A stretch of 48,990 nt of DNA from contig JBAXQO010000004.1 in assembly GCA_037131675.1 (NCBI GenBank), positions 1-48,990 of the forward strand, in the 5' to 3' direction. Origin of the DNA: a bacterium (GTDB lineage: Bacteria > Patescibacteriota > Minisyncoccia > Phycocordibacterales > CAIZIN01). Shown piece by piece: positions 1 through 48,990 of this stretch. Under the pieces are notes generated by a model, which did not search any database, had not been told where the DNA came from, and was given only the letters and a program-made list of their open reading frames with translations. Made by a program: the position numbers and the translations under genes. Within the stretch, counting starts at the first letter, position 1, and each line of letters starts with the position of its first letter.

Positions 1-2
1 AT

Positions 3-76
3 GCGGGTGTAGCTCAGCTGGTTAGAGCGCTTCCCTGTCACGGAAGAGGCCGTGGGTTCGAGTCCCATCACTCGCG
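3..76 (+). tRNA. tRNA-Asp(GTC)
   Basis: Acceptor GCGGGTG/CACTCGC, anticodon arm CTTCC-ctGTCac-GGAAG, GGTTCGAGTCC T-loop, discriminator G76; CCA not encoded. Confidence 0.97.
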
Positions 77-77
77 C

Positions 78-227
78 AAAAAATCAAAAGATCTGGTCTT
101 GTGCCAGGTCTTTTGATTTTTTATAGCGAGCTAGGCGGGACTCGAAAACCGGAAGGAGCGAATGCGACTGAGGTGGGGTCGAGTAAAAATTCAGCAGAAT
201 TTTATACGTGACCGAGTCCCATCACTC
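78..227 (+). repeat. tRNA-3'-associated structured element (Asp copy)
   Basis: 19-bp hairpin 78-122; GCGAG 126-130 and GGGACTCGAA 137-146 antisense to tRNA 71-75 and 57-66; GGTCG...TGACC enclosing an AGCA-loop hairpin 186-203; 15-bp direct copy of tRNA 59-73 at 213-227. Confidence 0.85.
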
Positions 228-322
228 TTGCGGTGAACAAGTGGGTTTTTATAAAAATAAATATGATATAATTCTACCAGAATATCTTCTGGTATTTCAA
301 TTTTATTATTTAATTTAACTAC

Positions 323-2962
323 ATGAAAGTTTTTTATAAGATTTGTCTTTCGTTGTTTTTTATTATTTTTTCTGCTGGTTTGGTGTCTGCCGAGACTCTT
401 CCTAGCATGCCTTATATTCCAAAAGTAAGTATATCTAACTTAAAGTTGGATAAAGATTCTTACCGTATTGGAGATGTGGTGACTGGTTCTTTTGATCTTG
501 TGAACAAGGAGAGCTTTGATGTTGAAGGTATAAACTATCAAGTCTCTTTAGTTGGTGCTTTGGATAAAAACGGAGTTCCAAATGTGGAATATGATCTTGG
601 TACTACTACACCGATTGCTGTTTCCCCTAAGACAAAACAACATGTTGCATTTAAATATAATTTAAGAAATGCTCCCAATGATACCGCAGCCGGAATATTA
701 CTCTCTCTTGTTATGAATAATGGGATAGAGCTTTCTTGGAAAAGTTCTCCTGTAAAAATTATTGGTGGAGTTTCCATTCTTACTCCTGTGAATGCTTTTA
801 TTAAATTTGATGGTAAAAAGTTTGAGCTACAACAGGGTCCGACTGTTTCTTCAGACAAGGAAACAAACTTTAGTGTTTCTTTTTTTAATGAAAGTAAGGA
901 TGTGTACAATTTACATACAACCATGGTTTTGCAAGACAAATCAATGGTAGATGTACCAGATTTTAAGCCCGTTTTGTCGACTCCAGTCAAGGTTTTGGCC
1001 TTCTCAACAACGACAATAACTTCTGTTTTACCGACAAAAGGTTTAGTGCCTGGTGTGTATCTTGCCAAGTTTACTTTCTCTGATGATAAAGATGTTTCCA
1101 GGGCTCCGGTTTTATATGCGAGATATATAGTTGGAGGTGATATGGTTTCTATTGTGAATGTTACTTCTGGTACTGTTTTGCCAGCAAAAGCAGACGATAC
1201 TCTAAATGTAGATATTGCTTATACTGGTAGGCCTTTGGATATTACTTCTAACAATAGTTCCTCCACAACAACAGCAAATATTAGTGTTGTTGTAAAAAAT
1301 GAAAAGAATGAGACGGTTTTGAATTATAATGAAGAAAAGCAATTTGGTCTTTTTGGAGTTATTAATATTTCTGGAAATATAAACAAACCAGCAGAATCTT
1401 TAACGGCTGAAGTTACTGTAACTAAAGGTGGTAATGAAATACTTGCTAGCTATAAAAATAAAATTATTTTTAGTGACATATACTCTGGTAAAAAAACAAA
1501 CTCCGACGGTCAATATGTTGAGGAGGTAAATACGCCTCCGGTTAAATCTAATAAATATATTTTTGTTTTGTACGGAATTGCGATTTTGTTATTTATAATT
1601 GCTGTTATTGTTTTGGTTGTTATCCGGAAAAAAAGATTAGCTGCAACTTTAATATTGGTTGGTGTGAGTTTGTTTTCTTACTCGGCACACGCTGATTTTA
1701 TTGTCGTTTCATCCCAAAACGCAGGTGTGGTAGTAGATGGTCAGGAATACGGAAGAGCTCCTGTTGTTACTGGAGATCTTTCACCTGATATTTTGTATCC
1801 GGGGGAACCATATAGTGTTTCTGGCACCATCCAAAACTGGGCTTGTAATAATTCATATTCTGATGTAAATGTTTTGGGTTATGTGACTAGTGAAAACGTT
1901 TTGTTATCACAGAGTGATAAGGTGTCTACTCCATTTAATGCGAATCATGGCAGTTATGTACATTCTACCAGATTTGCTTCAGATAGAAATATTAAGGCTC
2001 CAACTGTTCCTGATACATATTCTTTTAAATTAGATGTAACATCTCGTATGTATTGGGATGGAAATGTTTACTCTGGGTATCAAAGTCGTACCTTTGGATT
2101 TTTCCCATTCACTGTTGTTTCTGATTCAATAAATAACTTGTCATATATGTGTAATAGTGGGACATCTACTGTCTTAAGTTGGTCTCCTATTGTACCTGCA
2201 GACGGGTATAGCGTGGTGGTTAGTGATAATTTAAAAACCATAAGAGATACAGTGTCTGTAAGTTCTTATCAATTTAATTCTGATAGTGAAAAAGATTACA
2301 ATGCAATTGTTAAACCTTGCCAAGGCGACTTTTGTGGTAAGGCAACTTCGATTGTAACTAGGTGCGCAGGAGAGTGTGTGTCAAATACAAGTCGAGTTTG
2401 TTCTACCTCTGATCCTGATAAGATTTTTGATAATTGTGGGAAGGTGGTGGATACTTGTTCCGGAGGAGATATTTGCTCTGGTGGTATGTGTACAAAAACA
2501 ACAGTAAGTGCTGATAAAAATAAAAATCAATGTAATCTTAGCGCCTCATCAACAGCAATATATGATAACAACGGTAAATTTGTAAAAACTTGTCCAAGTG
2601 GTGAAGCTTGTTTTGATGGTTACTGTACATCAATCTCTTCTCTTTCTAGTGACCCTGCAAAAATAAATCTACGTGGAAGAGTTACAACAAATGATATGTC
2701 AGCGCCATGGAAGACCGCATCTCCTGTTGCAAATGTTATTGTAAGTAAGGGTGGGAAACTAGATCTAGACTGGGTTGTTACAGGTAGTTTTTCAGGAATG
2801 ACATGTACAACTAATAATATAAATTCATCAATTGGTTATGGCGGAACTTGGACTACTGGTGTAAACAATGAGACAACTTCTTATTCGATAACTTGTAAAA
2901 ATGCCTACGGTACCGACACAAAGACTGTGAAATCTATTGTTTATCAAACCTCAGAGTATTAG
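323..2962 (+). CDS. Large exported/membrane-anchored protein with central TM hairpin and Cys-rich C-terminal half
   Basis: 879-aa ORF; N-terminal signal peptide (VSA/E); TM at ~413-434 then RKKR plus a second hydrophobic segment ending SAHA; about 17 Cys in the C-terminal half; TGATATAAT upstream at 264-272. Confidence 0.85.
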   Translation: MKVFYKICLSLFFIIFSAGLVSAETLPSMPYIPKVSISNLKLDKDSYRIGDVVTGSFDLVNKESFDVEGINYQVSLVGALDKNGVPNVEYDLGTTTPIAVSPKTKQHVAFKYNLRNAPNDTAAGILLSLVMNNGIELSWKSSPVKIIGGVSILTPVNAFIKFDGKKFELQQGPTVSSDKETNFSVSFFNESKDVYNLHTTMVLQDKSMVDVPDFKPVLSTPVKVLAFSTTTITSVLPTKGLVPGVYLAKFTFSDDKDVSRAPVLYARYIVGGDMVSIVNVTSGTVLPAKADDTLNVDIAYTGRPLDITSNNSSSTTTANISVVVKNEKNETVLNYNEEKQFGLFGVINISGNINKPAESLTAEVTVTKGGNEILASYKNKIIFSDIYSGKKTNSDGQYVEEVNTPPVKSNKYIFVLYGIAILLFIIAVIVLVVIRKKRLAATLILVGVSLFSYSAHADFIVVSSQNAGVVVDGQEYGRAPVVTGDLSPDILYPGEPYSVSGTIQNWACNNSYSDVNVLGYVTSENVLLSQSDKVSTPFNANHGSYVHSTRFASDRNIKAPTVPDTYSFKLDVTSRMYWDGNVYSGYQSRTFGFFPFTVVSDSINNLSYMCNSGTSTVLSWSPIVPADGYSVVVSDNLKTIRDTVSVSSYQFNSDSEKDYNAIVKPCQGDFCGKATSIVTRCAGECVSNTSRVCSTSDPDKIFDNCGKVVDTCSGGDICSGGMCTKTTVSADKNKNQCNLSASSTAIYDNNGKFVKTCPSGEACFDGYCTSISSLSSDPAKINLRGRVTTNDMSAPWKTASPVANVIVSKGGKLDLDWVVTGSFSGMTCTTNNINSSIGYGGTWTTGVNNETTSYSITCKNAYGTDTKTVKSIVYQTSEY

Positions 2963-2974
2963 CTAGTGGATATA

Positions 2975-3018
2975 AAATAAAATCCTCAATTAAAAGTTGG
3001 GGATTTTATTTTTTTTGG
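2975..3018 (+). terminator. Intrinsic terminator
   Basis: AAAATCCTCAA-ttaaaag-TTGGGGATTTT followed by a T-run, just after the stop at 2962. Confidence 0.7.
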
Positions 3019-3096
3019 TTAATAAAAATTGGATTGAATTTATATAAATAAATTAATAAAAAAGACATAACAAGTAAAATTTGATATTATTTTTAC

Positions 3097-3549
3097 ATGA
3101 ATGATAAACCACTTAGTCTAGGGGAAATTAGAAGTTTACGAAAACCTATACGAAACGTAAATATCGAGCATAAAGAAAAGCTAACCAAACTTGAAAAGTT
3201 CGCTGTTTGGGTGACAGAGAACATTGGAACAATGGGTTTCTTTTTCTTTATATTATTTTTTAATGCTATATGGATAGTTTGGAATGTTCTAGCCCCAAAG
3301 GAAATGGTTTTTGATCCAGGGTGGAGTTTTCTTATCCTTCTCTTTATAAACAACATATTACAAATTCTTTTCATGCCACTTATTATGGTAGGGCAGAACC
3401 TTCAGGGAAGGCATTCTGAAGCTAGGGCAGAAGCTGATTTTGAAGTTAATACTAAAGCTGAGAGAGAAATAGAAGCAATTCTTTTACATCTTGAAAATCA
3501 AAATGAGGGAATACTAGAGATTATTAATAAATTAGATCAGAAAAAATAA
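3097..3549 (+). CDS. DUF1003-family membrane protein
   Basis: Two TM segments and the LIMVGQN...RHSEARAEADFEVNTKAE motif typical of DUF1003. Confidence 0.85.
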   Translation: MNDKPLSLGEIRSLRKPIRNVNIEHKEKLTKLEKFAVWVTENIGTMGFFFFILFFNAIWIVWNVLAPKEMVFDPGWSFLILLFINNILQILFMPLIMVGQNLQGRHSEARAEADFEVNTKAEREIEAILLHLENQNEGILEIINKLDQKK

Positions 3550-3553
3550 AATC

Positions 3554-4201
3554 ATGACGACTAAAATGAAACAACAGAGGCTTAATGGTCTTGGTGACGG
3601 TATTTTTTCAATCGTTATGACATTGCTTGTGTTGGAATTTAAGGTTCCATTGTTAGACGGACAGGTTACCGATTTAATGTTATGGCAAAATCTTGGAAAA
3701 CTTTGGCCTATATTTATAAGTTTTATTTTAAGTTTTGCTCTCTTGTTTACGTATTGGCGCGCACATCATTTTCTTGTTTCGGTATATGCAAAATCTGTAA
3801 CTGTGGGTTTAGCAAATCTTAATGCTCTTTTTTTCTTTTTAATTACGCTGATTCCGTTCAGTGCTCACTTGCTTGGCGTTTATAATCAGACGAGAGTAGC
3901 AATTGTTGTCTATGGTTTAAATATTATATGTATAGGGATAACACTTTTCTGGATGAGAGAGCATATAGAGCATACTGAGTCTATAGAAAAAGTCGCAATT
4001 TCAAAACATGAATATGTGAGTGGGTATGTACGAACTGTTTTTCCTGTTATTGCTGCGTGTGTTGCAATTATAGTTTCTTTTTATAGTACAGAATTATCCA
4101 TTTTTGTATTTACTGGTTCAATACTATTTAATCTTTTACCTGCATCAATGAATCCAATATATAGTGGATTAAATGGGGTAATGGAAAAGGTTGTTGGATA
4201 G
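3554..4201 (+). CDS. TMEM175-family (DUF1211) potassium channel
   Basis: RLNGLGDGIFSIVMTLLVLE N-terminal signature, YWRAHH motif, six TM segments. Confidence 0.85.
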   Translation: MTTKMKQQRLNGLGDGIFSIVMTLLVLEFKVPLLDGQVTDLMLWQNLGKLWPIFISFILSFALLFTYWRAHHFLVSVYAKSVTVGLANLNALFFFLITLIPFSAHLLGVYNQTRVAIVVYGLNIICIGITLFWMREHIEHTESIEKVAISKHEYVSGYVRTVFPVIAACVAIIVSFYSTELSIFVFTGSILFNLLPASMNPIYSGLNGVMEKVVG

Positions 4202-4257
4202 TTTGAAAAAAGCCTTAAAATATATTACTATTCATCGGTGTTTGTATTTTTGCAAAC

Positions 4258-4330
4258 GCCGTTGTAGCTCAATCGGTAGAGCACTCCATTGGTAATGGGG
4301 AGGTAGTGAGTTCGAAACTCATCAACGGCT
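4258..4330 (+). tRNA. tRNA-Thr(GGT)
   Basis: Acceptor GCCGTTG/CAACGGC, anticodon arm CTCCA-ttGGTaa-TGGGG, GTTCGAAAC T-loop. Confidence 0.95.
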
Positions 4331-4347
4331 CCTTATAAGGTTATTAG

Positions 4348-4418
4348 GCCAGTATAGTTCAGTGGCAGAACACTACTTTCGTAAAGTAGGAACGTGAGTT
4401 CGATTCTCACTCCTGGCT
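4348..4418 (+). tRNA. tRNA-Thr(CGT)
   Basis: Acceptor GCCAGTA/TCCTGGC (one T:C mismatch), anticodon arm CTACT-ttCGTaa-AGTAG, GTTCGATTC T-loop. Confidence 0.9.
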
Positions 4419-4499
4419 CAAAAATAGGCTTTTAAGTAAAAACTTGCATTATTTTAGAGATATGGTAATGTCATCTCAGGTTAAATTTTAAGCATTTTT

Positions 4500-4576
4500 G
4501 GGGCCGGGGGTAGTCCTCCTGTCCTGGCCGCATCTCCTACTGCACTCCCGCGGCATTTCTTCCTGCCCTCGGTCCC
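4500..4576 (+). ncRNA. GC-rich structured ncRNA candidate (possibly a degenerate SRP RNA)
   Basis: 14 consecutive pairs between 4500-4513 and 4563-4576 (3 G-U); inner GCCGC/GCGGC helix; possible promoter TTGCAT (4444) with TGgTAATGT (4463-4471). The SRP helix-8 motif is not present. Confidence 0.35.
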
Positions 4577-4690
4577 AAAAAGTTCTTTCTCCAGAGCCCC
4601 CCCCCGGAGCTCCCCCAAAAGACCCGTCGCCCAAACACTCCCCCAAAGTGTACAGGCGACGGGTCATAATTTTTGATATAATCGTTTTTA

Positions 4691-5566
4691 ATGAATGAAG
4701 AGCTGCAAAAAAAAATAGAAGAACTAGAAGCTCAGATGTACGAGTCTCACTTTTGGGATGATAAAATCAGGGCACAGGCAATACTTAAAGAAATCTCAGA
4801 TCTTAAAGAAAAACTTGCTGGGCATGGAAAATATGATAAAGGTGACGCTATCATGAATATACTTTCTGGTGCTGGGGGAACGGATGCAGAAGATTTTTCG
4901 CAGATACTTTTTTCAATGTATACAAAATATATCACCAACAAAAGATGGGGGTATAGAGTGTTACATTCTCATGAAAATGACCATGGTGGATTTCGTAATA
5001 TAACAATTGAAATTTTAGGTAGGAATGCATATGGTACTCTAAAAAATGAGACAGGTGTCCATAGACTTGTTCGCATTTCTCCTTTCAATGCAAAGCAGCT
5101 AAGACACACATCTTTTTCTCTTGTCGAAGTTATTCCCAAGTTTGAAAAACAAGATGCTGAAATAAATATCAATCCAGATGATATAAGAGTTGAGTTTACT
5201 CGGTCTGGAGGACCGGGCGGACAAAATGTAAACAAACGAGAAACTGCGGTACGTATAGTTCATATTCCTACAAATATTTCAGTTCACTGTGATGTTGAAA
5301 GATCTCAAGGTCAGAACCGAGAAAAGGCCATGGAAATACTTAAAGCTAAGCTCTATGTTCTTGAAGAAAATCGACTTAAAAAAGAATCAGAAGGTATGCA
5401 GGTTGCTAAGTCTACAGATATTGAATGGGGAAGCCAGATACGTTCCTATGTTCTTCACCCATATAAAATGGTTAAGGACCACCGTACAAATGTTGAAACT
5501 GCCAAAGTTGATAATGTTTTGAATGGAGATTTGGACTTATTCTTGGAGGCTGAACGTGAATTGTAA
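4691..5566 (+). CDS. prfB: Peptide chain release factor 2, N-terminally shortened
   Basis: GVHRLVRISPF (SPF peptide anticodon), SGGPGGQNVNK (GGQ), WGSQIRSYVLHPY; 291 aa in a single frame. Confidence 0.95.
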   Translation: MNEELQKKIEELEAQMYESHFWDDKIRAQAILKEISDLKEKLAGHGKYDKGDAIMNILSGAGGTDAEDFSQILFSMYTKYITNKRWGYRVLHSHENDHGGFRNITIEILGRNAYGTLKNETGVHRLVRISPFNAKQLRHTSFSLVEVIPKFEKQDAEININPDDIRVEFTRSGGPGGQNVNKRETAVRIVHIPTNISVHCDVERSQGQNREKAMEILKAKLYVLEENRLKKESEGMQVAKSTDIEWGSQIRSYVLHPYKMVKDHRTNVETAKVDNVLNGDLDLFLEAEREL

Positions 5567-5622
5567 ACAGAATCTAAATAGAAAATAGGTGTATTTTGTG
5601 ATAGAATATTCTTTGTATAATT

Positions 5623-6303
5623 ATGATTTACTTCGACAATGTTAGTAAAATTTATGATGACGATTCCGTTGGTCTCCATGGAGTTACGCTTAAAATAGAA
5701 CCAAAAGAATTTGTTTCCATTGTTGGACATTCTGGTGCTGGTAAGACAACTTTGCTAAAAATGATTTTAGCTGAAGAAAAGCCTACAGAAGGTAAGGTCT
5801 TTTTTGAATCTACAAACATTCACGATATAAGAAAGAAGCACATGCCTGACTACCGCAGACATATCGGTGTTATTTTTCAGGATTTTCGTTTGTTACCACA
5901 CAAAACTGCATATGAAAATATTGCTTTTGCTATGGAGGTGGCAGGACGAGATGAAGAGGAGATTCAAGCTGATGTAACTCATGTGTTAGATCTTGTGGGA
6001 CTTAGTAGAAAGATGTGGAGCTTTCCGCACCAGCTTTCTGGTGGTGAGAAACAGCGTGTAGCTATTGCTAGAGCTATTGTGAATCAGCCAGATTTAATTA
6101 TTGCCGATGAACCTACTGGAAATCTTGATCCGGAAAATACTTTTGAGGTAATACAATTATTTAAAAAAATCAACGATCTTGGAACAACTGTGGTACTCAC
6201 CACTCACAACAAAGGAGTAATAGACTCATTGAATAGGCGAGTTATTACGATGGAAGCCGGAAAAGTGGTTCGTGATGAAGTTAAGGGAGGTTACGTTCTG
6301 TAG
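5623..6303 (+). CDS. ftsE: Cell division ATP-binding protein FtsE
   Basis: GHSGAGKT Walker A, IFQDFRLL, LSGGEKQRV; directly upstream of ftsX. Confidence 0.93.
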   Translation: MIYFDNVSKIYDDDSVGLHGVTLKIEPKEFVSIVGHSGAGKTTLLKMILAEEKPTEGKVFFESTNIHDIRKKHMPDYRRHIGVIFQDFRLLPHKTAYENIAFAMEVAGRDEEEIQADVTHVLDLVGLSRKMWSFPHQLSGGEKQRVAIARAIVNQPDLIIADEPTGNLDPENTFEVIQLFKKINDLGTTVVLTTHNKGVIDSLNRRVITMEAGKVVRDEVKGGYVL

Positions 6304-6335
6304 TTTTAATAAAAATTAAATTTTAAAAAGAGTAT

Positions 6336-7256
6336 ATGATGTGGGTTAATACAAAAAGAATATTCAAAGCTGGTTTCATAGCGTTTTGTAGAAATGCTTT
6401 CGTTTCTCTTTCGGCAGTCCTCATCATGGTGGTTACTCTTTTCTTCATTGGTTGCATAATTTTTTCAAGTGCACTTCTCAAGTCTTCTCTGCAAACCATT
6501 CGAGATAAGGTTGATATAAACGTATATTTTGTTACAAATTCTCAGGAGTCAGATATTTTACTTTTAAAAAAGACTCTGGAAAAAATGCCAGAAGTTTCAA
6601 AAGTTGAATACATCTCTCAAGACCAAGCTCTAGATAATTTTCGCAAGCGACATGAGAATGATCAGATTACACTACAGGCACTCGATGAACTCGGTGACAA
6701 TCCACTGGGTGCTGTGTTAAACGTGAAGGCAAAAGAAACATCTCAATATGAATCAATTGCCAATTTCCTTAATCAACAAAACCTTGCACAAGGAGATAGT
6801 TCAATAATAGATAAGATTAACTATTATCAAAACAAAGATGCTATTGATCGCTTAACAAAGCTTATTGATTCAGGGCAAAAAATTGGAGTAGTCCTTGCGA
6901 TTATCTTTGCTCTTATTTCTATTTTGATTACATTTAACACCATTCGGCTTGCAATATTTACAGCAAAAGATGAAATTTCTGTTATGCAGTTGGTGGGTGC
7001 AAACCATATATACATAAGGGGGCCATTTATGGTTGGAGGAATCCTTTATGGTTTAACAGCCGGTATCATTACTCTCATTCTTTTCTATCCATTTACTTAT
7101 TGGCTCAACACTTACACAGAAACATTTTTTGCTGGTGATGGAATATTTACTTATTATATTCATAACTTTGGCCAATTGTTTTTGATTATTATAGGATCGG
7201 GTATTGCTATTGGTGCAGTATCAAGTTTTCTAGCAGTGCGAAGACATTTAAACTAA
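6336..7256 (+). CDS. ftsX: Cell division permease FtsX
   Basis: FtsX topology, DELGDNPLGAVLNVKA, EISVMQLVGA...IRGPF. Confidence 0.93.
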   Translation: MMWVNTKRIFKAGFIAFCRNAFVSLSAVLIMVVTLFFIGCIIFSSALLKSSLQTIRDKVDINVYFVTNSQESDILLLKKTLEKMPEVSKVEYISQDQALDNFRKRHENDQITLQALDELGDNPLGAVLNVKAKETSQYESIANFLNQQNLAQGDSSIIDKINYYQNKDAIDRLTKLIDSGQKIGVVLAIIFALISILITFNTIRLAIFTAKDEISVMQLVGANHIYIRGPFMVGGILYGLTAGIITLILFYPFTYWLNTYTETFFAGDGIFTYYIHNFGQLFLIIIGSGIAIGAVSSFLAVRRHLN

Positions 7257-7363
7257 TATTTTGTTTATCAAAAAGTCACAGAAAGTTAGTTTTGGCAAAA
7301 TAGACAAACCAAACAGAAGCGTTACAATTAATGGAAATTAATTTACAAGAATAATTTCACAGA

Positions 7364-9010
7364 ATGGCGCATACAAAATCACATAAATACATTTTTGTTA
7401 TTGGAGGGGTAATGTCTGGTGTGGGCAAGGGAATTACCACCTCTTCTATAGGAACAATTCTTGAAGCAAAAGGCTACAAAATAAATATCGTAAAAGTTGA
7501 CCCTTATTTAAACGTCGACGCAGGAACAATGAACCCCACCGAACATGGTGAGGTTTTCGTTATGGACTCTGGTCTTGAGACTGACCAGGATATGGGAAAT
7601 TACGAAAGATTTCTAAATCGTGATTTGCGTAATGAGGACTATATGACAAGTGGTATGGTGTATAAATACGTGATTGAAAAAGAACGAGCTCTTGGCTTTG
7701 GAGGTAAATGTATAGATGCCGATAATATTCGCGATGAAATAGTTCACCGTATTGAAAAAGCGGGAAAGGTAAATTCCTCAGATGTTTCCATTATTGAAAT
7801 TGGGGGGACTGTCGGAGATTACCAAAACATAATGTTTATTGAGGCCGCGCGTGTAATGAAGATTCGCCATCCAAAAGATGTGATTTTTATTATGGTTTCC
7901 TATATGCCAATACCTAGCAAACTAGGTGAGATGAAAAGTAAGCCAACTCAAAATGCTATCCGCCAGTTGAGTTCATATGGAGTTAATACAGATTTCATCA
8001 TCGCCAGAAGCGAACTTCCTCTCGACCAGAAAAGAAAAGAAAAAATTGCATTTTCTTGCAGTGTACCAGCAGATAACATTATTTCCGCTCCAGATATAGA
8101 CAGTGTATATGATGTACCGATTAACTTTGAGAAAGACGAACTAGGGGAGATGATTGTTAAAACTTTTGGTTTACCAAATAAAAAAATAGATCTTTCCGCA
8201 TGGAAAACTTTTGCAGCAAAAGCAAAAAATGGTTCCAAGGAAGTAAAAATTGCTGTTGTTGGGAAATATTTTGATACGGGAGACTTTGTTCTCTCAGATG
8301 CATATATTTCTGTTATTGAGGCTATAAAGTTTTCTTCTTATCATTTGGGGGTAAAGCCAAAACTTTCTTGGCTCAATGCAAAAGATTTTGAAAAGGACCC
8401 TAAAAAATTAAAAGAGCTTTCAGAATATGACGGAGTTCTTGTACCTGGGGGATTTGGTGAGTCTGGTATTGAAGGAAAGTTAAAAGTTATTGAATATGCG
8501 AGAATAAATAAGATCCCATATTTTGGGCTTTGCTATGGTATGCAGCTTTTAGTGATTGAGTATGCTCGCAATGTGCTTGGTTGGAAAGACGCAAATACCG
8601 CAGAGATAAATCCAAAGTCATCACATCTTGTTGTAGATATTATGCCTGAACAAAAGAAAAAACTTGAAGAAGGAAAGTATGGTGCATCCATGAGACTTGG
8701 TGCGTATGAAGCTATTCTTAAAGATGGTACGGTTGCACGCCGGGCATATGGAAAAGAGCAAATAAGTGAGCGTCATCGACACCGATATGAAGTAAATCCT
8801 CTATATACAAAAGATATCGAAAATGAGGGACTGGTATTTTCTGGAACTTCTCCAGATGGAAGACTTATGGAAATCGCAGAACTTCCAAAGAGTATACATC
8901 CGTTTTTTCTCGGTACCCAGTTTCATCCAGAATTCAAAGCAAGACCACTTTCACCCCATCCTCTTTTCACAGAGTTTATGAAAGCTGCTATGAAGGAGAA
9001 TAAAAAATGA
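7364..9010 (+). CDS. pyrG: CTP synthase
   Basis: GGVMSGVGKG, DPYLNVDAGTMNPTEHGEVFV, GLCYGMQ, ERHRHRYEVN, QFHPEF. Confidence 0.98.
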   Translation: MAHTKSHKYIFVIGGVMSGVGKGITTSSIGTILEAKGYKINIVKVDPYLNVDAGTMNPTEHGEVFVMDSGLETDQDMGNYERFLNRDLRNEDYMTSGMVYKYVIEKERALGFGGKCIDADNIRDEIVHRIEKAGKVNSSDVSIIEIGGTVGDYQNIMFIEAARVMKIRHPKDVIFIMVSYMPIPSKLGEMKSKPTQNAIRQLSSYGVNTDFIIARSELPLDQKRKEKIAFSCSVPADNIISAPDIDSVYDVPINFEKDELGEMIVKTFGLPNKKIDLSAWKTFAAKAKNGSKEVKIAVVGKYFDTGDFVLSDAYISVIEAIKFSSYHLGVKPKLSWLNAKDFEKDPKKLKELSEYDGVLVPGGFGESGIEGKLKVIEYARINKIPYFGLCYGMQLLVIEYARNVLGWKDANTAEINPKSSHLVVDIMPEQKKKLEEGKYGASMRLGAYEAILKDGTVARRAYGKEQISERHRHRYEVNPLYTKDIENEGLVFSGTSPDGRLMEIAELPKSIHPFFLGTQFHPEFKARPLSPHPLFTEFMKAAMKENKK

Positions 9011-9339
9011 AAAACATAAAATTCGCACCAGCTCTTGTTCCTCTTGTATTATCTGGAGAAAAAAACATAACATGGAGACTTTTTGATGATAAGGATCTTT
9101 CAGTTGGGGATGATTTGGAATTTATAAATGGAGATAGCGGTGAGGTTTTTGGACATGCCAAAATATTGAAAGTGTGGGAAAAAAAGTTGGGTGAAGTTGG
9201 TGATGAAGATTACGACGGACATGAAAAATTTGTAAGCAAAGAGGTTATGTTGGAAACCTACAGAGGTTATTATGGTAAAAGGGTGAGTGGTGAAACTCTC
9301 GTTAAGGTGATCACTTTTTTGTTTAATTCAAGTAAATAA
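9007..9339 (+). CDS. ASCH/PUA-like domain protein
   Basis: LVLSGEKNITWRLFDDKDLSVGD pattern of ASCH domains; overlaps the pyrG stop by 4 nt. Confidence 0.75.
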   Translation: MKNIKFAPALVPLVLSGEKNITWRLFDDKDLSVGDDLEFINGDSGEVFGHAKILKVWEKKLGEVGDEDYDGHEKFVSKEVMLETYRGYYGKRVSGETLVKVITFLFNSSK

Positions 9340-9425
9340 TACTAATTGTTTATTTTAGAGAATCCCCAGTTTAGGCTTAAACCGGGCTTTGAACTTATGT
9401 TCTCGCATTATATACTTGAGACTAT

Positions 9426-9989
9426 ATGATACAACCATACGCGGCTCGAACGCATGAAAAAATGAAAGAAGTTTTAATGAACCCTGAGGCTTATGGACCA
9501 GAACTACATTATTATATGATTCGTGGTGGGTCAGATAAAAAAAATATTACAGTTTGGGAAAGTGGAACTGTAGGAGGAGAATATATAAAAGCATACGGGC
9601 ATTATCACATTACAGATTTCAAAGAAATATATTGGATACTTGAAGGAGAGGGGATTTTGCTTTTGCAGATGCGCAAGAAGGATACAGGAGGAAATGATAT
9701 TGATGATCAAATTGAATCTTTTGAAGCAAGAAAGGTAAAGGCTGGAGATGTGATAGAGGTTCCTGCTTTTGCCGGTCATCTTTTGGTAAATACTGGCAAT
9801 ACATGGCTTGTGACTTCAGATGACAGTCCTGTGAATCTTGATGACTCTGCAAGTATGCCTGTCCACGCTGATTATGAAGTTGTGAAAAGGATGAAAGGTT
9901 TTGCTTACTATGTGGTAGAGAAAGATGGACAACCAACTTTAATTAAGAATCCTAATTATTCAGTAGTTCCAGAGGCTTTCATAAAATAA
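9426..9989 (+). CDS. Cupin-type (archaeal-like) glucose-6-phosphate isomerase family protein
   Basis: GGEYIKAYGHYH, EIYWILEGEG, VPAFAGHLLVNTG cupin motifs, HADYE. Confidence 0.75.
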   Translation: MIQPYAARTHEKMKEVLMNPEAYGPELHYYMIRGGSDKKNITVWESGTVGGEYIKAYGHYHITDFKEIYWILEGEGILLLQMRKKDTGGNDIDDQIESFEARKVKAGDVIEVPAFAGHLLVNTGNTWLVTSDDSPVNLDDSASMPVHADYEVVKRMKGFAYYVVEKDGQPTLIKNPNYSVVPEAFIK

Positions 9990-9994
9990 ATAAA

Positions 9995-11350
9995 ATGCTA
10001 GAAGAAAATCCTAAAGCATACATAGTGGCGGTGGATATGGGATACGGACACCAGAGGGCTGTTTTTCCACTTGAACACATTGCAGCTTTGCCAGAAGGTT
10101 GGGAGAATTTGCCTTCCGCAATAATTTCTGCAAATACATATCCTGGTATTCCAGAAAGTGATAAGCGTAGTTGGAAAGGAACCAGAACCTTATACGAGTG
10201 GATTTCTCGAATGAGAACTGTGCCTTTTATTGGTCCTGTCCTTTTTGGAGCGATGAATTATTTTCAGCGTATCGAACCTTTTTATCCAAAGCGCGATCTA
10301 TCAAAACCAACACTCCAAGTAAAACAAATATATAGAATGATAGAAAAAGGTTTTGGAAAAGATTTGATTGAAAAGTTGAATGAAAAGCCATTGCCTTTGA
10401 TTACTTCTTTTTTCATTACTGCATTTTTTGCAGAAGAACATGAATACGAAGGGGATATATATTGTCTTTGTACAGATACAGATATTTCTCGAGCATGGGT
10501 ACCATTCTATCCAAAGGAAAGTAGAATAATTTACCTCGCACCGACGCAGCGCGTGAAAGATAGACTTTTGCTTTATGGTGTTCGACCAGAAAAAGTTATA
10601 TTAACTGGGTTTCCTTTGCCAAAGGAATTGTTAGGTGGGGAGTCAGACCTTCAAGTGCTCAAAAGAACACTTTCTCGCAGAATAGTTAAACTTGACCCTC
10701 AGAAAAATTACGAAGAAAAATACAAAGCTTTAGTTTCAAAATATTTAGAAGAAGATACAGATTACGAAGGTTCTATTTCGCTCATGTTTGCCATTGGTGG
10801 TGCAGGCGCTCAGCTAGATGTGGGTATAAATATAATCACCTCATTACGTTCCCATATTGAGAGTAATAAAATAAAACTTAATTTAGTCGCAGGAACTTCT
10901 CTGTATGTATACGAGACCTTCAAAAAGAAAATTGAGGAACTTGGACTTCTTGAGAGTTATAAGAATGGTTCAATTTCAATTTTGTACAATCCAGAAAAGT
11001 TTGAATATTTTCGAGAGTTTTCTGCTCTACTTTTGGAAACAGATATTTTGTGGACAAAACCAAGTGAGCTCTCGTTCTATGCTGGGCTTGGTTTGCCAAT
11101 AATAATTGCACCTCCTCTTGGTTCACAGGAAGAATTTAATCGGGCATGGCTCTACTCTGTGGAGGCAGGAATCGACCAAGAAGATCCTCGCTATGTTTCA
11201 GAATGGCTTTTTAGTTGGATTTCCAACGGCAGGTTTGCAGAAGCCGCCATGAACGGATTTCTTAATTCTCCAAAACGAGGGGTCTACCACATCGAAGATT
11301 TGGTATTGCGTGGAGAAAAGAAAGAAATTGAACACATTCACTCTCTATGA
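9995..11350 (+). CDS. GT-B fold glycosyltransferase-like protein (UgtP/MGDG-synthase-like motifs)
   Basis: N-terminal DMGYGHQRA and C-terminal DILWTKPSELS...LGLPIII.PP.GSQEEFN resemble GT28-type nucleotide-sugar-binding motifs. Confidence 0.55.
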   Translation: MLEENPKAYIVAVDMGYGHQRAVFPLEHIAALPEGWENLPSAIISANTYPGIPESDKRSWKGTRTLYEWISRMRTVPFIGPVLFGAMNYFQRIEPFYPKRDLSKPTLQVKQIYRMIEKGFGKDLIEKLNEKPLPLITSFFITAFFAEEHEYEGDIYCLCTDTDISRAWVPFYPKESRIIYLAPTQRVKDRLLLYGVRPEKVILTGFPLPKELLGGESDLQVLKRTLSRRIVKLDPQKNYEEKYKALVSKYLEEDTDYEGSISLMFAIGGAGAQLDVGINIITSLRSHIESNKIKLNLVAGTSLYVYETFKKKIEELGLLESYKNGSISILYNPEKFEYFREFSALLLETDILWTKPSELSFYAGLGLPIIIAPPLGSQEEFNRAWLYSVEAGIDQEDPRYVSEWLFSWISNGRFAEAAMNGFLNSPKRGVYHIEDLVLRGEKKEIEHIHSL

Positions 11351-12246
11351 TAACTTCATTTATTTTTGCAATCGCTGGATACGCACTTCTTGCAATAGTT
11401 TCAATACTAGATAAATTTATTTTATCTGGATCTGTAAAAAAAATAACTGTTTACACTTTTTATTCCACAATATTTTTTCTAGCTGCATTTTTAATCTTGC
11501 CATTTTGCCAAGCTGTTAATGCGGGGGATTTGTGGTGGATGATTGGATCTGGCTTGGCATATGGTTTTGGGCTTTGGACCATGTTTATTGCTTTGGGGGA
11601 TGGTGAAGCGAGCCATATTATGCCTTTTGTAGGCGCTGTGGTTGCCATTGCGACGTATGGTTTGTCTTTGGCTATATTGGGCGAGGTACTAAGTTCTTCA
11701 GTTCAAATTGGCTTATGGCTCTTGGTAATGTCGTGTCTACTTTTATCTTTTGAGAAGAGTGAAAAGCACAACGGATTTCACAAAGGCTTTTTGTGGGCAA
11801 TTTTTTCGGGAATTCTTTTCGGTGTGTCATCTGTGTTTGCTAAACACATATACGGTGTTTATCCATTTATAACCGGTCTAGTGTGGACTAAAGGAACAGT
11901 AGGAATAGTCGGTTTGATTACTCTATTTATTCCAGGTACTTGGAAAGAAATCAACCGGTTGAGACACGAACCTCAATCAGATGAAAAAAACGGGTTTTCG
12001 ATTGTTTTTACATCTAAATTTTTAGGAATAATTGCGGTTGTTTTGGTTCAGTATGCTATTGCTTTAGGTAGTGTCACAATAGTAAATGCTCTGGCTGGGG
12101 TAGAGTATGTGCTCATGTTTGTTTTTATTTACATGATGACAAAATTCAAGCCAAAAGTATTTTCTGAATATTTTACAAGGAGGGAATTGTTGGTTGAGTC
12201 GAGTGCAATAGTTTTAACAGTTATCGGTTTGTTATTTTTGAAATAA
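11347..12246 (+). CDS. EamA/DMT-family transporter
   Basis: About 10 TM segments in two repeats; 4-nt overlap with the upstream gene. Confidence 0.75.
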   Translation: MITSFIFAIAGYALLAIVSILDKFILSGSVKKITVYTFYSTIFFLAAFLILPFCQAVNAGDLWWMIGSGLAYGFGLWTMFIALGDGEASHIMPFVGAVVAIATYGLSLAILGEVLSSSVQIGLWLLVMSCLLLSFEKSEKHNGFHKGFLWAIFSGILFGVSSVFAKHIYGVYPFITGLVWTKGTVGIVGLITLFIPGTWKEINRLRHEPQSDEKNGFSIVFTSKFLGIIAVVLVQYAIALGSVTIVNALAGVEYVLMFVFIYMMTKFKPKVFSEYFTRRELLVESSAIVLTVIGLLFLK

Positions 12247-12247
12247 A

Positions 12248-13252
12248 ATGCTTAAACGATTCGCTATACGTTTTGCCATAATTTTAGTTACATTATTTTT
12301 TGTTGCTTACGCTGCACTCTGGGCTACTTCATTTAAAAAATATCCGGTTTCATTTGGTATAAGTTTTAGTCCAGAATACGCTACGTCTCTTGGTTTAGAT
12401 TGGAAGGAAACCTACTTAGCAATGTTAAACGATTTGAAACCAAAATACATTCGCCTTGCTATTCCTTGGAGTAGAGTTGAAGCAAATAAAAATTCGTATA
12501 GGTTTGAAGATATAGACTACATGATGAATGAGGCATCAAAACATGATGTAAAAGTTTTGTTGGCTTTTGGGCAGAAAGTTCCGCGATGGCCAGAGTGCTA
12601 TATTCCCGATTGGATAAAAACTACACCTGCAAACAATAGAAAAGGTGAGCTACTTTCATATATTGAAAAAGTTATAGGAAGGTACAAAAATAATTCAGCC
12701 TTGGAATTGTGGCAGGTTGAAAATGAGCCATTCATAAAATTCGATTTTGGAGATTGTCAGGTGTTTGATAAAAATTCAATAGCTGAAGAAGTTGCTTTAG
12801 TAAAGAAGTTGGATACTTCTCATAGGGTGGTACTTACAGACAGTGGGGAACTTTCTACCTGGCAAGATGCTGCGAAAATGAGAGACGTGCTTGGTGTAAC
12901 AATGTATAGGACTGTGCGTACACCAGGAGGTTTTATTGTTAACTATGGTTTGGTGCCAGCAGCTTTCTACAAGGTGCGGGCTTTTATGTGGGGTAAAGAT
13001 TATAACGACTTTTTTGTTTCAGAACTTCAGGCTGAACCATGGTTCACAAATGGTACACCTACAAATACATCTATTGAAGTTCAGGAGCAAACAGCAAGTA
13101 TTGATCAATTATCAAAAAATATATCATATGCACAGTACGTAGGAGCCTCCCGTGCATATTTGTGGGGGGTGGAATGGTGGTATTGGATGAAGACAAAACA
13201 AAGCGATTCCAAATATTGGAATGAGGTCAAGGGGGTATTGGAAATGAAATAA
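12248..13252 (+). CDS. Membrane-anchored clan GH-A glycoside hydrolase (GH5/GH42-like)
   Basis: N-terminal TM; RLAIPWSRVE, WQVENEPF (acid/base Glu), VSELQAEPW (candidate nucleophile). Confidence 0.75.
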   Translation: MLKRFAIRFAIILVTLFFVAYAALWATSFKKYPVSFGISFSPEYATSLGLDWKETYLAMLNDLKPKYIRLAIPWSRVEANKNSYRFEDIDYMMNEASKHDVKVLLAFGQKVPRWPECYIPDWIKTTPANNRKGELLSYIEKVIGRYKNNSALELWQVENEPFIKFDFGDCQVFDKNSIAEEVALVKKLDTSHRVVLTDSGELSTWQDAAKMRDVLGVTMYRTVRTPGGFIVNYGLVPAAFYKVRAFMWGKDYNDFFVSELQAEPWFTNGTPTNTSIEVQEQTASIDQLSKNISYAQYVGASRAYLWGVEWWYWMKTKQSDSKYWNEVKGVLEMK

Positions 13253-13258
13253 TAAGTA

Positions 13259-13296
13259 AAACAAAAAACCTCGAATATATTCGAGGTTTTTTGTTT
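13259..13296. terminator. Bidirectional intrinsic terminator
   Basis: Perfect 38-bp palindrome AAACAAAAAACCTCGAATA/TATTCGAGGTTTTTTGTTT between convergent genes. Confidence 0.85.
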
Positions 13297-13312
13297 CCAT
13301 CATCTGGAAAAA

Positions 13313-13444
13313 CTATGCAACAACTTCAGGAGCTGCTTCAACTGCTGGAACTTCTGCGGGAGTCGCTTCTAGAGTAGCCTCGGTAACAACTGGAGCTTCT
13401 ACTGGAGTAACTTCACCTTCTACAACCTTTGTTTCTTCTGTCAT
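13313..13444 (-). CDS. Small acidic low-complexity protein (43 aa, not in ORF track)
   Basis: MTEETKVVEGEVTPVEAPVVTEATLEATPAEVPAVEAAPEVVA; ATG 13444 to TAG 13313; strongly biased codons (GAA, GTT, GCT/GCA); ends at the bidirectional terminator. Confidence 0.75.
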   Translation of the reverse strand: MTEETKVVEGEVTPVEAPVVTEATLEATPAEVPAVEAAPEVVA

Positions 13445-13588
13445 ATAGATAATATAAGTTAGATTCTGCTAAAACGACTCACGGAGTATACTATATGTAC
13501 TTCATATAGATAGGTTGATTTGTAGTACAACCGATTATTTACTATGTGGCAAGGACGTGGCTCGCTCATACTGTGGGTGATGTTGGCA

Positions 13589-14038
13589 CTATTTTTTTTC
13601 AAGAATATTTTTGAGTTCCATAATAACTGCTTTTTCCCAGTATCTCATCGAGTACCAGCGTATGAGTGGCACAGCAACTATGCGCAGCCATTTTTTATGA
13701 ATAGTCACTTGGTAGGTATAGTCAATCAAAGTTCCTTCGGAGTGTGGAGAAAGCAACAATTCCTCATGTCCAGAAGTTCCAAACTGATAGCTGTCATTAT
13801 CTGAGATAAATCCTTTCCCAGGAAGAATATGTGTTTTCATTTTTACTTTAAAGCTTTTCCCAAATGATTTTACAGTTGCCTCCATCTCGAGGTGGTCTCC
13901 TTCATGCTTTTTGATATCTACTGCTTCGGCGACTTTTGGAAAATACTTCGGCAAGTGTTCAAAGTCTGTCATTATTCTGAACACATCATCTATTGAAGCT
14001 TTAACAACCCATTGTTTGTGAAGTGTTATTTCATTCAT
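13589..14038 (-). CDS. SRPBCC/START-like (polyketide cyclase/dehydrase) family protein
   Basis: VKASIDDVFRIMTDFEHLPKYFP N-terminus and helix-grip pattern. Confidence 0.8.
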   Translation of the reverse strand: MNEITLHKQWVVKASIDDVFRIMTDFEHLPKYFPKVAEAVDIKKHEGDHLEMEATVKSFGKSFKVKMKTHILPGKGFISDNDSYQFGTSGHEELLLSPHSEGTLIDYTYQVTIHKKWLRIVAVPLIRWYSMRYWEKAVIMELKNILEKK

Positions 14039-14071
14039 TTTTATATTCTAACATTATTTTAGAATCAACAT

Positions 14072-14103
14072 AAAACAAAAACCCCACGTGAATGCGTGAG
14101 GTT
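14072..14103 (-). terminator. Minus-strand intrinsic terminator upstream of the SRPBCC gene
   Basis: On - strand AACCTCACG-cattca-CGTGGGGTT then TTTGTTTT; the G-U pair works only on the - strand. Confidence 0.6.
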
Positions 14104-14231
14104 GAAACGTTTGAAGTTTTACGTTTCTTTAATTTATAACAAGAACTATCTATCTAAGGTTCTCTGTGGCTTCATGCGACAAAGTTGAATGTATTTTTAA
14201 TATAGTTTTTACTATAAGTCAACAGGTTGTC

Positions 14232-14310
14232 TTGACACTTAATTACACTATAGTAATCTTCAGCTCAGGTCAGAAAAAAACTTGATCTTTCACAACCATC
14301 AACCCAGGAG
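14232..14310 (+). promoter_or_regulatory. Sigma70-type promoter and SD for lysA
   Basis: TTGACA 14232-14237, TAATCT 14254-14259 (16-nt spacer), AGGAG 14306-14310, 6 nt before the ATG. Confidence 0.55.
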
Positions 14311-14316
14311 TTATTT

Positions 14317-15633
14317 ATGTCTACATTGAGTAAATCATTCAGAGACTGTTTATATCCAGCACTACCTCAAATCATTCAACAATTCGGAACACCATTCCAC
14401 ATCTATCATGAAAGTGGAATTCGCCAAACCCTCAGAAAGTTGAAAGGGTCTTTTCCCAAGAACGAATTCCAGGAATTCTTCGCAGTGAAAGCACTGCCCC
14501 TATCCGCCATCATGCAGATCGTTAAAAGCGAAGGGTGCGGCTTTGATTGCAGTTCTATACCGGAGCTACGCTTAGCTCGAGCTGCTGGAGCATTGCCAGA
14601 GGACATCATGTTCACGGCGAACAACCCTTCCACAGAAGAACTCATGGAGGCACTCTCTTTTGGGGGATGCATCCTGAATCTCGACGGAATCGAGTTTATT
14701 GAAAAAGTCGAAGAAATTGGGCCCTTCCCAGAACTCATCTGCTTCCGCCTCAACCCAGGAAATCGCAAAACCGGTGATGAAGTAAACACCATTATTGGTA
14801 ATCCAGTGGATTCCAAATATGGTGTACCAATCGAGAAAATCGTAGAAGCGTACAGCCTAGCAAAAAAAGCTGGCGCAACACGTTTCGGTTTGCACACCAT
14901 GGTGTGTTCGAACGATCTCAACTACATCCATTTGGTTTCAACATACCGGTTACTCCTAGAAGTCGCTACGAAGCTCGAGGAAGAACTTGGAATCAAGCTG
15001 GAATTCGTGAACGTCGGAGGAGGCCTCGGCATTCCTTATCGGCCAGGCGAAAAAGAATTCGATCTTGAGGCATTTGCCCTTGAACGCAGTTGTCTTGGTG
15101 AAGAATTCATGCGAACACACGGATACTTGCCTAAACTCTATATGGAAAGCGGTCGCTATGTGACTGGCCCTCACGGAGTTCTTGTGAATCGTGTGATTAA
15201 CATCTACGAAAAATACAAAAACTTCGTTGGAGTCGAAATTGCAATGCCTGCCCTCATGAGGGTTGGTATGTATCCGGCGACAGCTTACCATCACTGCACA
15301 TTGCTTAATGCTGACGGATTAATGATCAAAGAAGGAAGTCGGCCGCTCACAAAAGTGACAATTGCTGGCTCAATCTGCGAAAATTGTGATGTGCTTGGAA
15401 GAGATATCGAAATGCCAGAACCTTGTGAAGGGGATCTTGTTATTACTCACTTCACAGGCGCCCACGGTTCAGCTATGGGATTCAACTACAACGGTCGTTG
15501 TCGCCCACAAGAACTGTTGATATGCAAAGATGGCACCGTCAGGCGTATCAGCAGAGCTGAAACATATGACGATCTCATCGCCAGGCAACTTGGTTTGAAT
15601 GGCTCCGAGCATGTCTTGGAGTTGGAATTGTAG
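14317..15633 (+). CDS. lysA: Diaminopimelate decarboxylase (PLP fold III)
   Basis: FFAVKAL (PLP Lys), FRLNPG, SKYG, VNVGGGLGIPY, MESGRYVTG, ICENCD, HGSAMGFNYNGR. Confidence 0.88.
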   Translation: MSTLSKSFRDCLYPALPQIIQQFGTPFHIYHESGIRQTLRKLKGSFPKNEFQEFFAVKALPLSAIMQIVKSEGCGFDCSSIPELRLARAAGALPEDIMFTANNPSTEELMEALSFGGCILNLDGIEFIEKVEEIGPFPELICFRLNPGNRKTGDEVNTIIGNPVDSKYGVPIEKIVEAYSLAKKAGATRFGLHTMVCSNDLNYIHLVSTYRLLLEVATKLEEELGIKLEFVNVGGGLGIPYRPGEKEFDLEAFALERSCLGEEFMRTHGYLPKLYMESGRYVTGPHGVLVNRVINIYEKYKNFVGVEIAMPALMRVGMYPATAYHHCTLLNADGLMIKEGSRPLTKVTIAGSICENCDVLGRDIEMPEPCEGDLVITHFTGAHGSAMGFNYNGRCRPQELLICKDGTVRRISRAETYDDLIARQLGLNGSEHVLELEL

Positions 15634-15654
15634 GACAAAAAAGTCCAACAATAT

Positions 15655-15689
15655 AAACCGTATTGTACGTGGATGCAGTACGGTTTTTT
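15655..15689 (+). terminator. Intrinsic terminator after lysA
   Basis: AAACCGTATTGTA-cgtgga-TGCAGTACGGTTT plus T-run. Confidence 0.7.
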
Positions 15690-15747
15690 CTTTATATTGG
15701 TTTCCAAGGTTTAACCTTACGAAGCTCAAAAACTTTTTATAGTACAA

Positions 15748-16068
15748 CTAATTAAATTCAAATAAAATATCTCTAAAATTTATAATTTTATTATTTTTAT
15801 CTAATGTAATCCCTTCTTTTTTATATAGAGCAAGACGTTTGTTTTTATACTTATCATTAATCCATATGCTGCCGTCAGAATATACAATTCTATGAAAAGG
15901 AATATTCTTTATTCCATTTGTATAAGCTTTACCTAAAATAGTGGTAATGCTCTGAGAAGCCATCGGTCCTGCACCAGCGGCACGAGCAATTCTGCCATAT
16001 GTAGTGACTCTACCTTTCGGAATTTCTAACGCCATTTTAATTACTCTTTCACTAAAAGTTTGTAGCAT
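15748..16068 (-). CDS. MGMT-family alkyltransferase-like (ATL) protein
   Basis: IPKGRVTTYGRIA HTH; IPFHRIV where active MGMTs have PCHRV. Confidence 0.85.
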   Translation of the reverse strand: MLQTFSERVIKMALEIPKGRVTTYGRIARAAGAGPMASQSITTILGKAYTNGIKNIPFHRIVYSDGSIWINDKYKNKRLALYKKEGITLDKNNKIINFRDILFEFN

Positions 16069-16128
16069 GGTGTTATTTTTTATGGTAAGGACGGTCCTTG
16101 ATGAAGGTTGAAAACTTTCTTCCGTTTT

Positions 16129-16386
16129 TCATATATTAGTTACTTCACCTTCTTCAAAGCAAGAATTAAATGTTTCTAGGTTTATTGTCCTAGAAACTGT
16201 ATTTCCGTATTGATTAGTAAAATCTCCTAAATTAACAAAGACAGATCCATTTTTTTCATAAACAAACTTAACAACATATTCTTCTCCCGAAAAAAGTACA
16301 AAACCTTTTTCTTCTAGTTCATTTTGTGATGTGAAATGATGACATTCAATTAAGACACGATATTTTTTATTTTCTATGATTTTCAT
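16129..16386 (-). CDS. Hypothetical protein (85 aa)
   Basis: Open frame with TATAAT (16399-16394 on - strand) 7 nt upstream of the ATG; no family recognised. Confidence 0.6.
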   Translation of the reverse strand: MKIIENKKYRVLIECHHFTSQNELEEKGFVLFSGEEYVVKFVYEKNGSVFVNLGDFTNQYGNTVSRTINLETFNSCFEEGEVTNI

Positions 16387-16451
16387 ACCTTATATTATAT
16401 CTCTATTTATAAAATAAACAGAATTAACACATCTCGAGCTGGCTAAAATTA

Positions 16452-16636
16452 GTTGCAAGACTTGGAATCTCTCCCTCGACTAAAAATTTTCCGTCGAAAA
16501 TTTTTGTCTGGGCACCGCCTCATGAAATTTTCTGCTGAAAATTTCTATTCCGGCGTTCGAGTCCAAGGCGAAAGTGCTCCCAGCACTTTCTTCCCGCAGC
16601 AAATAAAAAACGGCTCTATTGAGCCGTTTTTTATTT
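16452..16636 (-). repeat. tRNA-3'-associated structured element (Gln copy)
   Basis: 16-bp hairpin 16601-16636; antisense to the tRNA 3' end at 16592-16600 and 16556-16567, split by a 24-nt hairpin insert; AGCA-loop (16524-16545) and GACG-loop (16482-16505) hairpins; 13/16 direct copy of the tRNA end at 16454-16469. Confidence 0.88.
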
Positions 16637-16637
16637 G

Positions 16638-16708
16638 CTGCGGGACTTGGACTCGAACCAAGATACACGGTTCCAGAAACCGTAGTCCTACCATTAGACG
16701 ATCCCGCA
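16638..16708 (-). tRNA. tRNA-Gln(CTG)
   Basis: On - strand acceptor TGCGGGA/TCCCGCA, anticodon arm ACGGT-ttCTGga-ACCGT, GGTTCGAGTCC. Confidence 0.95.
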
Positions 16709-16835
16709 ATGAAGAATACAATACTAGAAAACTGCCTTTTTTTCAAGTGCTGGAAAATTTTTAGATTTGCTGGAAATAGAAAATATAAAAATGTATAATT
16801 ACTTCTTAACTTTATTTTTTGAAAACTTTTATTTT

Positions 16836-17771
16836 ATGACACTTGCACTTATTGCACCTCTAATACTTACTGTTTTAGGACTTACTCTTTTTGAAGTAAT
16901 AAATAGTGTAGATAATGCAGTGATTAATGCAGAAGTGCTTGGGAAAATGTCTCCGTGGGCAAAAAAGTGGTTTCTTGTTTGGGGAATTTTTCTGGCAGTG
17001 TTTGTTGTTCGTGGAGTCTTGCCGTGGCTAATTTTGTGGGGCTCGGTTCCTGGTATCGGTCCATGGGAAGCCTTTGTAGCTTCATTCAGTTCGGATCCTA
17101 GAGTTTTGGGTGCCGTAGAGATGTCCAAGCCTATACTGCTTTGTGGGTCTGGGTTGTTTCTTGTGTATCTTTTTTTACATTGGTTATTTTTGGAAACAAA
17201 AGAATTTGGTTTGGTGGGTGAAAAATTTATTGCACGGCATGGTGTATGGTTTTATACTGTTGCGTCTTTGGTGCTCGGAGTAGTGGTGTGGAAGACTATT
17301 CATATAAATCCTATGATGGCAGTGGGCGCTGTTATGGGTTCAACTGCATTTTTTCTTGTTCATGGTTTTAAAGAAAACGCCGAACGTGCTGAAGAAAGAA
17401 TGTTGGAAGGGGACAACAGTATGTCTGATTGGTCAAAAATTTTATATCTTGAAGCGATTGATGCGTGTTTTTCTGTTGATGGTGTACTGGGTGCATTTGC
17501 CTTCACAACTGCTGTCCCGCTTATTCTTATTGGAAATGGTATTGGTGTGTGGGTCGTGAGAAAACTTACAGTAAGTAATGTTGATACAATTAAGAAATTT
17601 GTTTTTCTGAAAAATGGAGCTATGTACTCGATTTTTTCTCTTGGAATCATAATGCTTGCTGAGGCGTTTGGTGCACATATTCCTTCATGGGTTTCTCCAG
17701 TTATTACATTTTGTGTTATTGGTTTCTTTTTGTTCAAGTCTGTTGCGGTTTTGAATTCACAAAAAGCATAA
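16836..17771 (+). CDS. DUF475 (TerC-like) integral membrane protein
   Basis: LFEVINSVDNAVINA, LEAIDACFSVDGVLGAFAFT, LKNGAMYSI. ATG 16836 preferred over the track start at 16767. Confidence 0.85.
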   Translation: MTLALIAPLILTVLGLTLFEVINSVDNAVINAEVLGKMSPWAKKWFLVWGIFLAVFVVRGVLPWLILWGSVPGIGPWEAFVASFSSDPRVLGAVEMSKPILLCGSGLFLVYLFLHWLFLETKEFGLVGEKFIARHGVWFYTVASLVLGVVVWKTIHINPMMAVGAVMGSTAFFLVHGFKENAERAEERMLEGDNSMSDWSKILYLEAIDACFSVDGVLGAFAFTTAVPLILIGNGIGVWVVRKLTVSNVDTIKKFVFLKNGAMYSIFSLGIIMLAEAFGAHIPSWVSPVITFCVIGFFLFKSVAVLNSQKA

Positions 17772-17913
17772 TAGGCAAGTGCTTGTAATTAGAATGATAT
17801 TTGAAGTTTGTGTTCGGTGATTGTATTGGTAGGTATTGTGGTGATATATGGAAAAGAGAAGGAAACACCTTCTCTTATTCCTGTATTATATGTTTTTCCA
17901 AAAGATTTATAAT

Positions 17914-19773
17914 TTAAGGAAGGGATTTTATTCCGTCTTGAATTGTGACTACGGGAACATTTTTTAGTTTGAGATAGTCAACAACCTGATTAAAAATTGT
18001 CGGACTTATACTGTACTGAACACCACTGGTGTCAATTTGGTGGAAGCTAAGAATGAGCCATTCTTTTTTTGCGATTGCATTATCTATCCACTGCTCTGCT
18101 TTTGTTAAAGTAACAGTTGATTCCATTGACTGTCGTTCAAGTTGATATTTGTCTGAGGTGAGTGTTACATCTCCATCAATTGTTGCAGCTGCATCGCTAA
18201 ACCCATCACTTTTTACAAGATTTAATGTAGTGTTGTCATAATCTCCATATGGATAGGCAAACGAGTTGATTGGTCCCACATTTAGTGCGAGCAAATCATT
18301 TCGTGATCCTAAAATTTCTTTTTGTTGGTCTGCACTACTTAGTTGGGTAAGATATGGATGATCTTGTGTATGCGCGCCTATTTCATTTCCCGCGTTGTAT
18401 AGATCTTTTATTTGGGCAATACTCATATATCCAGAGAAACCATAATCCAAAAGCTGTTTACTTATAATGAAGAATGTTCCTTTTAAGCCTGCACTTTTTA
18501 GTTTAGGATATGCCACTTGATACTGTGACAGGGATCCATCATCGAAGCGTAGGGTTACCGCTCCGGTAGAAAATATTCCCTGATTTTGCTCTGGTGTTAA
18601 TGAAACATTGTCCATCGTGAGGAAACCAACTCCTTGAATGAGGTGAAATACACTCACGGCTTGCACACCGGTTGGTACTGAAAAAATTACAGATGTGTGT
18701 GTGAAGTTGCTAGCGGCTGGAAGAGCTTGAATATCTTTGTAGGTAAATGTTCCATTTGAATTTTGATACTGGAGAGTGATAAGACTTGGAATATTTGATA
18801 TGTAATCATCAGAATAGACATAGTTTCCTTGTGTAACAGCTATTGGATTGAAATACCATTTTGCATCACCTGATGTGTAGCTTGAAATACTCACTTTTAC
18901 TGCTTTACTGCCACTCACTCCAACTTCTGGGTAAGTGAATGTTCTAGTGTTTGTGCCCCAACCGCCTTTACCCCAAGAAAGTGGCAGCCCATTCGTACCA
19001 GACTGTTCGAATGCGGGGTTGGGTACAAGATTTCCAGAAACAGGTGTTGGTGGTTGAACAGTAGTTACTTCGCTAAGGGAGTATTCATCTGTTGTGAGGT
19101 TGCCAACACTGTTTATAAGATGAAATATTGTCATCGACTTTACATTTTGAGGTGCTGTAAATTGAACACTAACCTTTTTATATGAAGAACTTGGGTTTAT
19201 ATTAGAAACAAGTTCTGGATATGAAAATGATCCGTCGTTCATTGTGTAACGAGCGTCGATAATACTCTGTACGTCTGAGGTGTAATAATCAGAGAATTCG
19301 TATGTGGTGCCAGGAGTTACAGGAACATCGTCAAAATACCATTTTGCATCACCGCTTGTATAAGAGCTAATTGATATTTTTACAGCCTTGCTACTATTAT
19401 ATCCACTGACGGGATAGGTGAGTGAACGATCGTTTGTGCCATATCCTCCCTTGCTCCAATTGGTTGGAAGATTTGTTGTGCTTGAAGATTCTAAAGAATT
19501 ATTAATTATAAGGTTTGGTCCAAGAGAAGGAGTGGCTGTTGTCTGCTGTACAGGTGCGCTAAGTGAAGGAGTAAGTACGGTCTGTTGTATTGAGGGGGTA
19601 ATGAGCGATGGAGACAGGTCAACACTGGGAGATAAAATTCTTTGAGACCTTTTCACTTCTGGAGTTTGCGAACTTTCTCCGTTTGGTGTTTTTGCGGCTA
19701 GAGCAAGTGATGATGTTGAGAGTGAGATAATCACCATACAAGCTACTATCCATGAAGGCAATTTTTTTTTCAT
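17914..19773 (-). CDS. Secreted polysaccharide deacetylase (CE4/NodB) with two N-terminal CBM-like repeats
   Basis: Signal peptide MKKKLPS...ALA; duplicated W.KGG.GTN...SISSYTSGDAKWYF module; LRFDDG, HTQDH, FAYPYG, LSFH NodB motifs. Track start 19794; ATG 19773 preferred. Confidence 0.88.
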   Translation of the reverse strand: MKKKLPSWIVACMVIISLSTSSLALAAKTPNGESSQTPEVKRSQRILSPSVDLSPSLITPSIQQTVLTPSLSAPVQQTTATPSLGPNLIINNSLESSSTTNLPTNWSKGGYGTNDRSLTYPVSGYNSSKAVKISISSYTSGDAKWYFDDVPVTPGTTYEFSDYYTSDVQSIIDARYTMNDGSFSYPELVSNINPSSSYKKVSVQFTAPQNVKSMTIFHLINSVGNLTTDEYSLSEVTTVQPPTPVSGNLVPNPAFEQSGTNGLPLSWGKGGWGTNTRTFTYPEVGVSGSKAVKVSISSYTSGDAKWYFNPIAVTQGNYVYSDDYISNIPSLITLQYQNSNGTFTYKDIQALPAASNFTHTSVIFSVPTGVQAVSVFHLIQGVGFLTMDNVSLTPEQNQGIFSTGAVTLRFDDGSLSQYQVAYPKLKSAGLKGTFFIISKQLLDYGFSGYMSIAQIKDLYNAGNEIGAHTQDHPYLTQLSSADQQKEILGSRNDLLALNVGPINSFAYPYGDYDNTTLNLVKSDGFSDAAATIDGDVTLTSDKYQLERQSMESTVTLTKAEQWIDNAIAKKEWLILSFHQIDTSGVQYSISPTIFNQVVDYLKLKNVPVVTIQDGIKSLP

Positions 19774-19853
19774 GAGTGGTTTAAAAATTAGCAAACTTAT
19801 AATTAGTTATAATTGTAAATGAAGATCTGTGAATTTATGGTGAATATTAAAAT

Positions 19854-19882
19854 AAAAACCACGCCTTAGATGCGTGGTTTTT
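19854..19882 (-). terminator. Intrinsic terminator of the ECF/MacAB-like operon
   Basis: AAAAACCACGC-cttagat-GCGTGGTTTTT just past the 19900 stop. Confidence 0.75.
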
Positions 19883-19899
19883 AAGTTTGGGAAAGTTAT

Positions 19900-20331
19900 T
19901 TATTGTTGAGTGCTAGATGCGTTTGGTTGTGCTGGACGTATTTGGATTGTTTGAGCACTAAGACTACCGTCGGCATTTGGTGTGCCTAAGACAACAACTT
20001 GTTCGTTTGATGAAAGGTCATTAAATGTTCCGGGTACCGTTTTTGTAACGGGCGTATTTCCAGTAATCAAAACTATTCTTGAACCCCCATCACGTAGTTT
20101 GACTGTTAAACTTGTATTGTCTTTTGAAATGATTTCTCCCGTGACAGTATTTCCATTTAGAGTATTTCTACCCAAACCAGCTGGTCGGTTTCCATTGTTT
20201 TGTGAAAATTGCCCTCGTGCCTGATTTTGGTTTGCTGGAGTTTTATTTTGCGAGTAAAGGATCCCGCCATAAAACCCAACTCCTAGAATTATAATTCCAA
20301 CAAGGATAGTTATAATGTTTTTCTTATTCAT
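19900..20331 (-). CDS. DUF5666-like membrane-anchored OB-fold protein
   Basis: N-terminal TM; GEIISKDNTSLTVKLRDGGSRIV and V.VLG..NADGSL.A..I pattern. Confidence 0.65.
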   Translation of the reverse strand: MNKKNIITILVGIIILGVGFYGGILYSQNKTPANQNQARGQFSQNNGNRPAGLGRNTLNGNTVTGEIISKDNTSLTVKLRDGGSRIVLITGNTPVTKTVPGTFNDLSSNEQVVVLGTPNADGSLSAQTIQIRPAQPNASSTQQ

Positions 20332-20360
20332 TGTATTTTTATTTTAAAATTTTTATTAAT

Positions 20361-21581
20361 TTATTCATAACGCAATGCTTCGATTGGATTTAGTTTTGCT
20401 GCTCGTCTGGCAGGGTAGTAACCGAACACAATTCCTATTATAGTAGAAACGCTAAAGGCTAGAAGTATTGAAAACATGGATACTTGGGTTTGGAGAAGAC
20501 CGAAATATGTAATTGTAAAAGATATAATCCAACCAAGAATAATTCCAATAAGTCCGCCTGTAAATGTCAGCATTATTGCTTCTATTAGAAATTGTAGGCT
20601 GATGTCTTTGCTTTTTGCACCAATAGCTTTTCGAAGTCCAATTTCTCGTGTTCTTTCTGTAACCGTTGTAAGCATCATGTTCATAATTCCAATACCACCC
20701 ACAACTAAGGAAATTCCCGCAACAGACCCAAGAAGAATCGTGAATATTTGAGTAATACTTGATGCTGTTGCTGCCACATCAGATTGATTGAAGGTGCTGA
20801 AATCAGCTGTTTGTGTGGTTTTGTTGTGACGTTCAAGGAGGAGGTCTGTGATTTGTTGTTGGACGCTGGCAGTTGAGTTTGCGTCTTGAGCTGAAACACT
20901 TATTGTACTTACATATTGGTCTCCAGATAGGAATCTTTGGGATGTACTTATTGGAATGAATACTTGGTCATCCTGACTTCCGAAGCCAGATCCACCTTTT
21001 GGCAATGTAACTCCAATGATTTTAAATTCAATTTTATTTATGCGAATTTGTTGACCGACTGGATTTGACCCTGTTCCAAAAAGGTCATCTCTAACATTTG
21101 ATCCAAGTACAGCAACTTTACTTGCACTTTCAATATTTTGATCAGAAATAAATGAACCTTCGTTCACTGTAAGGTTTCTAACCGTTGGATATGCTGAAAC
21201 AGTACCTACAACTTGAGCATTTGTATTTTGTCCTTGTGCTGTCATTTGGTAGCGGCCATCTACTTCTGGGGCTATGCCCTTTATTCCTGTCACACCGGCC
21301 TGGATTGCATTTGAGTCAGCGAGAGTGATTGATTTAGCACTACCACGACCAGCACTTACGGCAACTCCAGGTCCTCTTTGTGCTCCTGGGGTAACAAGGA
21401 TTAGGTTTGAACCAATGGACTGAATGCTCGATTGAATTGAATTTTGAGCACCTTGTCCAATTGAAAGCATGGCAATAACTGAGCTTATACCGATTATGAT
21501 ACCTAGCATAGTGAGCCCTGAACGGACTTTGTTTGCCGATAGGGCAGTATATGTTTCGTGTAATATGTCGAATATTTTCAT
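20361..21581 (-). CDS. MacB/FtsX-like ABC transporter permease
   Basis: LTMLGIIIGISSV, GGIGIMNMMLTTVTERTREIGLRKAIGA, PARRAAKLNPIEALRYE. Confidence 0.93.
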   Translation of the reverse strand: MKIFDILHETYTALSANKVRSGLTMLGIIIGISSVIAMLSIGQGAQNSIQSSIQSIGSNLILVTPGAQRGPGVAVSAGRGSAKSITLADSNAIQAGVTGIKGIAPEVDGRYQMTAQGQNTNAQVVGTVSAYPTVRNLTVNEGSFISDQNIESASKVAVLGSNVRDDLFGTGSNPVGQQIRINKIEFKIIGVTLPKGGSGFGSQDDQVFIPISTSQRFLSGDQYVSTISVSAQDANSTASVQQQITDLLLERHNKTTQTADFSTFNQSDVAATASSITQIFTILLGSVAGISLVVGGIGIMNMMLTTVTERTREIGLRKAIGAKSKDISLQFLIEAIMLTFTGGLIGIILGWIISFTITYFGLLQTQVSMFSILLAFSVSTIIGIVFGYYPARRAAKLNPIEALRYE

Positions 21582-21582
21582 A

Positions 21583-22290
21583 TTAATTATGTCGAGCTAC
21601 TCTCTTATTATTGTTTTTCTTATCTTCGACAATAAGACCGTCTCTGATAAAAATAATTCTATCGGCATGTTCTGCTACGTCTGGTTCATGGGTGATCAGA
21701 ATAATAGTCCTACCTTGTTCTTCGTTGAGTCTTTGAAATGTTCCAAGTACTATTTCACCAGTTTTTGAATTTAGGTTACCAGTCGGCTCATCTGCGAGAA
21801 TGAGGGATGGATTATTAACAAGTGCTCGAGAGATTGCGACTCTTTGAATTTGTCCTCCAGAAAGTTGGTTCGAGAGGTGGTCGAAATGAGACTCGTCTAA
21901 ACCTGAAGCTAGGAGGGCTTTTTTGGCTCGTTCCTCTCGTTCTTTTTCTTCTACTCCAGAGTACACAAGCGGAAGCATTGTGTTTCGAAGTACTGTGGTG
22001 CGGGGGAGTAGGTTAAATGATTGGAAAACAAAACCAATTTTATCAGCTCGTATATCCGCAAGTTGATCGTCTGTTAGTGTTGAAACATCTTTTCCGTCTA
22101 GAAAATATGTTCCACTAGTAGGAGTATCGAGTGCTCCAAGTATGTGCATGAGAGTTGATTTACCTGAACCTGAGGGTCCCATGATTGCTATGAACTCTCC
22201 ATCTTCCACGTTGAAAGTCACTCCTTTGAGCGCTTGAAAAGCGTTTTCCCCAGAGTCATATGTTTTTGTTATGTTTTTAACTTCAATCAT
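21583..22290 (-). CDS. MacB/LolD-like ABC ATP-binding protein
   Basis: GPSGSGKST, GFVFQSFNLL, LSGGQIQRV, ADEPTGNL. Confidence 0.93.
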   Translation of the reverse strand: MIEVKNITKTYDSGENAFQALKGVTFNVEDGEFIAIMGPSGSGKSTLMHILGALDTPTSGTYFLDGKDVSTLTDDQLADIRADKIGFVFQSFNLLPRTTVLRNTMLPLVYSGVEEKEREERAKKALLASGLDESHFDHLSNQLSGGQIQRVAISRALVNNPSLILADEPTGNLNSKTGEIVLGTFQRLNEEQGRTIILITHEPDVAEHADRIIFIRDGLIVEDKKNNNKRVARHN

Positions 22291-22295
22291 ATTTT

Positions 22296-23921
22296 TTAAC
22301 GACCTCCTGTACGTATTACACTATTTCCGCCTCCACCTAATAGACTTGGTGTTGTAGATTTTGTTGTAGCTGTTGTGGCTGTTGTGGCTGTGACTGTTTT
22401 CGTGATAATTTTATCTCCTTCTTGTAGACCTGAAATTATTTCTGTTGATGTATCATCTGAAATTCCTACTTGAACTTCTTGTTGGGTTGGGGTTGTTGAA
22501 AGGTTTACTCCTTGACTGTTTGTTGTTGCTGTATTTTTGTCTACAACATCTACATAATGTGTTCCGTTTTGTATTTTGACTGCACTATTTGGCACTGTGA
22601 TAACATCTTGTTTCGCTTCTGTTATAATTGCAGCACTTACGCTCATTCCTGATTTTACACGGTCATCTTGTGTATCGAAATTAATTTTTACACTGTAGTT
22701 TACTACTCCTTGTGTAACTGTTCCTACAAGGTCAACCTCTGCGACCTTACCAGAAATAGAAAGTCCGTCTATGGCGTCAAATGTAAGAGTAGCTTGCTGA
22801 CCGACTTTAACTTTTGCAACATCAACTTCATTTAAGGTTACTTCGGCTATTTTTTGTTTAGTTATAAAAGTTCCAATATTTGTTCCGTTGCTTACTGTGG
22901 TTGCTTTATTTACGTTTAGTTGGGCAAGTACTCCGTCAAATGGTGCCCGAATAGAGGTGTCATCATAGGCTTGTTGTTTTTGCTGAATGCTTAGTTGTTG
23001 AGACTGTAGGTCGTATTTGTCTGGTCCTTGTTGTAATTTATCAAGTGATGAGGTTAACTCCTCTATATTTGTACGTGCCGAAAGCAAATTTGAAAGGTCT
23101 GTATTCATTTTGTTTGTCCATGAAATCAGATTATTATCTGCTGTTGTTTCGTCATTTGTATTTTTTGTTGCCTGTTGATTGTTGATATATTCAACGGCAT
23201 TCTTTGAATCTTTGATCGATTCATTCAAAGTTTTTACAGTATTGTAAGTCTGATCAATGAGAGACTGAATGCTTTGAGTTGTGCTGGTTCGTGTTGTATT
23301 TTGGTAGGAAACTATATTTGCATCATACATTTTTTTTGCAGCATCATAATTTACTCCGGCAGCATTTCGATTTGCTTTTGAAGTATCACTCAAACTCTGA
23401 ATCTTTTGGTCGCTTAGATAACCTCCAGATGTATAAAATAGATCATGCATACCGTTTATAATGTCTGGAAAATCAAGGAATGTGTTTACAACGGTATTAA
23501 AACCTGTGTCATAAGCTTTGGCGAGAGAATTTTGTGTTTGAAGAAGGGTTGTTTTGTCTGTCGGTTCTGTAAGTTTTTGTAAAGAAATATTTGCGTTTTC
23601 AAGATCGATTTGTGCGTTGTGTGGATCAACTTGTGCGATAAGGTCTCCTTCTTTTAGTTCTTGTCCAACAGTTGCATTTATGGAAATAATATTTCCAGAA
23701 GCCTTACTTTGAAGTGTGATTTGGTTTGAAGCAGATACCTGCCCGCTACCAGAAACAGAAGACACCAGTGTTCCTTTTTTAACTTCCGCAATCACATACT
23801 TAGGTGTAGTTGCTGTTGGGTTTTTCCATTTATAAATTTCGTAACCACCCCCAATAACAATCAACAGGAGAATTCCGCTAATAATTTTATGACTTAGTAT
23901 GTAATTTTTTATTGTGTGCAT
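22296..23921 (-). CDS. MacA-like periplasmic adaptor (membrane fusion protein) with long coiled coil
   Basis: VSSVSGSGQV, IRAPFDGVL, LNEVDVAKVKVGQ, VKSGMSVSA, VQVGISDD. Confidence 0.88.
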   Translation of the reverse strand: MHTIKNYILSHKIISGILLLIVIGGGYEIYKWKNPTATTPKYVIAEVKKGTLVSSVSGSGQVSASNQITLQSKASGNIISINATVGQELKEGDLIAQVDPHNAQIDLENANISLQKLTEPTDKTTLLQTQNSLAKAYDTGFNTVVNTFLDFPDIINGMHDLFYTSGGYLSDQKIQSLSDTSKANRNAAGVNYDAAKKMYDANIVSYQNTTRTSTTQSIQSLIDQTYNTVKTLNESIKDSKNAVEYINNQQATKNTNDETTADNNLISWTNKMNTDLSNLLSARTNIEELTSSLDKLQQGPDKYDLQSQQLSIQQKQQAYDDTSIRAPFDGVLAQLNVNKATTVSNGTNIGTFITKQKIAEVTLNEVDVAKVKVGQQATLTFDAIDGLSISGKVAEVDLVGTVTQGVVNYSVKINFDTQDDRVKSGMSVSAAIITEAKQDVITVPNSAVKIQNGTHYVDVVDKNTATTNSQGVNLSTTPTQQEVQVGISDDTSTEIISGLQEGDKIITKTVTATTATTATTKSTTPSLLGGGGNSVIRTGGR

Positions 23922-23942
23922 GATGAAATTATGATTATAATA

Positions 23943-24431
23943 TTATTTTTTTTGTGAAGGTTTTGGGTTGGTTGAAGTGGAGGATATATCGCTGGGTGGG
24001 GGAGGAAGTACTCTTATGAGCTTTGCTTCTATCTCTGACTTATCATTTGATGAACCTAACACAACTATGTGATCACCAATTTTCAAATCATTGATTGATA
24101 TGTTATTTCTGAATTCACGAATTATTGTATCGTCAGTAACTCTTATGTTTTTTTCTAGGTTTTCAGGTGTTGCAACAATGATTGTGGTTGAGGCTATATT
24201 AACAATCTTTCCAACAGCCCCACTCCCATTTGTAAAGTCTTTATCAAAAAATGAAAATGGTGATTCTAGATGATTCCCTTCAAAAGTCTGGTAGTATCTA
24301 TCACCAAATCTGAAAGAAAATTCTGCTTTCCTATAACCAACTAACACACCTAATTCAAAAATCATTAAAGCAATGACGAGTCTGGCTACTATAGTTAAAA
24401 TTTTTTTTGATTGGGGAGAGATATTTTTCAT
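23943..24431 (-). CDS. DUF5666-like membrane-anchored protein
   Basis: N-terminal TM; GAVGKIVNI...LKIGDHIVVLG...IEAKLIRV. Confidence 0.6.
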   Translation of the reverse strand: MKNISPQSKKILTIVARLVIALMIFELGVLVGYRKAEFSFRFGDRYYQTFEGNHLESPFSFFDKDFTNGSGAVGKIVNIASTTIIVATPENLEKNIRVTDDTIIREFRNNISINDLKIGDHIVVLGSSNDKSEIEAKLIRVLPPPPSDISSTSTNPKPSQKK

Positions 24432-24438
24432 ATATTAT

Positions 24439-24846
24439 TTAAGCATGAGTAACTAATGCAATACGTGCATCTTTGATTGCTCTTGCGGTTGACCACATGA
24501 GCATGCCAACAGCTGATAAAAAGGCTATGAGTGCAATTAATGGGAGAGATTCTACGAGTGATAAGGTAAACTCTTTCCAATATTGTACCAATAATGTCGG
24601 GTCAGAAAAAGCAAATGAAACATATTCATAAAAACCTGTCTGGGTAATATTGTGCCACAAAGCTATTCCGGCTTCATAGAGCGCCACACAAGAACTTCCG
24701 GCAAGTATGCTCTGTCCCGCAAAACTAAGTTGAGCTCTCTTTTTTTGCTCAATCATTATTTTAGCGAGGATTAGTCCGGACAGCTCCTTCGGAGGCTCTT
24801 GTGTGAAAAGCTTTTCAAACAATTCTTTATTATAATGTTTGCTCAT
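24439..24846 (-). CDS. Putative membrane anti-sigma factor
   Basis: Short cytoplasmic N-terminus (QEPPKEL...I) plus two TM segments, directly downstream of an ECF sigma. Confidence 0.55.
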   Translation of the reverse strand: MSKHYNKELFEKLFTQEPPKELSGLILAKIMIEQKKRAQLSFAGQSILAGSSCVALYEAGIALWHNITQTGFYEYVSFAFSDPTLLVQYWKEFTLSLVESLPLIALIAFLSAVGMLMWSTARAIKDARIALVTHA

Positions 24847-24870
24847 ACCTTGTTTATACGAGGGTTGGCC

Positions 24871-25434
24871 TTATTTTGGTGCATTTTGGAGGTATAAACG
24901 CAGTTTCAGAATCCCTCGACGATAAGTGCTTTTAACTGTGTTTGTGGGTTTTTTTAGTATATCCGAGATATCCTCAAATGTGAGACTTTCGCTTAGGTGC
25001 ATTAATAGTATAGTTTTTTGTTCAATGGAAATATGTGTAAGTGCTTCTTGAAGTGTTTTCTCTATTTCTTTTCTTTCGAATATTTCATCTGGGAGTGCTT
25101 CTATATCAACAAGACTATCTTCAAAAGAGTCTCCGTCTTCTTTGTCGAAATCAGAAAATACATAAGATCTTTTTTTTCTTAGCCAGTCTATTGTTGTGTT
25201 CCGTGCGATACTTATAATCCAAGTGTTAAAAGCAAAACGTTTATTGTATTTTTTTAAATTTTTCCACACTTTTACGAAGGTGTCCTGTGTAATATCTTGT
25301 GCCGCCTCAGCTTCTCCTGTGAGGCGATAAATAAAATTATATATACGAGAAATATGTCGTGTCACAAGCATTTCAAATGCAGTGTTGTCACCAGAAAGTG
25401 AATCTTCAATAAGTTGTGAATCTGTCAGTTCCAT
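24871..25434 (-). CDS. ECF RNA polymerase sigma factor
   Basis: GDNTAFEMLV, AQDITQDTFVKVW, FNTWIISIARNTTIDWLRKK, TVKSTYRRG. Confidence 0.93.
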   Translation of the reverse strand: MELTDSQLIEDSLSGDNTAFEMLVTRHISRIYNFIYRLTGEAEAAQDITQDTFVKVWKNLKKYNKRFAFNTWIISIARNTTIDWLRKKRSYVFSDFDKEDGDSFEDSLVDIEALPDEIFERKEIEKTLQEALTHISIEQKTILLMHLSESLTFEDISDILKKPTNTVKSTYRRGILKLRLYLQNAPK

Positions 25435-25437
25435 TGA

Positions 25438-25950
25438 TTATAAGTATCTGTTTTTTGAATGTTCAACATTGAGTTGGTATTCAGCCTCTTTTGCTAGCTC
25501 AAGAAACGTATCAAGTTCAGAGGTTGTCATTTTACGAGGTTTGTAATCTTTCAAGCAAAAAACCCCGATAGGTAGGCCTGTTTTTTTATGTCTTAAACTT
25601 ATGCCAGCATAAAAGCGAATAGGCGGATGTGCTTTTACATATGGATTATTTATAAAACGTGAATCCAAAAAAGTGTCTTCTACGATAAACATATCTTCTG
25701 CAAGTAGTGCGTGTCCACAAAAGGATATATCTCTGGGTCCTTGAGTCTGTTTTAATCCTTGTTGTGATTTAAACCATTCTCGGTCTGAATCGATGATTGT
25801 TATTGTGGATATGGGAACTTGGAATTTTTCCAAAGCCGTTTTTGTTATATTGTCAAAACGCTCTTCAGGTTTTGTGTCTAAAATATTGAGTGTCTTAACT
25901 ATGTTGAGACGGTCTTGTTCTTGGGAGTTTTCCACATTTTTTTGTGTCAT
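25438..25950 (-). CDS. Stand-alone GAF-domain protein
   Basis: LDTKPEERFDNIT, ISFCGHAL, DSRFINNPYV, IRFYAG, PIGVFCLKD.KPR. Confidence 0.88.
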   Translation of the reverse strand: MTQKNVENSQEQDRLNIVKTLNILDTKPEERFDNITKTALEKFQVPISTITIIDSDREWFKSQQGLKQTQGPRDISFCGHALLAEDMFIVEDTFLDSRFINNPYVKAHPPIRFYAGISLRHKKTGLPIGVFCLKDYKPRKMTTSELDTFLELAKEAEYQLNVEHSKNRYL

Positions 25951-26085
25951 ATTTCTTGGTAGATAGGCAATTAATTAAAAATTAATTTTTAAATTCGTGC
26001 ACTATATTTTGTTTTTGTGTATTTTCGAAAACTGAATTCGTATGTCCTTAATCCTATGCTTACTCAGTATTGTTGTAAAGGAAGA

Positions 26086-26733
26086 TTATTTTGTTTTATG
26101 AAGAACGATTAGTTGCCGTGGTGTAAGCTCTGGTATTTGTATAGGAATAATTTCTTTTATATTAACTTTGAAAACTTTCAGTTTGGATTTTGTCTCTTCC
26201 AGCTCTGTTTCATTCAAATTTTTCATAGCAATAAATAGACCATCTTCATGAATAAGTGGGGTACAGTATTCTAAGAGTTTAGGAAGAAATGCAACTGCTC
26301 GTGCTGTGGCCACATCAAATTTTTCCTTAAATTTATTTTCTTTTGCTAAAGTTTCAGCTCGGACATATTCAATATGAACACGTTTTAGATTGAGAACTTC
26401 AATCATTTTTTTAATGAAAGCAGCTTTTTTTCCAGTAGATTCTACCATTGTCACTTCAATATCTGGTCTGGCAATAGCTATAGGTAGTCCTGGAAAGCCT
26501 GCTCCGGAACCTATATCAATTAAAGTTTTTGTTTTTTCTGGAAGAGCTTTGATAAGTGTTAGAGAGTCAAGAAAATGTTTTAGGTACACACCGTTAATAT
26601 CACGAATGGCTGTGAGATTTGTTATTTTGTTTGTCTCAAGAAGTTCTTGGGCTAATAAGGAAAATTGCTCAAGCTGTTTGACAGAAAGTTTTATTCCTAT
26701 GTGTGTTAATACTAGCTCTTTGAAATTTTCCAT
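26086..26733 (-). CDS. rsmG: 16S rRNA m7G527 methyltransferase
   Basis: NLTAIRD...KHFLDSL, DIGSGAGFPGLP, RAETL, TARAVA. Confidence 0.95.
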   Translation of the reverse strand: MENFKELVLTHIGIKLSVKQLEQFSLLAQELLETNKITNLTAIRDINGVYLKHFLDSLTLIKALPEKTKTLIDIGSGAGFPGLPIAIARPDIEVTMVESTGKKAAFIKKMIEVLNLKRVHIEYVRAETLAKENKFKEKFDVATARAVAFLPKLLEYCTPLIHEDGLFIAMKNLNETELEETKSKLKVFKVNIKEIIPIQIPELTPRQLIVLHKTK

Positions 26734-26799
26734 ATGGCGATTATAGCATAGGTTTTTATAGAATAGACGAGGTCTGTTTTTCGAGGTAGATTAGATGGT

Positions 26800-27555
26800 A
26801 TGAAAAAAGAAACTACCTCATGGGGAGGCGTATCAGATTGGTATGATGATGTTGTTGAAAATGCAGATAGTTACCAACAGAAAATTATCCTTCCAAATTT
26901 AATTCGTATAGTTGAACCCAAGAAATATATGAATATTTTGGACGTAGGTTGTGGTACTGGAGTTTTTGCTAGAGCTTTTTGTGAAAAGGGTGCGAGCATC
27001 GTAGGTATTGACCTGGGAAAAGAACTTATAGATATTGCAAAAGAAAAATCTAAAGATGTTCAATATCTTGTTGCTTCAGCTGAAGACCTTTCCTTATTAA
27101 AAAATGAAAGTTTTGATGTAGTTACTATTGTGCTCGCTCTTCAGAATATGAAATTTTTGGATAAGGTGATGGGGGAGGTTTCTAAAAAAATGAAGAAAGG
27201 TGGGAGGTTGGTTGTGGTTTTAAACCATCCAGCTTTTCGTGTCCCACAAATGAGTGATTGGTACTTTGACGAAAGACTTAAAATCCAATACCGAAAAGTT
27301 GCAAAATACATGAGTGAAATTGAAGTTCCTATCTTGATGAATCCAAGCAATAAAAAAAGTGAAAAAACATATTCATTTCACAGACCTCTTCAGGTGTATG
27401 TTAAATCATTCGCAAAAAATAATTTATATATAACCAGACTAGAGGAGTGGGTTTCTCATAAACAGAGTCAGGCTGGTCCCAGGAAAAATGCAGAGGACAA
27501 GGCGCGAAAAGAGATACCGATGTTTATGTGTCTGGAGTGTAGGAAGGTGATTTAA
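26800..27555 (+). CDS. Class I SAM-dependent methyltransferase
   Basis: ILDVGCGTG, VGIDLG, FDVVTIVLAL, LNHPAF. Confidence 0.85.
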   Translation: MKKETTSWGGVSDWYDDVVENADSYQQKIILPNLIRIVEPKKYMNILDVGCGTGVFARAFCEKGASIVGIDLGKELIDIAKEKSKDVQYLVASAEDLSLLKNESFDVVTIVLALQNMKFLDKVMGEVSKKMKKGGRLVVVLNHPAFRVPQMSDWYFDERLKIQYRKVAKYMSEIEVPILMNPSNKKSEKTYSFHRPLQVYVKSFAKNNLYITRLEEWVSHKQSQAGPRKNAEDKARKEIPMFMCLECRKVI

Positions 27556-27676
27556 TTATATAAACTATTCGCCAGTGTGGGTTTTTGAGAGACACGAAAA
27601 AAAGTTGTAATTATATAGAAAAATAGGCTTAAATAAGTACTTGTCTTGGTTGGGTATGGCGAGTACAATGGGTTTT

Positions 27677-27919
27677 ATGGTTCTTATTGTTTATACAAAA
27701 AAGGGGTGTTGGTGGTGCGATGACTTACTTTCTTTTTTGCGTGCCAAATCCATCCCATTTGAAGAACGAGAAGTATTGAGTGATCCGACATATTTTAAAG
27801 AAATGGTTGAACTTTCCGGACAAACAAAAGCTCCTACAGTACTGATTGATGGCAAGGTCTATGCTGATACTGACAAAGAGGAGATTGAACCAATTTTAAA
27901 AACTTATACGTATAAATAA
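27677..27919 (+). CDS. Glutaredoxin-family protein (CWWC)
   Basis: IVYTKKGCWWC...SGQTKAPTVLIDG. Start uncertain (27641/27656/27668/27677). Confidence 0.8.
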   Translation: MVLIVYTKKGCWWCDDLLSFLRAKSIPFEEREVLSDPTYFKEMVELSGQTKAPTVLIDGKVYADTDKEEIEPILKTYTYK

Positions 27920-27925
27920 AACATT

Positions 27926-29137
27926 ATGATTAATTCTACATTTAATTTTTTTACACTCGCCAATAGCTTAAGTGCTTTTAGGTCTCTTCCTCATGTATTT
28001 AGCCTTTTCAGTATAAAGGATGCTATAGATATTTTTATTGTAGCGATATGTATTTATCTTGTTTTAATTTTTATAAAACAAACTCAATCTTTTTTCATTT
28101 TTGGTTCCATAGTTGTTTTATTTGGAATTGATTTCTTGGCTAGAACATTCAATTTGGGTTTAACACGGCAATTATTTCAGCCGCTTCTAACGTTTTTTGT
28201 GGCTATATTCGTTTTGGTATTCCAGCCAGAAATTAGAAAGTTTTTTAAGTGGTTTGCTTCAGGTAGGCGAATGTCTTTCTCAAAAGCGTTAGTGCCCGAT
28301 GACAATGTTCAAACGCTCGTGCGCGCTGCATTTGAGATGGCAAAGAAGAAAATTGGAGCCATTGTTGTGCTTCCTGGGGATTACCCACTTGATGATTTGG
28401 TGGAGGGTGGTTTCCCACTCGAGGGGAAAATTTCTTTTCCACTAATCTTGAGTATTTTCGACCCTACATCACCAGGGCATGACGGAGCTGTGCTTGTGGA
28501 AGGTTCCATCATTAAAGCTTTTGGCTTGCATCTACCTCTTGCTCGTGAATTTTCTGAATACTCTCGTGTAGGAACAAGACACCGTGCTGCCGCGGGGATT
28601 ACGGAGAGAACAGATGCTCTCGCAATTATAGTTTCGGAAGAGCGAGGCGAAGTTTCTATTTCTCGCAGTGGAAAACTTATTAAAATTGATACACCAGAGA
28701 AGCTTGCTGATGCTATTCATGAATTTATGAAAGATGAACCAACACAAGAAGTTCAGCGTAGCTTTTGGCACTACTTTGTGAAGAAAAATGCAGGCTCAAA
28801 AGTTTTTGCTTTTGTAGGTGCAATTGTGTTGTGGTCGGTATTTGTGTATCAAGCTGGGGTGGTAAATCAGGAATATGATGTTCCTATTGAATTTCATTAT
28901 GTGCCAGCAAATCTAACTGTAGCTGAGAGTATTCCGACAAACGTTAAGGTTACTATTTCAGGAAACAATACCGATATAGAAAATTTCAAAGATACAGATC
29001 TTCATGCGATTGTAGATTTGAAAGATGTAAAAGCTGGAAATACGTGGATTAAAATTACAAAGGACAACATAAAAATTCCTTCATATCTTGATCTTACATC
29101 CATAACACCTAAAGATGTTGAAGTAGTTTTGAAGTGA
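27926..29137 (+). CDS. cdaA: Diadenylate cyclase CdaA fused to a TM plus YbbR (CdaR-like) domain
   Basis: VLVFQPEIR, GHDGAVL (DGA), GTRHRAAAGITERTDA (RHR); then a TM and VPIEF...VKVTISG...AIVDL YbbR pattern. Confidence 0.88.
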   Translation: MINSTFNFFTLANSLSAFRSLPHVFSLFSIKDAIDIFIVAICIYLVLIFIKQTQSFFIFGSIVVLFGIDFLARTFNLGLTRQLFQPLLTFFVAIFVLVFQPEIRKFFKWFASGRRMSFSKALVPDDNVQTLVRAAFEMAKKKIGAIVVLPGDYPLDDLVEGGFPLEGKISFPLILSIFDPTSPGHDGAVLVEGSIIKAFGLHLPLAREFSEYSRVGTRHRAAAGITERTDALAIIVSEERGEVSISRSGKLIKIDTPEKLADAIHEFMKDEPTQEVQRSFWHYFVKKNAGSKVFAFVGAIVLWSVFVYQAGVVNQEYDVPIEFHYVPANLTVAESIPTNVKVTISGNNTDIENFKDTDLHAIVDLKDVKAGNTWIKITKDNIKIPSYLDLTSITPKDVEVVLK

Positions 29138-29146
29138 AATAAGTAA

Positions 29147-30322
29147 TTATTTTGTATCCTTAATACGAAGTGCTACTGCTATACCTGAAAGCATGATTCC
29201 TCCCAAGATTAAAAAGGTATATCTTTGGTCTATGAATATAAGTAAGATGCTTCCCAGAAGTGGGCCCAGTATATAACCCATTGGTCCTGCGGTACGAAAT
29301 GTACTTATTAAGTTTTGGTTTGCAGAATTGATTTGTTTGAAAAAATAACTTTCAGTTGTGATTTCAATTAGGCTTGCACCCATGCGTGCGATTAATAATA
29401 TTATCGTCCATAAAATAAAATTATTTCCATGTACGAATGTCATTATGCATAAACCTATTGCGGTGACGATGAAACCCAGAATAAGTATTTCTTTTTCTCC
29501 GAATTTTTTGTCTGCTAATGTTCCTATTGGTATTTCAAGCGTTACAAATGGTAGGAGTGCAATACTAATCATGAGGCCAAGTTGTTGCCAATCAAAGCCT
29601 AATGTTTCGTGTAGATAAATTGGAACATAGATCACAACCCACGAATAAAATATTTGTAAAAGAAGATTTGAAATATAAATATTCCTAATGTCTTTGTTTT
29701 CAATAAAAGTTCGAACGCTGTTTTCGAGATGGATATGGTGATAGTTGTTATCTTTAAGATTTTTAAACCTTCTAGCTACAATATATATGAGTGGCAAAAG
29801 GGTTAAGATTGAAAGTATATATATACTTGAAAAACTTCCTTCAGTAAGAATTGAACCGACAATAATAGGGGACATAACCGCTGTCATATTCATGAGTGTT
29901 AGAAAAATACCACGAATACGACCAGTACCAGCGTTTTCAGAACTGCTTTCAAGAAAGTTGTCTAGGTTAAGAAGGATGAGTGGGTTTATCGAGCTATGAG
30001 CTATAAAAAACAAAATAACCCAGAATGAATTATGTGATGCTATAAGAGATGTTAAAAAAACAACATCGAGGCCCGCCACCCACAGCATTGTGTAATAACT
30101 TCCAAAACGTTCTAAGAATTTTGAAGAATAAAGAAAAAGTATGATACTTACAATTGAACTTGTGGCGTAAATAAGCCCAATTGTGTATGTGTTTGCATAC
30201 TGTTTTAGAAACGACGAATTAATATAGGTCGTAAGATAATAATGAAATGCTAAAAAAAACGTTGCAAGGTAAATATAGGTAAGTGTGTTTACCTTCTTTG
30301 ATTTCAAAAGCAATTTATACAT
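29147..30322 (-). CDS. MFS transporter
   Basis: About 12 TM segments; GTLADKKFGEK MFS motif-A-like loop. Confidence 0.85.
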   Translation of the reverse strand: MYKLLLKSKKVNTLTYIYLATFFLAFHYYLTTYINSSFLKQYANTYTIGLIYATSSIVSIILFLYSSKFLERFGSYYTMLWVAGLDVVFLTSLIASHNSFWVILFFIAHSSINPLILLNLDNFLESSSENAGTGRIRGIFLTLMNMTAVMSPIIVGSILTEGSFSSIYILSILTLLPLIYIVARRFKNLKDNNYHHIHLENSVRTFIENKDIRNIYISNLLLQIFYSWVVIYVPIYLHETLGFDWQQLGLMISIALLPFVTLEIPIGTLADKKFGEKEILILGFIVTAIGLCIMTFVHGNNFILWTIILLIARMGASLIEITTESYFFKQINSANQNLISTFRTAGPMGYILGPLLGSILLIFIDQRYTFLILGGIMLSGIAVALRIKDTK

Positions 30323-30360
30323 CCAGTAATTATATCCAATTCTTCTCTAGCTGTGTATAT

Positions 30361-32400
30361 TTACACTCCAAGAATAACTGGGATAACGATAGGGCGTTTA
30401 GCTGTTTGTTGGAATAGGTATTTACCTACAGCATCTGCGACTTCGTCTTTAACGTAGTCGAAGTTGATCGGATGTTGACCTTGAACGGAGTCTTCAACTG
30501 TTTTTTTGATGATAAAGCGCGCTTGGCGCAGAAGTTCTTGAGATTCGCGCAGGTATACGAATCCACGAGAAATAATATCTGGTGACTTTTTGATTTTGCC
30601 AGTTGTTGTGTTTACACTTGCGACAACAACGAAGATACCATCTTCTGAAAGTGTCTGTCGGTCTCGAATAACTGCTTCTTGAACGTTTCCAATTGAGAAA
30701 CCGTCCACAGCAACGAGTCCATCTCCAGCTTTTTCTTTTCGTACTGATATTTTTTCTCCGTCTGTAATTTCAACAATTGAACAGTCGTCTGGAATTGCAA
30801 TATTTTCTTTGGGTGTTCCAATAGATTCTGCAAGATCTGCATGGAGACGAATGTTGTAGTGGCTTCCATGAACTGGCATGAAGAATTTTGCCTTTATTTT
30901 TTTATGAAGCCACTCGATTTCACCTCGGTTTGCATGACCTGTTGAGTGAATGAACACATCTGATGTTCTATAGTGAATTATTTTAGCACCTTGTCTTGCA
31001 ATATTGTCTTTTAGTTTTGCAACAGATTTTTCATTTCCTGGAATAATAGAAGATGAGAACAAAACAGTGTCTCTGTCGGTAAGGTTAAAATATTTGTGTG
31101 TTTTTGTTGCCATACGCATAAGTGCGGCAAACTCATCTCCTTGTGCCCCTGTGGCCAAAACAACAATTCTATCTGGTGGAAAGTTTGGAATATCTTTTCC
31201 ATCAATAATTGTTCCTTTTTTAACTTCAAGCATTCCTGCAATTTGTGCTATTTCTATGTTTTCTTTCATTGCACGTCCTTCAAGTACGATTTTCTTGCCA
31301 AGATTTTCAGCTATCTGAATGATTTTCATTGTGCGCTGGAATTGAGATGCAAAAGTTCCAATGATCAAGCGTCCTTTTATATCACGTATTATTTTTTCTA
31401 GGTTTTCGTGAACTAGTGATTCTGGGGTAGAGAAGCCAGGGTTTTCTATGTTTGTTGAATCGGCCATTAGGAGTAATGGTTTTTTGTTGTCGAATATTGA
31501 GTACTCGGCTTTTTCTCTGTCTGTTGGTTCTCCATCTACATGTTCAAGTTTGAAGTCTCCTGGTGTTACAATTTGTCCCCATTCTGTATCAATTGCTATA
31601 CCCATTGAGTCTGGAATAGTATGAGTAACACCAAAGAGATGGATGATTGTGTTACCGAGTTTTATTGTGTCGTTTTTTTCAACAATTTTAATATCAAGAG
31701 CTGGTGTATGAGGAAACTCGACTTGTCGTTTCTGTATCATAAGAGCTGTTAGATTTCGCGTGTAGAGTGGCGGATTACCTATGCGAGGCATTACATAAGG
31801 AATACCTCCAATGTGGTCTAGGTGGGCGTGGGTAATCAAAATTCCGCGAATTTTTTCTTTACGCTCCTCGAGATACTGAGTATTTGGAATTATATAGTCA
31901 ATACCTGGTGTATTGCTATCTTTAAATTGGAAACCACAATCGATAAGAATGATATCGTCTTTGTTTTCGATTGCTGTCATATTTCGGCCGATTTCCTCTA
32001 CTCCTCCCAATGGGATTATACGGATTACATTATCCTTTACTACAGGAATATTATCTTTTGCTCGTTGTGGTTGAGTCTGGGGATTTTTTGGAAAAGATGG
32101 CATTTTGGGACGGTGATTTCCACGAGAAAGAGGACGTCTTTGCTGAGTTTGAGTTGGTCGAAAATCATTTGTTCTAGGTGTCTGTGTTTGGTTCTGAACA
32201 CGCTGCATGGTGTGGTGTGGCTGAACCTCTTGTTGTGCTGTACGAATATCTGGCCGACGAGGGTTATTGTTGTACGGAGCTCGATTAGCAGGATTAAATC
32301 TCCTTGGTGCAGGCTGAATACGTGCGTGATAAGGAGCTCGTCTATGTGGCTCTCCTTGGGGGGTAGGGTTTCCTGTTTTTGTATCTGTTGTATCTGTCAT
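30361..32400 (-). CDS. rnj: Ribonuclease J with long N-terminal low-complexity extension
   Basis: IIPLGGVEEIGRNMT, ITHAHLDHIGG, TGAQGDEFAAL, STGHA, PDIISRGFVY. Confidence 0.95.
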   Translation of the reverse strand: MTDTTDTKTGNPTPQGEPHRRAPYHARIQPAPRRFNPANRAPYNNNPRRPDIRTAQQEVQPHHTMQRVQNQTQTPRTNDFRPTQTQQRRPLSRGNHRPKMPSFPKNPQTQPQRAKDNIPVVKDNVIRIIPLGGVEEIGRNMTAIENKDDIILIDCGFQFKDSNTPGIDYIIPNTQYLEERKEKIRGILITHAHLDHIGGIPYVMPRIGNPPLYTRNLTALMIQKRQVEFPHTPALDIKIVEKNDTIKLGNTIIHLFGVTHTIPDSMGIAIDTEWGQIVTPGDFKLEHVDGEPTDREKAEYSIFDNKKPLLLMADSTNIENPGFSTPESLVHENLEKIIRDIKGRLIIGTFASQFQRTMKIIQIAENLGKKIVLEGRAMKENIEIAQIAGMLEVKKGTIIDGKDIPNFPPDRIVVLATGAQGDEFAALMRMATKTHKYFNLTDRDTVLFSSSIIPGNEKSVAKLKDNIARQGAKIIHYRTSDVFIHSTGHANRGEIEWLHKKIKAKFFMPVHGSHYNIRLHADLAESIGTPKENIAIPDDCSIVEITDGEKISVRKEKAGDGLVAVDGFSIGNVQEAVIRDRQTLSEDGIFVVVASVNTTTGKIKKSPDIISRGFVYLRESQELLRQARFIIKKTVEDSVQGQHPINFDYVKDEVADAVGKYLFQQTAKRPIVIPVILGV

Positions 32401-32419
32401 GTTGTTTTTTTATTAAATA

Positions 32420-34162
32420 TTAAATTTTATTAATTTTGTTTTTAAGGTATGAAGGAACAAAAATATTCCACACATGGTCCGTTTGAATGTACCAGTTTTC
32501 AATATCTGAAAATCGATCGCTCGGTGTTATTGTCTTTCCGAATGAAAAACCTTTAATTTCTTCTGGAAGAACATATACGAAATCTGGAGAATATGCGAAT
32601 ACTGCTGGTGTGTCATTTATTATTTCCTTTTCAAATGCTCCATATTTTTGAAGGCGAGTATCTTCATCTGAAATTGTTCTGGCGTCCTCAAGTATTTTGT
32701 CTGTTTTTGCGTTGGTGTACATTGCAATATTAAGACCTGGGTCATTGCGTTGTGAGGAATGCCAGAATGCATAGAGATCTAGGTCGCGGCCGACAATTTC
32801 TCCAAAAAACAACGAGTCGTATTTTCTTGGTCGGATTACTGATTGGTTTAAATCATTCATTTCGAAAACTTTTACATCTATACGTGCTCCAAGTTGTTCC
32901 CATTGTTTTTTTATTATTTCTGCGGCTTGTTTGAGTTCTGGTGCATCTCCTGTTGAAATTGAAAATGAAAGAGTTTCAGTTTTAGTCTTAGACTTTAATT
33001 CATAAATACCATCTTGATTTTTCTTCCATCCTGCTTTTTCGAGAATGGCTTGAGCATATGCAATAGAAGTAACGGTTGGTTCGATTGGTTTCAAATCCGT
33101 AAGACCTTGAGGTATTGGACTTGTAGCTTCGGTCCCAAAACTATGTAGAACTTGGTCAATCAAGGCTTTTCTGTCAATAATAGAATTGAGTACGGTGCGA
33201 ACTTCCTTGTGTGTAAATATTGGGTTGACGTTTTGGTTGAAGTAAACAGCAAATGTTTGAGGTAGGGGATACTGTTCTATTCTAGCACTTGTGAGTTTTA
33301 GTTCTGAAGCAACTTCACCTGAAACAGAATGAAGTGCTGTCACGGTTCCTTTTTTGTAAGCATCCACTAAAGCTGTTTCGTTTGGATAAAATTTAAATAC
33401 AATAGAGTCTATATAAGGATCATTGAGTGTATATTTTCTAAAAGATTGAAGAGTCAGACTATCTGGAATGCCTGAAGTATTTCTGCTCACAGTTCCAATT
33501 TTGTAAGGTCCGGAACCTATTGGTTCTATGTTGAATTGGCTAAATGTAAATTCGTCGATAGATGCATCTTTCCATATATGTTTAGGAAGGATTCCCAAAG
33601 TAGTATTTTCAATAAAAGGAGCATATGGCTGCTTGAGTGTAAATTTAACAGTTTTATCACTTACTTTTTCAGCTTTTACACCATCCCAATTTGCACGCTT
33701 AGGACTTTTCAATGCAGGGTCTTGAGCTTTCTGTATGGTAAATATTACATCGTCGGCGGTGACTGGAGTACCATCTTGAAAGACTGCGTCTTTTTTTATA
33801 TTGAAAGTGTAAGTCTTCCCGTCATCAGAGATTGAGTAATCTTGAGCCAAGTCTCCTACAAGTGAGCCGTCAGGTTTTGCTTTGAGTAGGCCAGAATATA
33901 CCAAAGAAACAAGGTCTCGGTCGGTATCAGAAAATGCTAGCAAGGGATTTATATATCGAGGGGATCCGATTACTCCTTCCGTGAACGTTCCTCCGTGGCG
34001 AGGGATTTCTTTAAGGAAATATGAATCAACAGTGTGTAATATTAGAAAAGCAGAAAACAATGCGGTTGCAGATAAAACCCCAAAAATTATTTTCTCTCCC
34101 AAACTAAATGAGACAAGTGCTGTGCGAATTGAATCGCGTATAGATGCTATTCGATTTTTCAC
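32420..34162 (-). CDS. Family-5 (OppA/DppA-like) ABC substrate-binding protein, membrane anchored
   Basis: INPLLA, VYSGLLK, VTADDVIFT, PIGSGPYK; no permease genes adjacent. Confidence 0.88.
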   Translation of the reverse strand: MKNRIASIRDSIRTALVSFSLGEKIIFGVLSATALFSAFLILHTVDSYFLKEIPRHGGTFTEGVIGSPRYINPLLAFSDTDRDLVSLVYSGLLKAKPDGSLVGDLAQDYSISDDGKTYTFNIKKDAVFQDGTPVTADDVIFTIQKAQDPALKSPKRANWDGVKAEKVSDKTVKFTLKQPYAPFIENTTLGILPKHIWKDASIDEFTFSQFNIEPIGSGPYKIGTVSRNTSGIPDSLTLQSFRKYTLNDPYIDSIVFKFYPNETALVDAYKKGTVTALHSVSGEVASELKLTSARIEQYPLPQTFAVYFNQNVNPIFTHKEVRTVLNSIIDRKALIDQVLHSFGTEATSPIPQGLTDLKPIEPTVTSIAYAQAILEKAGWKKNQDGIYELKSKTKTETLSFSISTGDAPELKQAAEIIKKQWEQLGARIDVKVFEMNDLNQSVIRPRKYDSLFFGEIVGRDLDLYAFWHSSQRNDPGLNIAMYTNAKTDKILEDARTISDEDTRLQKYGAFEKEIINDTPAVFAYSPDFVYVLPEEIKGFSFGKTITPSDRFSDIENWYIQTDHVWNIFVPSYLKNKINKI

Positions 34163-34209
34163 GATAGATAAAAATGCTAGAGAAACAGACGACTGCTTAG
34201 TCGTTTATA

Positions 34210-34440
34210 TTAGTAAAGAAATGAAACGAGCGCTGTTGCTGCAAAAAGTATTGCTAAAACTATGGTTGCATTAAAAAGGAATTTTTCGAAACCTCGGCGT
34301 GTGTGGTATCCGGCTTCAAAACTGTCAGAACCACCAAGGGCTCCACCTATACCTGCTGCACTGTACTGTAAAAGCACGCCCGCAGTAAGAAGTACGGAAA
34401 TAACAATCTGTATGTAAGGCATTATAGTAGCAATACTCAT
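34210..34440 (-). CDS. secG: Preprotein translocase subunit SecG
   Basis: VLLQYSAAGIGGALGGS...TRRGFEKFL; two TM segments. ATG 34440 preferred because track start 34449 abuts a TGcTATACT -10 box. Confidence 0.85.
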   Translation of the reverse strand: MSIATIMPYIQIVISVLLTAGVLLQYSAAGIGGALGGSDSFEAGYHTRRGFEKFLFNATIVLAILFAATALVSFLY

Positions 34441-34629
34441 TTGCACCATAGTATAGCAAAAAGAAGGGTAAATTGCAAATACGGCCAGGGTTATAACCTA
34501 CACTTGATCAAGTGTACCAAAATATATATTTATGTGTTCAAGGGCTTTAATTGCGCGTGCAGCCAAGGCTTTTTCTTTACTCTTATAAACATGTATAATA
34601 TATGAGTTATTAAAGATTAAAAATTATTT

Positions 34630-35187
34630 ATGACTATCTTATATATTGTTCTGGGTATTATTTTACTTTTGATATTGTGGGTGATTGGTTCTTATAACAA
34701 TTTCGTAAGTCTTGTAAACAGGACAAAAGAAGCATGGGCGGATATCGAAGTTCAGCTAAAACGTAGATATGACCTTATCCCAAACTTGGTAAATACTGTA
34801 AAGGGTTATGCAACCCATGAATCTACTGCTTTTGAAAAAGTTTCAGAGGCACGAAGTGCGGCAATGGGGGCGGGAAGTCTTTCAGATAAGGCTCAAGCGG
34901 AAAACAATCTAGCTGGCGCATTGAAATCAGTTTTTGCTATTGCAGAGGCATACCCAGACCTGAAGGCAAATCAAAATTTCCTAGAACTTCAGCGTGAACT
35001 TTCAGACACTGAGAATAAAATTCAAGCAGCAAGAAGGTTTTACAATGGAAATGTTCGAGACTTAAATATTTCAATTGAATCTTTTCCTGGAAACGTTATT
35101 GCAAACACATTCAAGTTTTCAAAAATGGAACTCTTTGACCTTGCCGATAATGATGCAGCTCAACAGCCAGTAGAGGTTAAGTTTTAA
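34630..35187 (+). CDS. lemA: LemA family protein
   Basis: DIEVQLKRRYDLIPNLV, EAYPDLKANQNF, ENKIQAARRFYN. Confidence 0.95.
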   Translation: MTILYIVLGIILLLILWVIGSYNNFVSLVNRTKEAWADIEVQLKRRYDLIPNLVNTVKGYATHESTAFEKVSEARSAAMGAGSLSDKAQAENNLAGALKSVFAIAEAYPDLKANQNFLELQRELSDTENKIQAARRFYNGNVRDLNISIESFPGNVIANTFKFSKMELFDLADNDAAQQPVEVKF

Positions 35188-35193
35188 TTGTTT

Positions 35194-35469
35194 ATGGAAT
35201 CACTTCCACAACAAAAGAGTCAAGAGGAAATTTTAAATAGAGGTCTGGCATATGCACTTAGAGTGGCCCAAGCTGAAAATATAACCGATGAAGAGGCTGT
35301 TATTACTATTGCAAATACTGTTGAAGAAACAATGAGGCTGACTGGTAGGCCAGAATTTATGGATAGTTTGGATCCAGGTACTTTTCATTCTGAAACAAAA
35401 TTCCTTTCAGAAAATGCAAAAAAGAGACTTGGTGAAGGTTTAGAAAGATATATTGCAAAATTCAAATAA
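35194..35469 (+). CDS. Hypothetical protein between lemA and htpX
   Basis: Tightly packed 91-aa ORF (6 nt after lemA, 4 nt before htpX); no family recognised. Confidence 0.65.
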   Translation: MESLPQQKSQEEILNRGLAYALRVAQAENITDEEAVITIANTVEETMRLTGRPEFMDSLDPGTFHSETKFLSENAKKRLGEGLERYIAKFK

Positions 35470-35473
35470 ACAC

Positions 35474-36364
35474 ATGGCAACTCTCTACACTCAACAATCT
35501 AAAAATGTTACTCGCACATGGCTTCTTATGGGGGTGTTTCTTGCGATAATTGTTGCTATCGGATATTTCGTAAGCTACTACTATAATAATCCTGCAATCT
35601 TATACATTGCGATTATTTTCAGTGTTGTGATGAATATTACGAGCTATTGGTTCTCAGATAAAATTGCTCTCGCATCAACCGGTGCTGTGGAAGCAGACGA
35701 AAAAGAATATATAGAGCTTCACAGGATTGTAGAAAATTTGGCGATAACTGCAGGTCTTCCAAAACCAAGAGTGTATATTATAAATGATATGGCACCGAAT
35801 GCTTTTGCAACTGGGCGAGACAAAGAACATGCGGCTGTGGCAGTAACAATAGGACTTTTGCAAATGCTCGACAGAAGCGAGCTTGAAGGTGTAATAGCTC
35901 ATGAACTTTCACATATTGGAAACAGAGATATTTTGCTTTCAACTGTGGTGGTGGTCTTGGTGGGTTTCATTGCAATGCTTTCTGATATGTTTTTGCGAGC
36001 TTCGCTGTTTGGACGCAATCGTGATAGAGAAGAAGGTGGAAACGGAATAATTATGATTGTGGGAATTGTGTTTGTAATACTTTCCCCAATTGTTGCTACA
36101 CTCATCCAGCTTGCAATTTCTCGAAAGAGAGAATTTCTTGCTGACGCTTCTGGCGCACTTCTTACTCGCTACCCGGAAGGGCTTGCAAATGCATTGAAAA
36201 AAATCAGTTCGTATGGCGAGCCTATGCAAAAAGCATCAAATGCTACCGCACATCTTTTCATTTCAAATCCATTTGGAGGAAAAGCAATGAATGGACTCGC
36301 AAAACTTTTCATGACACATCCACCGACAGAGGAAAGGATAAAAGTATTGCTTTCAATTAAGTAA
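35474..36364 (+). CDS. htpX: M48 zinc metalloprotease HtpX
   Basis: PNAFATGR, GVIAHELSH (HEXXH), SRKREFLAD, THPPTEERI. ATG 35474 preferred. Confidence 0.95.
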   Translation: MATLYTQQSKNVTRTWLLMGVFLAIIVAIGYFVSYYYNNPAILYIAIIFSVVMNITSYWFSDKIALASTGAVEADEKEYIELHRIVENLAITAGLPKPRVYIINDMAPNAFATGRDKEHAAVAVTIGLLQMLDRSELEGVIAHELSHIGNRDILLSTVVVVLVGFIAMLSDMFLRASLFGRNRDREEGGNGIIMIVGIVFVILSPIVATLIQLAISRKREFLADASGALLTRYPEGLANALKKISSYGEPMQKASNATAHLFISNPFGGKAMNGLAKLFMTHPPTEERIKVLLSIK

Positions 36365-36461
36365 GACGTAAAATAATTTTTCAATACATTTTTCTCTTTG
36401 GTTGTAGGATTCGGAAGATTTTTCTATACAATAAAGATTCTCCGGGATATAATATTTTCAT

Positions 36462-37184
36462 ATGGAGGAAAATTACATATCCAACGTTCAGGAAAATAAT
36501 AATCCTCCTCTCAATTCAGTAAACCAGAATGTTACAGCGGAAGTCTCTCCGGAGTTTCCCCTCATAAAATATATAATAATATTTTCAGCAGTATTGTTGA
36601 TAATATTTATTGTTGGTATTTTCTTCTTGAAAAAAACGAAATATGTCTCAATGATATCGTCTGATGAATCCATAAAGAATTCTGAGTTGGAAGGTGAGGC
36701 ACCTCAGAAATCAGAACTTCCGTCTGAAATTGTGGTAAGAGACCGAATTAATATACAAAGTTCTAAGCCAGTATCCACTTCCTCTAAATCCGCAACCTAT
36801 GCTTCCACCACAAAAGCAGCTCCTTTGTTGAGGCACTGCTCAAAATATTTTAATGTTTGTATGCTTGATCCAGAAAAAAAATGGGAAATAAAAAATAACA
36901 CGGAAAAAGATTTTGATTTAAGAAACACTAAGAGTCTTACGTCTTTATATTTTGTATATTCCGATATTTTGAAATTGGGGGACCCTGCCAAGAAAGGTTT
37001 TTTCTCCGTTTCTCTGTTAAGGGGAAAAGCTGAGGTATATAAAAGTACTACAAATGGGGTAACACAAGTTATGATTCCTACCCAGTTTGATAAAGATCAT
37101 GTGCTTGTTGTTATATTAAATTCAAATAAAGACATAACAGCAAGTGAAGTCAAAGGTATTTCAGATTCTATCGTAAATAAATAA
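36462..37184 (+). CDS. Single-pass membrane hypothetical protein
   Basis: TM YIIIFSAVLLIIFIVGIFFL then an extracytoplasmic domain; TATAAT 8 nt upstream of the ATG. Confidence 0.75.
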   Translation: MEENYISNVQENNNPPLNSVNQNVTAEVSPEFPLIKYIIIFSAVLLIIFIVGIFFLKKTKYVSMISSDESIKNSELEGEAPQKSELPSEIVVRDRINIQSSKPVSTSSKSATYASTTKAAPLLRHCSKYFNVCMLDPEKKWEIKNNTEKDFDLRNTKSLTSLYFVYSDILKLGDPAKKGFFSVSLLRGKAEVYKSTTNGVTQVMIPTQFDKDHVLVVILNSNKDITASEVKGISDSIVNK

Positions 37185-37186
37185 AT

Positions 37187-38920
37187 ATGAAGATTATCAA
37201 ATTTCAATCAAGAGGTTATGTAAAACATATTGCAGTTTCTCTTATTGCGATTCTGTTGCTTACAGTTTCTATTTTTATAGAGACTAATGTTCCTACTGTA
37301 CAGGCTCAATATGATGATTCTAGTTATGGTGATTCGTACGATAGTTACGATTATTCAGACAATAACAACTCCAACACTAGCGATTCTTGGTCATACGATA
37401 ATAGTAATTCAAATACGAGCAACTCTTCCTATGATAGTTCTGAGAATACCTATAGCGATAGCCCCAATGATGTTTCTAATCAAGAAGCTGACTATTCCAA
37501 CAATGGTGGGGGTTATGGTTATGAGGGTACTTCTTACGACAGTTCAACTGACTTAAATAGTGAGGATAATATTTCCAACGGCAGTTTGGAAAACGGTACC
37601 TCTGATGACAATTCTATCCAAGAAGCTGATTACCGTGATGATTATGGTTATGGAGGTACTTCCAACAACAGTTCTGATGTTACTGCTAATGAATCTAGTG
37701 AAGAAACTGACAACCCCAACAGCAATGCGGATTATGGTTACGGTAATAATCCCTATGACAGCTCAACTGACTCAAATAGTGTAGATAATATTTCTAACAG
37801 CAGTTTGGAAAACAGTACCTCTAATGACAGTCCAAATGACAATTCAGATTATTATAACTATGATGCTGCTTATGGTGATATTAATACTGATAAAAAAACT
37901 TCTGATGGTATTGTTGGTGGTTCTTCCTCAGAAAATTCTACATCTGATTCCTCAGGTTTAAGTCTTGAAAAAAACATAGAAATTGCAGATAAGCTTGGAT
38001 TATCATCTTTCAATATAAAAGAAATTGCAGCACAGAAGGTAAGTTTGGATGGGGTAATTACAGATGCTAAGTATTCCTCAGGTGAAATTCCCCACTTGGA
38101 TAGTGGACAAGTTTTATTAGATGGAGATATAGACTCGAATAATAAACGTACGTTTTATATAGCTAATGAAAATCAGTTGCCCGAAAATTACATACTTACT
38201 GGAGTTGCTGAAATAAATACAAGAAAAAACTTTGTTAGTTCTATATTTAATGAAGGTACTTATGTTCCAGTATATGCAGTTCAAACAAAAGAAGAGGCTA
38301 TAGCTGGTGATAACAAGAGTGATGCAAATGGAAAATTTTTGCTAACTGGTAATACAATGGGTGTATATAATAGCCTAACGAATAGTACAAATAATATAGT
38401 TGAAGCTGGCTTAGAAGTCAGTGATCCTCGTGTTCCAAGAGAAATAAAAACCATCGCTGATTATAATAGTAACTCTAAAGAAACACTAGCCAGTTTTATT
38501 GATTATGGACAGAGACTTGAATCTTCAGGTACATTGTCCCAAGAACAGAAAGAACAACAGGCTTACGAATATGTAAATGAAAAAATCCAATGGGAAAACC
38601 CAAATGCTGCAAATGATGCAAATTATCCAATGTCACATACATTGGAACAAGCTGTGCAATGTGGTCATGGGGTCTGTAGGGATAAAGCCCCAGCTCTTGT
38701 AGAAACTCTTAATGCTGCAGGTGTTCCAGCAAGACAGGTTGTTTCTGATAGTCATACTTTTGTAGCAGTTTTAAATGGTGAAGGAGGAGTTGATCATTAC
38801 TTGGATCCGATGCATTACGAGACATATTTGCCAGTATCAAGACCTAGTGTGAAGCCAAATCAAATTTTACCTCTCTCAATATCTTCTCCGGCTACAAAAT
38901 CTACCTCAAAGAAGAAATAA
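37187..38920 (+). CDS. Secreted S/D/N/Y-repeat protein with C-terminal transglutaminase-like domain
   Basis: Signal-like N-terminus ending VQA; repeat-rich region; candidate Cys-His-Asp triad GVCRDKA / DSHTFVAV / YLDP. Confidence 0.75.
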   Translation: MKIIKFQSRGYVKHIAVSLIAILLLTVSIFIETNVPTVQAQYDDSSYGDSYDSYDYSDNNNSNTSDSWSYDNSNSNTSNSSYDSSENTYSDSPNDVSNQEADYSNNGGGYGYEGTSYDSSTDLNSEDNISNGSLENGTSDDNSIQEADYRDDYGYGGTSNNSSDVTANESSEETDNPNSNADYGYGNNPYDSSTDSNSVDNISNSSLENSTSNDSPNDNSDYYNYDAAYGDINTDKKTSDGIVGGSSSENSTSDSSGLSLEKNIEIADKLGLSSFNIKEIAAQKVSLDGVITDAKYSSGEIPHLDSGQVLLDGDIDSNNKRTFYIANENQLPENYILTGVAEINTRKNFVSSIFNEGTYVPVYAVQTKEEAIAGDNKSDANGKFLLTGNTMGVYNSLTNSTNNIVEAGLEVSDPRVPREIKTIADYNSNSKETLASFIDYGQRLESSGTLSQEQKEQQAYEYVNEKIQWENPNAANDANYPMSHTLEQAVQCGHGVCRDKAPALVETLNAAGVPARQVVSDSHTFVAVLNGEGGVDHYLDPMHYETYLPVSRPSVKPNQILPLSISSPATKSTSKKK

Positions 38921-38924
38921 AATA

Positions 38925-38956
38925 AAAAGCCGAGGATCTTGCGATCTTCGGCTTTT
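38925..38956. terminator. Bidirectional intrinsic terminator
   Basis: AAAAGCCGAGGATC-ttgc-GATCTTCGGCTTTT between convergent genes. Confidence 0.8.
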
Positions 38957-38966
38957 GGGTTATGAA

Positions 38967-39377
38967 TTACATTGGGAAATTTGTCACACTTCTGAGTTTG
39001 TCACTCAATCTTTGTAGCTCCTTATCCGGAACTTCTTTTTTTGCCATCCTTTTTCGGTTTCCTTGAGAACGTTTTTCTGTGGAGTATCTCTGTTTTCTTA
39101 ACGCCTTTAAGGATAAACCAATTTCTTTGAATTCTTTCTCAATATGAGCCTGTTGCATTTCTGTGAAACGCGGTCCTTTGTAATTGAGATGTTTGGTGTT
39201 GCTGTAAGCTAGAGTTACCGCCGAAAAATTAGCCCAAAAAAGACCGAACTTTGTGTCTTCATAGAACTCCACCTCATCGGTAGGTTCATCGGGCTTAAAT
39301 GCAAGAGCTTCTTCTATTGCCTTTTGCAATAGCTCAGATGCAGTTTTTGTTTCAGGTTCGCAGAGGAGATTTGTCAT
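38967..39377 (-). CDS. Hypothetical protein (136 aa, basic C-terminus)
   Basis: Open frame preceded by an AGGAAGG SD-like sequence; no family recognised. Confidence 0.7.
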   Translation of the reverse strand: MTNLLCEPETKTASELLQKAIEEALAFKPDEPTDEVEFYEDTKFGLFWANFSAVTLAYSNTKHLNYKGPRFTEMQQAHIEKEFKEIGLSLKALRKQRYSTEKRSQGNRKRMAKKEVPDKELQRLSDKLRSVTNFPM

Positions 39378-39508
39378 AAGGATTCCTTCCTAAAAACAAA
39401 CAGGGTTTAATTGCGGGGTTAGGGTGAGAGTATGCATTTTCCAATGTGCACAATCTGGTAAAAAATAGTACCACAAATTTTAAATAAAACAAGTTTAAAT
39501 TTAATTCT

Positions 39509-39764
<256 letters not shown>

Positions 39765-39828
39765 AACTATTTTATTGCTTGATATGTGGATAAAATATAT
39801 AACAAGCGCTGTGCTATAATATATCCAC

Positions 39829-40314
39829 TTGAAAACTAATTCAACTATAAAATTAGCGTTTTCTTTTGGAAAGATAATATTTACCATTATACTTTTAATT
39901 ATTATAGGAATTTCTTGGTGGAATGTTTATGTATACGTAACATATTTTCAATATCAGAAAAATGTTTTAGCGGTAAGGGGTTCGGTACTCGGGGCGTATG
40001 TTGTGGATACAGAAGAACAAAGAATGCAAGGTTTGAGCGAAAAAGGTTTCTTGCCTTCTGGTATGAGCATGCTGTTTGTGTTTGATAAGCCAGATACATA
40101 TGGAATATGGATGAAGGACATGAATTTTCCACTAGATATAGTATGGCTTGATAAAGATAAAAAAATAATTTACACACTTTCTCATGTGGACCCTTCCACA
40201 TATCCTCACGTTTTCTATCCTCCTACTGAGGCATTATATGTATTAGAGGTTCGCTCTGGCTTCTTGGAGAATCAAGGAATAAAAGTTGGTGACATGTTCT
40301 ATTTTGAGGATTAA
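39829..40314 (+). CDS. DUF192-family protein
   Basis: RMQGLS...MLFVF...IWMKDMNFPLDIVWLD...YVLEV.SG. Confidence 0.88.
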   Translation: MKTNSTIKLAFSFGKIIFTIILLIIIGISWWNVYVYVTYFQYQKNVLAVRGSVLGAYVVDTEEQRMQGLSEKGFLPSGMSMLFVFDKPDTYGIWMKDMNFPLDIVWLDKDKKIIYTLSHVDPSTYPHVFYPPTEALYVLEVRSGFLENQGIKVGDMFYFED

Positions 40315-40381
40315 AATAGGTTATAGACACTCACTTTTTCATGAAGGTCCTTTACAGGGCCGCTTGGGTGTTTTTGAACAC

Positions 40382-40390
40382 TTATCCACA
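40382..40390 (+). promoter_or_regulatory. Perfect DnaA box upstream of nrdJ
   Basis: TTATCCACA 72 nt before the ATG; a second perfect box (TGTGGATAA) at 39785-39793. Confidence 0.5.
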
Positions 40391-40461
40391 CGTGGGCTAT
40401 CCTTTTTTAGGAGTACAATAAATGAACAAAAATTTTAACAGCGGTTAACTACATCATACGT

Positions 40462-42765
40462 ATGGGAGATAAGAACAAAAAGAAAGTTTCAGTCGAGATT
40501 AATCAGATTCAAAAGCGAGACGGTAATATTGTACCGTTTGAGTTTGAAAAAATTGTACGTGCAATCAATAAATCGATGATTGCTTCAGATGAGGGCTCTC
40601 CAAAAGAGGCTGAGATGGTGGCGCGTAAAGTGGAGGCTGAACTTATACGTACAAAAAGGAAACATAAGAACTTCATACCAACAGTTGAAGGTATTCAGGA
40701 TGATGTAGAACGGGAACTTATTTTGAGTGAGTATGTAAAAACTGCTAAATCTTATATTATCTACCGTGAAGAGCGTTCAAAGCTCCGTGCAAAAGGCTTT
40801 CAAGTGCCTGAAAAAGTAAAGCTCCTTGCCGCTGAAAGTAAAAAAGCTTTTAAAAACCCACTTGGCGAATTCGTTTACTATCGAACCTACTCTCGTTGGA
40901 TAGAAGAAGAGGGCCGTCGTGAGACATGGACTGAGACAGTCGACCGATACATGTCTTTCATGAAAGAAAACTTAGGCAACAAGCTTAAGCCTGCTGAATA
41001 CAAAGAAGTTCGTGATGCTATCTTTTGTCACGAGGCAATGCCTTCAATGCGCTTGTTACAGTTTGCTGGTCCTGCCGCTCGCCGCAATCATGCGTGTGCA
41101 TATAACTGTTCCTTCAGTGCTCCTCAATCATTTCAGGATTTTGCAGAAATTATGTTTCTTTCAATGTCTGGTTGTGGTGTTGGTTTTTCTGCAGAAAGTT
41201 ACAGTGCTCAATCTCTTCCACAGATTAAATATCAAACAGGTAAGAAAATTAAATATGTAATTGAAGATAGTCGTGAGGGTTGGTCAGACTCATTTACTTT
41301 CGGTATGAAAAATTGGTTTGAAGGAAATGAGGTTGAGTTTGATTATTCAAAACTCCGACCAGCAGGTGCACGTTTGAAAACAACTGGTGGTAAAAGTTCT
41401 GGTCCTGACCCACTTAGACAAATTCATGACTTTACTCGAAGTAGAATTTTGGCACGACAAGGTGGACACCTTACTAACTTAGATGTTCACGATATTGTAT
41501 GCCAAATAGGAATGGGTGTTGTTTCTGGTGGAGTACGAAGAACGGCTCTTATTTCACTTTCTGATTTGAATGACAGTGATATTCGTGACGCAAAGAAAGG
41601 CCAGTTCTGGATGAGTGAACCTCAGCGATCTTTGGCAAACAACTCCGCTGTATATAACAACAAACCAACAAACGAAGAATTTTTGAAAGAATGGTTGGCA
41701 CTTATACAGAGTAAGGCGGGTGAGCGAGGTATCTTCAACCGAGGTGGTCTACAAAAAACTTTCCCTGAGAGTCGCGCAAAAATTTCAGAAGGATGGTGGG
41801 ACAAGTTTGGTGCAAACCCTTGTGGAGAAATAATTTTGCGTCCAAAACAGTTTTGTAATCTTACAGAGGTAGTTGCTCGCCATGAAGACAAAGAGGCAGA
41901 TTTATTACGAAAAATTCGTGTAGCAACAATCCTTGGAACATATCAGGCGTCATTTACAAACTTTGTATATCTTTCTCCTGAATGGAAAAAGAACTGTCAG
42001 GAAGAAGCCCTTCTCGGTGTGTCTATTACTGGTATGTGGGATTGTCCCGTGGTGCGTAAACCAGAAGTTTTGAGAAAACTTCGAGAGGAAACTGTAAAAG
42101 TAAATAAAATATATGCAAAGCGATTCGGCATTAATGCTTCCGCCGCAATCACGACAGTAAAACCTTCGGGGAACTTGTCACAGACAGTAGACTGTTCTTC
42201 TGGTATGCATCCTCGACACTCACAATACTATATTCGCCGAGTAAGAATTTCAGCAACTGACTCACTATTCAAAATGTTGAAAGATCAAGGTGTGGTGTAT
42301 CATCCAGAGGTTGGTCAGACAATGGAAAATGCGACAACTTATGTTATTGATTTTCCTGTAAAAGCTCCAAAGGATTCAATATTCAAAAATGACATGTCTG
42401 CAATTGAACAGCTTGAATTCTGGAAGACAGTAAAGGTAAACTATACTCACCATAATCCTTCAGTAACAATTTCAATAGGTGATGATGAATGGGTTGAGGT
42501 GGCAAGTTGGTTGTACAAAAACTGGGATTTGATAGGTGGACTCTCATTCCTTCCAAGAGACAACCATGTTTACCAGCTCGCTCCTTATGAAGAGATAGAC
42601 GAGAAGAAATATAACGAACTTATGAAGCGTTACACAAATATAGATTTTTCTAAAGTTGTTATATATGAGAAGGTGGACACAACTGATGTCAAAAAAGAAT
42701 TGGCATGTGCAGGTGGTGTGTGTTCAATAGACGATATTGTGGTGACGGCAGAGACAACAAAATAG
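40462..42765 (+). CDS. nrdJ: Class II (adenosylcobalamin-dependent) ribonucleotide reductase with N-terminal ATP cone
   Basis: IQKRDG...FEFEKI ATP cone; YNCSF, ANPCGE, TVKPSG, C-terminal CAGGVC; no small-subunit gene nearby. Confidence 0.93.
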   Translation: MGDKNKKKVSVEINQIQKRDGNIVPFEFEKIVRAINKSMIASDEGSPKEAEMVARKVEAELIRTKRKHKNFIPTVEGIQDDVERELILSEYVKTAKSYIIYREERSKLRAKGFQVPEKVKLLAAESKKAFKNPLGEFVYYRTYSRWIEEEGRRETWTETVDRYMSFMKENLGNKLKPAEYKEVRDAIFCHEAMPSMRLLQFAGPAARRNHACAYNCSFSAPQSFQDFAEIMFLSMSGCGVGFSAESYSAQSLPQIKYQTGKKIKYVIEDSREGWSDSFTFGMKNWFEGNEVEFDYSKLRPAGARLKTTGGKSSGPDPLRQIHDFTRSRILARQGGHLTNLDVHDIVCQIGMGVVSGGVRRTALISLSDLNDSDIRDAKKGQFWMSEPQRSLANNSAVYNNKPTNEEFLKEWLALIQSKAGERGIFNRGGLQKTFPESRAKISEGWWDKFGANPCGEIILRPKQFCNLTEVVARHEDKEADLLRKIRVATILGTYQASFTNFVYLSPEWKKNCQEEALLGVSITGMWDCPVVRKPEVLRKLREETVKVNKIYAKRFGINASAAITTVKPSGNLSQTVDCSSGMHPRHSQYYIRRVRISATDSLFKMLKDQGVVYHPEVGQTMENATTYVIDFPVKAPKDSIFKNDMSAIEQLEFWKTVKVNYTHHNPSVTISIGDDEWVEVASWLYKNWDLIGGLSFLPRDNHVYQLAPYEEIDEKKYNELMKRYTNIDFSKVVIYEKVDTTDVKKELACAGGVCSIDDIVVTAETTK

Positions 42766-42790
42766 CTCTAAATTTAGTTGTTAGTTTTTT

Positions 42791-42821
42791 AAGAAAACCC
42801 TTATGTCATAAGGGTTTTCTT
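42791..42821 (+). terminator. Intrinsic terminator after nrdJ
   Basis: AAGAAAACCCTTAT-gtc-ATAAGGGTTTTCTT. Confidence 0.75.
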
Positions 42822-42861
42822 ATTGTGGACTTTTTGATTAAAACGTGATATAATTAGGGGC

Positions 42862-43192
42862 GAGTCATGTCAGACAATCGCTCTGCGAAAGCAGGGAGGA
42901 AAGTCCGAACACGAACTTTTCGCAAGAAAAGTAGCAGGGTAGCGGGTAACACCCGTCGCGTCCATTGGATAAGTGGCGAGAGGTGCGAGCAGTGACGTCT
43001 AAGCCGAAAGGCGAAGAATTCCTTCGGGAATAATTTTGTGGAAACGCAAAAGTGAAACGGCCAAATCCTTACCTTCGTGCAAGGCCGTGTCCGTCTTTGA
43101 CGGAAGTGCCGCTTGAGGGTGGTGGCAACACTACTCCCAGATAAATGATTGTCTCCAGCAATGGAACAGAATTCGGCTTATCGACATGGTTT
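42862..43192 (+). ncRNA. rnpB: RNase P RNA
   Basis: GAGGAAAGTCC near the 5' end and AACAGAATTCGGCTTA near the 3' end; P1 GAGTCATGTC/GACATGGTTT; extended -10 TGATATAAT at 42846-42854. Confidence 0.95.
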
Positions 43193-43204
43193 ATTCACAT
43201 GATT

Positions 43205-43375
43205 ACACCCCGCACAACTTACGTTGTGCGGGGTGTGTCGCGTTCATTTTTTTGAAACTCTTTCTCGATGAAAGTTTCTCCGAGCACGAAAATTTTTTGC
43301 TAAAAATTTTCTCTGTACAGCGCCGTCGCACTTCCCAAGGCTCGGTTAAACTTCCACACTCGACGAGTTTCAAAA
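43205..43375. repeat. Perfect hairpin plus nested palindromic element with AGCA-loop hairpin after rnpB
   Basis: 14-bp perfect stem 43205-43236; nested TTTTGAAACTC/GAGTTTCAAAA (43250/43375), CCGAGC/GCTCGG, and a 10-bp stem 43288-43311 whose loop reads AGCA on the - strand. Confidence 0.7.
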
Positions 43376-43418
43376 GATTTCTCTGTTTTTGAAAATGGAA
43401 GTATAATGAATCGGATTT

Positions 43419-45098
43419 ATGATGCAAAGAATATTTTCTTACTTAAACAAAGAGATTAAGGGTCTACATGAGGCTGCATATTTTCTTGCAATCTTTACAT
43501 TTCTCTCCCAAGTACTCGGCCTTGTTCGTGATAAACTTTTAGCACACTTCTTTGGTGCAAGTGCAATGCTTGATGTTTATTATGCATCATTTAGAATTCC
43601 AGATTTAATTTTTGTCACCATATCTTCGCTCGTTGCAGTTTCGGCGCTCATTCCTTTTGTTGTTCGTGAAAATAAAAAAGGAAAAGAAAAAGAAGAACAT
43701 TTCATAAATAGTGTCTTTACAGTTTTTTCTTTTTCAATGGTACTTGTGATTGGTTTGGTGGCTATTTTTGTTCCAGTCCTATTAAAGTTTCTTGTTCCAG
43801 GAATTTACAATGGTACATATCAGTCAACCTTGATATTAATGACAAGGATTTTACTTCTATCACCTTTGCTTTTAGGGGTTTCTAACTTGCTTTCAAGTGT
43901 AAATCAATCCAGGAAAATATTTATTGTAAGTGCGATAAGTCCATTGCTTTATAATCTTGCAATTATATTTGGGATTGTTTTTCTGTATCCAAAGTATGGT
44001 CTAATTGGGCTAGTCATTGGTGTTATCTTCGGTTCTCTCCTCCATGTAATAATTCAAATACCTTCGATTGCTGTTTGTGGTATTAAGCTTTCGTTAACAA
44101 GAAATATAGACTGGAAAAGTGTTCGAGAAGTTATTACACTTTCTATTCCTAGAACATTTACATTGGCAGGGAATCAACTCTCAATGACCTCACTATTCTA
44201 CCTAGCTTCATTTATGACCGCGGGATCTATTTCTGTTCTGGCCCTTTCATATAATCTTCAATCTGTTCCGCTTGCTATTATCGGTCTTAGTTATTCATCG
44301 GCAGCATTTCCAACTCTTGCAAAACTATATTCAGAAGGAAAGAAGTCTGAATTTATCAGTCATGTCGTATCCGCAGCTCGACATATTATTTTCTGGTCTA
44401 TTCCTGTCGCTATTCTTTTTGTTGTTCTTCGTGCGCAGATTGTTCGTGTAATATTTGGCTCTGGTAATTTCAATTGGGACAACACACGTCTTACCGCGGC
44501 TTCACTTGCACTCTTTTCTCTTTCAGTCACAGCTCAAAGCCTAGAACTCCTTTTTGTAAGAGGTTTTTATTCTGCTGGTATGACAAAAAAACCTCTTGTT
44601 ATAAGTACGATTACGTCTGTGTTAGCTTTCGTATTTGCAATAGGGGGAGTGTTGATATTTAATTCGTTTTCTACTTTTAGAAGCATATTTGAAAGTATCT
44701 TCCGTGTAAGTGGAGTGCCCGGAACTGTCGCCTTAATGCTTCCTTTGGCTTTTACTCTAGCTGCACTTATAAATATAGTTTGGTTGTGGAGATTGTTCGA
44801 AAAAGATTTTTCTGGTTTTGGAAAAACTCTCCTACGAACTTTGTTTGATTCACTCGTCTCTTCATTGGTTATGGGTTATGTTGCATATATAAGTTTGGAT
44901 TTCTTTGGAAAGTTTTTGAAGCTTTCTACATTGTCTGGAATATTTTTGCAGGGTTTTATCTCTGGTATCTTAGGAATAATTGCAGGCACTTCAGTTTTAT
45001 TCTTTTTAAAGAATGCTGAAATTAAAGAAATAGCCAAAGCCCTTCATCATAAGATTTTGGGTACAAAAACCGTCGTACCAGAACAATCAGGTCTTTAA
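43419..45098 (+). CDS. murJ: Lipid II flippase MurJ/MviN
   Basis: SQVLGLVRD...FG, ASFRIPDL, SPLLYNLAII, LVRGFYS-like motif; about 14 TM segments. Confidence 0.92.
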   Translation: MMQRIFSYLNKEIKGLHEAAYFLAIFTFLSQVLGLVRDKLLAHFFGASAMLDVYYASFRIPDLIFVTISSLVAVSALIPFVVRENKKGKEKEEHFINSVFTVFSFSMVLVIGLVAIFVPVLLKFLVPGIYNGTYQSTLILMTRILLLSPLLLGVSNLLSSVNQSRKIFIVSAISPLLYNLAIIFGIVFLYPKYGLIGLVIGVIFGSLLHVIIQIPSIAVCGIKLSLTRNIDWKSVREVITLSIPRTFTLAGNQLSMTSLFYLASFMTAGSISVLALSYNLQSVPLAIIGLSYSSAAFPTLAKLYSEGKKSEFISHVVSAARHIIFWSIPVAILFVVLRAQIVRVIFGSGNFNWDNTRLTAASLALFSLSVTAQSLELLFVRGFYSAGMTKKPLVISTITSVLAFVFAIGGVLIFNSFSTFRSIFESIFRVSGVPGTVALMLPLAFTLAALINIVWLWRLFEKDFSGFGKTLLRTLFDSLVSSLVMGYVAYISLDFFGKFLKLSTLSGIFLQGFISGILGIIAGTSVLFFLKNAEIKEIAKALHHKILGTKTVVPEQSGL

Positions 45099-45147
45099 TA
45101 TTGAATCCCTCAACAAAAGGGCTTATTTCTGCTAATATGAGCCACAC

Positions 45148-46947
45148 ATGCAACATATTAGAAACTTTAGCATCATAGCTCACATTGATCACGGCAAGTC
45201 TACTCTTGCCGATCGTATGCTTGAAATCACACATACAGTAGAAGCACGAAAAATGCACGACCGAGTTCTTGATGATATGGAACTAGAAAAGGAGCGCGGT
45301 ATTACTATAAAAATGCGACCAGTGCGAATGGAATATAAAAATCCAAAAGACGGTCAAAATTACGTTTTAAACCTGATTGATACTCCTGGGCACATTGATT
45401 TCTACTACGAGGTATCGCGTGCACTAAAGGCTGTAGAGGGCTCTATTTTGCTAGTAGATGCTACTCAAGGTGTGCAGGCACAAACACTCACTACGCTTGC
45501 AATGGCACGCGAGACCGGTCTTGTAATAATTCCCGTTATCACAAAAATTGATTCACCGCTTTCTAGGGTGGATGAAGTGAAGTATGAAATGATAAGACTC
45601 CTTGATTGTAAGGAAGAGGACATTGTTTGTGTTTCAGGAAGAACAGGTGAGGGAGTAGATGAGCTTCTCCAGGAAGTGATTCGTCGGGTTCCTTCTCCTA
45701 AAACAACACACTCGGGACCAAAAGATATTCGTGCTCTTATTTTTGATTTTCAATATTCAACACATACTGGAGTAATTGTTTTCGTGCGACTTCTTGATGG
45801 AAAAATAAAGAAAAATGATCCTCTTTTGTTTAAAATTGCTAATGAGAAATTTAGCGCTCTTGAAGTTGGAACGTTTAATCCGCAAGAAACTCCAAAAGAT
45901 GAACTCTCAGCTGGGGAAATTGGCTACATTGTGACAGGTATAAAACGCCCAGGCATTGCCTCTGTGGGAGACACTATCACACATTCAACACACCCACTTC
46001 CAGAACTTCATGGATATATGACACCGAAGCCTGTAGTGTGGGCTTCTATATATTCTGAAAGTCAGGATGATTTTAATAATCTTCGCCAAGCGCTTGAACG
46101 TTTGAGACTTTCTGACTCATCATATGCTTTTGAAGAGGAATCCTCAGGAACTCTTGGGCGTGGATTTAGGTGTGGTTTTCTAGGAATGCTTCACTTGGAA
46201 ATTATTACTGAAAGACTTCGACGAGAATTTAACTTAGAGCTAATTGTTACAACGCCAAGCATTACCTATATTGTTACAAATAAACAAGGGAAAAAAGAAA
46301 TTATATATTCTCCTTCAAAATTTCCAGAGTATGGTGAGGTGGCTGAGGTGGAAGAACCATGGGTTAGTATGACCATTATTACTCCTCCGGCATATATTTC
46401 TCCAATAATGCAGACTCTTTTTGATCACGAAGCAGAAATTGGAGATTCTGAAAACTTTGGTGATGATAGAGCCTCAATCAAAGTTATGATGCCTCTACGT
46501 GAATTAATGAGGAACTTTTTTGATGAAATAAAAAGTGTTACTTCTGGCTACGCTTCGCTTTCCTACGAGATAGGGGAATTCAGAAAGGCAGACGTATGCA
46601 GATTGGATATTTTGATAAACGGTGAACCAATGCTTGCCTTTACGAGAATTGTTTCGAAACGTCGAGTTGTGGAAGATGCTCGTAAGGCGGCAGAAAAACT
46701 TCAGAAAGTTATGCCTCAACAAATGATTATTGTTAAAATTCAAGCGCAGGCATTAGGAAAAATTATCGCTTCTGAAACGCTTTCAGCCTTAAGAAAGGAT
46801 GTTACTCAACATATGTACGGTGGAGACATTACCCGAAAAATGAAGCTTCGTGAAAAGCAGAAAAAAGGGAAGAAAAAGATGCAGGAAATGGGTGCTGTAA
46901 ATATTCCTCATGAAGTATTTTTGAAGATGGTGAAAGGAGGGGAGTAA
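45148..46947 (+). CDS. lepA: Elongation factor 4 (LepA)
   Basis: IRNFSIIAHIDHGKSTLADR, GFRCGFLGMLH, YGGDITRKMKLREKQKKGKK. Confidence 0.98.
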   Translation: MQHIRNFSIIAHIDHGKSTLADRMLEITHTVEARKMHDRVLDDMELEKERGITIKMRPVRMEYKNPKDGQNYVLNLIDTPGHIDFYYEVSRALKAVEGSILLVDATQGVQAQTLTTLAMARETGLVIIPVITKIDSPLSRVDEVKYEMIRLLDCKEEDIVCVSGRTGEGVDELLQEVIRRVPSPKTTHSGPKDIRALIFDFQYSTHTGVIVFVRLLDGKIKKNDPLLFKIANEKFSALEVGTFNPQETPKDELSAGEIGYIVTGIKRPGIASVGDTITHSTHPLPELHGYMTPKPVVWASIYSESQDDFNNLRQALERLRLSDSSYAFEEESSGTLGRGFRCGFLGMLHLEIITERLRREFNLELIVTTPSITYIVTNKQGKKEIIYSPSKFPEYGEVAEVEEPWVSMTIITPPAYISPIMQTLFDHEAEIGDSENFGDDRASIKVMMPLRELMRNFFDEIKSVTSGYASLSYEIGEFRKADVCRLDILINGEPMLAFTRIVSKRRVVEDARKAAEKLQKVMPQQMIIVKIQAQALGKIIASETLSALRKDVTQHMYGGDITRKMKLREKQKKGKKKMQEMGAVNIPHEVFLKMVKGGE

Positions 46948-46990
46948 AAAAAGAGTGTTTTTACTTAGTTTTCATTTGGGTATTATTCAA

Positions 46991-47038
46991 GAAAATTCCC
47001 CGAGTTTTGGCAAAGCCCAAACTCGGGGAATTCATTTC
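46991..47038. terminator. Long hairpin, probable bidirectional terminator
   Basis: AATTCCCCGAGTTT/AAACTCGGGGAATT 14-bp stem between lepA and a convergent small ORF. Confidence 0.65.
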
Positions 47039-47059
47039 TTAATTATCTTTAAATCTTCA

Positions 47060-47170
47060 CTATCTCCACAGAGCTGGGAAATAAAGCAGTATCATGCTTA
47101 ATATAATGATTACACAAAAGACTGCGAATGTTCGGCGGATTATTTTTTTGTTTTGCTGTTTGAATAACAT
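47060..47170 (-). CDS. Small single-pass membrane protein (36 aa, not in ORF track)
   Basis: MLFKQQNKKIIRRTFAVFCVIIILSMILLYFPALWR; ATG 47170 to TAG 47060; basic N-terminus followed by a ~20-aa hydrophobic stretch. Confidence 0.6.
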   Translation of the reverse strand: MLFKQQNKKIIRRTFAVFCVIIILSMILLYFPALWR

Positions 47171-47254
47171 GATAAGAACACTATACCATAAATTAATCCT
47201 AATTCCAGTTGTTGAAAAGAGTCATTTTTAAATACTTTTGATATAATAAAAAAT

Positions 47255-47632
47255 GTGGAATTTCGTGATAGGCAAAAAATGTATCAGCTAGTGTATTCAA
47301 AAGTAACTATTTTGATTACAGTGTTCTTTATTATTGTCCTTATTCCTGGAGTTTACGGTATTTATAAAAAAGTAAGTGAGAGTGAAAAAGACAGAAAAGC
47401 TGCCGAGCGAGAGCTTGCAGATTTGGAAACACGTGAGCAAATGCTTGTATTGAAAGTTGACCGAGGTAATACAGACAGAGGACTTGAGGAACAGATTCGT
47501 GAAAAATATAATGTTGCAAAAGAAGGGGAATCAGTTATTGTGTTAGTTGATAAACCTATTGCTGCATCCACCACACAAAATGAAGCCAATGTATTTAAGG
47601 CTGTGTGGCAAAGGTTGAAAAAAGCATTTTAA
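47255..47632 (+). CDS. FtsB/DivIC-like septum formation initiator
   Basis: One TM, a coiled coil, then LEEQIREKYNVAKEGESVIVLV; GTG start 7 nt after TGATATAAT. Confidence 0.8.
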   Translation: MEFRDRQKMYQLVYSKVTILITVFFIIVLIPGVYGIYKKVSESEKDRKAAERELADLETREQMLVLKVDRGNTDRGLEEQIREKYNVAKEGESVIVLVDKPIAASTTQNEANVFKAVWQRLKKAF

Positions 47633-47635
47633 AAA

Positions 47636-47706
47636 GCGGGTATTGTTTAGTGGTAGAATGCGACCTTCCCAAGGTTGAGACGCGAGTTCGATTCTCGCTA
47701 CCCGCA
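47636..47706 (+). tRNA. tRNA-Gly(CCC)
   Basis: Acceptor GCGGGTA/TACCCGC, anticodon arm CGACC-ttCCCaa-GGTTG, GTTCGATTC; discriminator A. Confidence 0.95.
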
Positions 47707-47707
47707 C

Positions 47708-47880
47708 AAATAAAAAACGGCATGTGCCGTTTTTTTTATTTGTGCGGGTAAGAAAGCTCCTGTGGAGCTTTCGTGCGAGAATCGAAGGGCGTAGCGGGAC
47801 CCAAGCCAGCAGGCTTGGGAGCGAGCCAGGGTCGTGAAAATTTTGGTTTGACGAAACCAAAATTATTCCTGACCGATTTT
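47708..47880 (+). repeat. tRNA-3'-associated structured element (Gly copy)
   Basis: Hairpin 47708-47741; antisense GTGCGGGTA 47742-47750 and GCGAGAATCGAA 47775-47786 split by a 24-nt hairpin insert; AGCA-loop 47800-47819; GGTCG...TGACCGA with an 11-bp GACG-loop hairpin 47839-47864. Confidence 0.88.
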
Positions 47881-47922
47881 ACACTTTTTTTCTTCACCTT
47901 ATTTATGTTAGTATCTAACTAT

Positions 47923-48990
47923 ATGAAAAAAATAATTCCTATATTTTGTGCGGTGGTCTTCATCTTTGCTTTGAATGTAAATACAATTCATGCACAAACA
48001 TTTTCTAATCCATTACAAATTTCTGCATGGATACCATATTGGACAAAAACCGATGGTACAAAGTCTGCGTCAGATCATATTTCATATTTTAATGAGCTTA
48101 ATCCATTTTCTTTTGAAGTTCAGCCGGACGGTACAATTAAAGATGCTTTGAAATTAACACAAAGTCCTTGGACGGAATTAATTCAGAAAGCAAAAATTTA
48201 TAATGTAAACATTGTTCCAACTTTCCTTTGGACGGGTCCCACAGCAATGAAAAATGTTTTTACTGATATTTCAGCTACAAATAACCATATCAACGCCATC
48301 ATAAAAGCAGCACAATCTATTAATGCTACAGGTGTAGATATTGATTATGAAGGCAAGAGAATGGAAGATAAAGCATTGTATGCTCAGTTTATGAGAAAAC
48401 TAAGTACTGCTTTGAAACAGAAAGGCATGACACTATCATGCACCATAGAAGGATCTTCCACAGCTTCTCCGTCTGCACGTTTGTTAACGCTTAAAGCCAC
48501 ATCTCCTTGGTCAAATGACCTAAAAACATTAAATGAAGTATGTGATGTTGTGAGAGTGATGGCATATGATCAGATGGCACAAACAACTACATCAACATGG
48601 AATGCAAAGGATAAGACCTTCTATGCTCCAAACGCAGATATTTCTTGGGTAAGAAAGGTGCTTGAATACAACCTAAGGTATATTGATAAAAATAAATTAG
48701 TGTTAGGTGTACCAACATATGGCTGGAATACCAAAGTTACAAAATCAAAGAAAGGTGGCTATGACTATGAGATTATGAAATCTATGTCATATGTAGACTC
48801 AGTACAACTCGCAAAAGATAATAATATAACACCACATAGAGACGCTACAGGGGAGTTAAGTTTTTCTTATGTGAAAGACGGAGAACAGAGAATTGTGTTT
48901 TTCTCGGATGCATATTCTGTCCAACTCGCATTGGAAGCTGCTAAGAAATATAATATAAAGGGGGTGTCATTATTTAAGCTAGACGGTAAA
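47923..48990 (+). CDS. Secreted GH18 glycoside hydrolase (runs off the window end; not in ORF track)
   Basis: My translation: signal peptide MKKIIPIFCAVV...IHA, SAWIPYW, TGVDIDYEG (DxDxE), VRVMAYDQ, LVLGVPTYG, GVSLFKL; no stop before 48990. Confidence 0.88.
   Translation, partial: MKKIIPIFCAVVFIFALNVNTIHAQTFSNPLQISAWIPYWTKTDGTKSASDHISYFNELNPFSFEVQPDGTIKDALKLTQSPWTELIQKAKIYNVNIVPTFLWTGPTAMKNVFTDISATNNHINAIIKAAQSINATGVDIDYEGKRMEDKALYAQFMRKLSTALKQKGMTLSCTIEGSSTASPSARLLTLKATSPWSNDLKTLNEVCDVVRVMAYDQMAQTTTSTWNAKDKTFYAPNADISWVRKVLEYNLRYIDKNKLVLGVPTYGWNTKVTKSKKGGYDYEIMKSMSYVDSVQLAKDNNITPHRDATGELSFSYVKDGEQRIVFFSDAYSVQLALEAAKKYNIKGVSLFKLDGK

Follow-up and report, generated by a model that had tools for sequence, protein, structure and literature searches.

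The four loci downstream of tRNA-Asp, tRNA-Gln(CTG), tRNA-Ser(GGA), and tRNA-Gly(CCC) in the analyzed window belong to a family of gene-less insertion cassettes located at the 3′ ends of conserved, highly expressed genes. The window is a stretch of 48,990 nt (contig JBAXQO010000004.1, assembly GCA_037131675.1) from the 0.75-Mb genome of a member of the Patescibacteriota (CAIZIN01). The layout that a first-pass annotation had claimed behind these tRNA genes was found at all four loci when the sequence was read directly (Table 1). A terminator hairpin is present at Asp, Gln, and Gly and missing at Ser; an antisense copy of the acceptor 3′ strand (9 nt exact for Gln and Gly, 5-6 nt for Asp and Ser) and one of the T-stem and T-loop ending in TCGAA (10-13 nt exact at the four loci) follow, and then a two-hairpin core. 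Both tRNA-Thr genes lack the element, as had been stated. The family is large and apparently undescribed: a literature search found no paper describing such cassettes, and Rfam 15 (window: gathering mode; 20 units: E-value mode) matched no described family and returned only sub-threshold hairpin noise.

A complete unit of about 110-200 bp is ordered as follows: X_new, which is the 3′ end of the gene; a bidirectional terminator; X′, the antisense of this gene end; a structured core; and X_old, a second, decaying copy of the gene end in direct orientation, which closes every unit and was absent from the earlier description. X′ is often split by a conserved hairpin, hp0, which lies at the acceptor/T-stem boundary in tRNA-type copies. 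The terminator arms, X′, and the tRNA end form one long palindrome. No open reading frame was found in any unit, and the cassettes carry no protein gene. Insertion takes place within ~20 bases of the end of a tRNA or other core gene, and a spare gene end is brought along. The direct repeats X_new and X_old agree in up to 19 of 19 nt. In all cases X′ reaches 2-4 nt past the duplicated X, over the junction, and an extra 1-2 nt recurs in X_old opposite X′.

Table 1 Features of the window; tRNA genes were located by ARAGORN and Rfam, and R1 denotes the covariance model of the core.
Feature	Position	Strand	Remarks
tRNA-Asp	3-77	+	
X_new, tRNA-Asp, T-loop to discriminator, TTCGAGTCCCATCACTCGCG	57-76	+	15 nt repeated exactly at 213-227; gene part supplied by cassette
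Asp terminator (A-tract, hairpin, T-tract; bidirectional)	78-123	+	Sequence read directly
Asp X′: AGCGAG (antisense acceptor), CTAGGC spacer (hp0 lost), GGGACTCGAA (antisense T arm)	125-146	+	hp0 complete in the orthologue (L052) of G002
Asp type-A core: hp1 with GGA/GA internal loop; hp2 GGTCG...GTGACC with AGCA loop	147-213	+	R1 hit, E=7.9e-6
Asp X_old, displaced tRNA end, CGAGTCCCATCACTCTTGCG	213-232	+	15 nt exact, then 2-nt insertion
Two tRNA-Thr genes	4258-4419		
tRNA-Gln(CTG)	16637-16708	-	
X_new, tRNA-Gln(CTG)	16638-16657	-	
Gln bidirectional terminator, AAATAAAAAACGGCTC-AATA-GAGCCGTTTTTTATTT	16601-16636	-	
Gln X′ region	16556-16600	-	9 nt and 13 nt exact antisense; fold computed
Gln X′acc, GCTGCGGGA	16600-16592	-	
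Gln hp0, AGAAAGTGCTGGGAGCACTTTCG	16591-16569	-	
Gln X′T, CCTTGGACTCGAA	16568-16556	-	
Gln type-A2 core	16471-16555	-	R1 hit, E=8.2e-15
Gln X_old, AGATTCCAAGTCTTGCAAC	16452-16470	-	Decayed; X′ pairing kept via G·U pairs
tRNA-Ser(GGA)	39677-39764	-	
X_new, tRNA-Ser(GGA)	39678-39697	-	
Ser X′ region	39615-39649	-	No terminator between tRNA and X′
Ser X′acc, GCGGAG	39649-39644	-	
Ser hp0, CCACATGCTTTGTGTGG	39640-39624	-	
Ser X′T, GGGGATTCGAA	39625-39615	-	
Ser type-A1 core	39528-39614	-	R1 hit, E=6.1e-21
Ser X_old, CGAATTCCCTTCCTCTCCCC	39509-39528	-	
tRNA-Gly(CCC)	47636-47707	+	
X_new, tRNA-Gly(CCC)	47687-47706	+	
Gly bidirectional terminator	47708-47741	+	
Gly X′ region	47742-47786	+	
Gly X′acc, GTGCGGGTA	47742-47750	+	
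Gly hp0, AGAAAGCTCCTGTGGAGCTTTCG	47751-47773	+	
Gly X′T, TGCGAGAATCGAA	47774-47786	+	
Gly type-A1 core	47787-47874	+	R1 hit, E=1.4e-17
Gly X_old remnant, CGATT..CAC	47874-47884	+	Internal deletion

The antisense segments are specific to the adjacent gene. Using a match of at least 9 nt to the gene's own tail within 260 nt downstream as criterion, we found an exact antisense of 9-14 nt behind 21 of the 40 testable tRNA genes of the source genome, compared to 6 of 800 shuffled trailers and none of 55 tRNAs in three other Patescibacteria genomes. The acceptor-specific part matched the cognate tRNA in 15 of 40 cases, versus 39 of 1560 non-cognate pairs. The claim of the first-pass annotation that the four loci represent a single family, with an antisense part set by each tRNA, is supported. 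Identity between X′ and the complement of the tRNA end is 88-90%, whereas X_old shares only 64% with the tRNA end itself; X′ is thus maintained while X_old decays.

The core is conserved in fold, not in sequence, and its helices show strong covariation. Compensatory changes were observed in 21 of 31 pairs among 12 copies from the source genome and in 30 of 31 pairs among 56 copies from 11 genomes. In the 56-copy alignment, which contains 478 compensatory cells, 94.9% of the pair positions are paired (63.5% after shuffling), and G·U/U·G pairs outnumber A·C/C·A by 79 to 10. One G·U column is conserved, which argues that the fold acts on the tRNA-sense strand. The core also has a tandem G·A internal loop. 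The two-hairpin fold had been recognized correctly, but there is more than a single core type: at least four exist, and several unrelated ones share the same flank grammar. Cores are independent of the target. Those behind different tRNAs can be 91-100% identical, two inverted tRNA loci 1.3 kb apart carry identical cores, and the nearest neighbor of a core came from the same genome in 21 of 56 cases (6.6 expected).

Copies were found at other tRNAs of the source genome and in related genomes of the same order, with 0-64 copies per genome and more than 25 different target sequences within one genome. The family is much wider than first described and is not confined to tRNA genes: tmRNA, 5S rRNA, rpsI, and rplK 3′ ends are also hit. 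Units were gained or lost between species of one genus: tRNA-Gly(CCC) is occupied in the source genome and empty in the relatives G002, G004, and G007, tRNA-Gln(TTG) is empty in the source genome and G004 and occupied in G002, G003, and G005, and tRNA-Asp is empty in G003. The newest insertion adjoins the gene, and the older gene end, X_old, is displaced downstream and decays; repeated hits therefore give tandem stacks, as seen at tRNA-Leu and tRNA-Trp of G003. Behind young copies (Phe 19/19, Ser-act 15, Met 12), another, old terminator is found. Neither a circular form nor an exact empty site was seen.

Two loci bear on the origin of the new gene end. At the end of rpsI, near-identical strains that agree in S9 protein and old terminator carry two different cassettes. 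L001-3 have a type-A core and the X_new GTCAAAACGATAG, and L004 has another core and a foreign X_new, CCACAATGGAGTAAACGATAA, with the Ser codon AGT instead of the resident, synonymous TCA. X′ of L004 matches the foreign end and not the resident one. Because of the foreign codon, this gene end was brought in and not copied. At the 5S rRNA gene (L092), a duplicated block of 55 nt is exact and includes the resident trailer and terminator, for which re-integration or in-situ copying fits better than an imported end. Of the earlier interpretations, a non-autonomous mobile element is the best fit, given insertion polymorphism, stacking, non-tRNA targets, and variable copy number, whereas the added idea of target copying during insertion holds only in part: it suits the 5S rRNA locus and fails at rpsI L004.

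The best explanation, to which we would give an even chance, combines gene-less cassettes with integration of a folded or circular single strand in which X′ is the arm matching the target. We infer single-strand integration, and with it the insertion mechanism, because such an event should leave behind a direct copy, an inverted copy, a loop, and a direct copy in this order. A small circular or folded single strand would integrate via exchange at one hairpin arm, and the hairpin stem, X′ paired with X, would rebuild a double-stranded target copy. The junction would be fixed by the pairing register and not by a sequence motif of the target, while the core, folding only on the gene-sense strand, may be the handle for a putative trans-acting or host enzyme. 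X_new would keep the essential gene intact, and we propose that therefore only cognate insertions survive. Against a guide role of X′, its perfect complementarity to X_new could equally be upheld by hairpin-templated correction.

This proposed integration topology is that of CTX-phi attP(+). CTX-phi/IMEX, in which the attP(+) hairpin is used by host XerCD, and integron attC resemble the cassettes in having no recombinase in the element and in a site that is kept as a single-strand fold of one strand, not as a sequence. With CTX-phi/IMEX, the cassettes also share the order hybrid site, element, inverted site copy, ~90-nt loop, hybrid site. Integron attC, the site used by IntI, has R/L boxes with extrahelical bases, and the recurrent 1-2-nt extra base in X_old could act likewise. 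CTX-phi/IMEX target dif and integrons attI, whereas the cassettes hit 3′ ends of many unrelated genes, and no attI-like common site was found among their targets. They further differ in a total size of only about 150 nt, a stem tailored per target, and the rebuilding of an essential gene end.

Searches for an enzyme did not single out a candidate. Copy number did not follow RVT_1, Y1_Tnp, Resolvase, IS110, or Nop hits. Neither the HUH/RAYT gene nor the IS110 gene for which the first-pass annotation suggested looking was present in the source genome, and neither follows copy number. PF01548 (IS110) is missing from the source genome and 27 of 31 relatives, and no R1 core lies beside any of the four IS110 genes found; IS110/IS1111 bridge RNAs were rejected because no DEDD recombinase is adjacent and because the two X′ segments are complementary to one and the same target strand, whereas each of the two bridge-RNA loops pairs with both strands of target and donor. 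PF01797 (Y1 HUH) is missing from the source genome and from G005, G007, and G014, which have 9-23 copies, and present in G019, which has none; this mismatch, and the missing transposase, speak against REP/BIME with RAYT and IS200/IS605 derivatives. Other short, gene-less, hairpin-rich repeats with variable copy number at gene 3′ ends, i.e. MITEs, REP/BIME, and organelle palindromic or double-hairpin repeats, are similar; unlike MITEs/REP, however, the cassettes have inverted repeats derived from the target and not from an IS end, no fixed target-site duplication, a replaced gene end, and no parent IS or RAYT that we could find. PF01798 (Nop domain) was found in 0 of 31 genomes, but Tas proteins may escape this Pfam model. 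TIGR-Tas systems form regular arrays whose spacers pair with opposite strands (PMC12045711), whereas our units stand alone, with both arms complementary to a single strand; TIGR-Tas and box C/D guides were thus rejected. Group II and group I introns, small ribozymes, and T-boxes had no family covariance-model match in Rfam 15. No reverse transcriptase was found in the source genome or in or near units.

It is possible, though doubtful, that we are dealing with self-guided, programmable integration modules. The split arm (X′acc, hp0, X′T), as RNA or folded single-stranded DNA, would pick the site by pairing. On transfer of the scaffold, the new target would serve as template for rewriting the arm, hp0 being looped out of the heteroduplex, and the core would recruit a ubiquitous host enzyme or be catalytic. 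If true, the cassettes would represent a mobile element that has a guide but no protein and can be aimed at any gene end. IS110 bridge RNA, group II intron EBS/IBS, and IS200/IS605 tetranucleotides likewise carry sequence complementary to their own insertion site, with the junction set by pairing register. Unlike these, the cassettes have no DEDD recombinase, reverse transcriptase, or HUH gene in or near units or in the genome, and their guide of 11-22 nt pairs with one target strand, mostly 3′ of the insertion point.

Of the four large serine recombinases encoded in the source genome, three lie directly against the 3′ end of a tRNA or tmRNA gene, and their final codons are antisense to that end. 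Islands of such recombinases use the same T-loop sites, and the junction of the tmRNA island lies in the T-loop, like cassette junctions. For the earlier suggestion that the structure masks or mimics tRNA attB sites, the data speak neither for nor against. tRNA/tmRNA islands and CIMEs also share with the cassettes insertion between T-loop and 3′ end, a new gene end, a displaced direct repeat, and stacking. That the cassettes are non-autonomous, CIME-like partners or remnants of such islands, with X′ as a second, inverted half-site or att copy and the recombinase in trans, is nevertheless unlikely. Five genomes (G002 with 40 copies, G005, G012, G014, and G022) lack any Resolvase hit, G019 with five such hits is free of cassettes, and the islands at tRNA-Glu and tRNA-Val have no X′, core, or cassette. 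More than 25 targets on one scaffold family, including protein-gene and 5S rRNA ends, go beyond a sequence-specific integrase, and strand-specific G·U conservation is unexpected for a duplex binding site. Unlike islands and CIMEs, the cassettes also lack integrase and cargo and contain an internal antisense target copy and a covarying core.

A role as RNA made by read-through seems quite unlikely. Acting in cis or trans, its antisense arm would sequester, sense, or direct the pre-tRNA 3′ end, X′:X_old and hp0 mimicking the tRNA top half. This would suit the sense-strand-specific fold with its G·U pairs and tandem G·A loop, the location of hp0 exactly at the 7/49 junction of the mimicked acceptor-T minihelix, and the persistent match of X′ to the tRNA as X_old decays. 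Units lie, however, downstream of a canonical terminator, and no promoter was found for them; they also stand behind rpsI, rplK, and 5S rRNA genes; they are missing from the same tRNA in sister species, from half of the source-genome tRNAs, and from most of the phylum; and unrelated core types share a common flank grammar. The same points leave the earlier idea of a cis-acting trailer gating tRNA maturation poorly supported. Non-tRNA targets, presence or absence between congeners, 0-64 copies, tandem stacks, and the rpsI swap argue that units are insertions and not tRNA trailers.

Replication template switching at hairpins would need no dedicated machinery: hairpins of terminator and core would favor snap-back copying, which would make and continually correct X, X′, and X, and gene conversion would distribute the cores. 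Tandem inversion duplications have this direct, inverted, direct order, X_new, terminator, and X′ form near-perfect palindromes, and both the identical cores of the inverted tRNA loci and the 5S rRNA duplication including the terminator agree with it. We still regard it as decidedly improbable, since X_new of L004 is foreign and its X′ matched to the foreign end, hp0 and cores are conserved modules and not arbitrary hairpins, and G·U and unpaired positions are conserved across the order, where arm-on-arm correction would erase G·T pairs. Finally, a decoy or immunity site, in which a dummy attB copy (X_old, X′) diverts or blocks integrases from the functional gene, is scarcely plausible, even though integrase islands compete for the same sites and the island-bearing tRNA-Val and tRNA-Glu have no cassette, as no integrase use is known for non-tRNA targets, X_old decays, and the tmRNA gene was not protected: a later, 5.2-kb serine-recombinase island lies between it and an older tmRNA-specific cassette.

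Six tRNA genes and one RNase P RNA were identified in the window with ARAGORN and Rfam. The first-pass annotation had described a common layout behind the genes for tRNA-Asp, -Gln, -Ser and -Gly, and we found this layout at all four loci, while nothing of that kind lies behind either tRNA-Thr gene, as had also been claimed. The functional gene end (X_new; in tRNA genes, X is the segment from the T-loop through the discriminator) is followed by a bidirectional terminator consisting of an A-tract, a GC hairpin and a T-tract. This terminator is missing at the Ser unit, in line with the trailer hairpin reported as absent there. Next comes X', an antisense copy of the gene end in two parts: X'acc, the reverse complement of the acceptor 3' strand, is continuous with the descending arm of the terminator, and X'T, the reverse complement of the T-stem 3' strand and the T-loop, ends in TCGAA because it spans the T-loop complement. 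The two parts are separated by a hairpin, hp0 (consensus AGAAAG-stem-loop-stem-CTTTCG), in place of which the Asp unit has 6 nt. The cassette closes with a core of two hairpins and a degenerate direct copy of X (X_old), which was not among the features listed previously. X_old agrees with X over 15 nt exactly at Asp, at 14 of 18 positions at Gln and at 12 of 18 at Ser, and is a remnant with an internal deletion at Gly. Coordinates are collected in the table.

Coordinates of features in the window (positions without contig name), elsewhere in the source genome (G000) and in genomes of relatives (G002, G003, G028)
Feature	Location	Strand	Remark
tRNA-Asp	3-77		cassette downstream
tRNA-Gln(CTG)	16637-16708	-	cassette downstream
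tRNA-Ser(GGA)	39677-39764	-	cassette downstream
tRNA-Gly(CCC)	47636-47707		cassette downstream
RNase P RNA, bacterial class A	42862-43196		107 bits (Rfam gathering threshold 100)
C-rich, GC-rich tract	4485-4690		between tRNA-Thr(CGT) and ORF at 4691
Large serine recombinase	G000 C12:12221-13945	-
Large serine recombinase	G000 C18:8209-9924	-
Large serine recombinase	G000 C3:34442-36010	+
Large serine recombinase	G000 C6:26143-27753	+
tmRNA	G000 C3:35942-36324
Older tmRNA-specific unit	G000 C3:~30505-30700
Tandem cores	G000 C23:9900-10100
Type-A core	G000 C12:374-543		upstream of tRNA-Arg(CCT)
tRNA with anticodon UUA	G000 C14:16842-16915	-
tRNA with anticodon UUA	G003 L081:1128-1201
tRNA-Asp gene with insert	G003 C2:29926-30237		locus L077
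IS110-family transposase gene	G002 C26:5970-7170		L138 571-1768
Reverse-transcriptase gene	G028 C2:77781-78640		RVT_1, E=3e-24

The GC-rich tract of the window (GGGGCCGGGGGTAGTCCTCC...CCCCCCCCCGGAGCTCCCCC) stands out from the rest of the genome, which has 36% GC; a scan of 4400-4720 gave no Rfam match even at a permissive threshold. The motif GGTTCCAACTTTCAC was considered as a repeat family and rejected as such.

In order to judge the antisense matches genome-wide, we used the assembly around the window (745,660 bp, 33 contigs, 43 tRNA genes), of which the window is contig C4; like the others used here, it is a fragmented metagenome bin. For the 40 tRNAs having at least 200 nt of downstream sequence, the last 24 nt were compared with the 260 nt downstream. 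An exact antisense match of 9-14 nt to the own tail was present in 21 of them, whereas shuffled trailers reached 9 nt in only 6 of 800 trials. Since T-arms resemble each other, the acceptor-specific part provides the fair test of tailoring; it matched the cognate tRNA in 15 of 40 cases compared to 39 of 1,560 non-cognate pairs, which bears out the claim that the antisense segment is tailored to the adjacent tRNA. No antisense match of at least 9 nt was found among 55 distinct tRNAs of three other Patescibacteria genomes, one from the same class and two from the same phylum. Across the cassettes, X'T and X'acc match the functional gene end at 90% and 88%, respectively, and X_old at only 64%, with the chance level for the best gapless match being about 50-55% by our own estimate.

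An RNAalifold structure with 31 pairs was obtained from twelve of the type-A cores in this genome, and compensatory changes occur in 21 of these pairs. A covariance model built from it (R1) detected 25-28 copies in this genome. In 56 copies from 11 genomes, 94.9% of the cells pair, compared to 63.5% after shuffling and 38-55% when the partners were slid; alignments fitted to R1, which was built from this genome, are biased towards its structure, and the slid and shuffled controls argue that this bias does not account for the pairing signal. Double changes occur in 30 of the 31 pairs, confirming that pairing is kept while stem sequences differ, and the 478 compensatory cells were reached by none of 500 shuffles. 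G·U or U·G cells (79) outnumber A·C or C·A cells (10), and at one position 38 of 54 copies have a G·U pair. This indicates that the fold matters on the upstream-gene-sense strand, be it RNA or single-stranded DNA. A K-turn in the first core hairpin, hp1, was rejected, as its bulge of only 1 nt is not canonical.

Several core types exist, with flanks common to all: A1 (AGCCGGAG-hp1-CGAGGCGG GGTCGCGAG-hp2-CTTGTGACC), A2 (...GGTGCCCAGAC-hp2-AGTCGAGGGAGA), B with a conserved fold of its own, C behind tRNA-Cys, and a fourth kind at locus L004, described below. The hairpin hp0 is common to different core types; short forms (Val-GAC, Lys-CTT, Arg-TCT, Gly-TCC) have only 3-7 nt of X' and lack hp0. The type-A core was found in 7 of 201 genomes sampled phylum-wide and is nearly confined to one order, in which cassette copy number ranges from 0 to 64 among 31 genomes.

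The cassettes are not restricted to tRNA genes. A type-A core lies downstream of the S9 gene of this genome, in the order gene end GTCAAAACGATAG (including the stop codon), terminator, X' ATCGTTTTGAC, core, gene-end copy GTAAACGATAA and second terminator. The L11 gene is followed by two units and thus by copies that bring its gene end to three, and relatives carry units behind tmRNA and 5S rRNA genes. An identical S9 protein is encoded on contigs from other samples (L001-L004). Three of these have the S9 cassette of this genome, while L004 shares their old terminator and downstream DNA but carries another cassette, terminator and core. Its new gene end CCACAATGGAGTAAACGATAA has the Ser codon AGT, the displaced resident end ...GGTCAAAACGATAA has TCA, and its X' matches the imported gene end; the replacement gene end therefore travels with the cassette. 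The S9 site has been filled twice independently.

Occupancy also differs within the genus. tRNA-Gly(CCC) has a cassette in this genome and is empty in G002, G004 and G007; tRNA-Gln(TTG) is empty here and in G004 and filled by different cores in G002, G003 and G005; tRNA-Asp has a cassette both here and in G002 (X_old 19/19) but none in G003. Two complete units in series follow tRNA-Leu(CAA) and tRNA-Trp in G003, the first X_old being succeeded by the terminator of the second unit. A second terminator unlike the first comes after young copies (Phe 19/19, Ser-ACT 15, Met 12), and beyond X_old the downstream genes retain promoters of their own. For the window loci, we found no exact empty/filled pair; the Gln and Ser units as well as the rplK locus are identical in all same-species contigs, the two window units thus being fixed in the sampled population. 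The cassettes are insertions rather than trailers, and the data show that they form a mobile, gene-less family whose members replace the 3' ends of conserved genes.

Rfam 15 gave no match to the units, neither in gathering mode on the window nor in E-value mode on 20 units, so that a known Rfam family did not emerge, and no description was found in the full-text literature. TIGR-Tas was considered as a relative against its paper and rejected. We file the cassettes with integrase-less integrative elements of the IMEX/CIME type; that they form a genuinely new, self-guided class is possible but rather doubtful.

The order of site, short element, inverted site copy, structured loop of ~65-100 nt and site is precisely the product of a folded single strand that is integrated by one strand exchange and then replicated; we consider it an even call that the cassettes move in this way. 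Two inverted site copies in one strand would pair as a hairpin, as in CTX-phi attP(+). The circle would comprise X, terminator, X' and core; the X':X stem would rebuild the target duplex, and the core would serve as loop and as handle for an enzyme supplied in trans. At tRNA-Phe, a core 3' end joined to X and the trailer of the cassette (...CGTGACC-AACCCCGGTCCTCGGCAC-AAAATAAAAAAC) would mark a circle or a fresh tandem.

Several features bear on such a mechanism. Where X' and X disagree, the mismatch is often G·T (for example His here, Gln in G002, and L004), and X' always extends past the 5' limit of the duplicated X on the target, by 2-4 nt (tRNA T-loops, rpsI, L004, 5S rRNA). The target bases at the junction (GTT|C, GCG|C, GTG|G, CTC|C, GAA|A) lack a common motif, so that it is the pairing register that sets the junction. 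In about one third of the otherwise perfect X_old copies, 1-2 extra nt (AC, G, T or C) separate T-loop nucleotide 59 from 60/61 (Ser-ACT, Trp, Met, Tyr, Arg-GCG, UUA-tRNA, Lys and Ile-GAT here; L045, L072, L075, L079, L081 and L086 in relatives), which could be a junction scar or a bulge, with the bulged base lying in an X':X_old stem or being designed. The nearest neighbour of a core was found in the same genome for 21 of 56 copies (expected 6.6 ± 2.8) and behind the same target for 8 (expected 2.6), so that no core type belongs to a particular target. In G003, the Leu and Trp cores share 91% identity with the His core of this genome and are 100% identical to each other over a block bounded by TCGAA and GAGT. 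Since conserved modules (terminator design, hp0, core) are interleaved with target-specific ones (X_new, X'acc, X'T), this arrangement suggests that a scaffold undergoes some templated rewriting on moving to another target. At the 5S gene of G007, 55 nt are duplicated exactly, the resident trailer and terminator among them; unlike L004, this looks like in-situ copying or re-integration in the same lineage. GC skew is positive throughout the window and two of its four units are on the minus strand, so unit orientation follows the gene and not replication direction, which speaks weakly against a mechanism confined to the lagging-strand template. Two further ideas were rejected: a primer-binding site, as X' runs into the complement of the genomic trailer and not that of CCA, and DGR-like homing, as differences between X_new and X_old are not adenine-specific.

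A partner enzyme was sought with Pfam models, which divergent enzymes may escape. The idea of a co-occurring HUH or IS110 gene did not hold: neither Y1_Tnp and DEDD_Tnp_IS110 nor RVT_1, Resolvase and Nop track cassette copy number in the 31 genomes, from all of which Nop is absent. This genome has no RVT_1, Y1_Tnp or IS110 match; G014 (99% complete, 16 copies) has no match to these or to Resolvase, and G019, with no copies, has four Y1_Tnp and five Resolvase matches. IS110-family genes occur in four genomes only (G002-G005), all of this genus, in which cassette counts are highest; no core adjoins them, and an Rfam scan of their loci gave nothing relevant. In G002, one such gene begins 88 nt past tRNA-Met, and a 10-nt antisense copy of the tRNA-Met T arm lies 12 nt beyond the end of the transposase gene. 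The G028 reverse-transcriptase gene is convergent with a type-A core 165 nt away, which may reflect another gene-end target or coincidence.

This genome does have four large serine recombinases, three of which run antisense into the 3' end of tRNA-Glu(TTC), tRNA-Val(TAC) or tmRNA. The C12 and C3 frames overlap the RNA gene, their last codons being antisense tRNA or tmRNA sequence, and the C18 frame ends ~65 nt before tRNA-Val. They use the same sites as the cassettes; however, it is unlikely that they mobilise them, given the lack of co-occurrence, the excessive number of cassette targets and the strand-specific cassette fold. A slightly poorer account is that the cassette is a cis- or trans-acting RNA in tRNA maturation: the sense-strand fold, the maintained X' and the position of hp0 at the 7/49 junction of a tRNA top-half mimic fit this, but a terminator precedes the unit, no sigma-70-like promoter was found inside the units, targets other than tRNA are used and the distribution is patchy. 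Pure template switching at hairpins would yield the right topology and is yet a shade less probable, as it is contradicted by the imported L004 gene end and the conserved G·U pairs. A decoy for integrases is very improbable, because the tmRNA gene was invaded although its unit was present: a 5.2-kb island of six genes with the C3 recombinase now lies between tmRNA and the older unit, which we had considered an orphan before recognizing it as tmRNA-specific and moved away by the later island.

Should the cassettes prove to be what they seem, ultra-small bacteria hold, in dozens of copies, a class of mobile element that can do without any gene of its own and sits concealed in the final bases of essential genes, of which it supplies a spare copy. 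The complement of its landing site in each copy may represent a new route to sequence-programmed DNA insertion. The cassettes would also account for much unannotated intergenic structure behind Patescibacteria tRNA genes, and imported gene ends would mark horizontal exchange. Caution is advised in that tRNA 3' flanks in these genomes are more than simple trailers or terminators, and prophage att sites are not always the source of tRNA-end repeats.

Four further loci are of note. On contig C23, three to four cores stand in tandem, each with the end ...GTGACAGTAG, with no tRNA nearby. The core upstream of tRNA-Arg(CCT) is preceded by a degenerate copy of the 5' half of this tRNA, up to the anticodon loop (GCCTTTATAGTTCAATAAATAGAAAGCCCGTCC) and looks like a variant replacing the tRNA 5' half. 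The tRNA with anticodon UUA ('tRNA-Stop' in ARAGORN), conserved in two species of the genus, has the T arm of tRNA-Arg(GCG) and a type-B cassette that is almost the same as that of Arg, with one base different in X'acc; either duplication of a tRNA together with its cassette or an ochre-suppressor-like tRNA may explain it. Finally, the G003 tRNA-Asp gene, which has no small cassette, contains a ~236-nt insert directly after the anticodon, whose position and size would suit a small group I intron.

Follow-up and report, generated by a model that had tools for sequence, protein, structure and literature searches.

The window analysed here, a stretch of 48,990 nucleotides, begins with a tRNA-Asp gene whose 3' end is found again, letter for letter, further downstream, and this raises the question of what the second copy is and how it came to lie there. 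We found CGAGTCCCATCACTC exactly twice, once within tRNA-Asp (59-73) and once at 213-227, with no third match even when up to two mismatches were allowed (approximately 0.03 chance matches expected). Two copies were seen in none of 100 shuffles, and in a second control the 15-mer was present in none of 20000 shuffles of positions 78-400, which cover the ~320 nt downstream of the tRNA. The exact repeat announced in the original prediction is thus confirmed. The likeness of the distal copy to tRNA-Asp stops at 227 (CTCTTGCGG versus CTCGCGCAA).

Between the two copies lies a gene-less, folded cassette of ~150 bases, whose parts are listed in Table 1. The hairpin S that directly follows the tRNA forms a perfect 20-bp stem in the predicted fold, and a similar kind of hairpin is present behind tRNAs of congeners that carry no cassette. 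A consensus terminator scan did not call it, since the T-run is located inside the extended stem, and is therefore uninformative for S. The antisense arm X' comes next, and its segment GGGACTCG (137-144) complements CGAGTCCC exactly, both in the tRNA (59-66) and in the distal copy (213-220); the claim that this segment can pair with either the tRNA or the distal copy was therefore correct. The core M consists of two hairpins: hpB contains a GGA/GAG internal loop, and in hpC (GGTCG...TGACC) one G-U pair is conserved. A second hairpin, which overlaps the distal copy, is identical in strains L118 and L119 and is probably the original trailer or terminator. At the gathering score, Rfam recognized only tRNA in the window, and searches of two cassettes up to an E value of 10 yielded only tRNA and hairpin noise. 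The only open reading frames of at least 100 amino acids that overlap the units of the window (16453..16764, 47543..47860 and 47773..48990) are spurious ones that span a tRNA gene or a cassette.

Table 1. Coordinates of the cassettes, their parts and the empty site in the window.
Feature	Position	Strand	Basis or remark
tRNA-Asp(GTC)	3..77	+	ARAGORN and Rfam tRNA, 70.5 bits
Asp, proximal repeat copy	59-73	+	C56 (T-loop) to acceptor position 70 of tRNA-Asp
Asp, hairpin S	78..122	+	Sequence; A-tract, GC stem, T-tract; terminator-like palindrome directly 3' of tRNA-Asp
Asp, antisense arm X'	126..146	+	Sequence
Asp, X' acceptor part	126-130	+	GCGAG, complement of acceptor 3' strand
Asp, X' T-arm part	137-146	+	GGGACTCGAA, complement of T-loop and T-stem 3' strand
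Asp, type-1 core M (hpB and hpC)	147..213	+	Covariance model R1, E 5.7e-6
Asp, distal direct copy	213..227	+	tRNA-Asp positions 56-70; pairs with 137-144
Asp, second hairpin and T-run	218..250	+	Sequence; CCCATCACTCTTG..CAAGTGGG TTTTT, overlapping distal copy
tRNA-Thr(CGT) and trailer	4348..4440	+	Empty site in window strain; filled in L118
Gln(CTG) cassette	16454..16636	-	Includes core model match
Gln, hairpin S	16601-16636	-	
Gln, X'a	16592-16600	-	
Gln, hpA	16569-16591	-	
Gln, X't	16556-16567	-	
Gln, core	16472-16555	-	
Gln, distal copy	16454-16469	-	
Ser(GGA) cassette	39511..39676	-	Without A/T-tract hairpin
Ser, X'a	39644-39649	-	
Ser, hpA	39624-39640	-	
Ser, X't	39615-39625	-	
Ser, core	39528-39614	-	
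Gly(CCC) cassette	47708..47878	+	
Gly, hairpin S	47708-47741	+	
Gly, X'a	47742-47750	+	
Gly, hpA	47751-47773	+	
Gly, X't	47775-47786	+	
Gly, core	47787-47874	+	

Three further cassettes are present in the window, behind tRNA-Gln, tRNA-Ser and tRNA-Gly, and the state of their distal copies agrees with what had been described: a 13/16 match for Gln (16454-16469 versus 16639-16654), a degenerate one for Ser (CGAATTCCCTTCCTCTCC at 39511-39528), and CGATT alone for Gly (47874-47878). Despite the lost distal copy, the antisense arms of the Gly cassette are perfect (12/12 and 9/9). We also note that positions 4490-4675 (+ strand), behind the tRNA-Thr pair, form a C-rich, strongly folded stretch of ~180 nt (MFE -78 kcal/mol, z = -7.3); it had no Rfam match up to an E value of 1, and a related sequence is found at the same place in L118.

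The genome that holds the window (G000; 745-kb assembly, 37% G+C, 93% complete) was then inspected over the 250 nt located 3' of every tRNA gene (n = 43). Composite units of the same kind lie immediately behind ~27 of the 41 assessable tRNA genes, and like the four in the window they are co-oriented with the tRNA. Their parts follow the order tRNA end (X), hairpin S, X', core M, and X again, over a length of 110-190 nt. One portion of X', X'a, is the reverse complement of the acceptor 3' strand and turns X-S-X' into a palindrome of 25-45 bp; the other, X't, is the reverse complement of the T-stem 3' strand and T-loop and always ends in ...TCGAA. A small side hairpin, hpA, is placed exactly at the acceptor/T-stem boundary and often splits X'. 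In addition to these long forms there are short ones, which have an antisense piece of only 3-7 nt and a short repeat, such as CACAAAA, and lack both the T-arm antisense and the long repeat. Across cassettes, the target duplication measures from 8 to more than 30 nt, and some copies are located behind protein genes (rpsI and a grpE-like gene), with arms fitted to those gene ends. When distal stretches were compared with the 43 tRNA 3' ends of G000, the cognate end ranked first for 8 elements and within the top three for 15 of the ~20 long-form elements, so that the copies do resemble their own tRNA more than others, as the original prediction implied. In the same genome, outside of the window, ARAGORN calls a 'tRNA-Stop(tta)' (contig C14:16842-16915); a shift of one base in the anticodon stem gives the loop CTTTTAA of an ordinary tRNA-Lys(UUU), and the call is probably an artefact rather than a suppressor tRNA.

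The arms and the distal copy are not kept to the same degree. X't is correct at 11 or more of its 12 positions in 29 of 43 long-form elements, and the distal copy at 17 or more of 19 in only 13 of the 43; at Gly, Pro and Leu-caa the arms are perfect and the distal copy is nearly erased. Substitutions in the distal copy display no bias towards sparing wobble pairs (C>T 0.10 per C versus G>A 0.13 per G), and transversions make up 17 of 46 changes. Such unbiased decay next to an intact X' gives no support to a conserved two-state RNA switch, although the alternative pairings exist in silico; the arms, which are perfect long after distal decay, must be maintained by something. When the arms were compared with the two tRNA strands at 26 informative sites, they proved to equal the antisense of the 3' strand 22 times and the 5' strand itself twice. 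The arms are thus reverse complements of the 3' strand and the unit is not a decayed duplicate tRNA gene, a candidate that these counts rule out. In tRNA-Leu of a related genome (G003), the T-stem has been changed by a compensatory pair, and X't and the distal copy keep the older state, still complementary to each other, with G-U pairs.

The core is the part common to all these units, and exists in two forms. Type-1 cores follow the pattern NCCGGA(hairpin)GAGGCGG GGTCGNGAG(hairpin)CTYGTGACC, and type-2 cores are centred on GGAGCGAAGCGAG. As a MAFFT alignment of all 18 cores misaligned the variants with short hairpins, a covariance model was built from the 10 long cores. G000 carries ~25 type-1 cores according to this model, plus 6 type-2 cores. 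Type-1 cores were detected in 36 of 41 genomes of the order (0-51 copies each), and, among 150 other genomes sampled from the whole phylum, in no more than 2 (E <= 1e-8, strict filters). In an alignment of 101 cores, 94% of cells are paired and 875 cells carry changes on both sides, and the pairing collapses in slid controls. A G-U pair at the foot of hpC, conserved in 73 of 98 cores, places the structure on the tRNA strand, and the core is always co-oriented with its target gene. The variable tips of the hairpins are perfect Watson-Crick palindromes from which G-U pairs are almost absent, which suggests copying of one arm from the other at the DNA level, and not selection at the RNA level.

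Near-identical cores are found at different tRNAs together with unrelated S, hpA and X' arms. Examples are the Arg-tct and Gly-tcc cores of G000 (97% identity over 91 nt) and the Leu and Trp cores of G003 (97% over 102 nt); at the Trp locus the core came along with Leu-type T-loop flanks, ACTCGAA...CGAGT. Individual hairpins (45-60 nt) have closest relatives of their own, separate from those of the remainder. Cores and single hairpins are thus exchanged between loci. Tandem arrays (X-S-X'-M-X-S2-X'-M2) were also seen. In three related genomes (G001, G002 and G006; loci L010, L048 and L053), small GTGAG...GCAAG hairpins and cores are nested within tRNA genes, just after the D-arm (between ...GTAGAG and TGAGC...), and also in the hpA loops of other cassettes.

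In relatives, where a tRNA was detectable upstream of the module, the distal copy mostly starts at C56, the base with which the core's GTGACC ends, or at A58/T59 where the core variant GAGGGAGA is present, and it runs to N73/C74 and often a few bases into the trailer, for a total of 19-30 nt. Exact copies of 19-24 nt follow the tRNAs for His, Cys, Met, Tyr, Ser, Arg, Phe and Asp. Behind tRNA-Asp it is an exact 20-mer both in G002, which belongs to the same genus (CGAGTCCCATCACTCGCGCA), and in G009 (CGAGCCCCGTCACTTGCGCA), where it follows G009's own tRNA-Asp, which differs from that of the window at three positions. CCA or CC is kept in distal copies and missing from the proximal genes at Phe, Ser-act and Ser(cga) of G002. 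Two loci have longer repeats, which beyond the tRNA end also take in S, X'a and one half of hpA: at tRNA-Gly of G036 (L075) the repeat is exact over ~70 nt, and at tRNA-Cys of G022 (L049) it is ~80% identical. In the latter, the tRNA-derived bases of the distal X are identical at 21 of 21 positions, unlike the adjoining duplicated sequence, a contrast that hints at constraint or gene conversion acting on the distal copy.

Comparison of orthologous sites revealed empty, filled and differently filled versions. The 3' end of rpsI is empty, with a single terminator, in G003, G006, G007 and G009; in G000 the gene is separated from a terminator orthologous to that of G003 by a type-1 cassette whose repeat is AAACGATA, and G001 and G002 carry other cassette types at that place. 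tRNA-Ser(cga) is empty in G000 and in G003, where it ends in ...CCGCCA, and filled in G002, where the distal copy ...CCGCC is located ~40 nt before the same conserved flank. Likewise, tRNA-Thr(cgt) is empty in G000 and filled in G002, with a 26-nt repeat that includes CCA and abuts the start of the conserved downstream gene. tRNA-Gly(ccc) is filled in G000 and empty in both congeners examined (G002 and G003). The distal copy thus adjoins the conserved flank or the orthologous terminator, and these versions of the same sites indicate that the units are insertion cassettes flanked by a duplicated target.

A closely related strain provided a further comparison. Metagenome contig L118, retrieved with a 23-mer of the Asp flank, shares 99.6% identity with the adjoining contig end and 97% with window positions 2-4281. 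Between identical flanks, its tRNA-Asp is followed by a different cassette: S is not that of the window, the antisense arm is complete, and an hpA and a type-2 core precede ATTCCCACCACTCTT as distal stretch. The sequence common to L118 and the window resumes at CACTCTTGCGG, within the distal copy, which indicates that the 3' part of the window's distal copy is older than the present cassette. The 15-mer is thus composite, its 5' part recently imported and its 3' part older and already diverged, which accounts for the abrupt end of identity at 227. At tRNA-Thr(cgt), empty in the window, L118 carries an insert consisting of GGAATCGAA and a type-1 core, bounded by an exact repeat of 28-30 nt, CGATTCCCGCCTTTGGCTCAAAAATAGG(GG), which extends from C56 into the trailer. 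The insert joins at GG(GG) microhomology, and its antisense piece comprises only a generic 9 nt of the T-loop. Cassettes are therefore gained, lost and swapped even between strains that are ~99% identical in their flanks. The view that the units had been inserted, with the tRNA 3' end directly repeated at their borders, is borne out by the empty rpsI, Ser(cga), Thr(cgt) and Gly(ccc) sites. The proposal that decay of the repeat dates the units, with Asp youngest and Gly oldest, does not stand: the Asp site is occupied throughout the family by cassettes that differ between strains, and the Gly cassette is the one missing from both congeners.

Related events were observed on the 5' side of tRNA genes. 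Upstream of tRNA-Thr(ggt) in L118 (reverse complement), positions 1-24 are found as a stranded copy; next come a GTGAG...GCAAG hairpin, a type-1 core, a decayed anticodon arm and then the intact gene; this event is absent from the window. In G000, outside of the window (C12:383-616), a stranded piece of Arg-cct (approximately positions 1-33) precedes a GTGAG...GCAAG hairpin, a type-1 core and the intact tRNA. Both are 5'-side versions of the cassette phenomenon. Finally, in G003 (C2:29924-30238; L110), a tRNA-Asp is split in the anticodon loop by an insertion, its halves matching window positions 2-39 and 39-79 and lying ~236 nt apart.

We looked for partner enzymes by profiling the IS110, Y1 transposase and reverse transcriptase families over the 41 genomes of the order. 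IS110 (PF01548, DEDD transposase) was found in 5 of the 41, versus 36 with cores; Y1 transposase (PF01797) in 26 and reverse transcriptase (PF00078) in 15. None of the three tracks the number of cores, and none is present in G000. Indeed, G000, G005, G014 and G037 have 13-22 cores and no PF01797 match, G016 and G019 have PF01797 matches and no cores, and G014 and G020, which are complete or nearly so and carry 5-13 cores, have neither IS110, Y1 nor reverse transcriptase. These data reject a non-autonomous derivative of IS110/IS1111 with a bridge RNA, as IS110 is missing from G000 and from 36 of the 41 genomes, as well as an IS200/IS605-derived PATE or a REP/RAYT system, for which co-occurrence of a Y1 (HUH) enzyme with the cores was not found. 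A MITE was rejected in turn, because the arms copy or reverse-complement each local target and the duplication is 8 to more than 30 nt long instead of short and fixed.

One IS110-family transposase gene (344 aa) is located behind tRNA-Met of G002 (L116; C26:5900-7393). Its insertion point follows ...GACGAGACTCGA, an antisense T-arm copy 7 nt behind the tRNA, and the contig ends in ...CTATAGTCGAA; from these junctions, the element sits at the same palindrome-centre position as the cores. A core 16-mer was found in 14 viral contigs, of which only one contains real modules: IMGVR_UViG_3300033463_005745 (L120, ~3077-3175) carries tandem units GGGATTTGAA, core, CAAATCCCTCCCC, and although filed as viral it may either derive from Patescibacteria and be misfiled or represent a phage copy. 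Our literature search found nothing specific on such elements in Patescibacteria.

Taken together, these results make it likely, in our view, that the distal copy represents the downstream half of a target duplication around a small, structured insertion cassette that encodes no protein. The proximal X would complete the working tRNA, and the distal X would adjoin the original downstream flank; when young, the distal X may pair with X' and close the fold of the cassette, later decaying as neutral DNA, and the two X copies could act as homology arms for swapping, loss and tandem growth. The empty sites could also be precise deletions between the repeats, no insertion having been caught in the act. 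As to how the cassettes arise, we tentatively propose copy-choice during host replication, with no dedicated enzyme: the nascent strand would fold back behind the gene and copy its end backwards, which would generate X'; it would then switch to another cassette at the shared ...TCGAA, so that M is copied; and it would return to the T-loop at CGA and copy X a second time, giving the direct repeat. We infer this from the junctions at TCGA (the end of X' and the start of the distal X), the perfect palindromic stems, the microhomology of the L118 insert and the failure of the profiled enzyme families to track the cores. Against it, three ordered template switches are needed, and copy-choice alone leaves the order-wide conservation of the core unexplained; the strong covariation of the core and its strand-specific G-U pair would fit a functional RNA or a single-strand site for an enzyme.

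A functional RNA would be made by read-through of S, and either act as a two-state switch or use the helix between X' and the distal X to mimic a tRNA end for processing, as has been proposed for RrB of E. coli. The very strong covariation of the core and its conserved G-U pair on the tRNA strand would agree with this, as would X' and the distal copy of G003 Leu, which stay complementary after the change in the tRNA, and a dual-hairpin layout that resembles that of the small RNAs of E. coli rrn operons. In addition, the minimum free energy folds predicted for the Asp, Gln and Gly read-through transcripts pair the 3' half of the tRNA with X' and are 10-22 kcal/mol more stable than the tRNA and the remaining transcript folded separately and summed, so that two states appear physically plausible in silico; in the fold predicted for Ser, the cloverleaf is kept. 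However, the distal copy decays without wobble-sparing and with many transversions, and is nearly gone in Gly and Pro; many tRNAs, sister species and 5 of 41 genomes have no cassette; neither the T-arm antisense nor the long repeat is present in short forms; perfect stems almost free of G-U are unusual under RNA-level selection; and, for a switch, S precedes X'. We consider a functional RNA unlikely. Of the two-state switch in the original prediction, the alternative pairings stand, and are energetically strong in silico, but the distal partner decays neutrally and it is the antisense arm that is kept. We consider similarly improbable a mobile element guided by pairing, in which X' would pair with the sense strand of the gene end, as single-stranded DNA or as transcript, and the core would dock a dedicated enzyme. 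X' always matches its local target, including protein-gene ends such as that of rpsI, the core, conserved and strand-specific, always has the orientation of its target gene, and an IS110-family element occupies the equivalent palindrome centre behind tRNA-Met of G002. Yet near-identical cores bear different arms, so that the arm must be rewritten at each site or inherited with it and is no stable guide; the recent Thr insert of L118 has just the generic 9-nt piece; and IS110, Y1 and reverse transcriptase do not co-occur with cores in the 41 genomes. Remnants of classical integrase-mediated, att-flanked islands or prophages, their cargo deleted to ~150 bp, could account for direct repeats of a tRNA end around an insert and for empty sites in relatives. 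This reading is already largely refuted and we give it very little credence: the units contain no ORF and no integrase, ~27 of them lie at different tRNAs in a 0.75-Mb genome, one small core is common to all in place of unrelated island ends, an antisense copy that att sites lack is present, the repeat varies from 8 to more than 30 nt, and cassettes also occur behind protein genes.

If the target duplication reading is correct, most tRNA 3' ends, trailers and terminators in these reduced genomes would be rebuilt sequence, and the true original tRNA end would often be a decaying spare copy, which matters for tRNA annotation, calls of encoded CCA and strain typing. If no dedicated enzyme is involved, the cassettes would show that short folded sequences can spread by a novel route.

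An insert between direct repeats of a tRNA 3' end, together with empty sites, is the classical hallmark by which tRNA-targeting integrative elements are recognized. P4-type tyrosine-integrase islands and prophages share with the cassettes these repeats, the rebuilding of a working gene and the empty sites; the cassettes differ in having neither integrase nor cargo, in their variable repeat and antisense copy, and in that one kind of element recurs at most tRNAs and also at the ends of protein genes. Template switching at quasi-palindromes, and microhomology-mediated fork stalling and template switching, generate inverted and direct duplications. Such processes predict an inverted copy beside a hairpin, a direct copy after the return jump, junctions at short (palindromic) homologies and perfect Watson-Crick stems, with no enzyme of the element's own. 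To our knowledge, template switching does not spread a conserved core of 60-90 nt through a genome, and we know of no precedent for its recurrence at ~60% of tRNA genes, as is the case here. Miniature repeats such as Correia/NEMIS, RUP/BOX and the Rickettsia palindromic elements (PMC2229807) are also small, non-coding, rich in hairpins, multi-copy and modular, of patchy copy number, and located at gene ends or inside genes; they have constant terminal inverted repeats of their own and short, fixed target duplications, whereas in the cassettes the arms copy the target, and the duplication is long and of varying length.

The closest likeness is to the tRNA-linked repeats (TLRs) of E. coli, namely the 178-bp repeats of tyrT with RttR (RtT RNA in Rfam) and the rrn small RNAs RrA, RrB and RrF (PMC8144298, which cites Egan and Landy 1978 and Rudd 1999 as sources). 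[quoted passage not shown] Like the cassettes, E. coli TLRs lie directly 3' of a tRNA or rRNA gene, are co-oriented with it, end in a copy of the gene end and can form tandem arrays; those of rrn, again like the cassettes, lie between two terminators, and the motif GGAGCGAAGCGA is common to TLRs and the type-2 core. The E. coli repeat is 18-19 nt long, compared with 15 exact nucleotides at Asp and 19-24 in relatives, and spans A58-A76 in tyrT versus C56 or A58 to N73/C74 here. Indeed, every unit of the tyrT-tyrV locus ends in AATCCTTCCCCCACCACCA (A58-A76) and has an antisense 10-mer, GGGGAAGGAT, that pairs with the repeat and closes a multi-hairpin fold; in the first unit the antisense is GGGGAAGGGT and pairs with one G-U. 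This arrangement corresponds to the X'-M-X plan of the cassettes. The likeness is architectural only, as a search for homology to RtT/RttR gave no match up to an E value of 10. The cassettes differ in that their antisense arm also covers the acceptor strand, which extends the terminator to a palindrome of 25-45 bp, in that one core family serves ~25 targets, protein genes included, in their presence, absence and swapping between strains, and in distal copies that are mostly without CCA.

By definition and architecture, the cassettes can be regarded as tRNA-linked repeats, the Patescibacteria counterpart of the E. coli kind. It could even be that all TLRs, those of E. coli included, are made by one process with no element-encoded enzyme, an idea that we hold to be doubtful: the T-loop GTTCGA(A), whose TCGA is the same on both strands, would be a universal pivot at which switches during replication or reverse transcription write inverted and direct copies of a gene end around a folded core, and the core would spread as a 'self-addressing' parasite of gene 3' ends. 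Were this so, the 3' ends of most tRNA genes in the tiny genomes of Patescibacteria would have been rebuilt in this manner. TLRs have been known in E. coli since 1978 and, as far as they are described in PMC8144298, have neither an origin nor a general function. The cassettes offer hundreds of young and old copies, with empty, filled and swapped alleles of the same sites, and thereby make the origin of tRNA-linked repeats directly testable.

Follow-up and report, generated by a model that had tools for sequence, protein, structure and literature searches.

An ORF-less family of insertion elements behind tRNA genes in Patescibacteria

Why are two unrelated tRNA genes, lying on a 48,990-nt stretch of patescibacterial DNA (the window), followed by trailers of the same construction, in which the end of each gene returns as a split antisense copy? 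We found that the structures behind tRNA-Gln and tRNA-Gly are two copies of a family of insertion elements in Patescibacteria, 150-200 nt long and with no ORF inside.

Architecture of the Gln and Gly loci

The tRNA-Gln(CUG) gene (ARAGORN; Rfam tRNA model, 57.6 bits) lies on the reverse strand at 16637-16708, and all parts of its element are on the same strand. Its last 21 nt, from T54 to C74 (TTCGAGTCCAAGTCCCGCAGC, 16637-16657), are those matched by the guide. C74 is directly adjoined by a terminator-type hairpin of the element (AAATAAAAAACGGC-TCAATAGA-GCCGTTTTTTATTT, with TCAATAGA as the loop; 16601-16636), followed by a distal guide of 9 nt (GCTGCGGGA, 16592-16600), antisense at 9/9 positions to the acceptor 3' strand, N73 and C74. 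A side hairpin of 24 nt comes next (AGAAAGTGCTGGGAGCACTTTCGC, 16568-16591; 9-bp stem, flanks 5'-A and GC-3', -11.6 kcal/mol), and then a proximal guide of 12 nt (CTTGGACTCGAA, 16556-16567), antisense at 12/12 positions to the T-loop and the T-stem 3' strand. A structured core lies at 16469-16555 (R1 covariance-model match at 16472-16555, E = 3.6e-10); its first hairpin, P1, contains a tandem G-A internal loop, and its second is of the 'type C' variant (GGTGCCCAGAC...AGTCGAGGGAGAG). Beyond it the tRNA 3' end recurs as a direct copy in decay (ATTCCAAGTCTTGCAAC, 16452-16468), identical to AGTCCAAGTCCCGCAGC at 13 of 17 positions. Since tRNA-Phe and tRNA-Met have perfect repeats in this place, we read it as the remnant of the ancestral gene end.

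The tRNA-Gly(CCC) gene (ARAGORN and Rfam) occupies 47636-47707 on the forward strand, its guide-matched last 21 nt being 47687-47707. On the same strand follow the element hairpin, terminator-like by score with 10 pairs and then a T-run (47708-47741), the distal guide (GTGCGGGTA, 47742-47750; antisense 9/9), the side hairpin (AGAAAGCTCCTGTGGAGCTTTCGT, 47751-47774; 24 nt, 9-bp stem, -13.5 kcal/mol) and the proximal guide (GCGAGAATCGAA, 47775-47786; antisense 12/12). The core (47787-47874) is of type A, with the tandem G-A loop in P1 and a second hairpin, P2, closed by GGUCGUG...CCUGACC; it matches R1 with E = 6.7e-18 and is included in alignment A2. At 47875-47884 (GATTTTACAC), the direct copy of this gene end survives only as a strongly decayed remnant, weak by itself.

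What the initial annotation had described at these loci was reproduced in every detail. In both, the 21-nt antisense copy is split 9+12 by a 24-nt insert and matches at 21/21 positions; by chance, a split antisense 21-mer free of mismatches is expected within 300 nt at ~2e-9 per locus. The two inserts have a common GAAAG/CTTTC base and differing upper stems, and both fold to 9-bp stems. The identical 14-mer AAATAAAAAACGGC indeed opens both trailers, and its observed count was reached by no shuffle. Folding of the pre-tRNA with its trailer also gave the proposed structure: in RNA that reads through the terminator, a long duplex of tRNA 3' end and antisense copy, with the bulged hairpin, replaces the cloverleaf (minimum free energy -127.5 and -122 kcal/mol, z = -12.2 and -9.9 at the two loci). 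The annotated span began (16556) and ended (47786) where each antisense segment meets its core; the annotation was incomplete rather than wrong, ending short of the ~87-nt core and of the distal direct repeat.

A constant scaffold with a variable guide

Along the gene-sense strand, the order of parts is the gene end (X), the terminator-type hairpin (T), the antisense guide (X'), the core, a second X and the original terminator. T, between X and X', is part of the element, and the second X is the ancestral copy of the gene end. Hairpins directly adjoining the tRNA end occur only at element-bearing tRNAs. Since an intact gene end and a terminator stand before the element, the host gene stays functional.

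The core, of about 87 nt, consists of two covarying hairpins: P1, which contains the tandem G-A internal loop, and P2, in which a G•U is conserved. Compensatory changes affect 19 of 33 pairs in an alignment of 10 sequences; across 137 distinct copies, 93.6% of the cells are paired and 33/33 pairs show double changes, as compared to 35-53% pairing in slid controls. This covariation indicates that the conserved core is a genuine structure. Because one pair is G•U in 104 of the 137 copies and another is GU/GC, the strand that folds is the gene-sense strand. The proximal guide matches over at least 10 nt in 79/137 copies, most controls giving 0-6 nt; 58/137 have no clean match within 200 nt and may be old, nested or diverged. 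Guides longer than about 12 nt are interrupted by a side hairpin of constant geometry (A, 9-bp stem, GU). It follows 10-13 nt of proximal guide in 37/38 cases, and the insert of 23-26 nt has a distinct sequence in 37/38 and a stem of exactly 9 bp in 32/38. The direct repeat begins at +3 in 29 of 40 cases: the ancestral X starts after a C, 3 nt into the guide:target duplex as counted from the core side; in tRNAs this point lies in the T-loop between C56 and R57.

These regularities bear on the earlier idea that the bulged hairpin marks the acceptor/T-stem junction and mimics, or competes with, tRNA geometry. Its position is instead fixed relative to the core (10-13 nt), and the same geometry is found behind tmRNA and at two loci with no tRNA detected (L017 and L133). 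As the geometry also holds at non-tRNA targets, the side hairpin is a part of the element, and tRNA mimicry is improbable. Further points against mimicry are that elements also occur behind or inside protein genes (rpsI-like, topA), with shorter guides and without the side hairpin, that a terminator separates the tRNA from the antisense copy, and that the entire module is an insertion, absent at the orthologous tRNA-Gly of five relatives. The supposed conservation of the insert stood in part: the tRNA-Gln loci of relatives keep its position and length, but the GAAAG/CTTTC base varies there through compensated changes, GGAAG/CTTCC being one example.

Gln and Gly are also not the special pair that they had seemed to be, but two members of a genome-wide family. 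Their twin look reflects the inherited scaffold, to which each copy adds a guide that matches its own gene; the 'shared copying mechanism' once suggested for them was right in spirit, in that a single element family combines a constant scaffold with an antisense matched to its own gene. The elements sit at the 3' ends of genes for tRNA and tmRNA and of a few conserved protein genes, in the orientation of the host gene. Antisense matches follow about half of the 43 tRNA genes of this 746-kb genome (93% complete). It harbors 22 copies, and the rpsI-like gene and another ribosomal-protein gene show the same plan; copies of the family were also located behind tmRNA and inside topA. A third copy in the window follows tRNA-Asp (3-77) on the forward strand at 137-227, with proximal guide 137-146, type A core 147-213 and the exact direct repeat GAGTCCCATCACTC at 214-227. 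The fourth lies on the reverse strand behind tRNA-Ser(GGA) (39677-39764) at 39528-39625, with proximal guide 39615-39625 and core 39528-39614 (R1 match, E = 4.6e-21). Overall, the core is present in 53 of the 61 genomes of the order, at 1-51 copies each, and some complete genomes are without any; tandem and nested arrays are found (L002, C19). The element is widespread in Patescibacteria. It has no match in Rfam or in a full-text literature search and corresponds to no family described in these sources.

Insertion into gene ends

The orthologous tRNA-Gly(CCC) site is empty in five relatives (G001-G004 and G007), and so is the tRNA-Phe site in G009, where the native terminator corresponds to the right-hand terminator of the locus in our genome. 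Because relatives have these empty sites, the elements are insertions. Relatives carry the element behind tRNA-Gln(UUG) and our genome behind tRNA-Gln(CUG), the 21-nt end being common to both genes. At tRNA-Phe, the two copies of X are identical (18/18), and the guide deviates from them at 4 positions, following the T-stem pattern of another species' tRNA-Phe. This comparison suggests that the duplicated segment derives from the target itself. The elements at tRNA-Arg(GCG) and tRNA-Lys(UUU) are near-identical from the side hairpin on, their distal guides differ at 1/9 nt and their terminator hairpins differ; we take the pair as a case for retargeting. The Gln and Gly guides, perfect beside decayed distal repeats, might on the other hand reflect selection that maintains the hairpin for a local role. 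The topA copy, with 62 nt duplicated and a guide of only 11 nt, is not explained by a rule under which the duplication equals the guide footprint.

Proposed mechanism and alternative explanations

From these sequence patterns we infer that the element is, or formerly was, mobile by a reaction with nucleic acid as the guide. Pairing would be seeded on the gene-sense strand by the 10-13 nt of the guide nearest the core, the core would be joined by its 3' end to the target at +3, and the target segment covered by the guide would be duplicated from the target. The topology would resemble that of an intron internal guide sequence (group I P1/P10), the guide 3' end pairing with the 3 nt that directly precede the insertion point and its 5' part being able to pair with either copy of X. 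Candidates for the catalyst are the folded core, a ubiquitous enzyme of the host or a factor that reaches the element in trans from elsewhere. RT, IS110 DEDD, TnpB and HUH-Y1 are all missing from this genome (93% complete) and Cas1 is present in 2/61 genomes; the survey of RT, IS110, TnpB, HUH-Y1 and Cas1 returned no catalyst, each gene being either absent or unrelated to copy number. A terminator stands before guide and core, and the elements contain no promoter-like site; both points weigh against this reading, as does the lack of a catalyst among the enzymes surveyed. A protein-less, nucleic-acid-guided and re-addressable element is the best reading, and we assign a probability of about 0.7 to the whole explanation, namely a family of ORF-less insertion elements of this kind. 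Like the bridge and seek RNAs of IS110/IS1111, it has a structured non-coding scaffold within a mobile element and target-complementary segments split around a hairpin (cf. the bridge-RNA loop); like the omega RNAs of TnpB/IscB, the scaffold adjoins flank-derived target sequence with its 3' end. Unlike in these programmable guide RNAs, both guide halves read one strand contiguously, the element encodes nothing, and the partner proteins are absent: this genome has no IS110 DEDD, and TnpB scores above cut-off in 1/61 genomes.

The antisense could alternatively be part of a protein-recognised hairpin end, the element being a non-autonomous relic of a conventional protein-driven mobile element: either a miniature tRNA-targeting integrase island, with attL/attR and a restored tRNA end, or a PATE- or REP-like element moved by HUH-Y1 (IS200/RAYT-type) or another transposase. 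Integrative elements that target tRNA and tmRNA genes (tyrosine-integrase prophages, genomic islands, ICEs and integrase-less miniatures) do use the same zone from the T-loop to the 3' end, save the gene by a replaced or duplicated 3' end, leave a direct repeat at the far junction and accrete in tandem at one tRNA. However, the element described here spans 150-200 nt, has no integrase and possesses a covarying structured core. It addresses dozens of targets per genome, protein-gene ends included, each with its own matched antisense, unlike a sequence-specific integrase, and at tRNA-Phe the duplication comes from the target rather than with the element. As for IS200/IS605, PATEs and REP/BIME with RAYTs, they are likewise small, hairpin-rich, strand-specific and free of terminal inverted repeats, and they recognise their cleavage and target sites through pairing with a short guide of their own at the foot of a hairpin. 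Their guides are 4-5 nt long for a single fixed target motif, without target duplication, whereas ours range from 5 to 21+ nt and differ per copy. Y1_Tnp genes occur in 39 of the 61 genomes but do not track the element (no association with copy number, p = 0.31): this genome (22 copies), G037 (21) and G052 (16) have 0 such genes, and G050 has 13 with 1 copy. In our element, the conserved G•U and the tandem G-A motifs suggest a scaffold that folds as an RNA would. We consider a protein-driven relic unlikely.

A minimal intron-like ribozyme, whose core and internal guide catalyse or catalysed a reverse-splicing-type insertion into abundant transcripts, followed by reverse transcription and recombination into DNA, appears highly improbable. 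It would account for the P1/P10-like guide, whose 5' part pairs with the first nucleotides of the element or the downstream gene end, for the highly expressed hosts, for the constant sense orientation and for the RNA-like fold with its G•U. Self-splicing introns (group I P1/P10; group II EBS/IBS, with class IIC beside terminator hairpins) similarly read both insertion sides with one internal antisense, for which the first nucleotides of the element and the downstream 'exon' compete, and sit in sense orientation at a terminator hairpin. But the two-hairpin core of ~87 nt is far below any group I or group II core in size, lacks any recognisable catalytic core and has no counterpart among the ribozymes of Rfam; there is no intron-encoded protein, the gene functions without splicing, and its end is duplicated from the target, which simple reverse splicing does not produce. 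A terminator also lies upstream of the core. RT genes, found in 27/61 genomes, show a weak positive association with the element (p = 0.029) that is lost once our own genus is left out (p = 0.17), and RT is absent despite many copies from this genome (22), G043 (36) and G037 (21). Finally, antisense, side hairpin and core might form a host-beneficial 3' module, a cis-acting device of the tRNA transcription unit that was selected and duplicated between loci, either trapping read-through RNA in a duplex for RNase III-type decay or processing, or strengthening or insulating termination. Such a module is decidedly doubtful, even if the long duplex dominates the read-through fold, the Gly hairpin scores as terminator-like, and guides of 21/21 beside distal repeats decayed to 13/17 or less suggest upkeep at the locus. 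It gives no role to the ~87-nt covarying core, and in relatives the orthologous Gly and Phe loci function in its absence. Related genomes carry anywhere from 0 to 51 copies, elements also lie behind or inside protein genes and form tandem arrays, and in the duplicated gene end and the second terminator the insertion has left its scars.

The trailers of tRNA-Gln and tRNA-Gly and their relatives

We searched the window for tRNA genes with ARAGORN and Rfam and checked the parts of the trailers by string match. Six tRNA genes were found, among them tRNA-Gln(CUG) (16637-16708, minus strand) and tRNA-Gly(CCC) (47636-47707, plus strand), each recovered by both tools. The initial annotation had described the trailers of these two genes as architectural twins, and direct reading and string match verified every part of that description. 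In both, a hairpin that starts with the identical 14-mer AAATAAAAAACGGC directly follows the tRNA. Beyond the hairpin lies an antisense copy of the last 21 nt of the tRNA (T54 to C74, 21 out of 21 positions), which is split 9+12 by a 24-nt insert. The Gln and Gly inserts have a common GAAAG/CTTTC base and different, fully paired 9-bp stems. The Gln antisense segment has its inner end at position 16556 and the Gly segment at 47786, and a split match of this kind is expected by chance approximately 2e-9 times per locus. The duplex fold proposed for these trailers is also the predicted stable fold of the read-through transcript: the tRNA 3' end and the antisense segment would form a long duplex with a bulged hairpin, which replaces the cloverleaf (z = -12.2 and -9.9).

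We then ran an own-3'-end antisense scan on all 43 tRNA genes of the genome (746 kb in 33 contigs, 37% GC, 93% complete, with the window corresponding to contig C4). Approximately half of them follow the same plan, including tRNA-Asp and tRNA-Ser(GGA) within the window; Gln and Gly are not a special pair. Every copy runs on past the antisense segment into a conserved structured core, which lies outside the span considered initially, and several copies are closed by a direct copy of the tRNA 3' end. This direct repeat is a perfect 18-mer at tRNA-Phe (contig C12) and a perfect 12-mer at tRNA-Met (contig C3), in both cases followed by a second terminator. Two protein genes, an rpsI-like gene and one for a ribosomal protein, are likewise followed by the core, together with an antisense copy of the respective gene end. 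Overall, the genome hosts 22 copies of the element, and no ORF lies inside these units of 150-200 nt.

When a covariance model of the core (R1) was searched against 61 genomes of the order, the core was detected in 53 of them, with 1 to 51 copies per genome, and several complete genomes had no copy. Within one genome, the same scaffold lies behind more than 20 different ends of tRNA and protein genes, and the antisense segment is matched each time. A chimeric assembly between the Gln and Gly loci, which had been named as a possible source of their likeness, is ruled out because more than 100 loci in 53 genomes share the plan.

Some loci carry additional copies or modules. One ribosomal-protein gene on contig C19 of this genome (~4600-4800, minus strand) is followed by a tandem or nested array of two successive elements, in which GGATGTGATATAAGAAA occurs three times. 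An array of this kind is also present at locus L002 (G003, contig C7), where a single tRNA-Leu is followed by two successive elements, each with hairpin, guide, side hairpin and core. Three loci (L012, L022 and L082, in G049, G034 and G014, respectively) form a subfamily with an extra conserved 3' module, GAAAGYGTACTCRCGG, between the end of the second core domain (GTGACC) and the direct repeat, which at these loci opens with a shortened T-arm (GCGG-TTC-CGCC). A search of IMG/VR returned 70 exact 15-mer matches, a count close to a rough chance estimate, and a viral carrier was set aside since only one of the 70 viral-contig candidates (L148) matched the model and was a true copy. This locus, IMGVR_UViG_3300033463_005745, is a 34.7-kb contig classed as viral that bears tandem element copies; no tRNA was detected in its stored 3.3-kb piece. 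It could be a misfiled Patescibacteria fragment or a phage carrying elements.

Structure of the core and geometry of the proposed guide

The consensus of 10 type A cores, the type found behind tRNA-Gly, was used to build R1. It consists of two hairpin domains, P1 and P2, in 87 positions. P1 is composed of a 3-bp helix, a tandem G-A internal loop and a hairpin, while P2 is a long hairpin closed by GGUCGCG/UGUGACC. Compensatory pairs were already detectable at 19 of the 33 pairs among these 10 cores. We extended the pair counts to 139 aligned copies from the fetched loci, 137 of which are distinct. In the distinct copies 93.6% of the cells are paired, as compared to 35-53% in slid controls, and two-sided changes occur at all 33 pairs. 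The core variants have the P1 motif in common, with compensatory CCUU/AAGG versus GGUU/AACC; type B cores lie behind Tyr, Arg, Lys and Arg(TCG), and type C cores behind Gln, Ile and Ser. The core is a genuine folded element. At one of its pairs, 104 copies have G•U, and a second pair is GU in some copies and GC in others. Since these wobble pairs are confined to the gene-sense strand, the folded molecule shares the polarity of its host gene, with the antisense segment on its 5' side. Taken together, these data establish a widespread, covarying and ORF-less family of insertions at gene 3' ends.

For the analysis of the antisense segment, hereafter the guide, the 200 nt upstream were searched for matches with at most one mismatch in the 137 copies with enough flanking sequence. 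In 79 of the 137 the core-proximal part of the guide has an antisense match of 10 nt or more; mismatched-locus controls mostly gave 0-6 nt. The hosts are tRNAs of 18 amino-acid classes (including one ARAGORN 'Stop' call, probably Lys), tmRNA and non-tRNA sequence. Among the copies, 38 carry a side hairpin, the counterpart of the insert in the Gln and Gly guides, and in 37 of these the proximal guide in front of it measures 10-13 nt. The length of the side hairpin is 23-26 nt in 36 out of 38, its stem has exactly 9 bp in 32 out of 38 and its sequence is distinct in 37 out of 38; its usual flanks are 5'-A and GU-3'. The spacing is unchanged behind tmRNA and at L017 and L133, two loci where no tRNA was detected, which makes the split a property of the element. 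The initial annotation had suggested that the hairpin mimics or competes with tRNA geometry, and that selection or a shared copying mechanism lies behind the likeness of the two loci. The shared mechanism stands, and mimicry is dismissed as the cause of the 9+12 split by the equal spacing at non-tRNA hosts. In tRNAs the split falls at the acceptor/T junction because the 7 nt of the T-loop and the 5 nt of one T-stem strand add up to 12 nt, and the spacing may have evolved to suit tRNAs, the main hosts.

The geometry of the junction is equally regular. In 29 of 40 copies, the first 3 nt of the guide:target duplex, counted from its proximal end, precede the start of the distal direct repeat. The 3' end of the guide is paired with the 3 nt before the junction, and the remainder with the downstream gene end. 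The start of the repeat always follows a C: the junction lies between TTC and R in T-loops, and between GTC or CAC and A at protein genes. Direct repeats range from 10 to 62 nt and targets vary between copies. The elements carry a target-matched antisense segment with fixed geometry. We infer that the antisense segment is a guide directing insertion, and that the 3' end of the core was joined 3 nt inside the guide:target duplex.

Empty sites, duplicated gene ends and apparent retargeting

Comparison with related genomes confirms that the elements are insertions. At the tRNA-Gly(CCC) locus, where the flanking genes are the same, the element is absent in four genomes of the same genus and in one of the same family. 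The tRNA-Phe site is empty in the relative G009, where the tRNA with its encoded CCA runs directly into the native terminator. This terminator corresponds to the right-hand terminator at tRNA-Phe of our genome, and the right-hand end copy keeps GGCACCA. The right-hand copy is therefore the ancestral end, with the element and its own hairpin placed upstream of it. Since at this locus (contig C12, 5140-5460) the functional left-hand copy has C74 only and the ancestral right-hand copy encodes CCA, the insertion removed the encoded CA of the tRNA-Phe gene. In the case of tRNA-Gln, relatives bear the element behind tRNA-Gln(UUG), a site that is empty here, and our genome bears it behind tRNA-Gln(CUG); the two genes have an identical 21-nt end.

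The tRNA-Phe locus also reveals the source of the duplicated gene end, and is the only one where this origin can be tested. Its two end copies are identical (18 out of 18 positions) and the guide departs from them at four positions, which reproduce the covarying pattern of the tRNA-Phe T-stem of another species. Both copies are thus host-type and the guide is donor-type, which demonstrates, for tRNA-Phe only, that the duplication derived from the target, the guide having been imported with its mismatches. The same distribution excludes, at tRNA-Phe, Campbell-type integration of a circle that brings its own gene-end copy and recombines through homology.

A second pair of loci bears on how guides change host. 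Outside the window, on contig C14 (16842-16915, minus strand), ARAGORN calls a tRNA-Stop(tta) suppressor with a type B element behind it. Its anticodon loop reads CUUUUAA and the genome has no other tRNA-Lys(UUU); the gene is most likely a normal tRNA-Lys(UUU) whose anticodon was called out of register. From the side hairpin onwards, the element behind this gene differs very little from the one behind tRNA-Arg(GCG). A T-arm is common to both tRNAs; 7 of the 9 distal guide positions fit the new host, and each element has a different terminator hairpin. The pair looks like a jump between tRNAs with the proximal guide as seed. Together with the imported guide at tRNA-Phe, it suggests that guides may be re-matched by hairpin-templated correction.

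At two loci, L068 (G043, contig C7, 423188-423974) and L090 (G052, contig C30, 36301-37087), the element lies within the 3' coding region of topA (topoisomerase I), in the part that encodes the C-terminal zinc-ribbon repeats. The topA case is outside any simple rule: at L068 the duplicated segment is 62 nt long (61 out of 62 identical) and the guide covers its first 11 nt only. The element brings a new stop codon, and the protein ends in HKLAK, versus HKLEEKKGGKKIG in the ancestral copy.

Candidate mechanisms and known systems

We surveyed this genome for reverse transcriptase (RT), IS110 DEDD, TnpB, HUH-Y1 and Cas1, and the 61 genomes of the order for RT, TnpB, HUH-Y1 and Cas1. None of RT, IS110 DEDD (PF01548), TnpB (PF07282), HUH-Y1 and Cas1 (PF01867) had a match in this genome, which is 93% complete. 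Three rival readings each account for some of the observations, the first being a protein-driven element of which these would be a non-autonomous derivative. HUH Y1 domain genes (RAYT/IS200-like, approximately 215-290 aa) occur in 39 of the 61 genomes, with up to 13 per genome (in G050), and their count shows no association with element copy number across the 61 genomes (p = 0.31). The second is a minimal ribozyme dependent on RT. RT is present in 27 of the 61 genomes and is weakly associated with copy number (p = 0.029), an association that is lost without the genus of our genome (p = 0.17). The third is a host module for 3'-processing or termination. The Gly hairpin scored as terminator-like, and no promoter-like site was found within the Gln or Gly element.

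Known systems differ from the elements in several respects. Islands that target tRNAs through an integrase use one attachment core per family, whereas here more than 20 ends are each met by a matched antisense segment. The tyrosine or serine integrase of such islands and their miniature derivatives may lie in the element or be encoded elsewhere in the genome and recognize attL/attR cores; the elements have no ORF, and genes of the Xer type would be expected in every genome in a search for the recombinase families PF00589 and PF00239. Group I introns have a P3-P9 core with a G-binding site and group II introns have domains I-VI with the AGC triad of domain V, while the elements only have two hairpin domains; neither locus matched Rfam introns or ribozymes at E <= 10. 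The likeness to both intron groups lies in an internal guide that pairs on both sides of the insertion site, with the +3 offset seen in 29 of 40 copies. By analogy, the topology is that of an intron internal guide (P1/P10), but without any known catalytic core. Self-splicing introns restore their product by splicing; the host genes of the elements can do without it, as an intact gene end lies in front of the element. IS200/IS605, PATE and REP elements are mobilized by HUH Y1 proteins (TnpA/RAYT) at a fixed tetra- or pentanucleotide site without target duplication; here 22 copies coexist with no Y1 gene, copy number is independent of Y1 count, targets vary and repeats of 10-62 nt are present. 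The bridge or seek RNAs of IS110/IS1111 adjoin a DEDD/serine recombinase gene, as opposed to the lack of PF01548 and of any ORF here. TnpB/IscB omega-RNA scaffolds overlap the 3' region of the nuclease gene and casposons rely on a Cas1-family integrase; PF07282 exceeded the cut-off in one of the 61 genomes and PF01867 was found in two, and both are absent from ours. Rfam, applied to the whole window at gathering thresholds and to both loci at E <= 10, returned only tRNAs and RNase P RNA, and full-text searches of the literature recovered no description of the element family. The family is real and appears undescribed in public sources.

The most novel of the readings is that the ~87-nt core and its 5' guide are the active agent of a new class of mobile elements, protein-less and re-addressable. 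We regard it as tentative, with a probability of roughly one in four. According to this reading, the folded RNA or single-stranded DNA would find the sense strand of a strongly transcribed gene by pairing with it over a seed of 10-13 nt. Its 3' end would be joined 3 nt inside the duplex, either by its own catalysis or by ubiquitous host enzymes such as a polymerase, a ligase, a topoisomerase or a nuclease. The gene end would be duplicated, allowing the host gene to survive, and hairpin-templated correction would later re-match the guide to the new host. If true, no smaller element that selects its insertion site through base pairing would be known, and these elements would do so with no encoded protein, in organisms with some of the smallest bacterial genomes. 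They would represent a new kind beside group II introns, CRISPR-associated transposons, IS110 bridge RNAs and TnpB/IscB, with the prospect of a very compact programmable insertion scaffold.

The elements also explain a problem of annotation, namely the GC-rich structured 'trailers', doubled tRNA ends and extra terminators that follow half of the tRNA genes in such genomes and are open to confusion with regulatory RNAs, pseudo-tRNAs or assembly errors. Because they rewrite the 3' ends of essential genes, as in the loss of the encoded CCA at tRNA-Phe and the new C-terminus of topA, they take part in shaping how tRNA and gene ends evolve in Patescibacteria.

Two further features of the window were recorded. 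Downstream of tRNA-Thr(CGT), positions 4420-4700 (plus strand) form an unusually G+C-rich stretch (GGGGCCGGGGGTAGTCCTCC...CCCCCCCCCGGAGCTCCCCC...) in an A+T-rich genome, and neither an element core nor an obvious gene lies there. The bacterial class A RNase P RNA (42862-43196, plus strand) is short, with a length of 335 nt, and its score of 107.1 bits is barely above the Rfam gathering threshold of 100.
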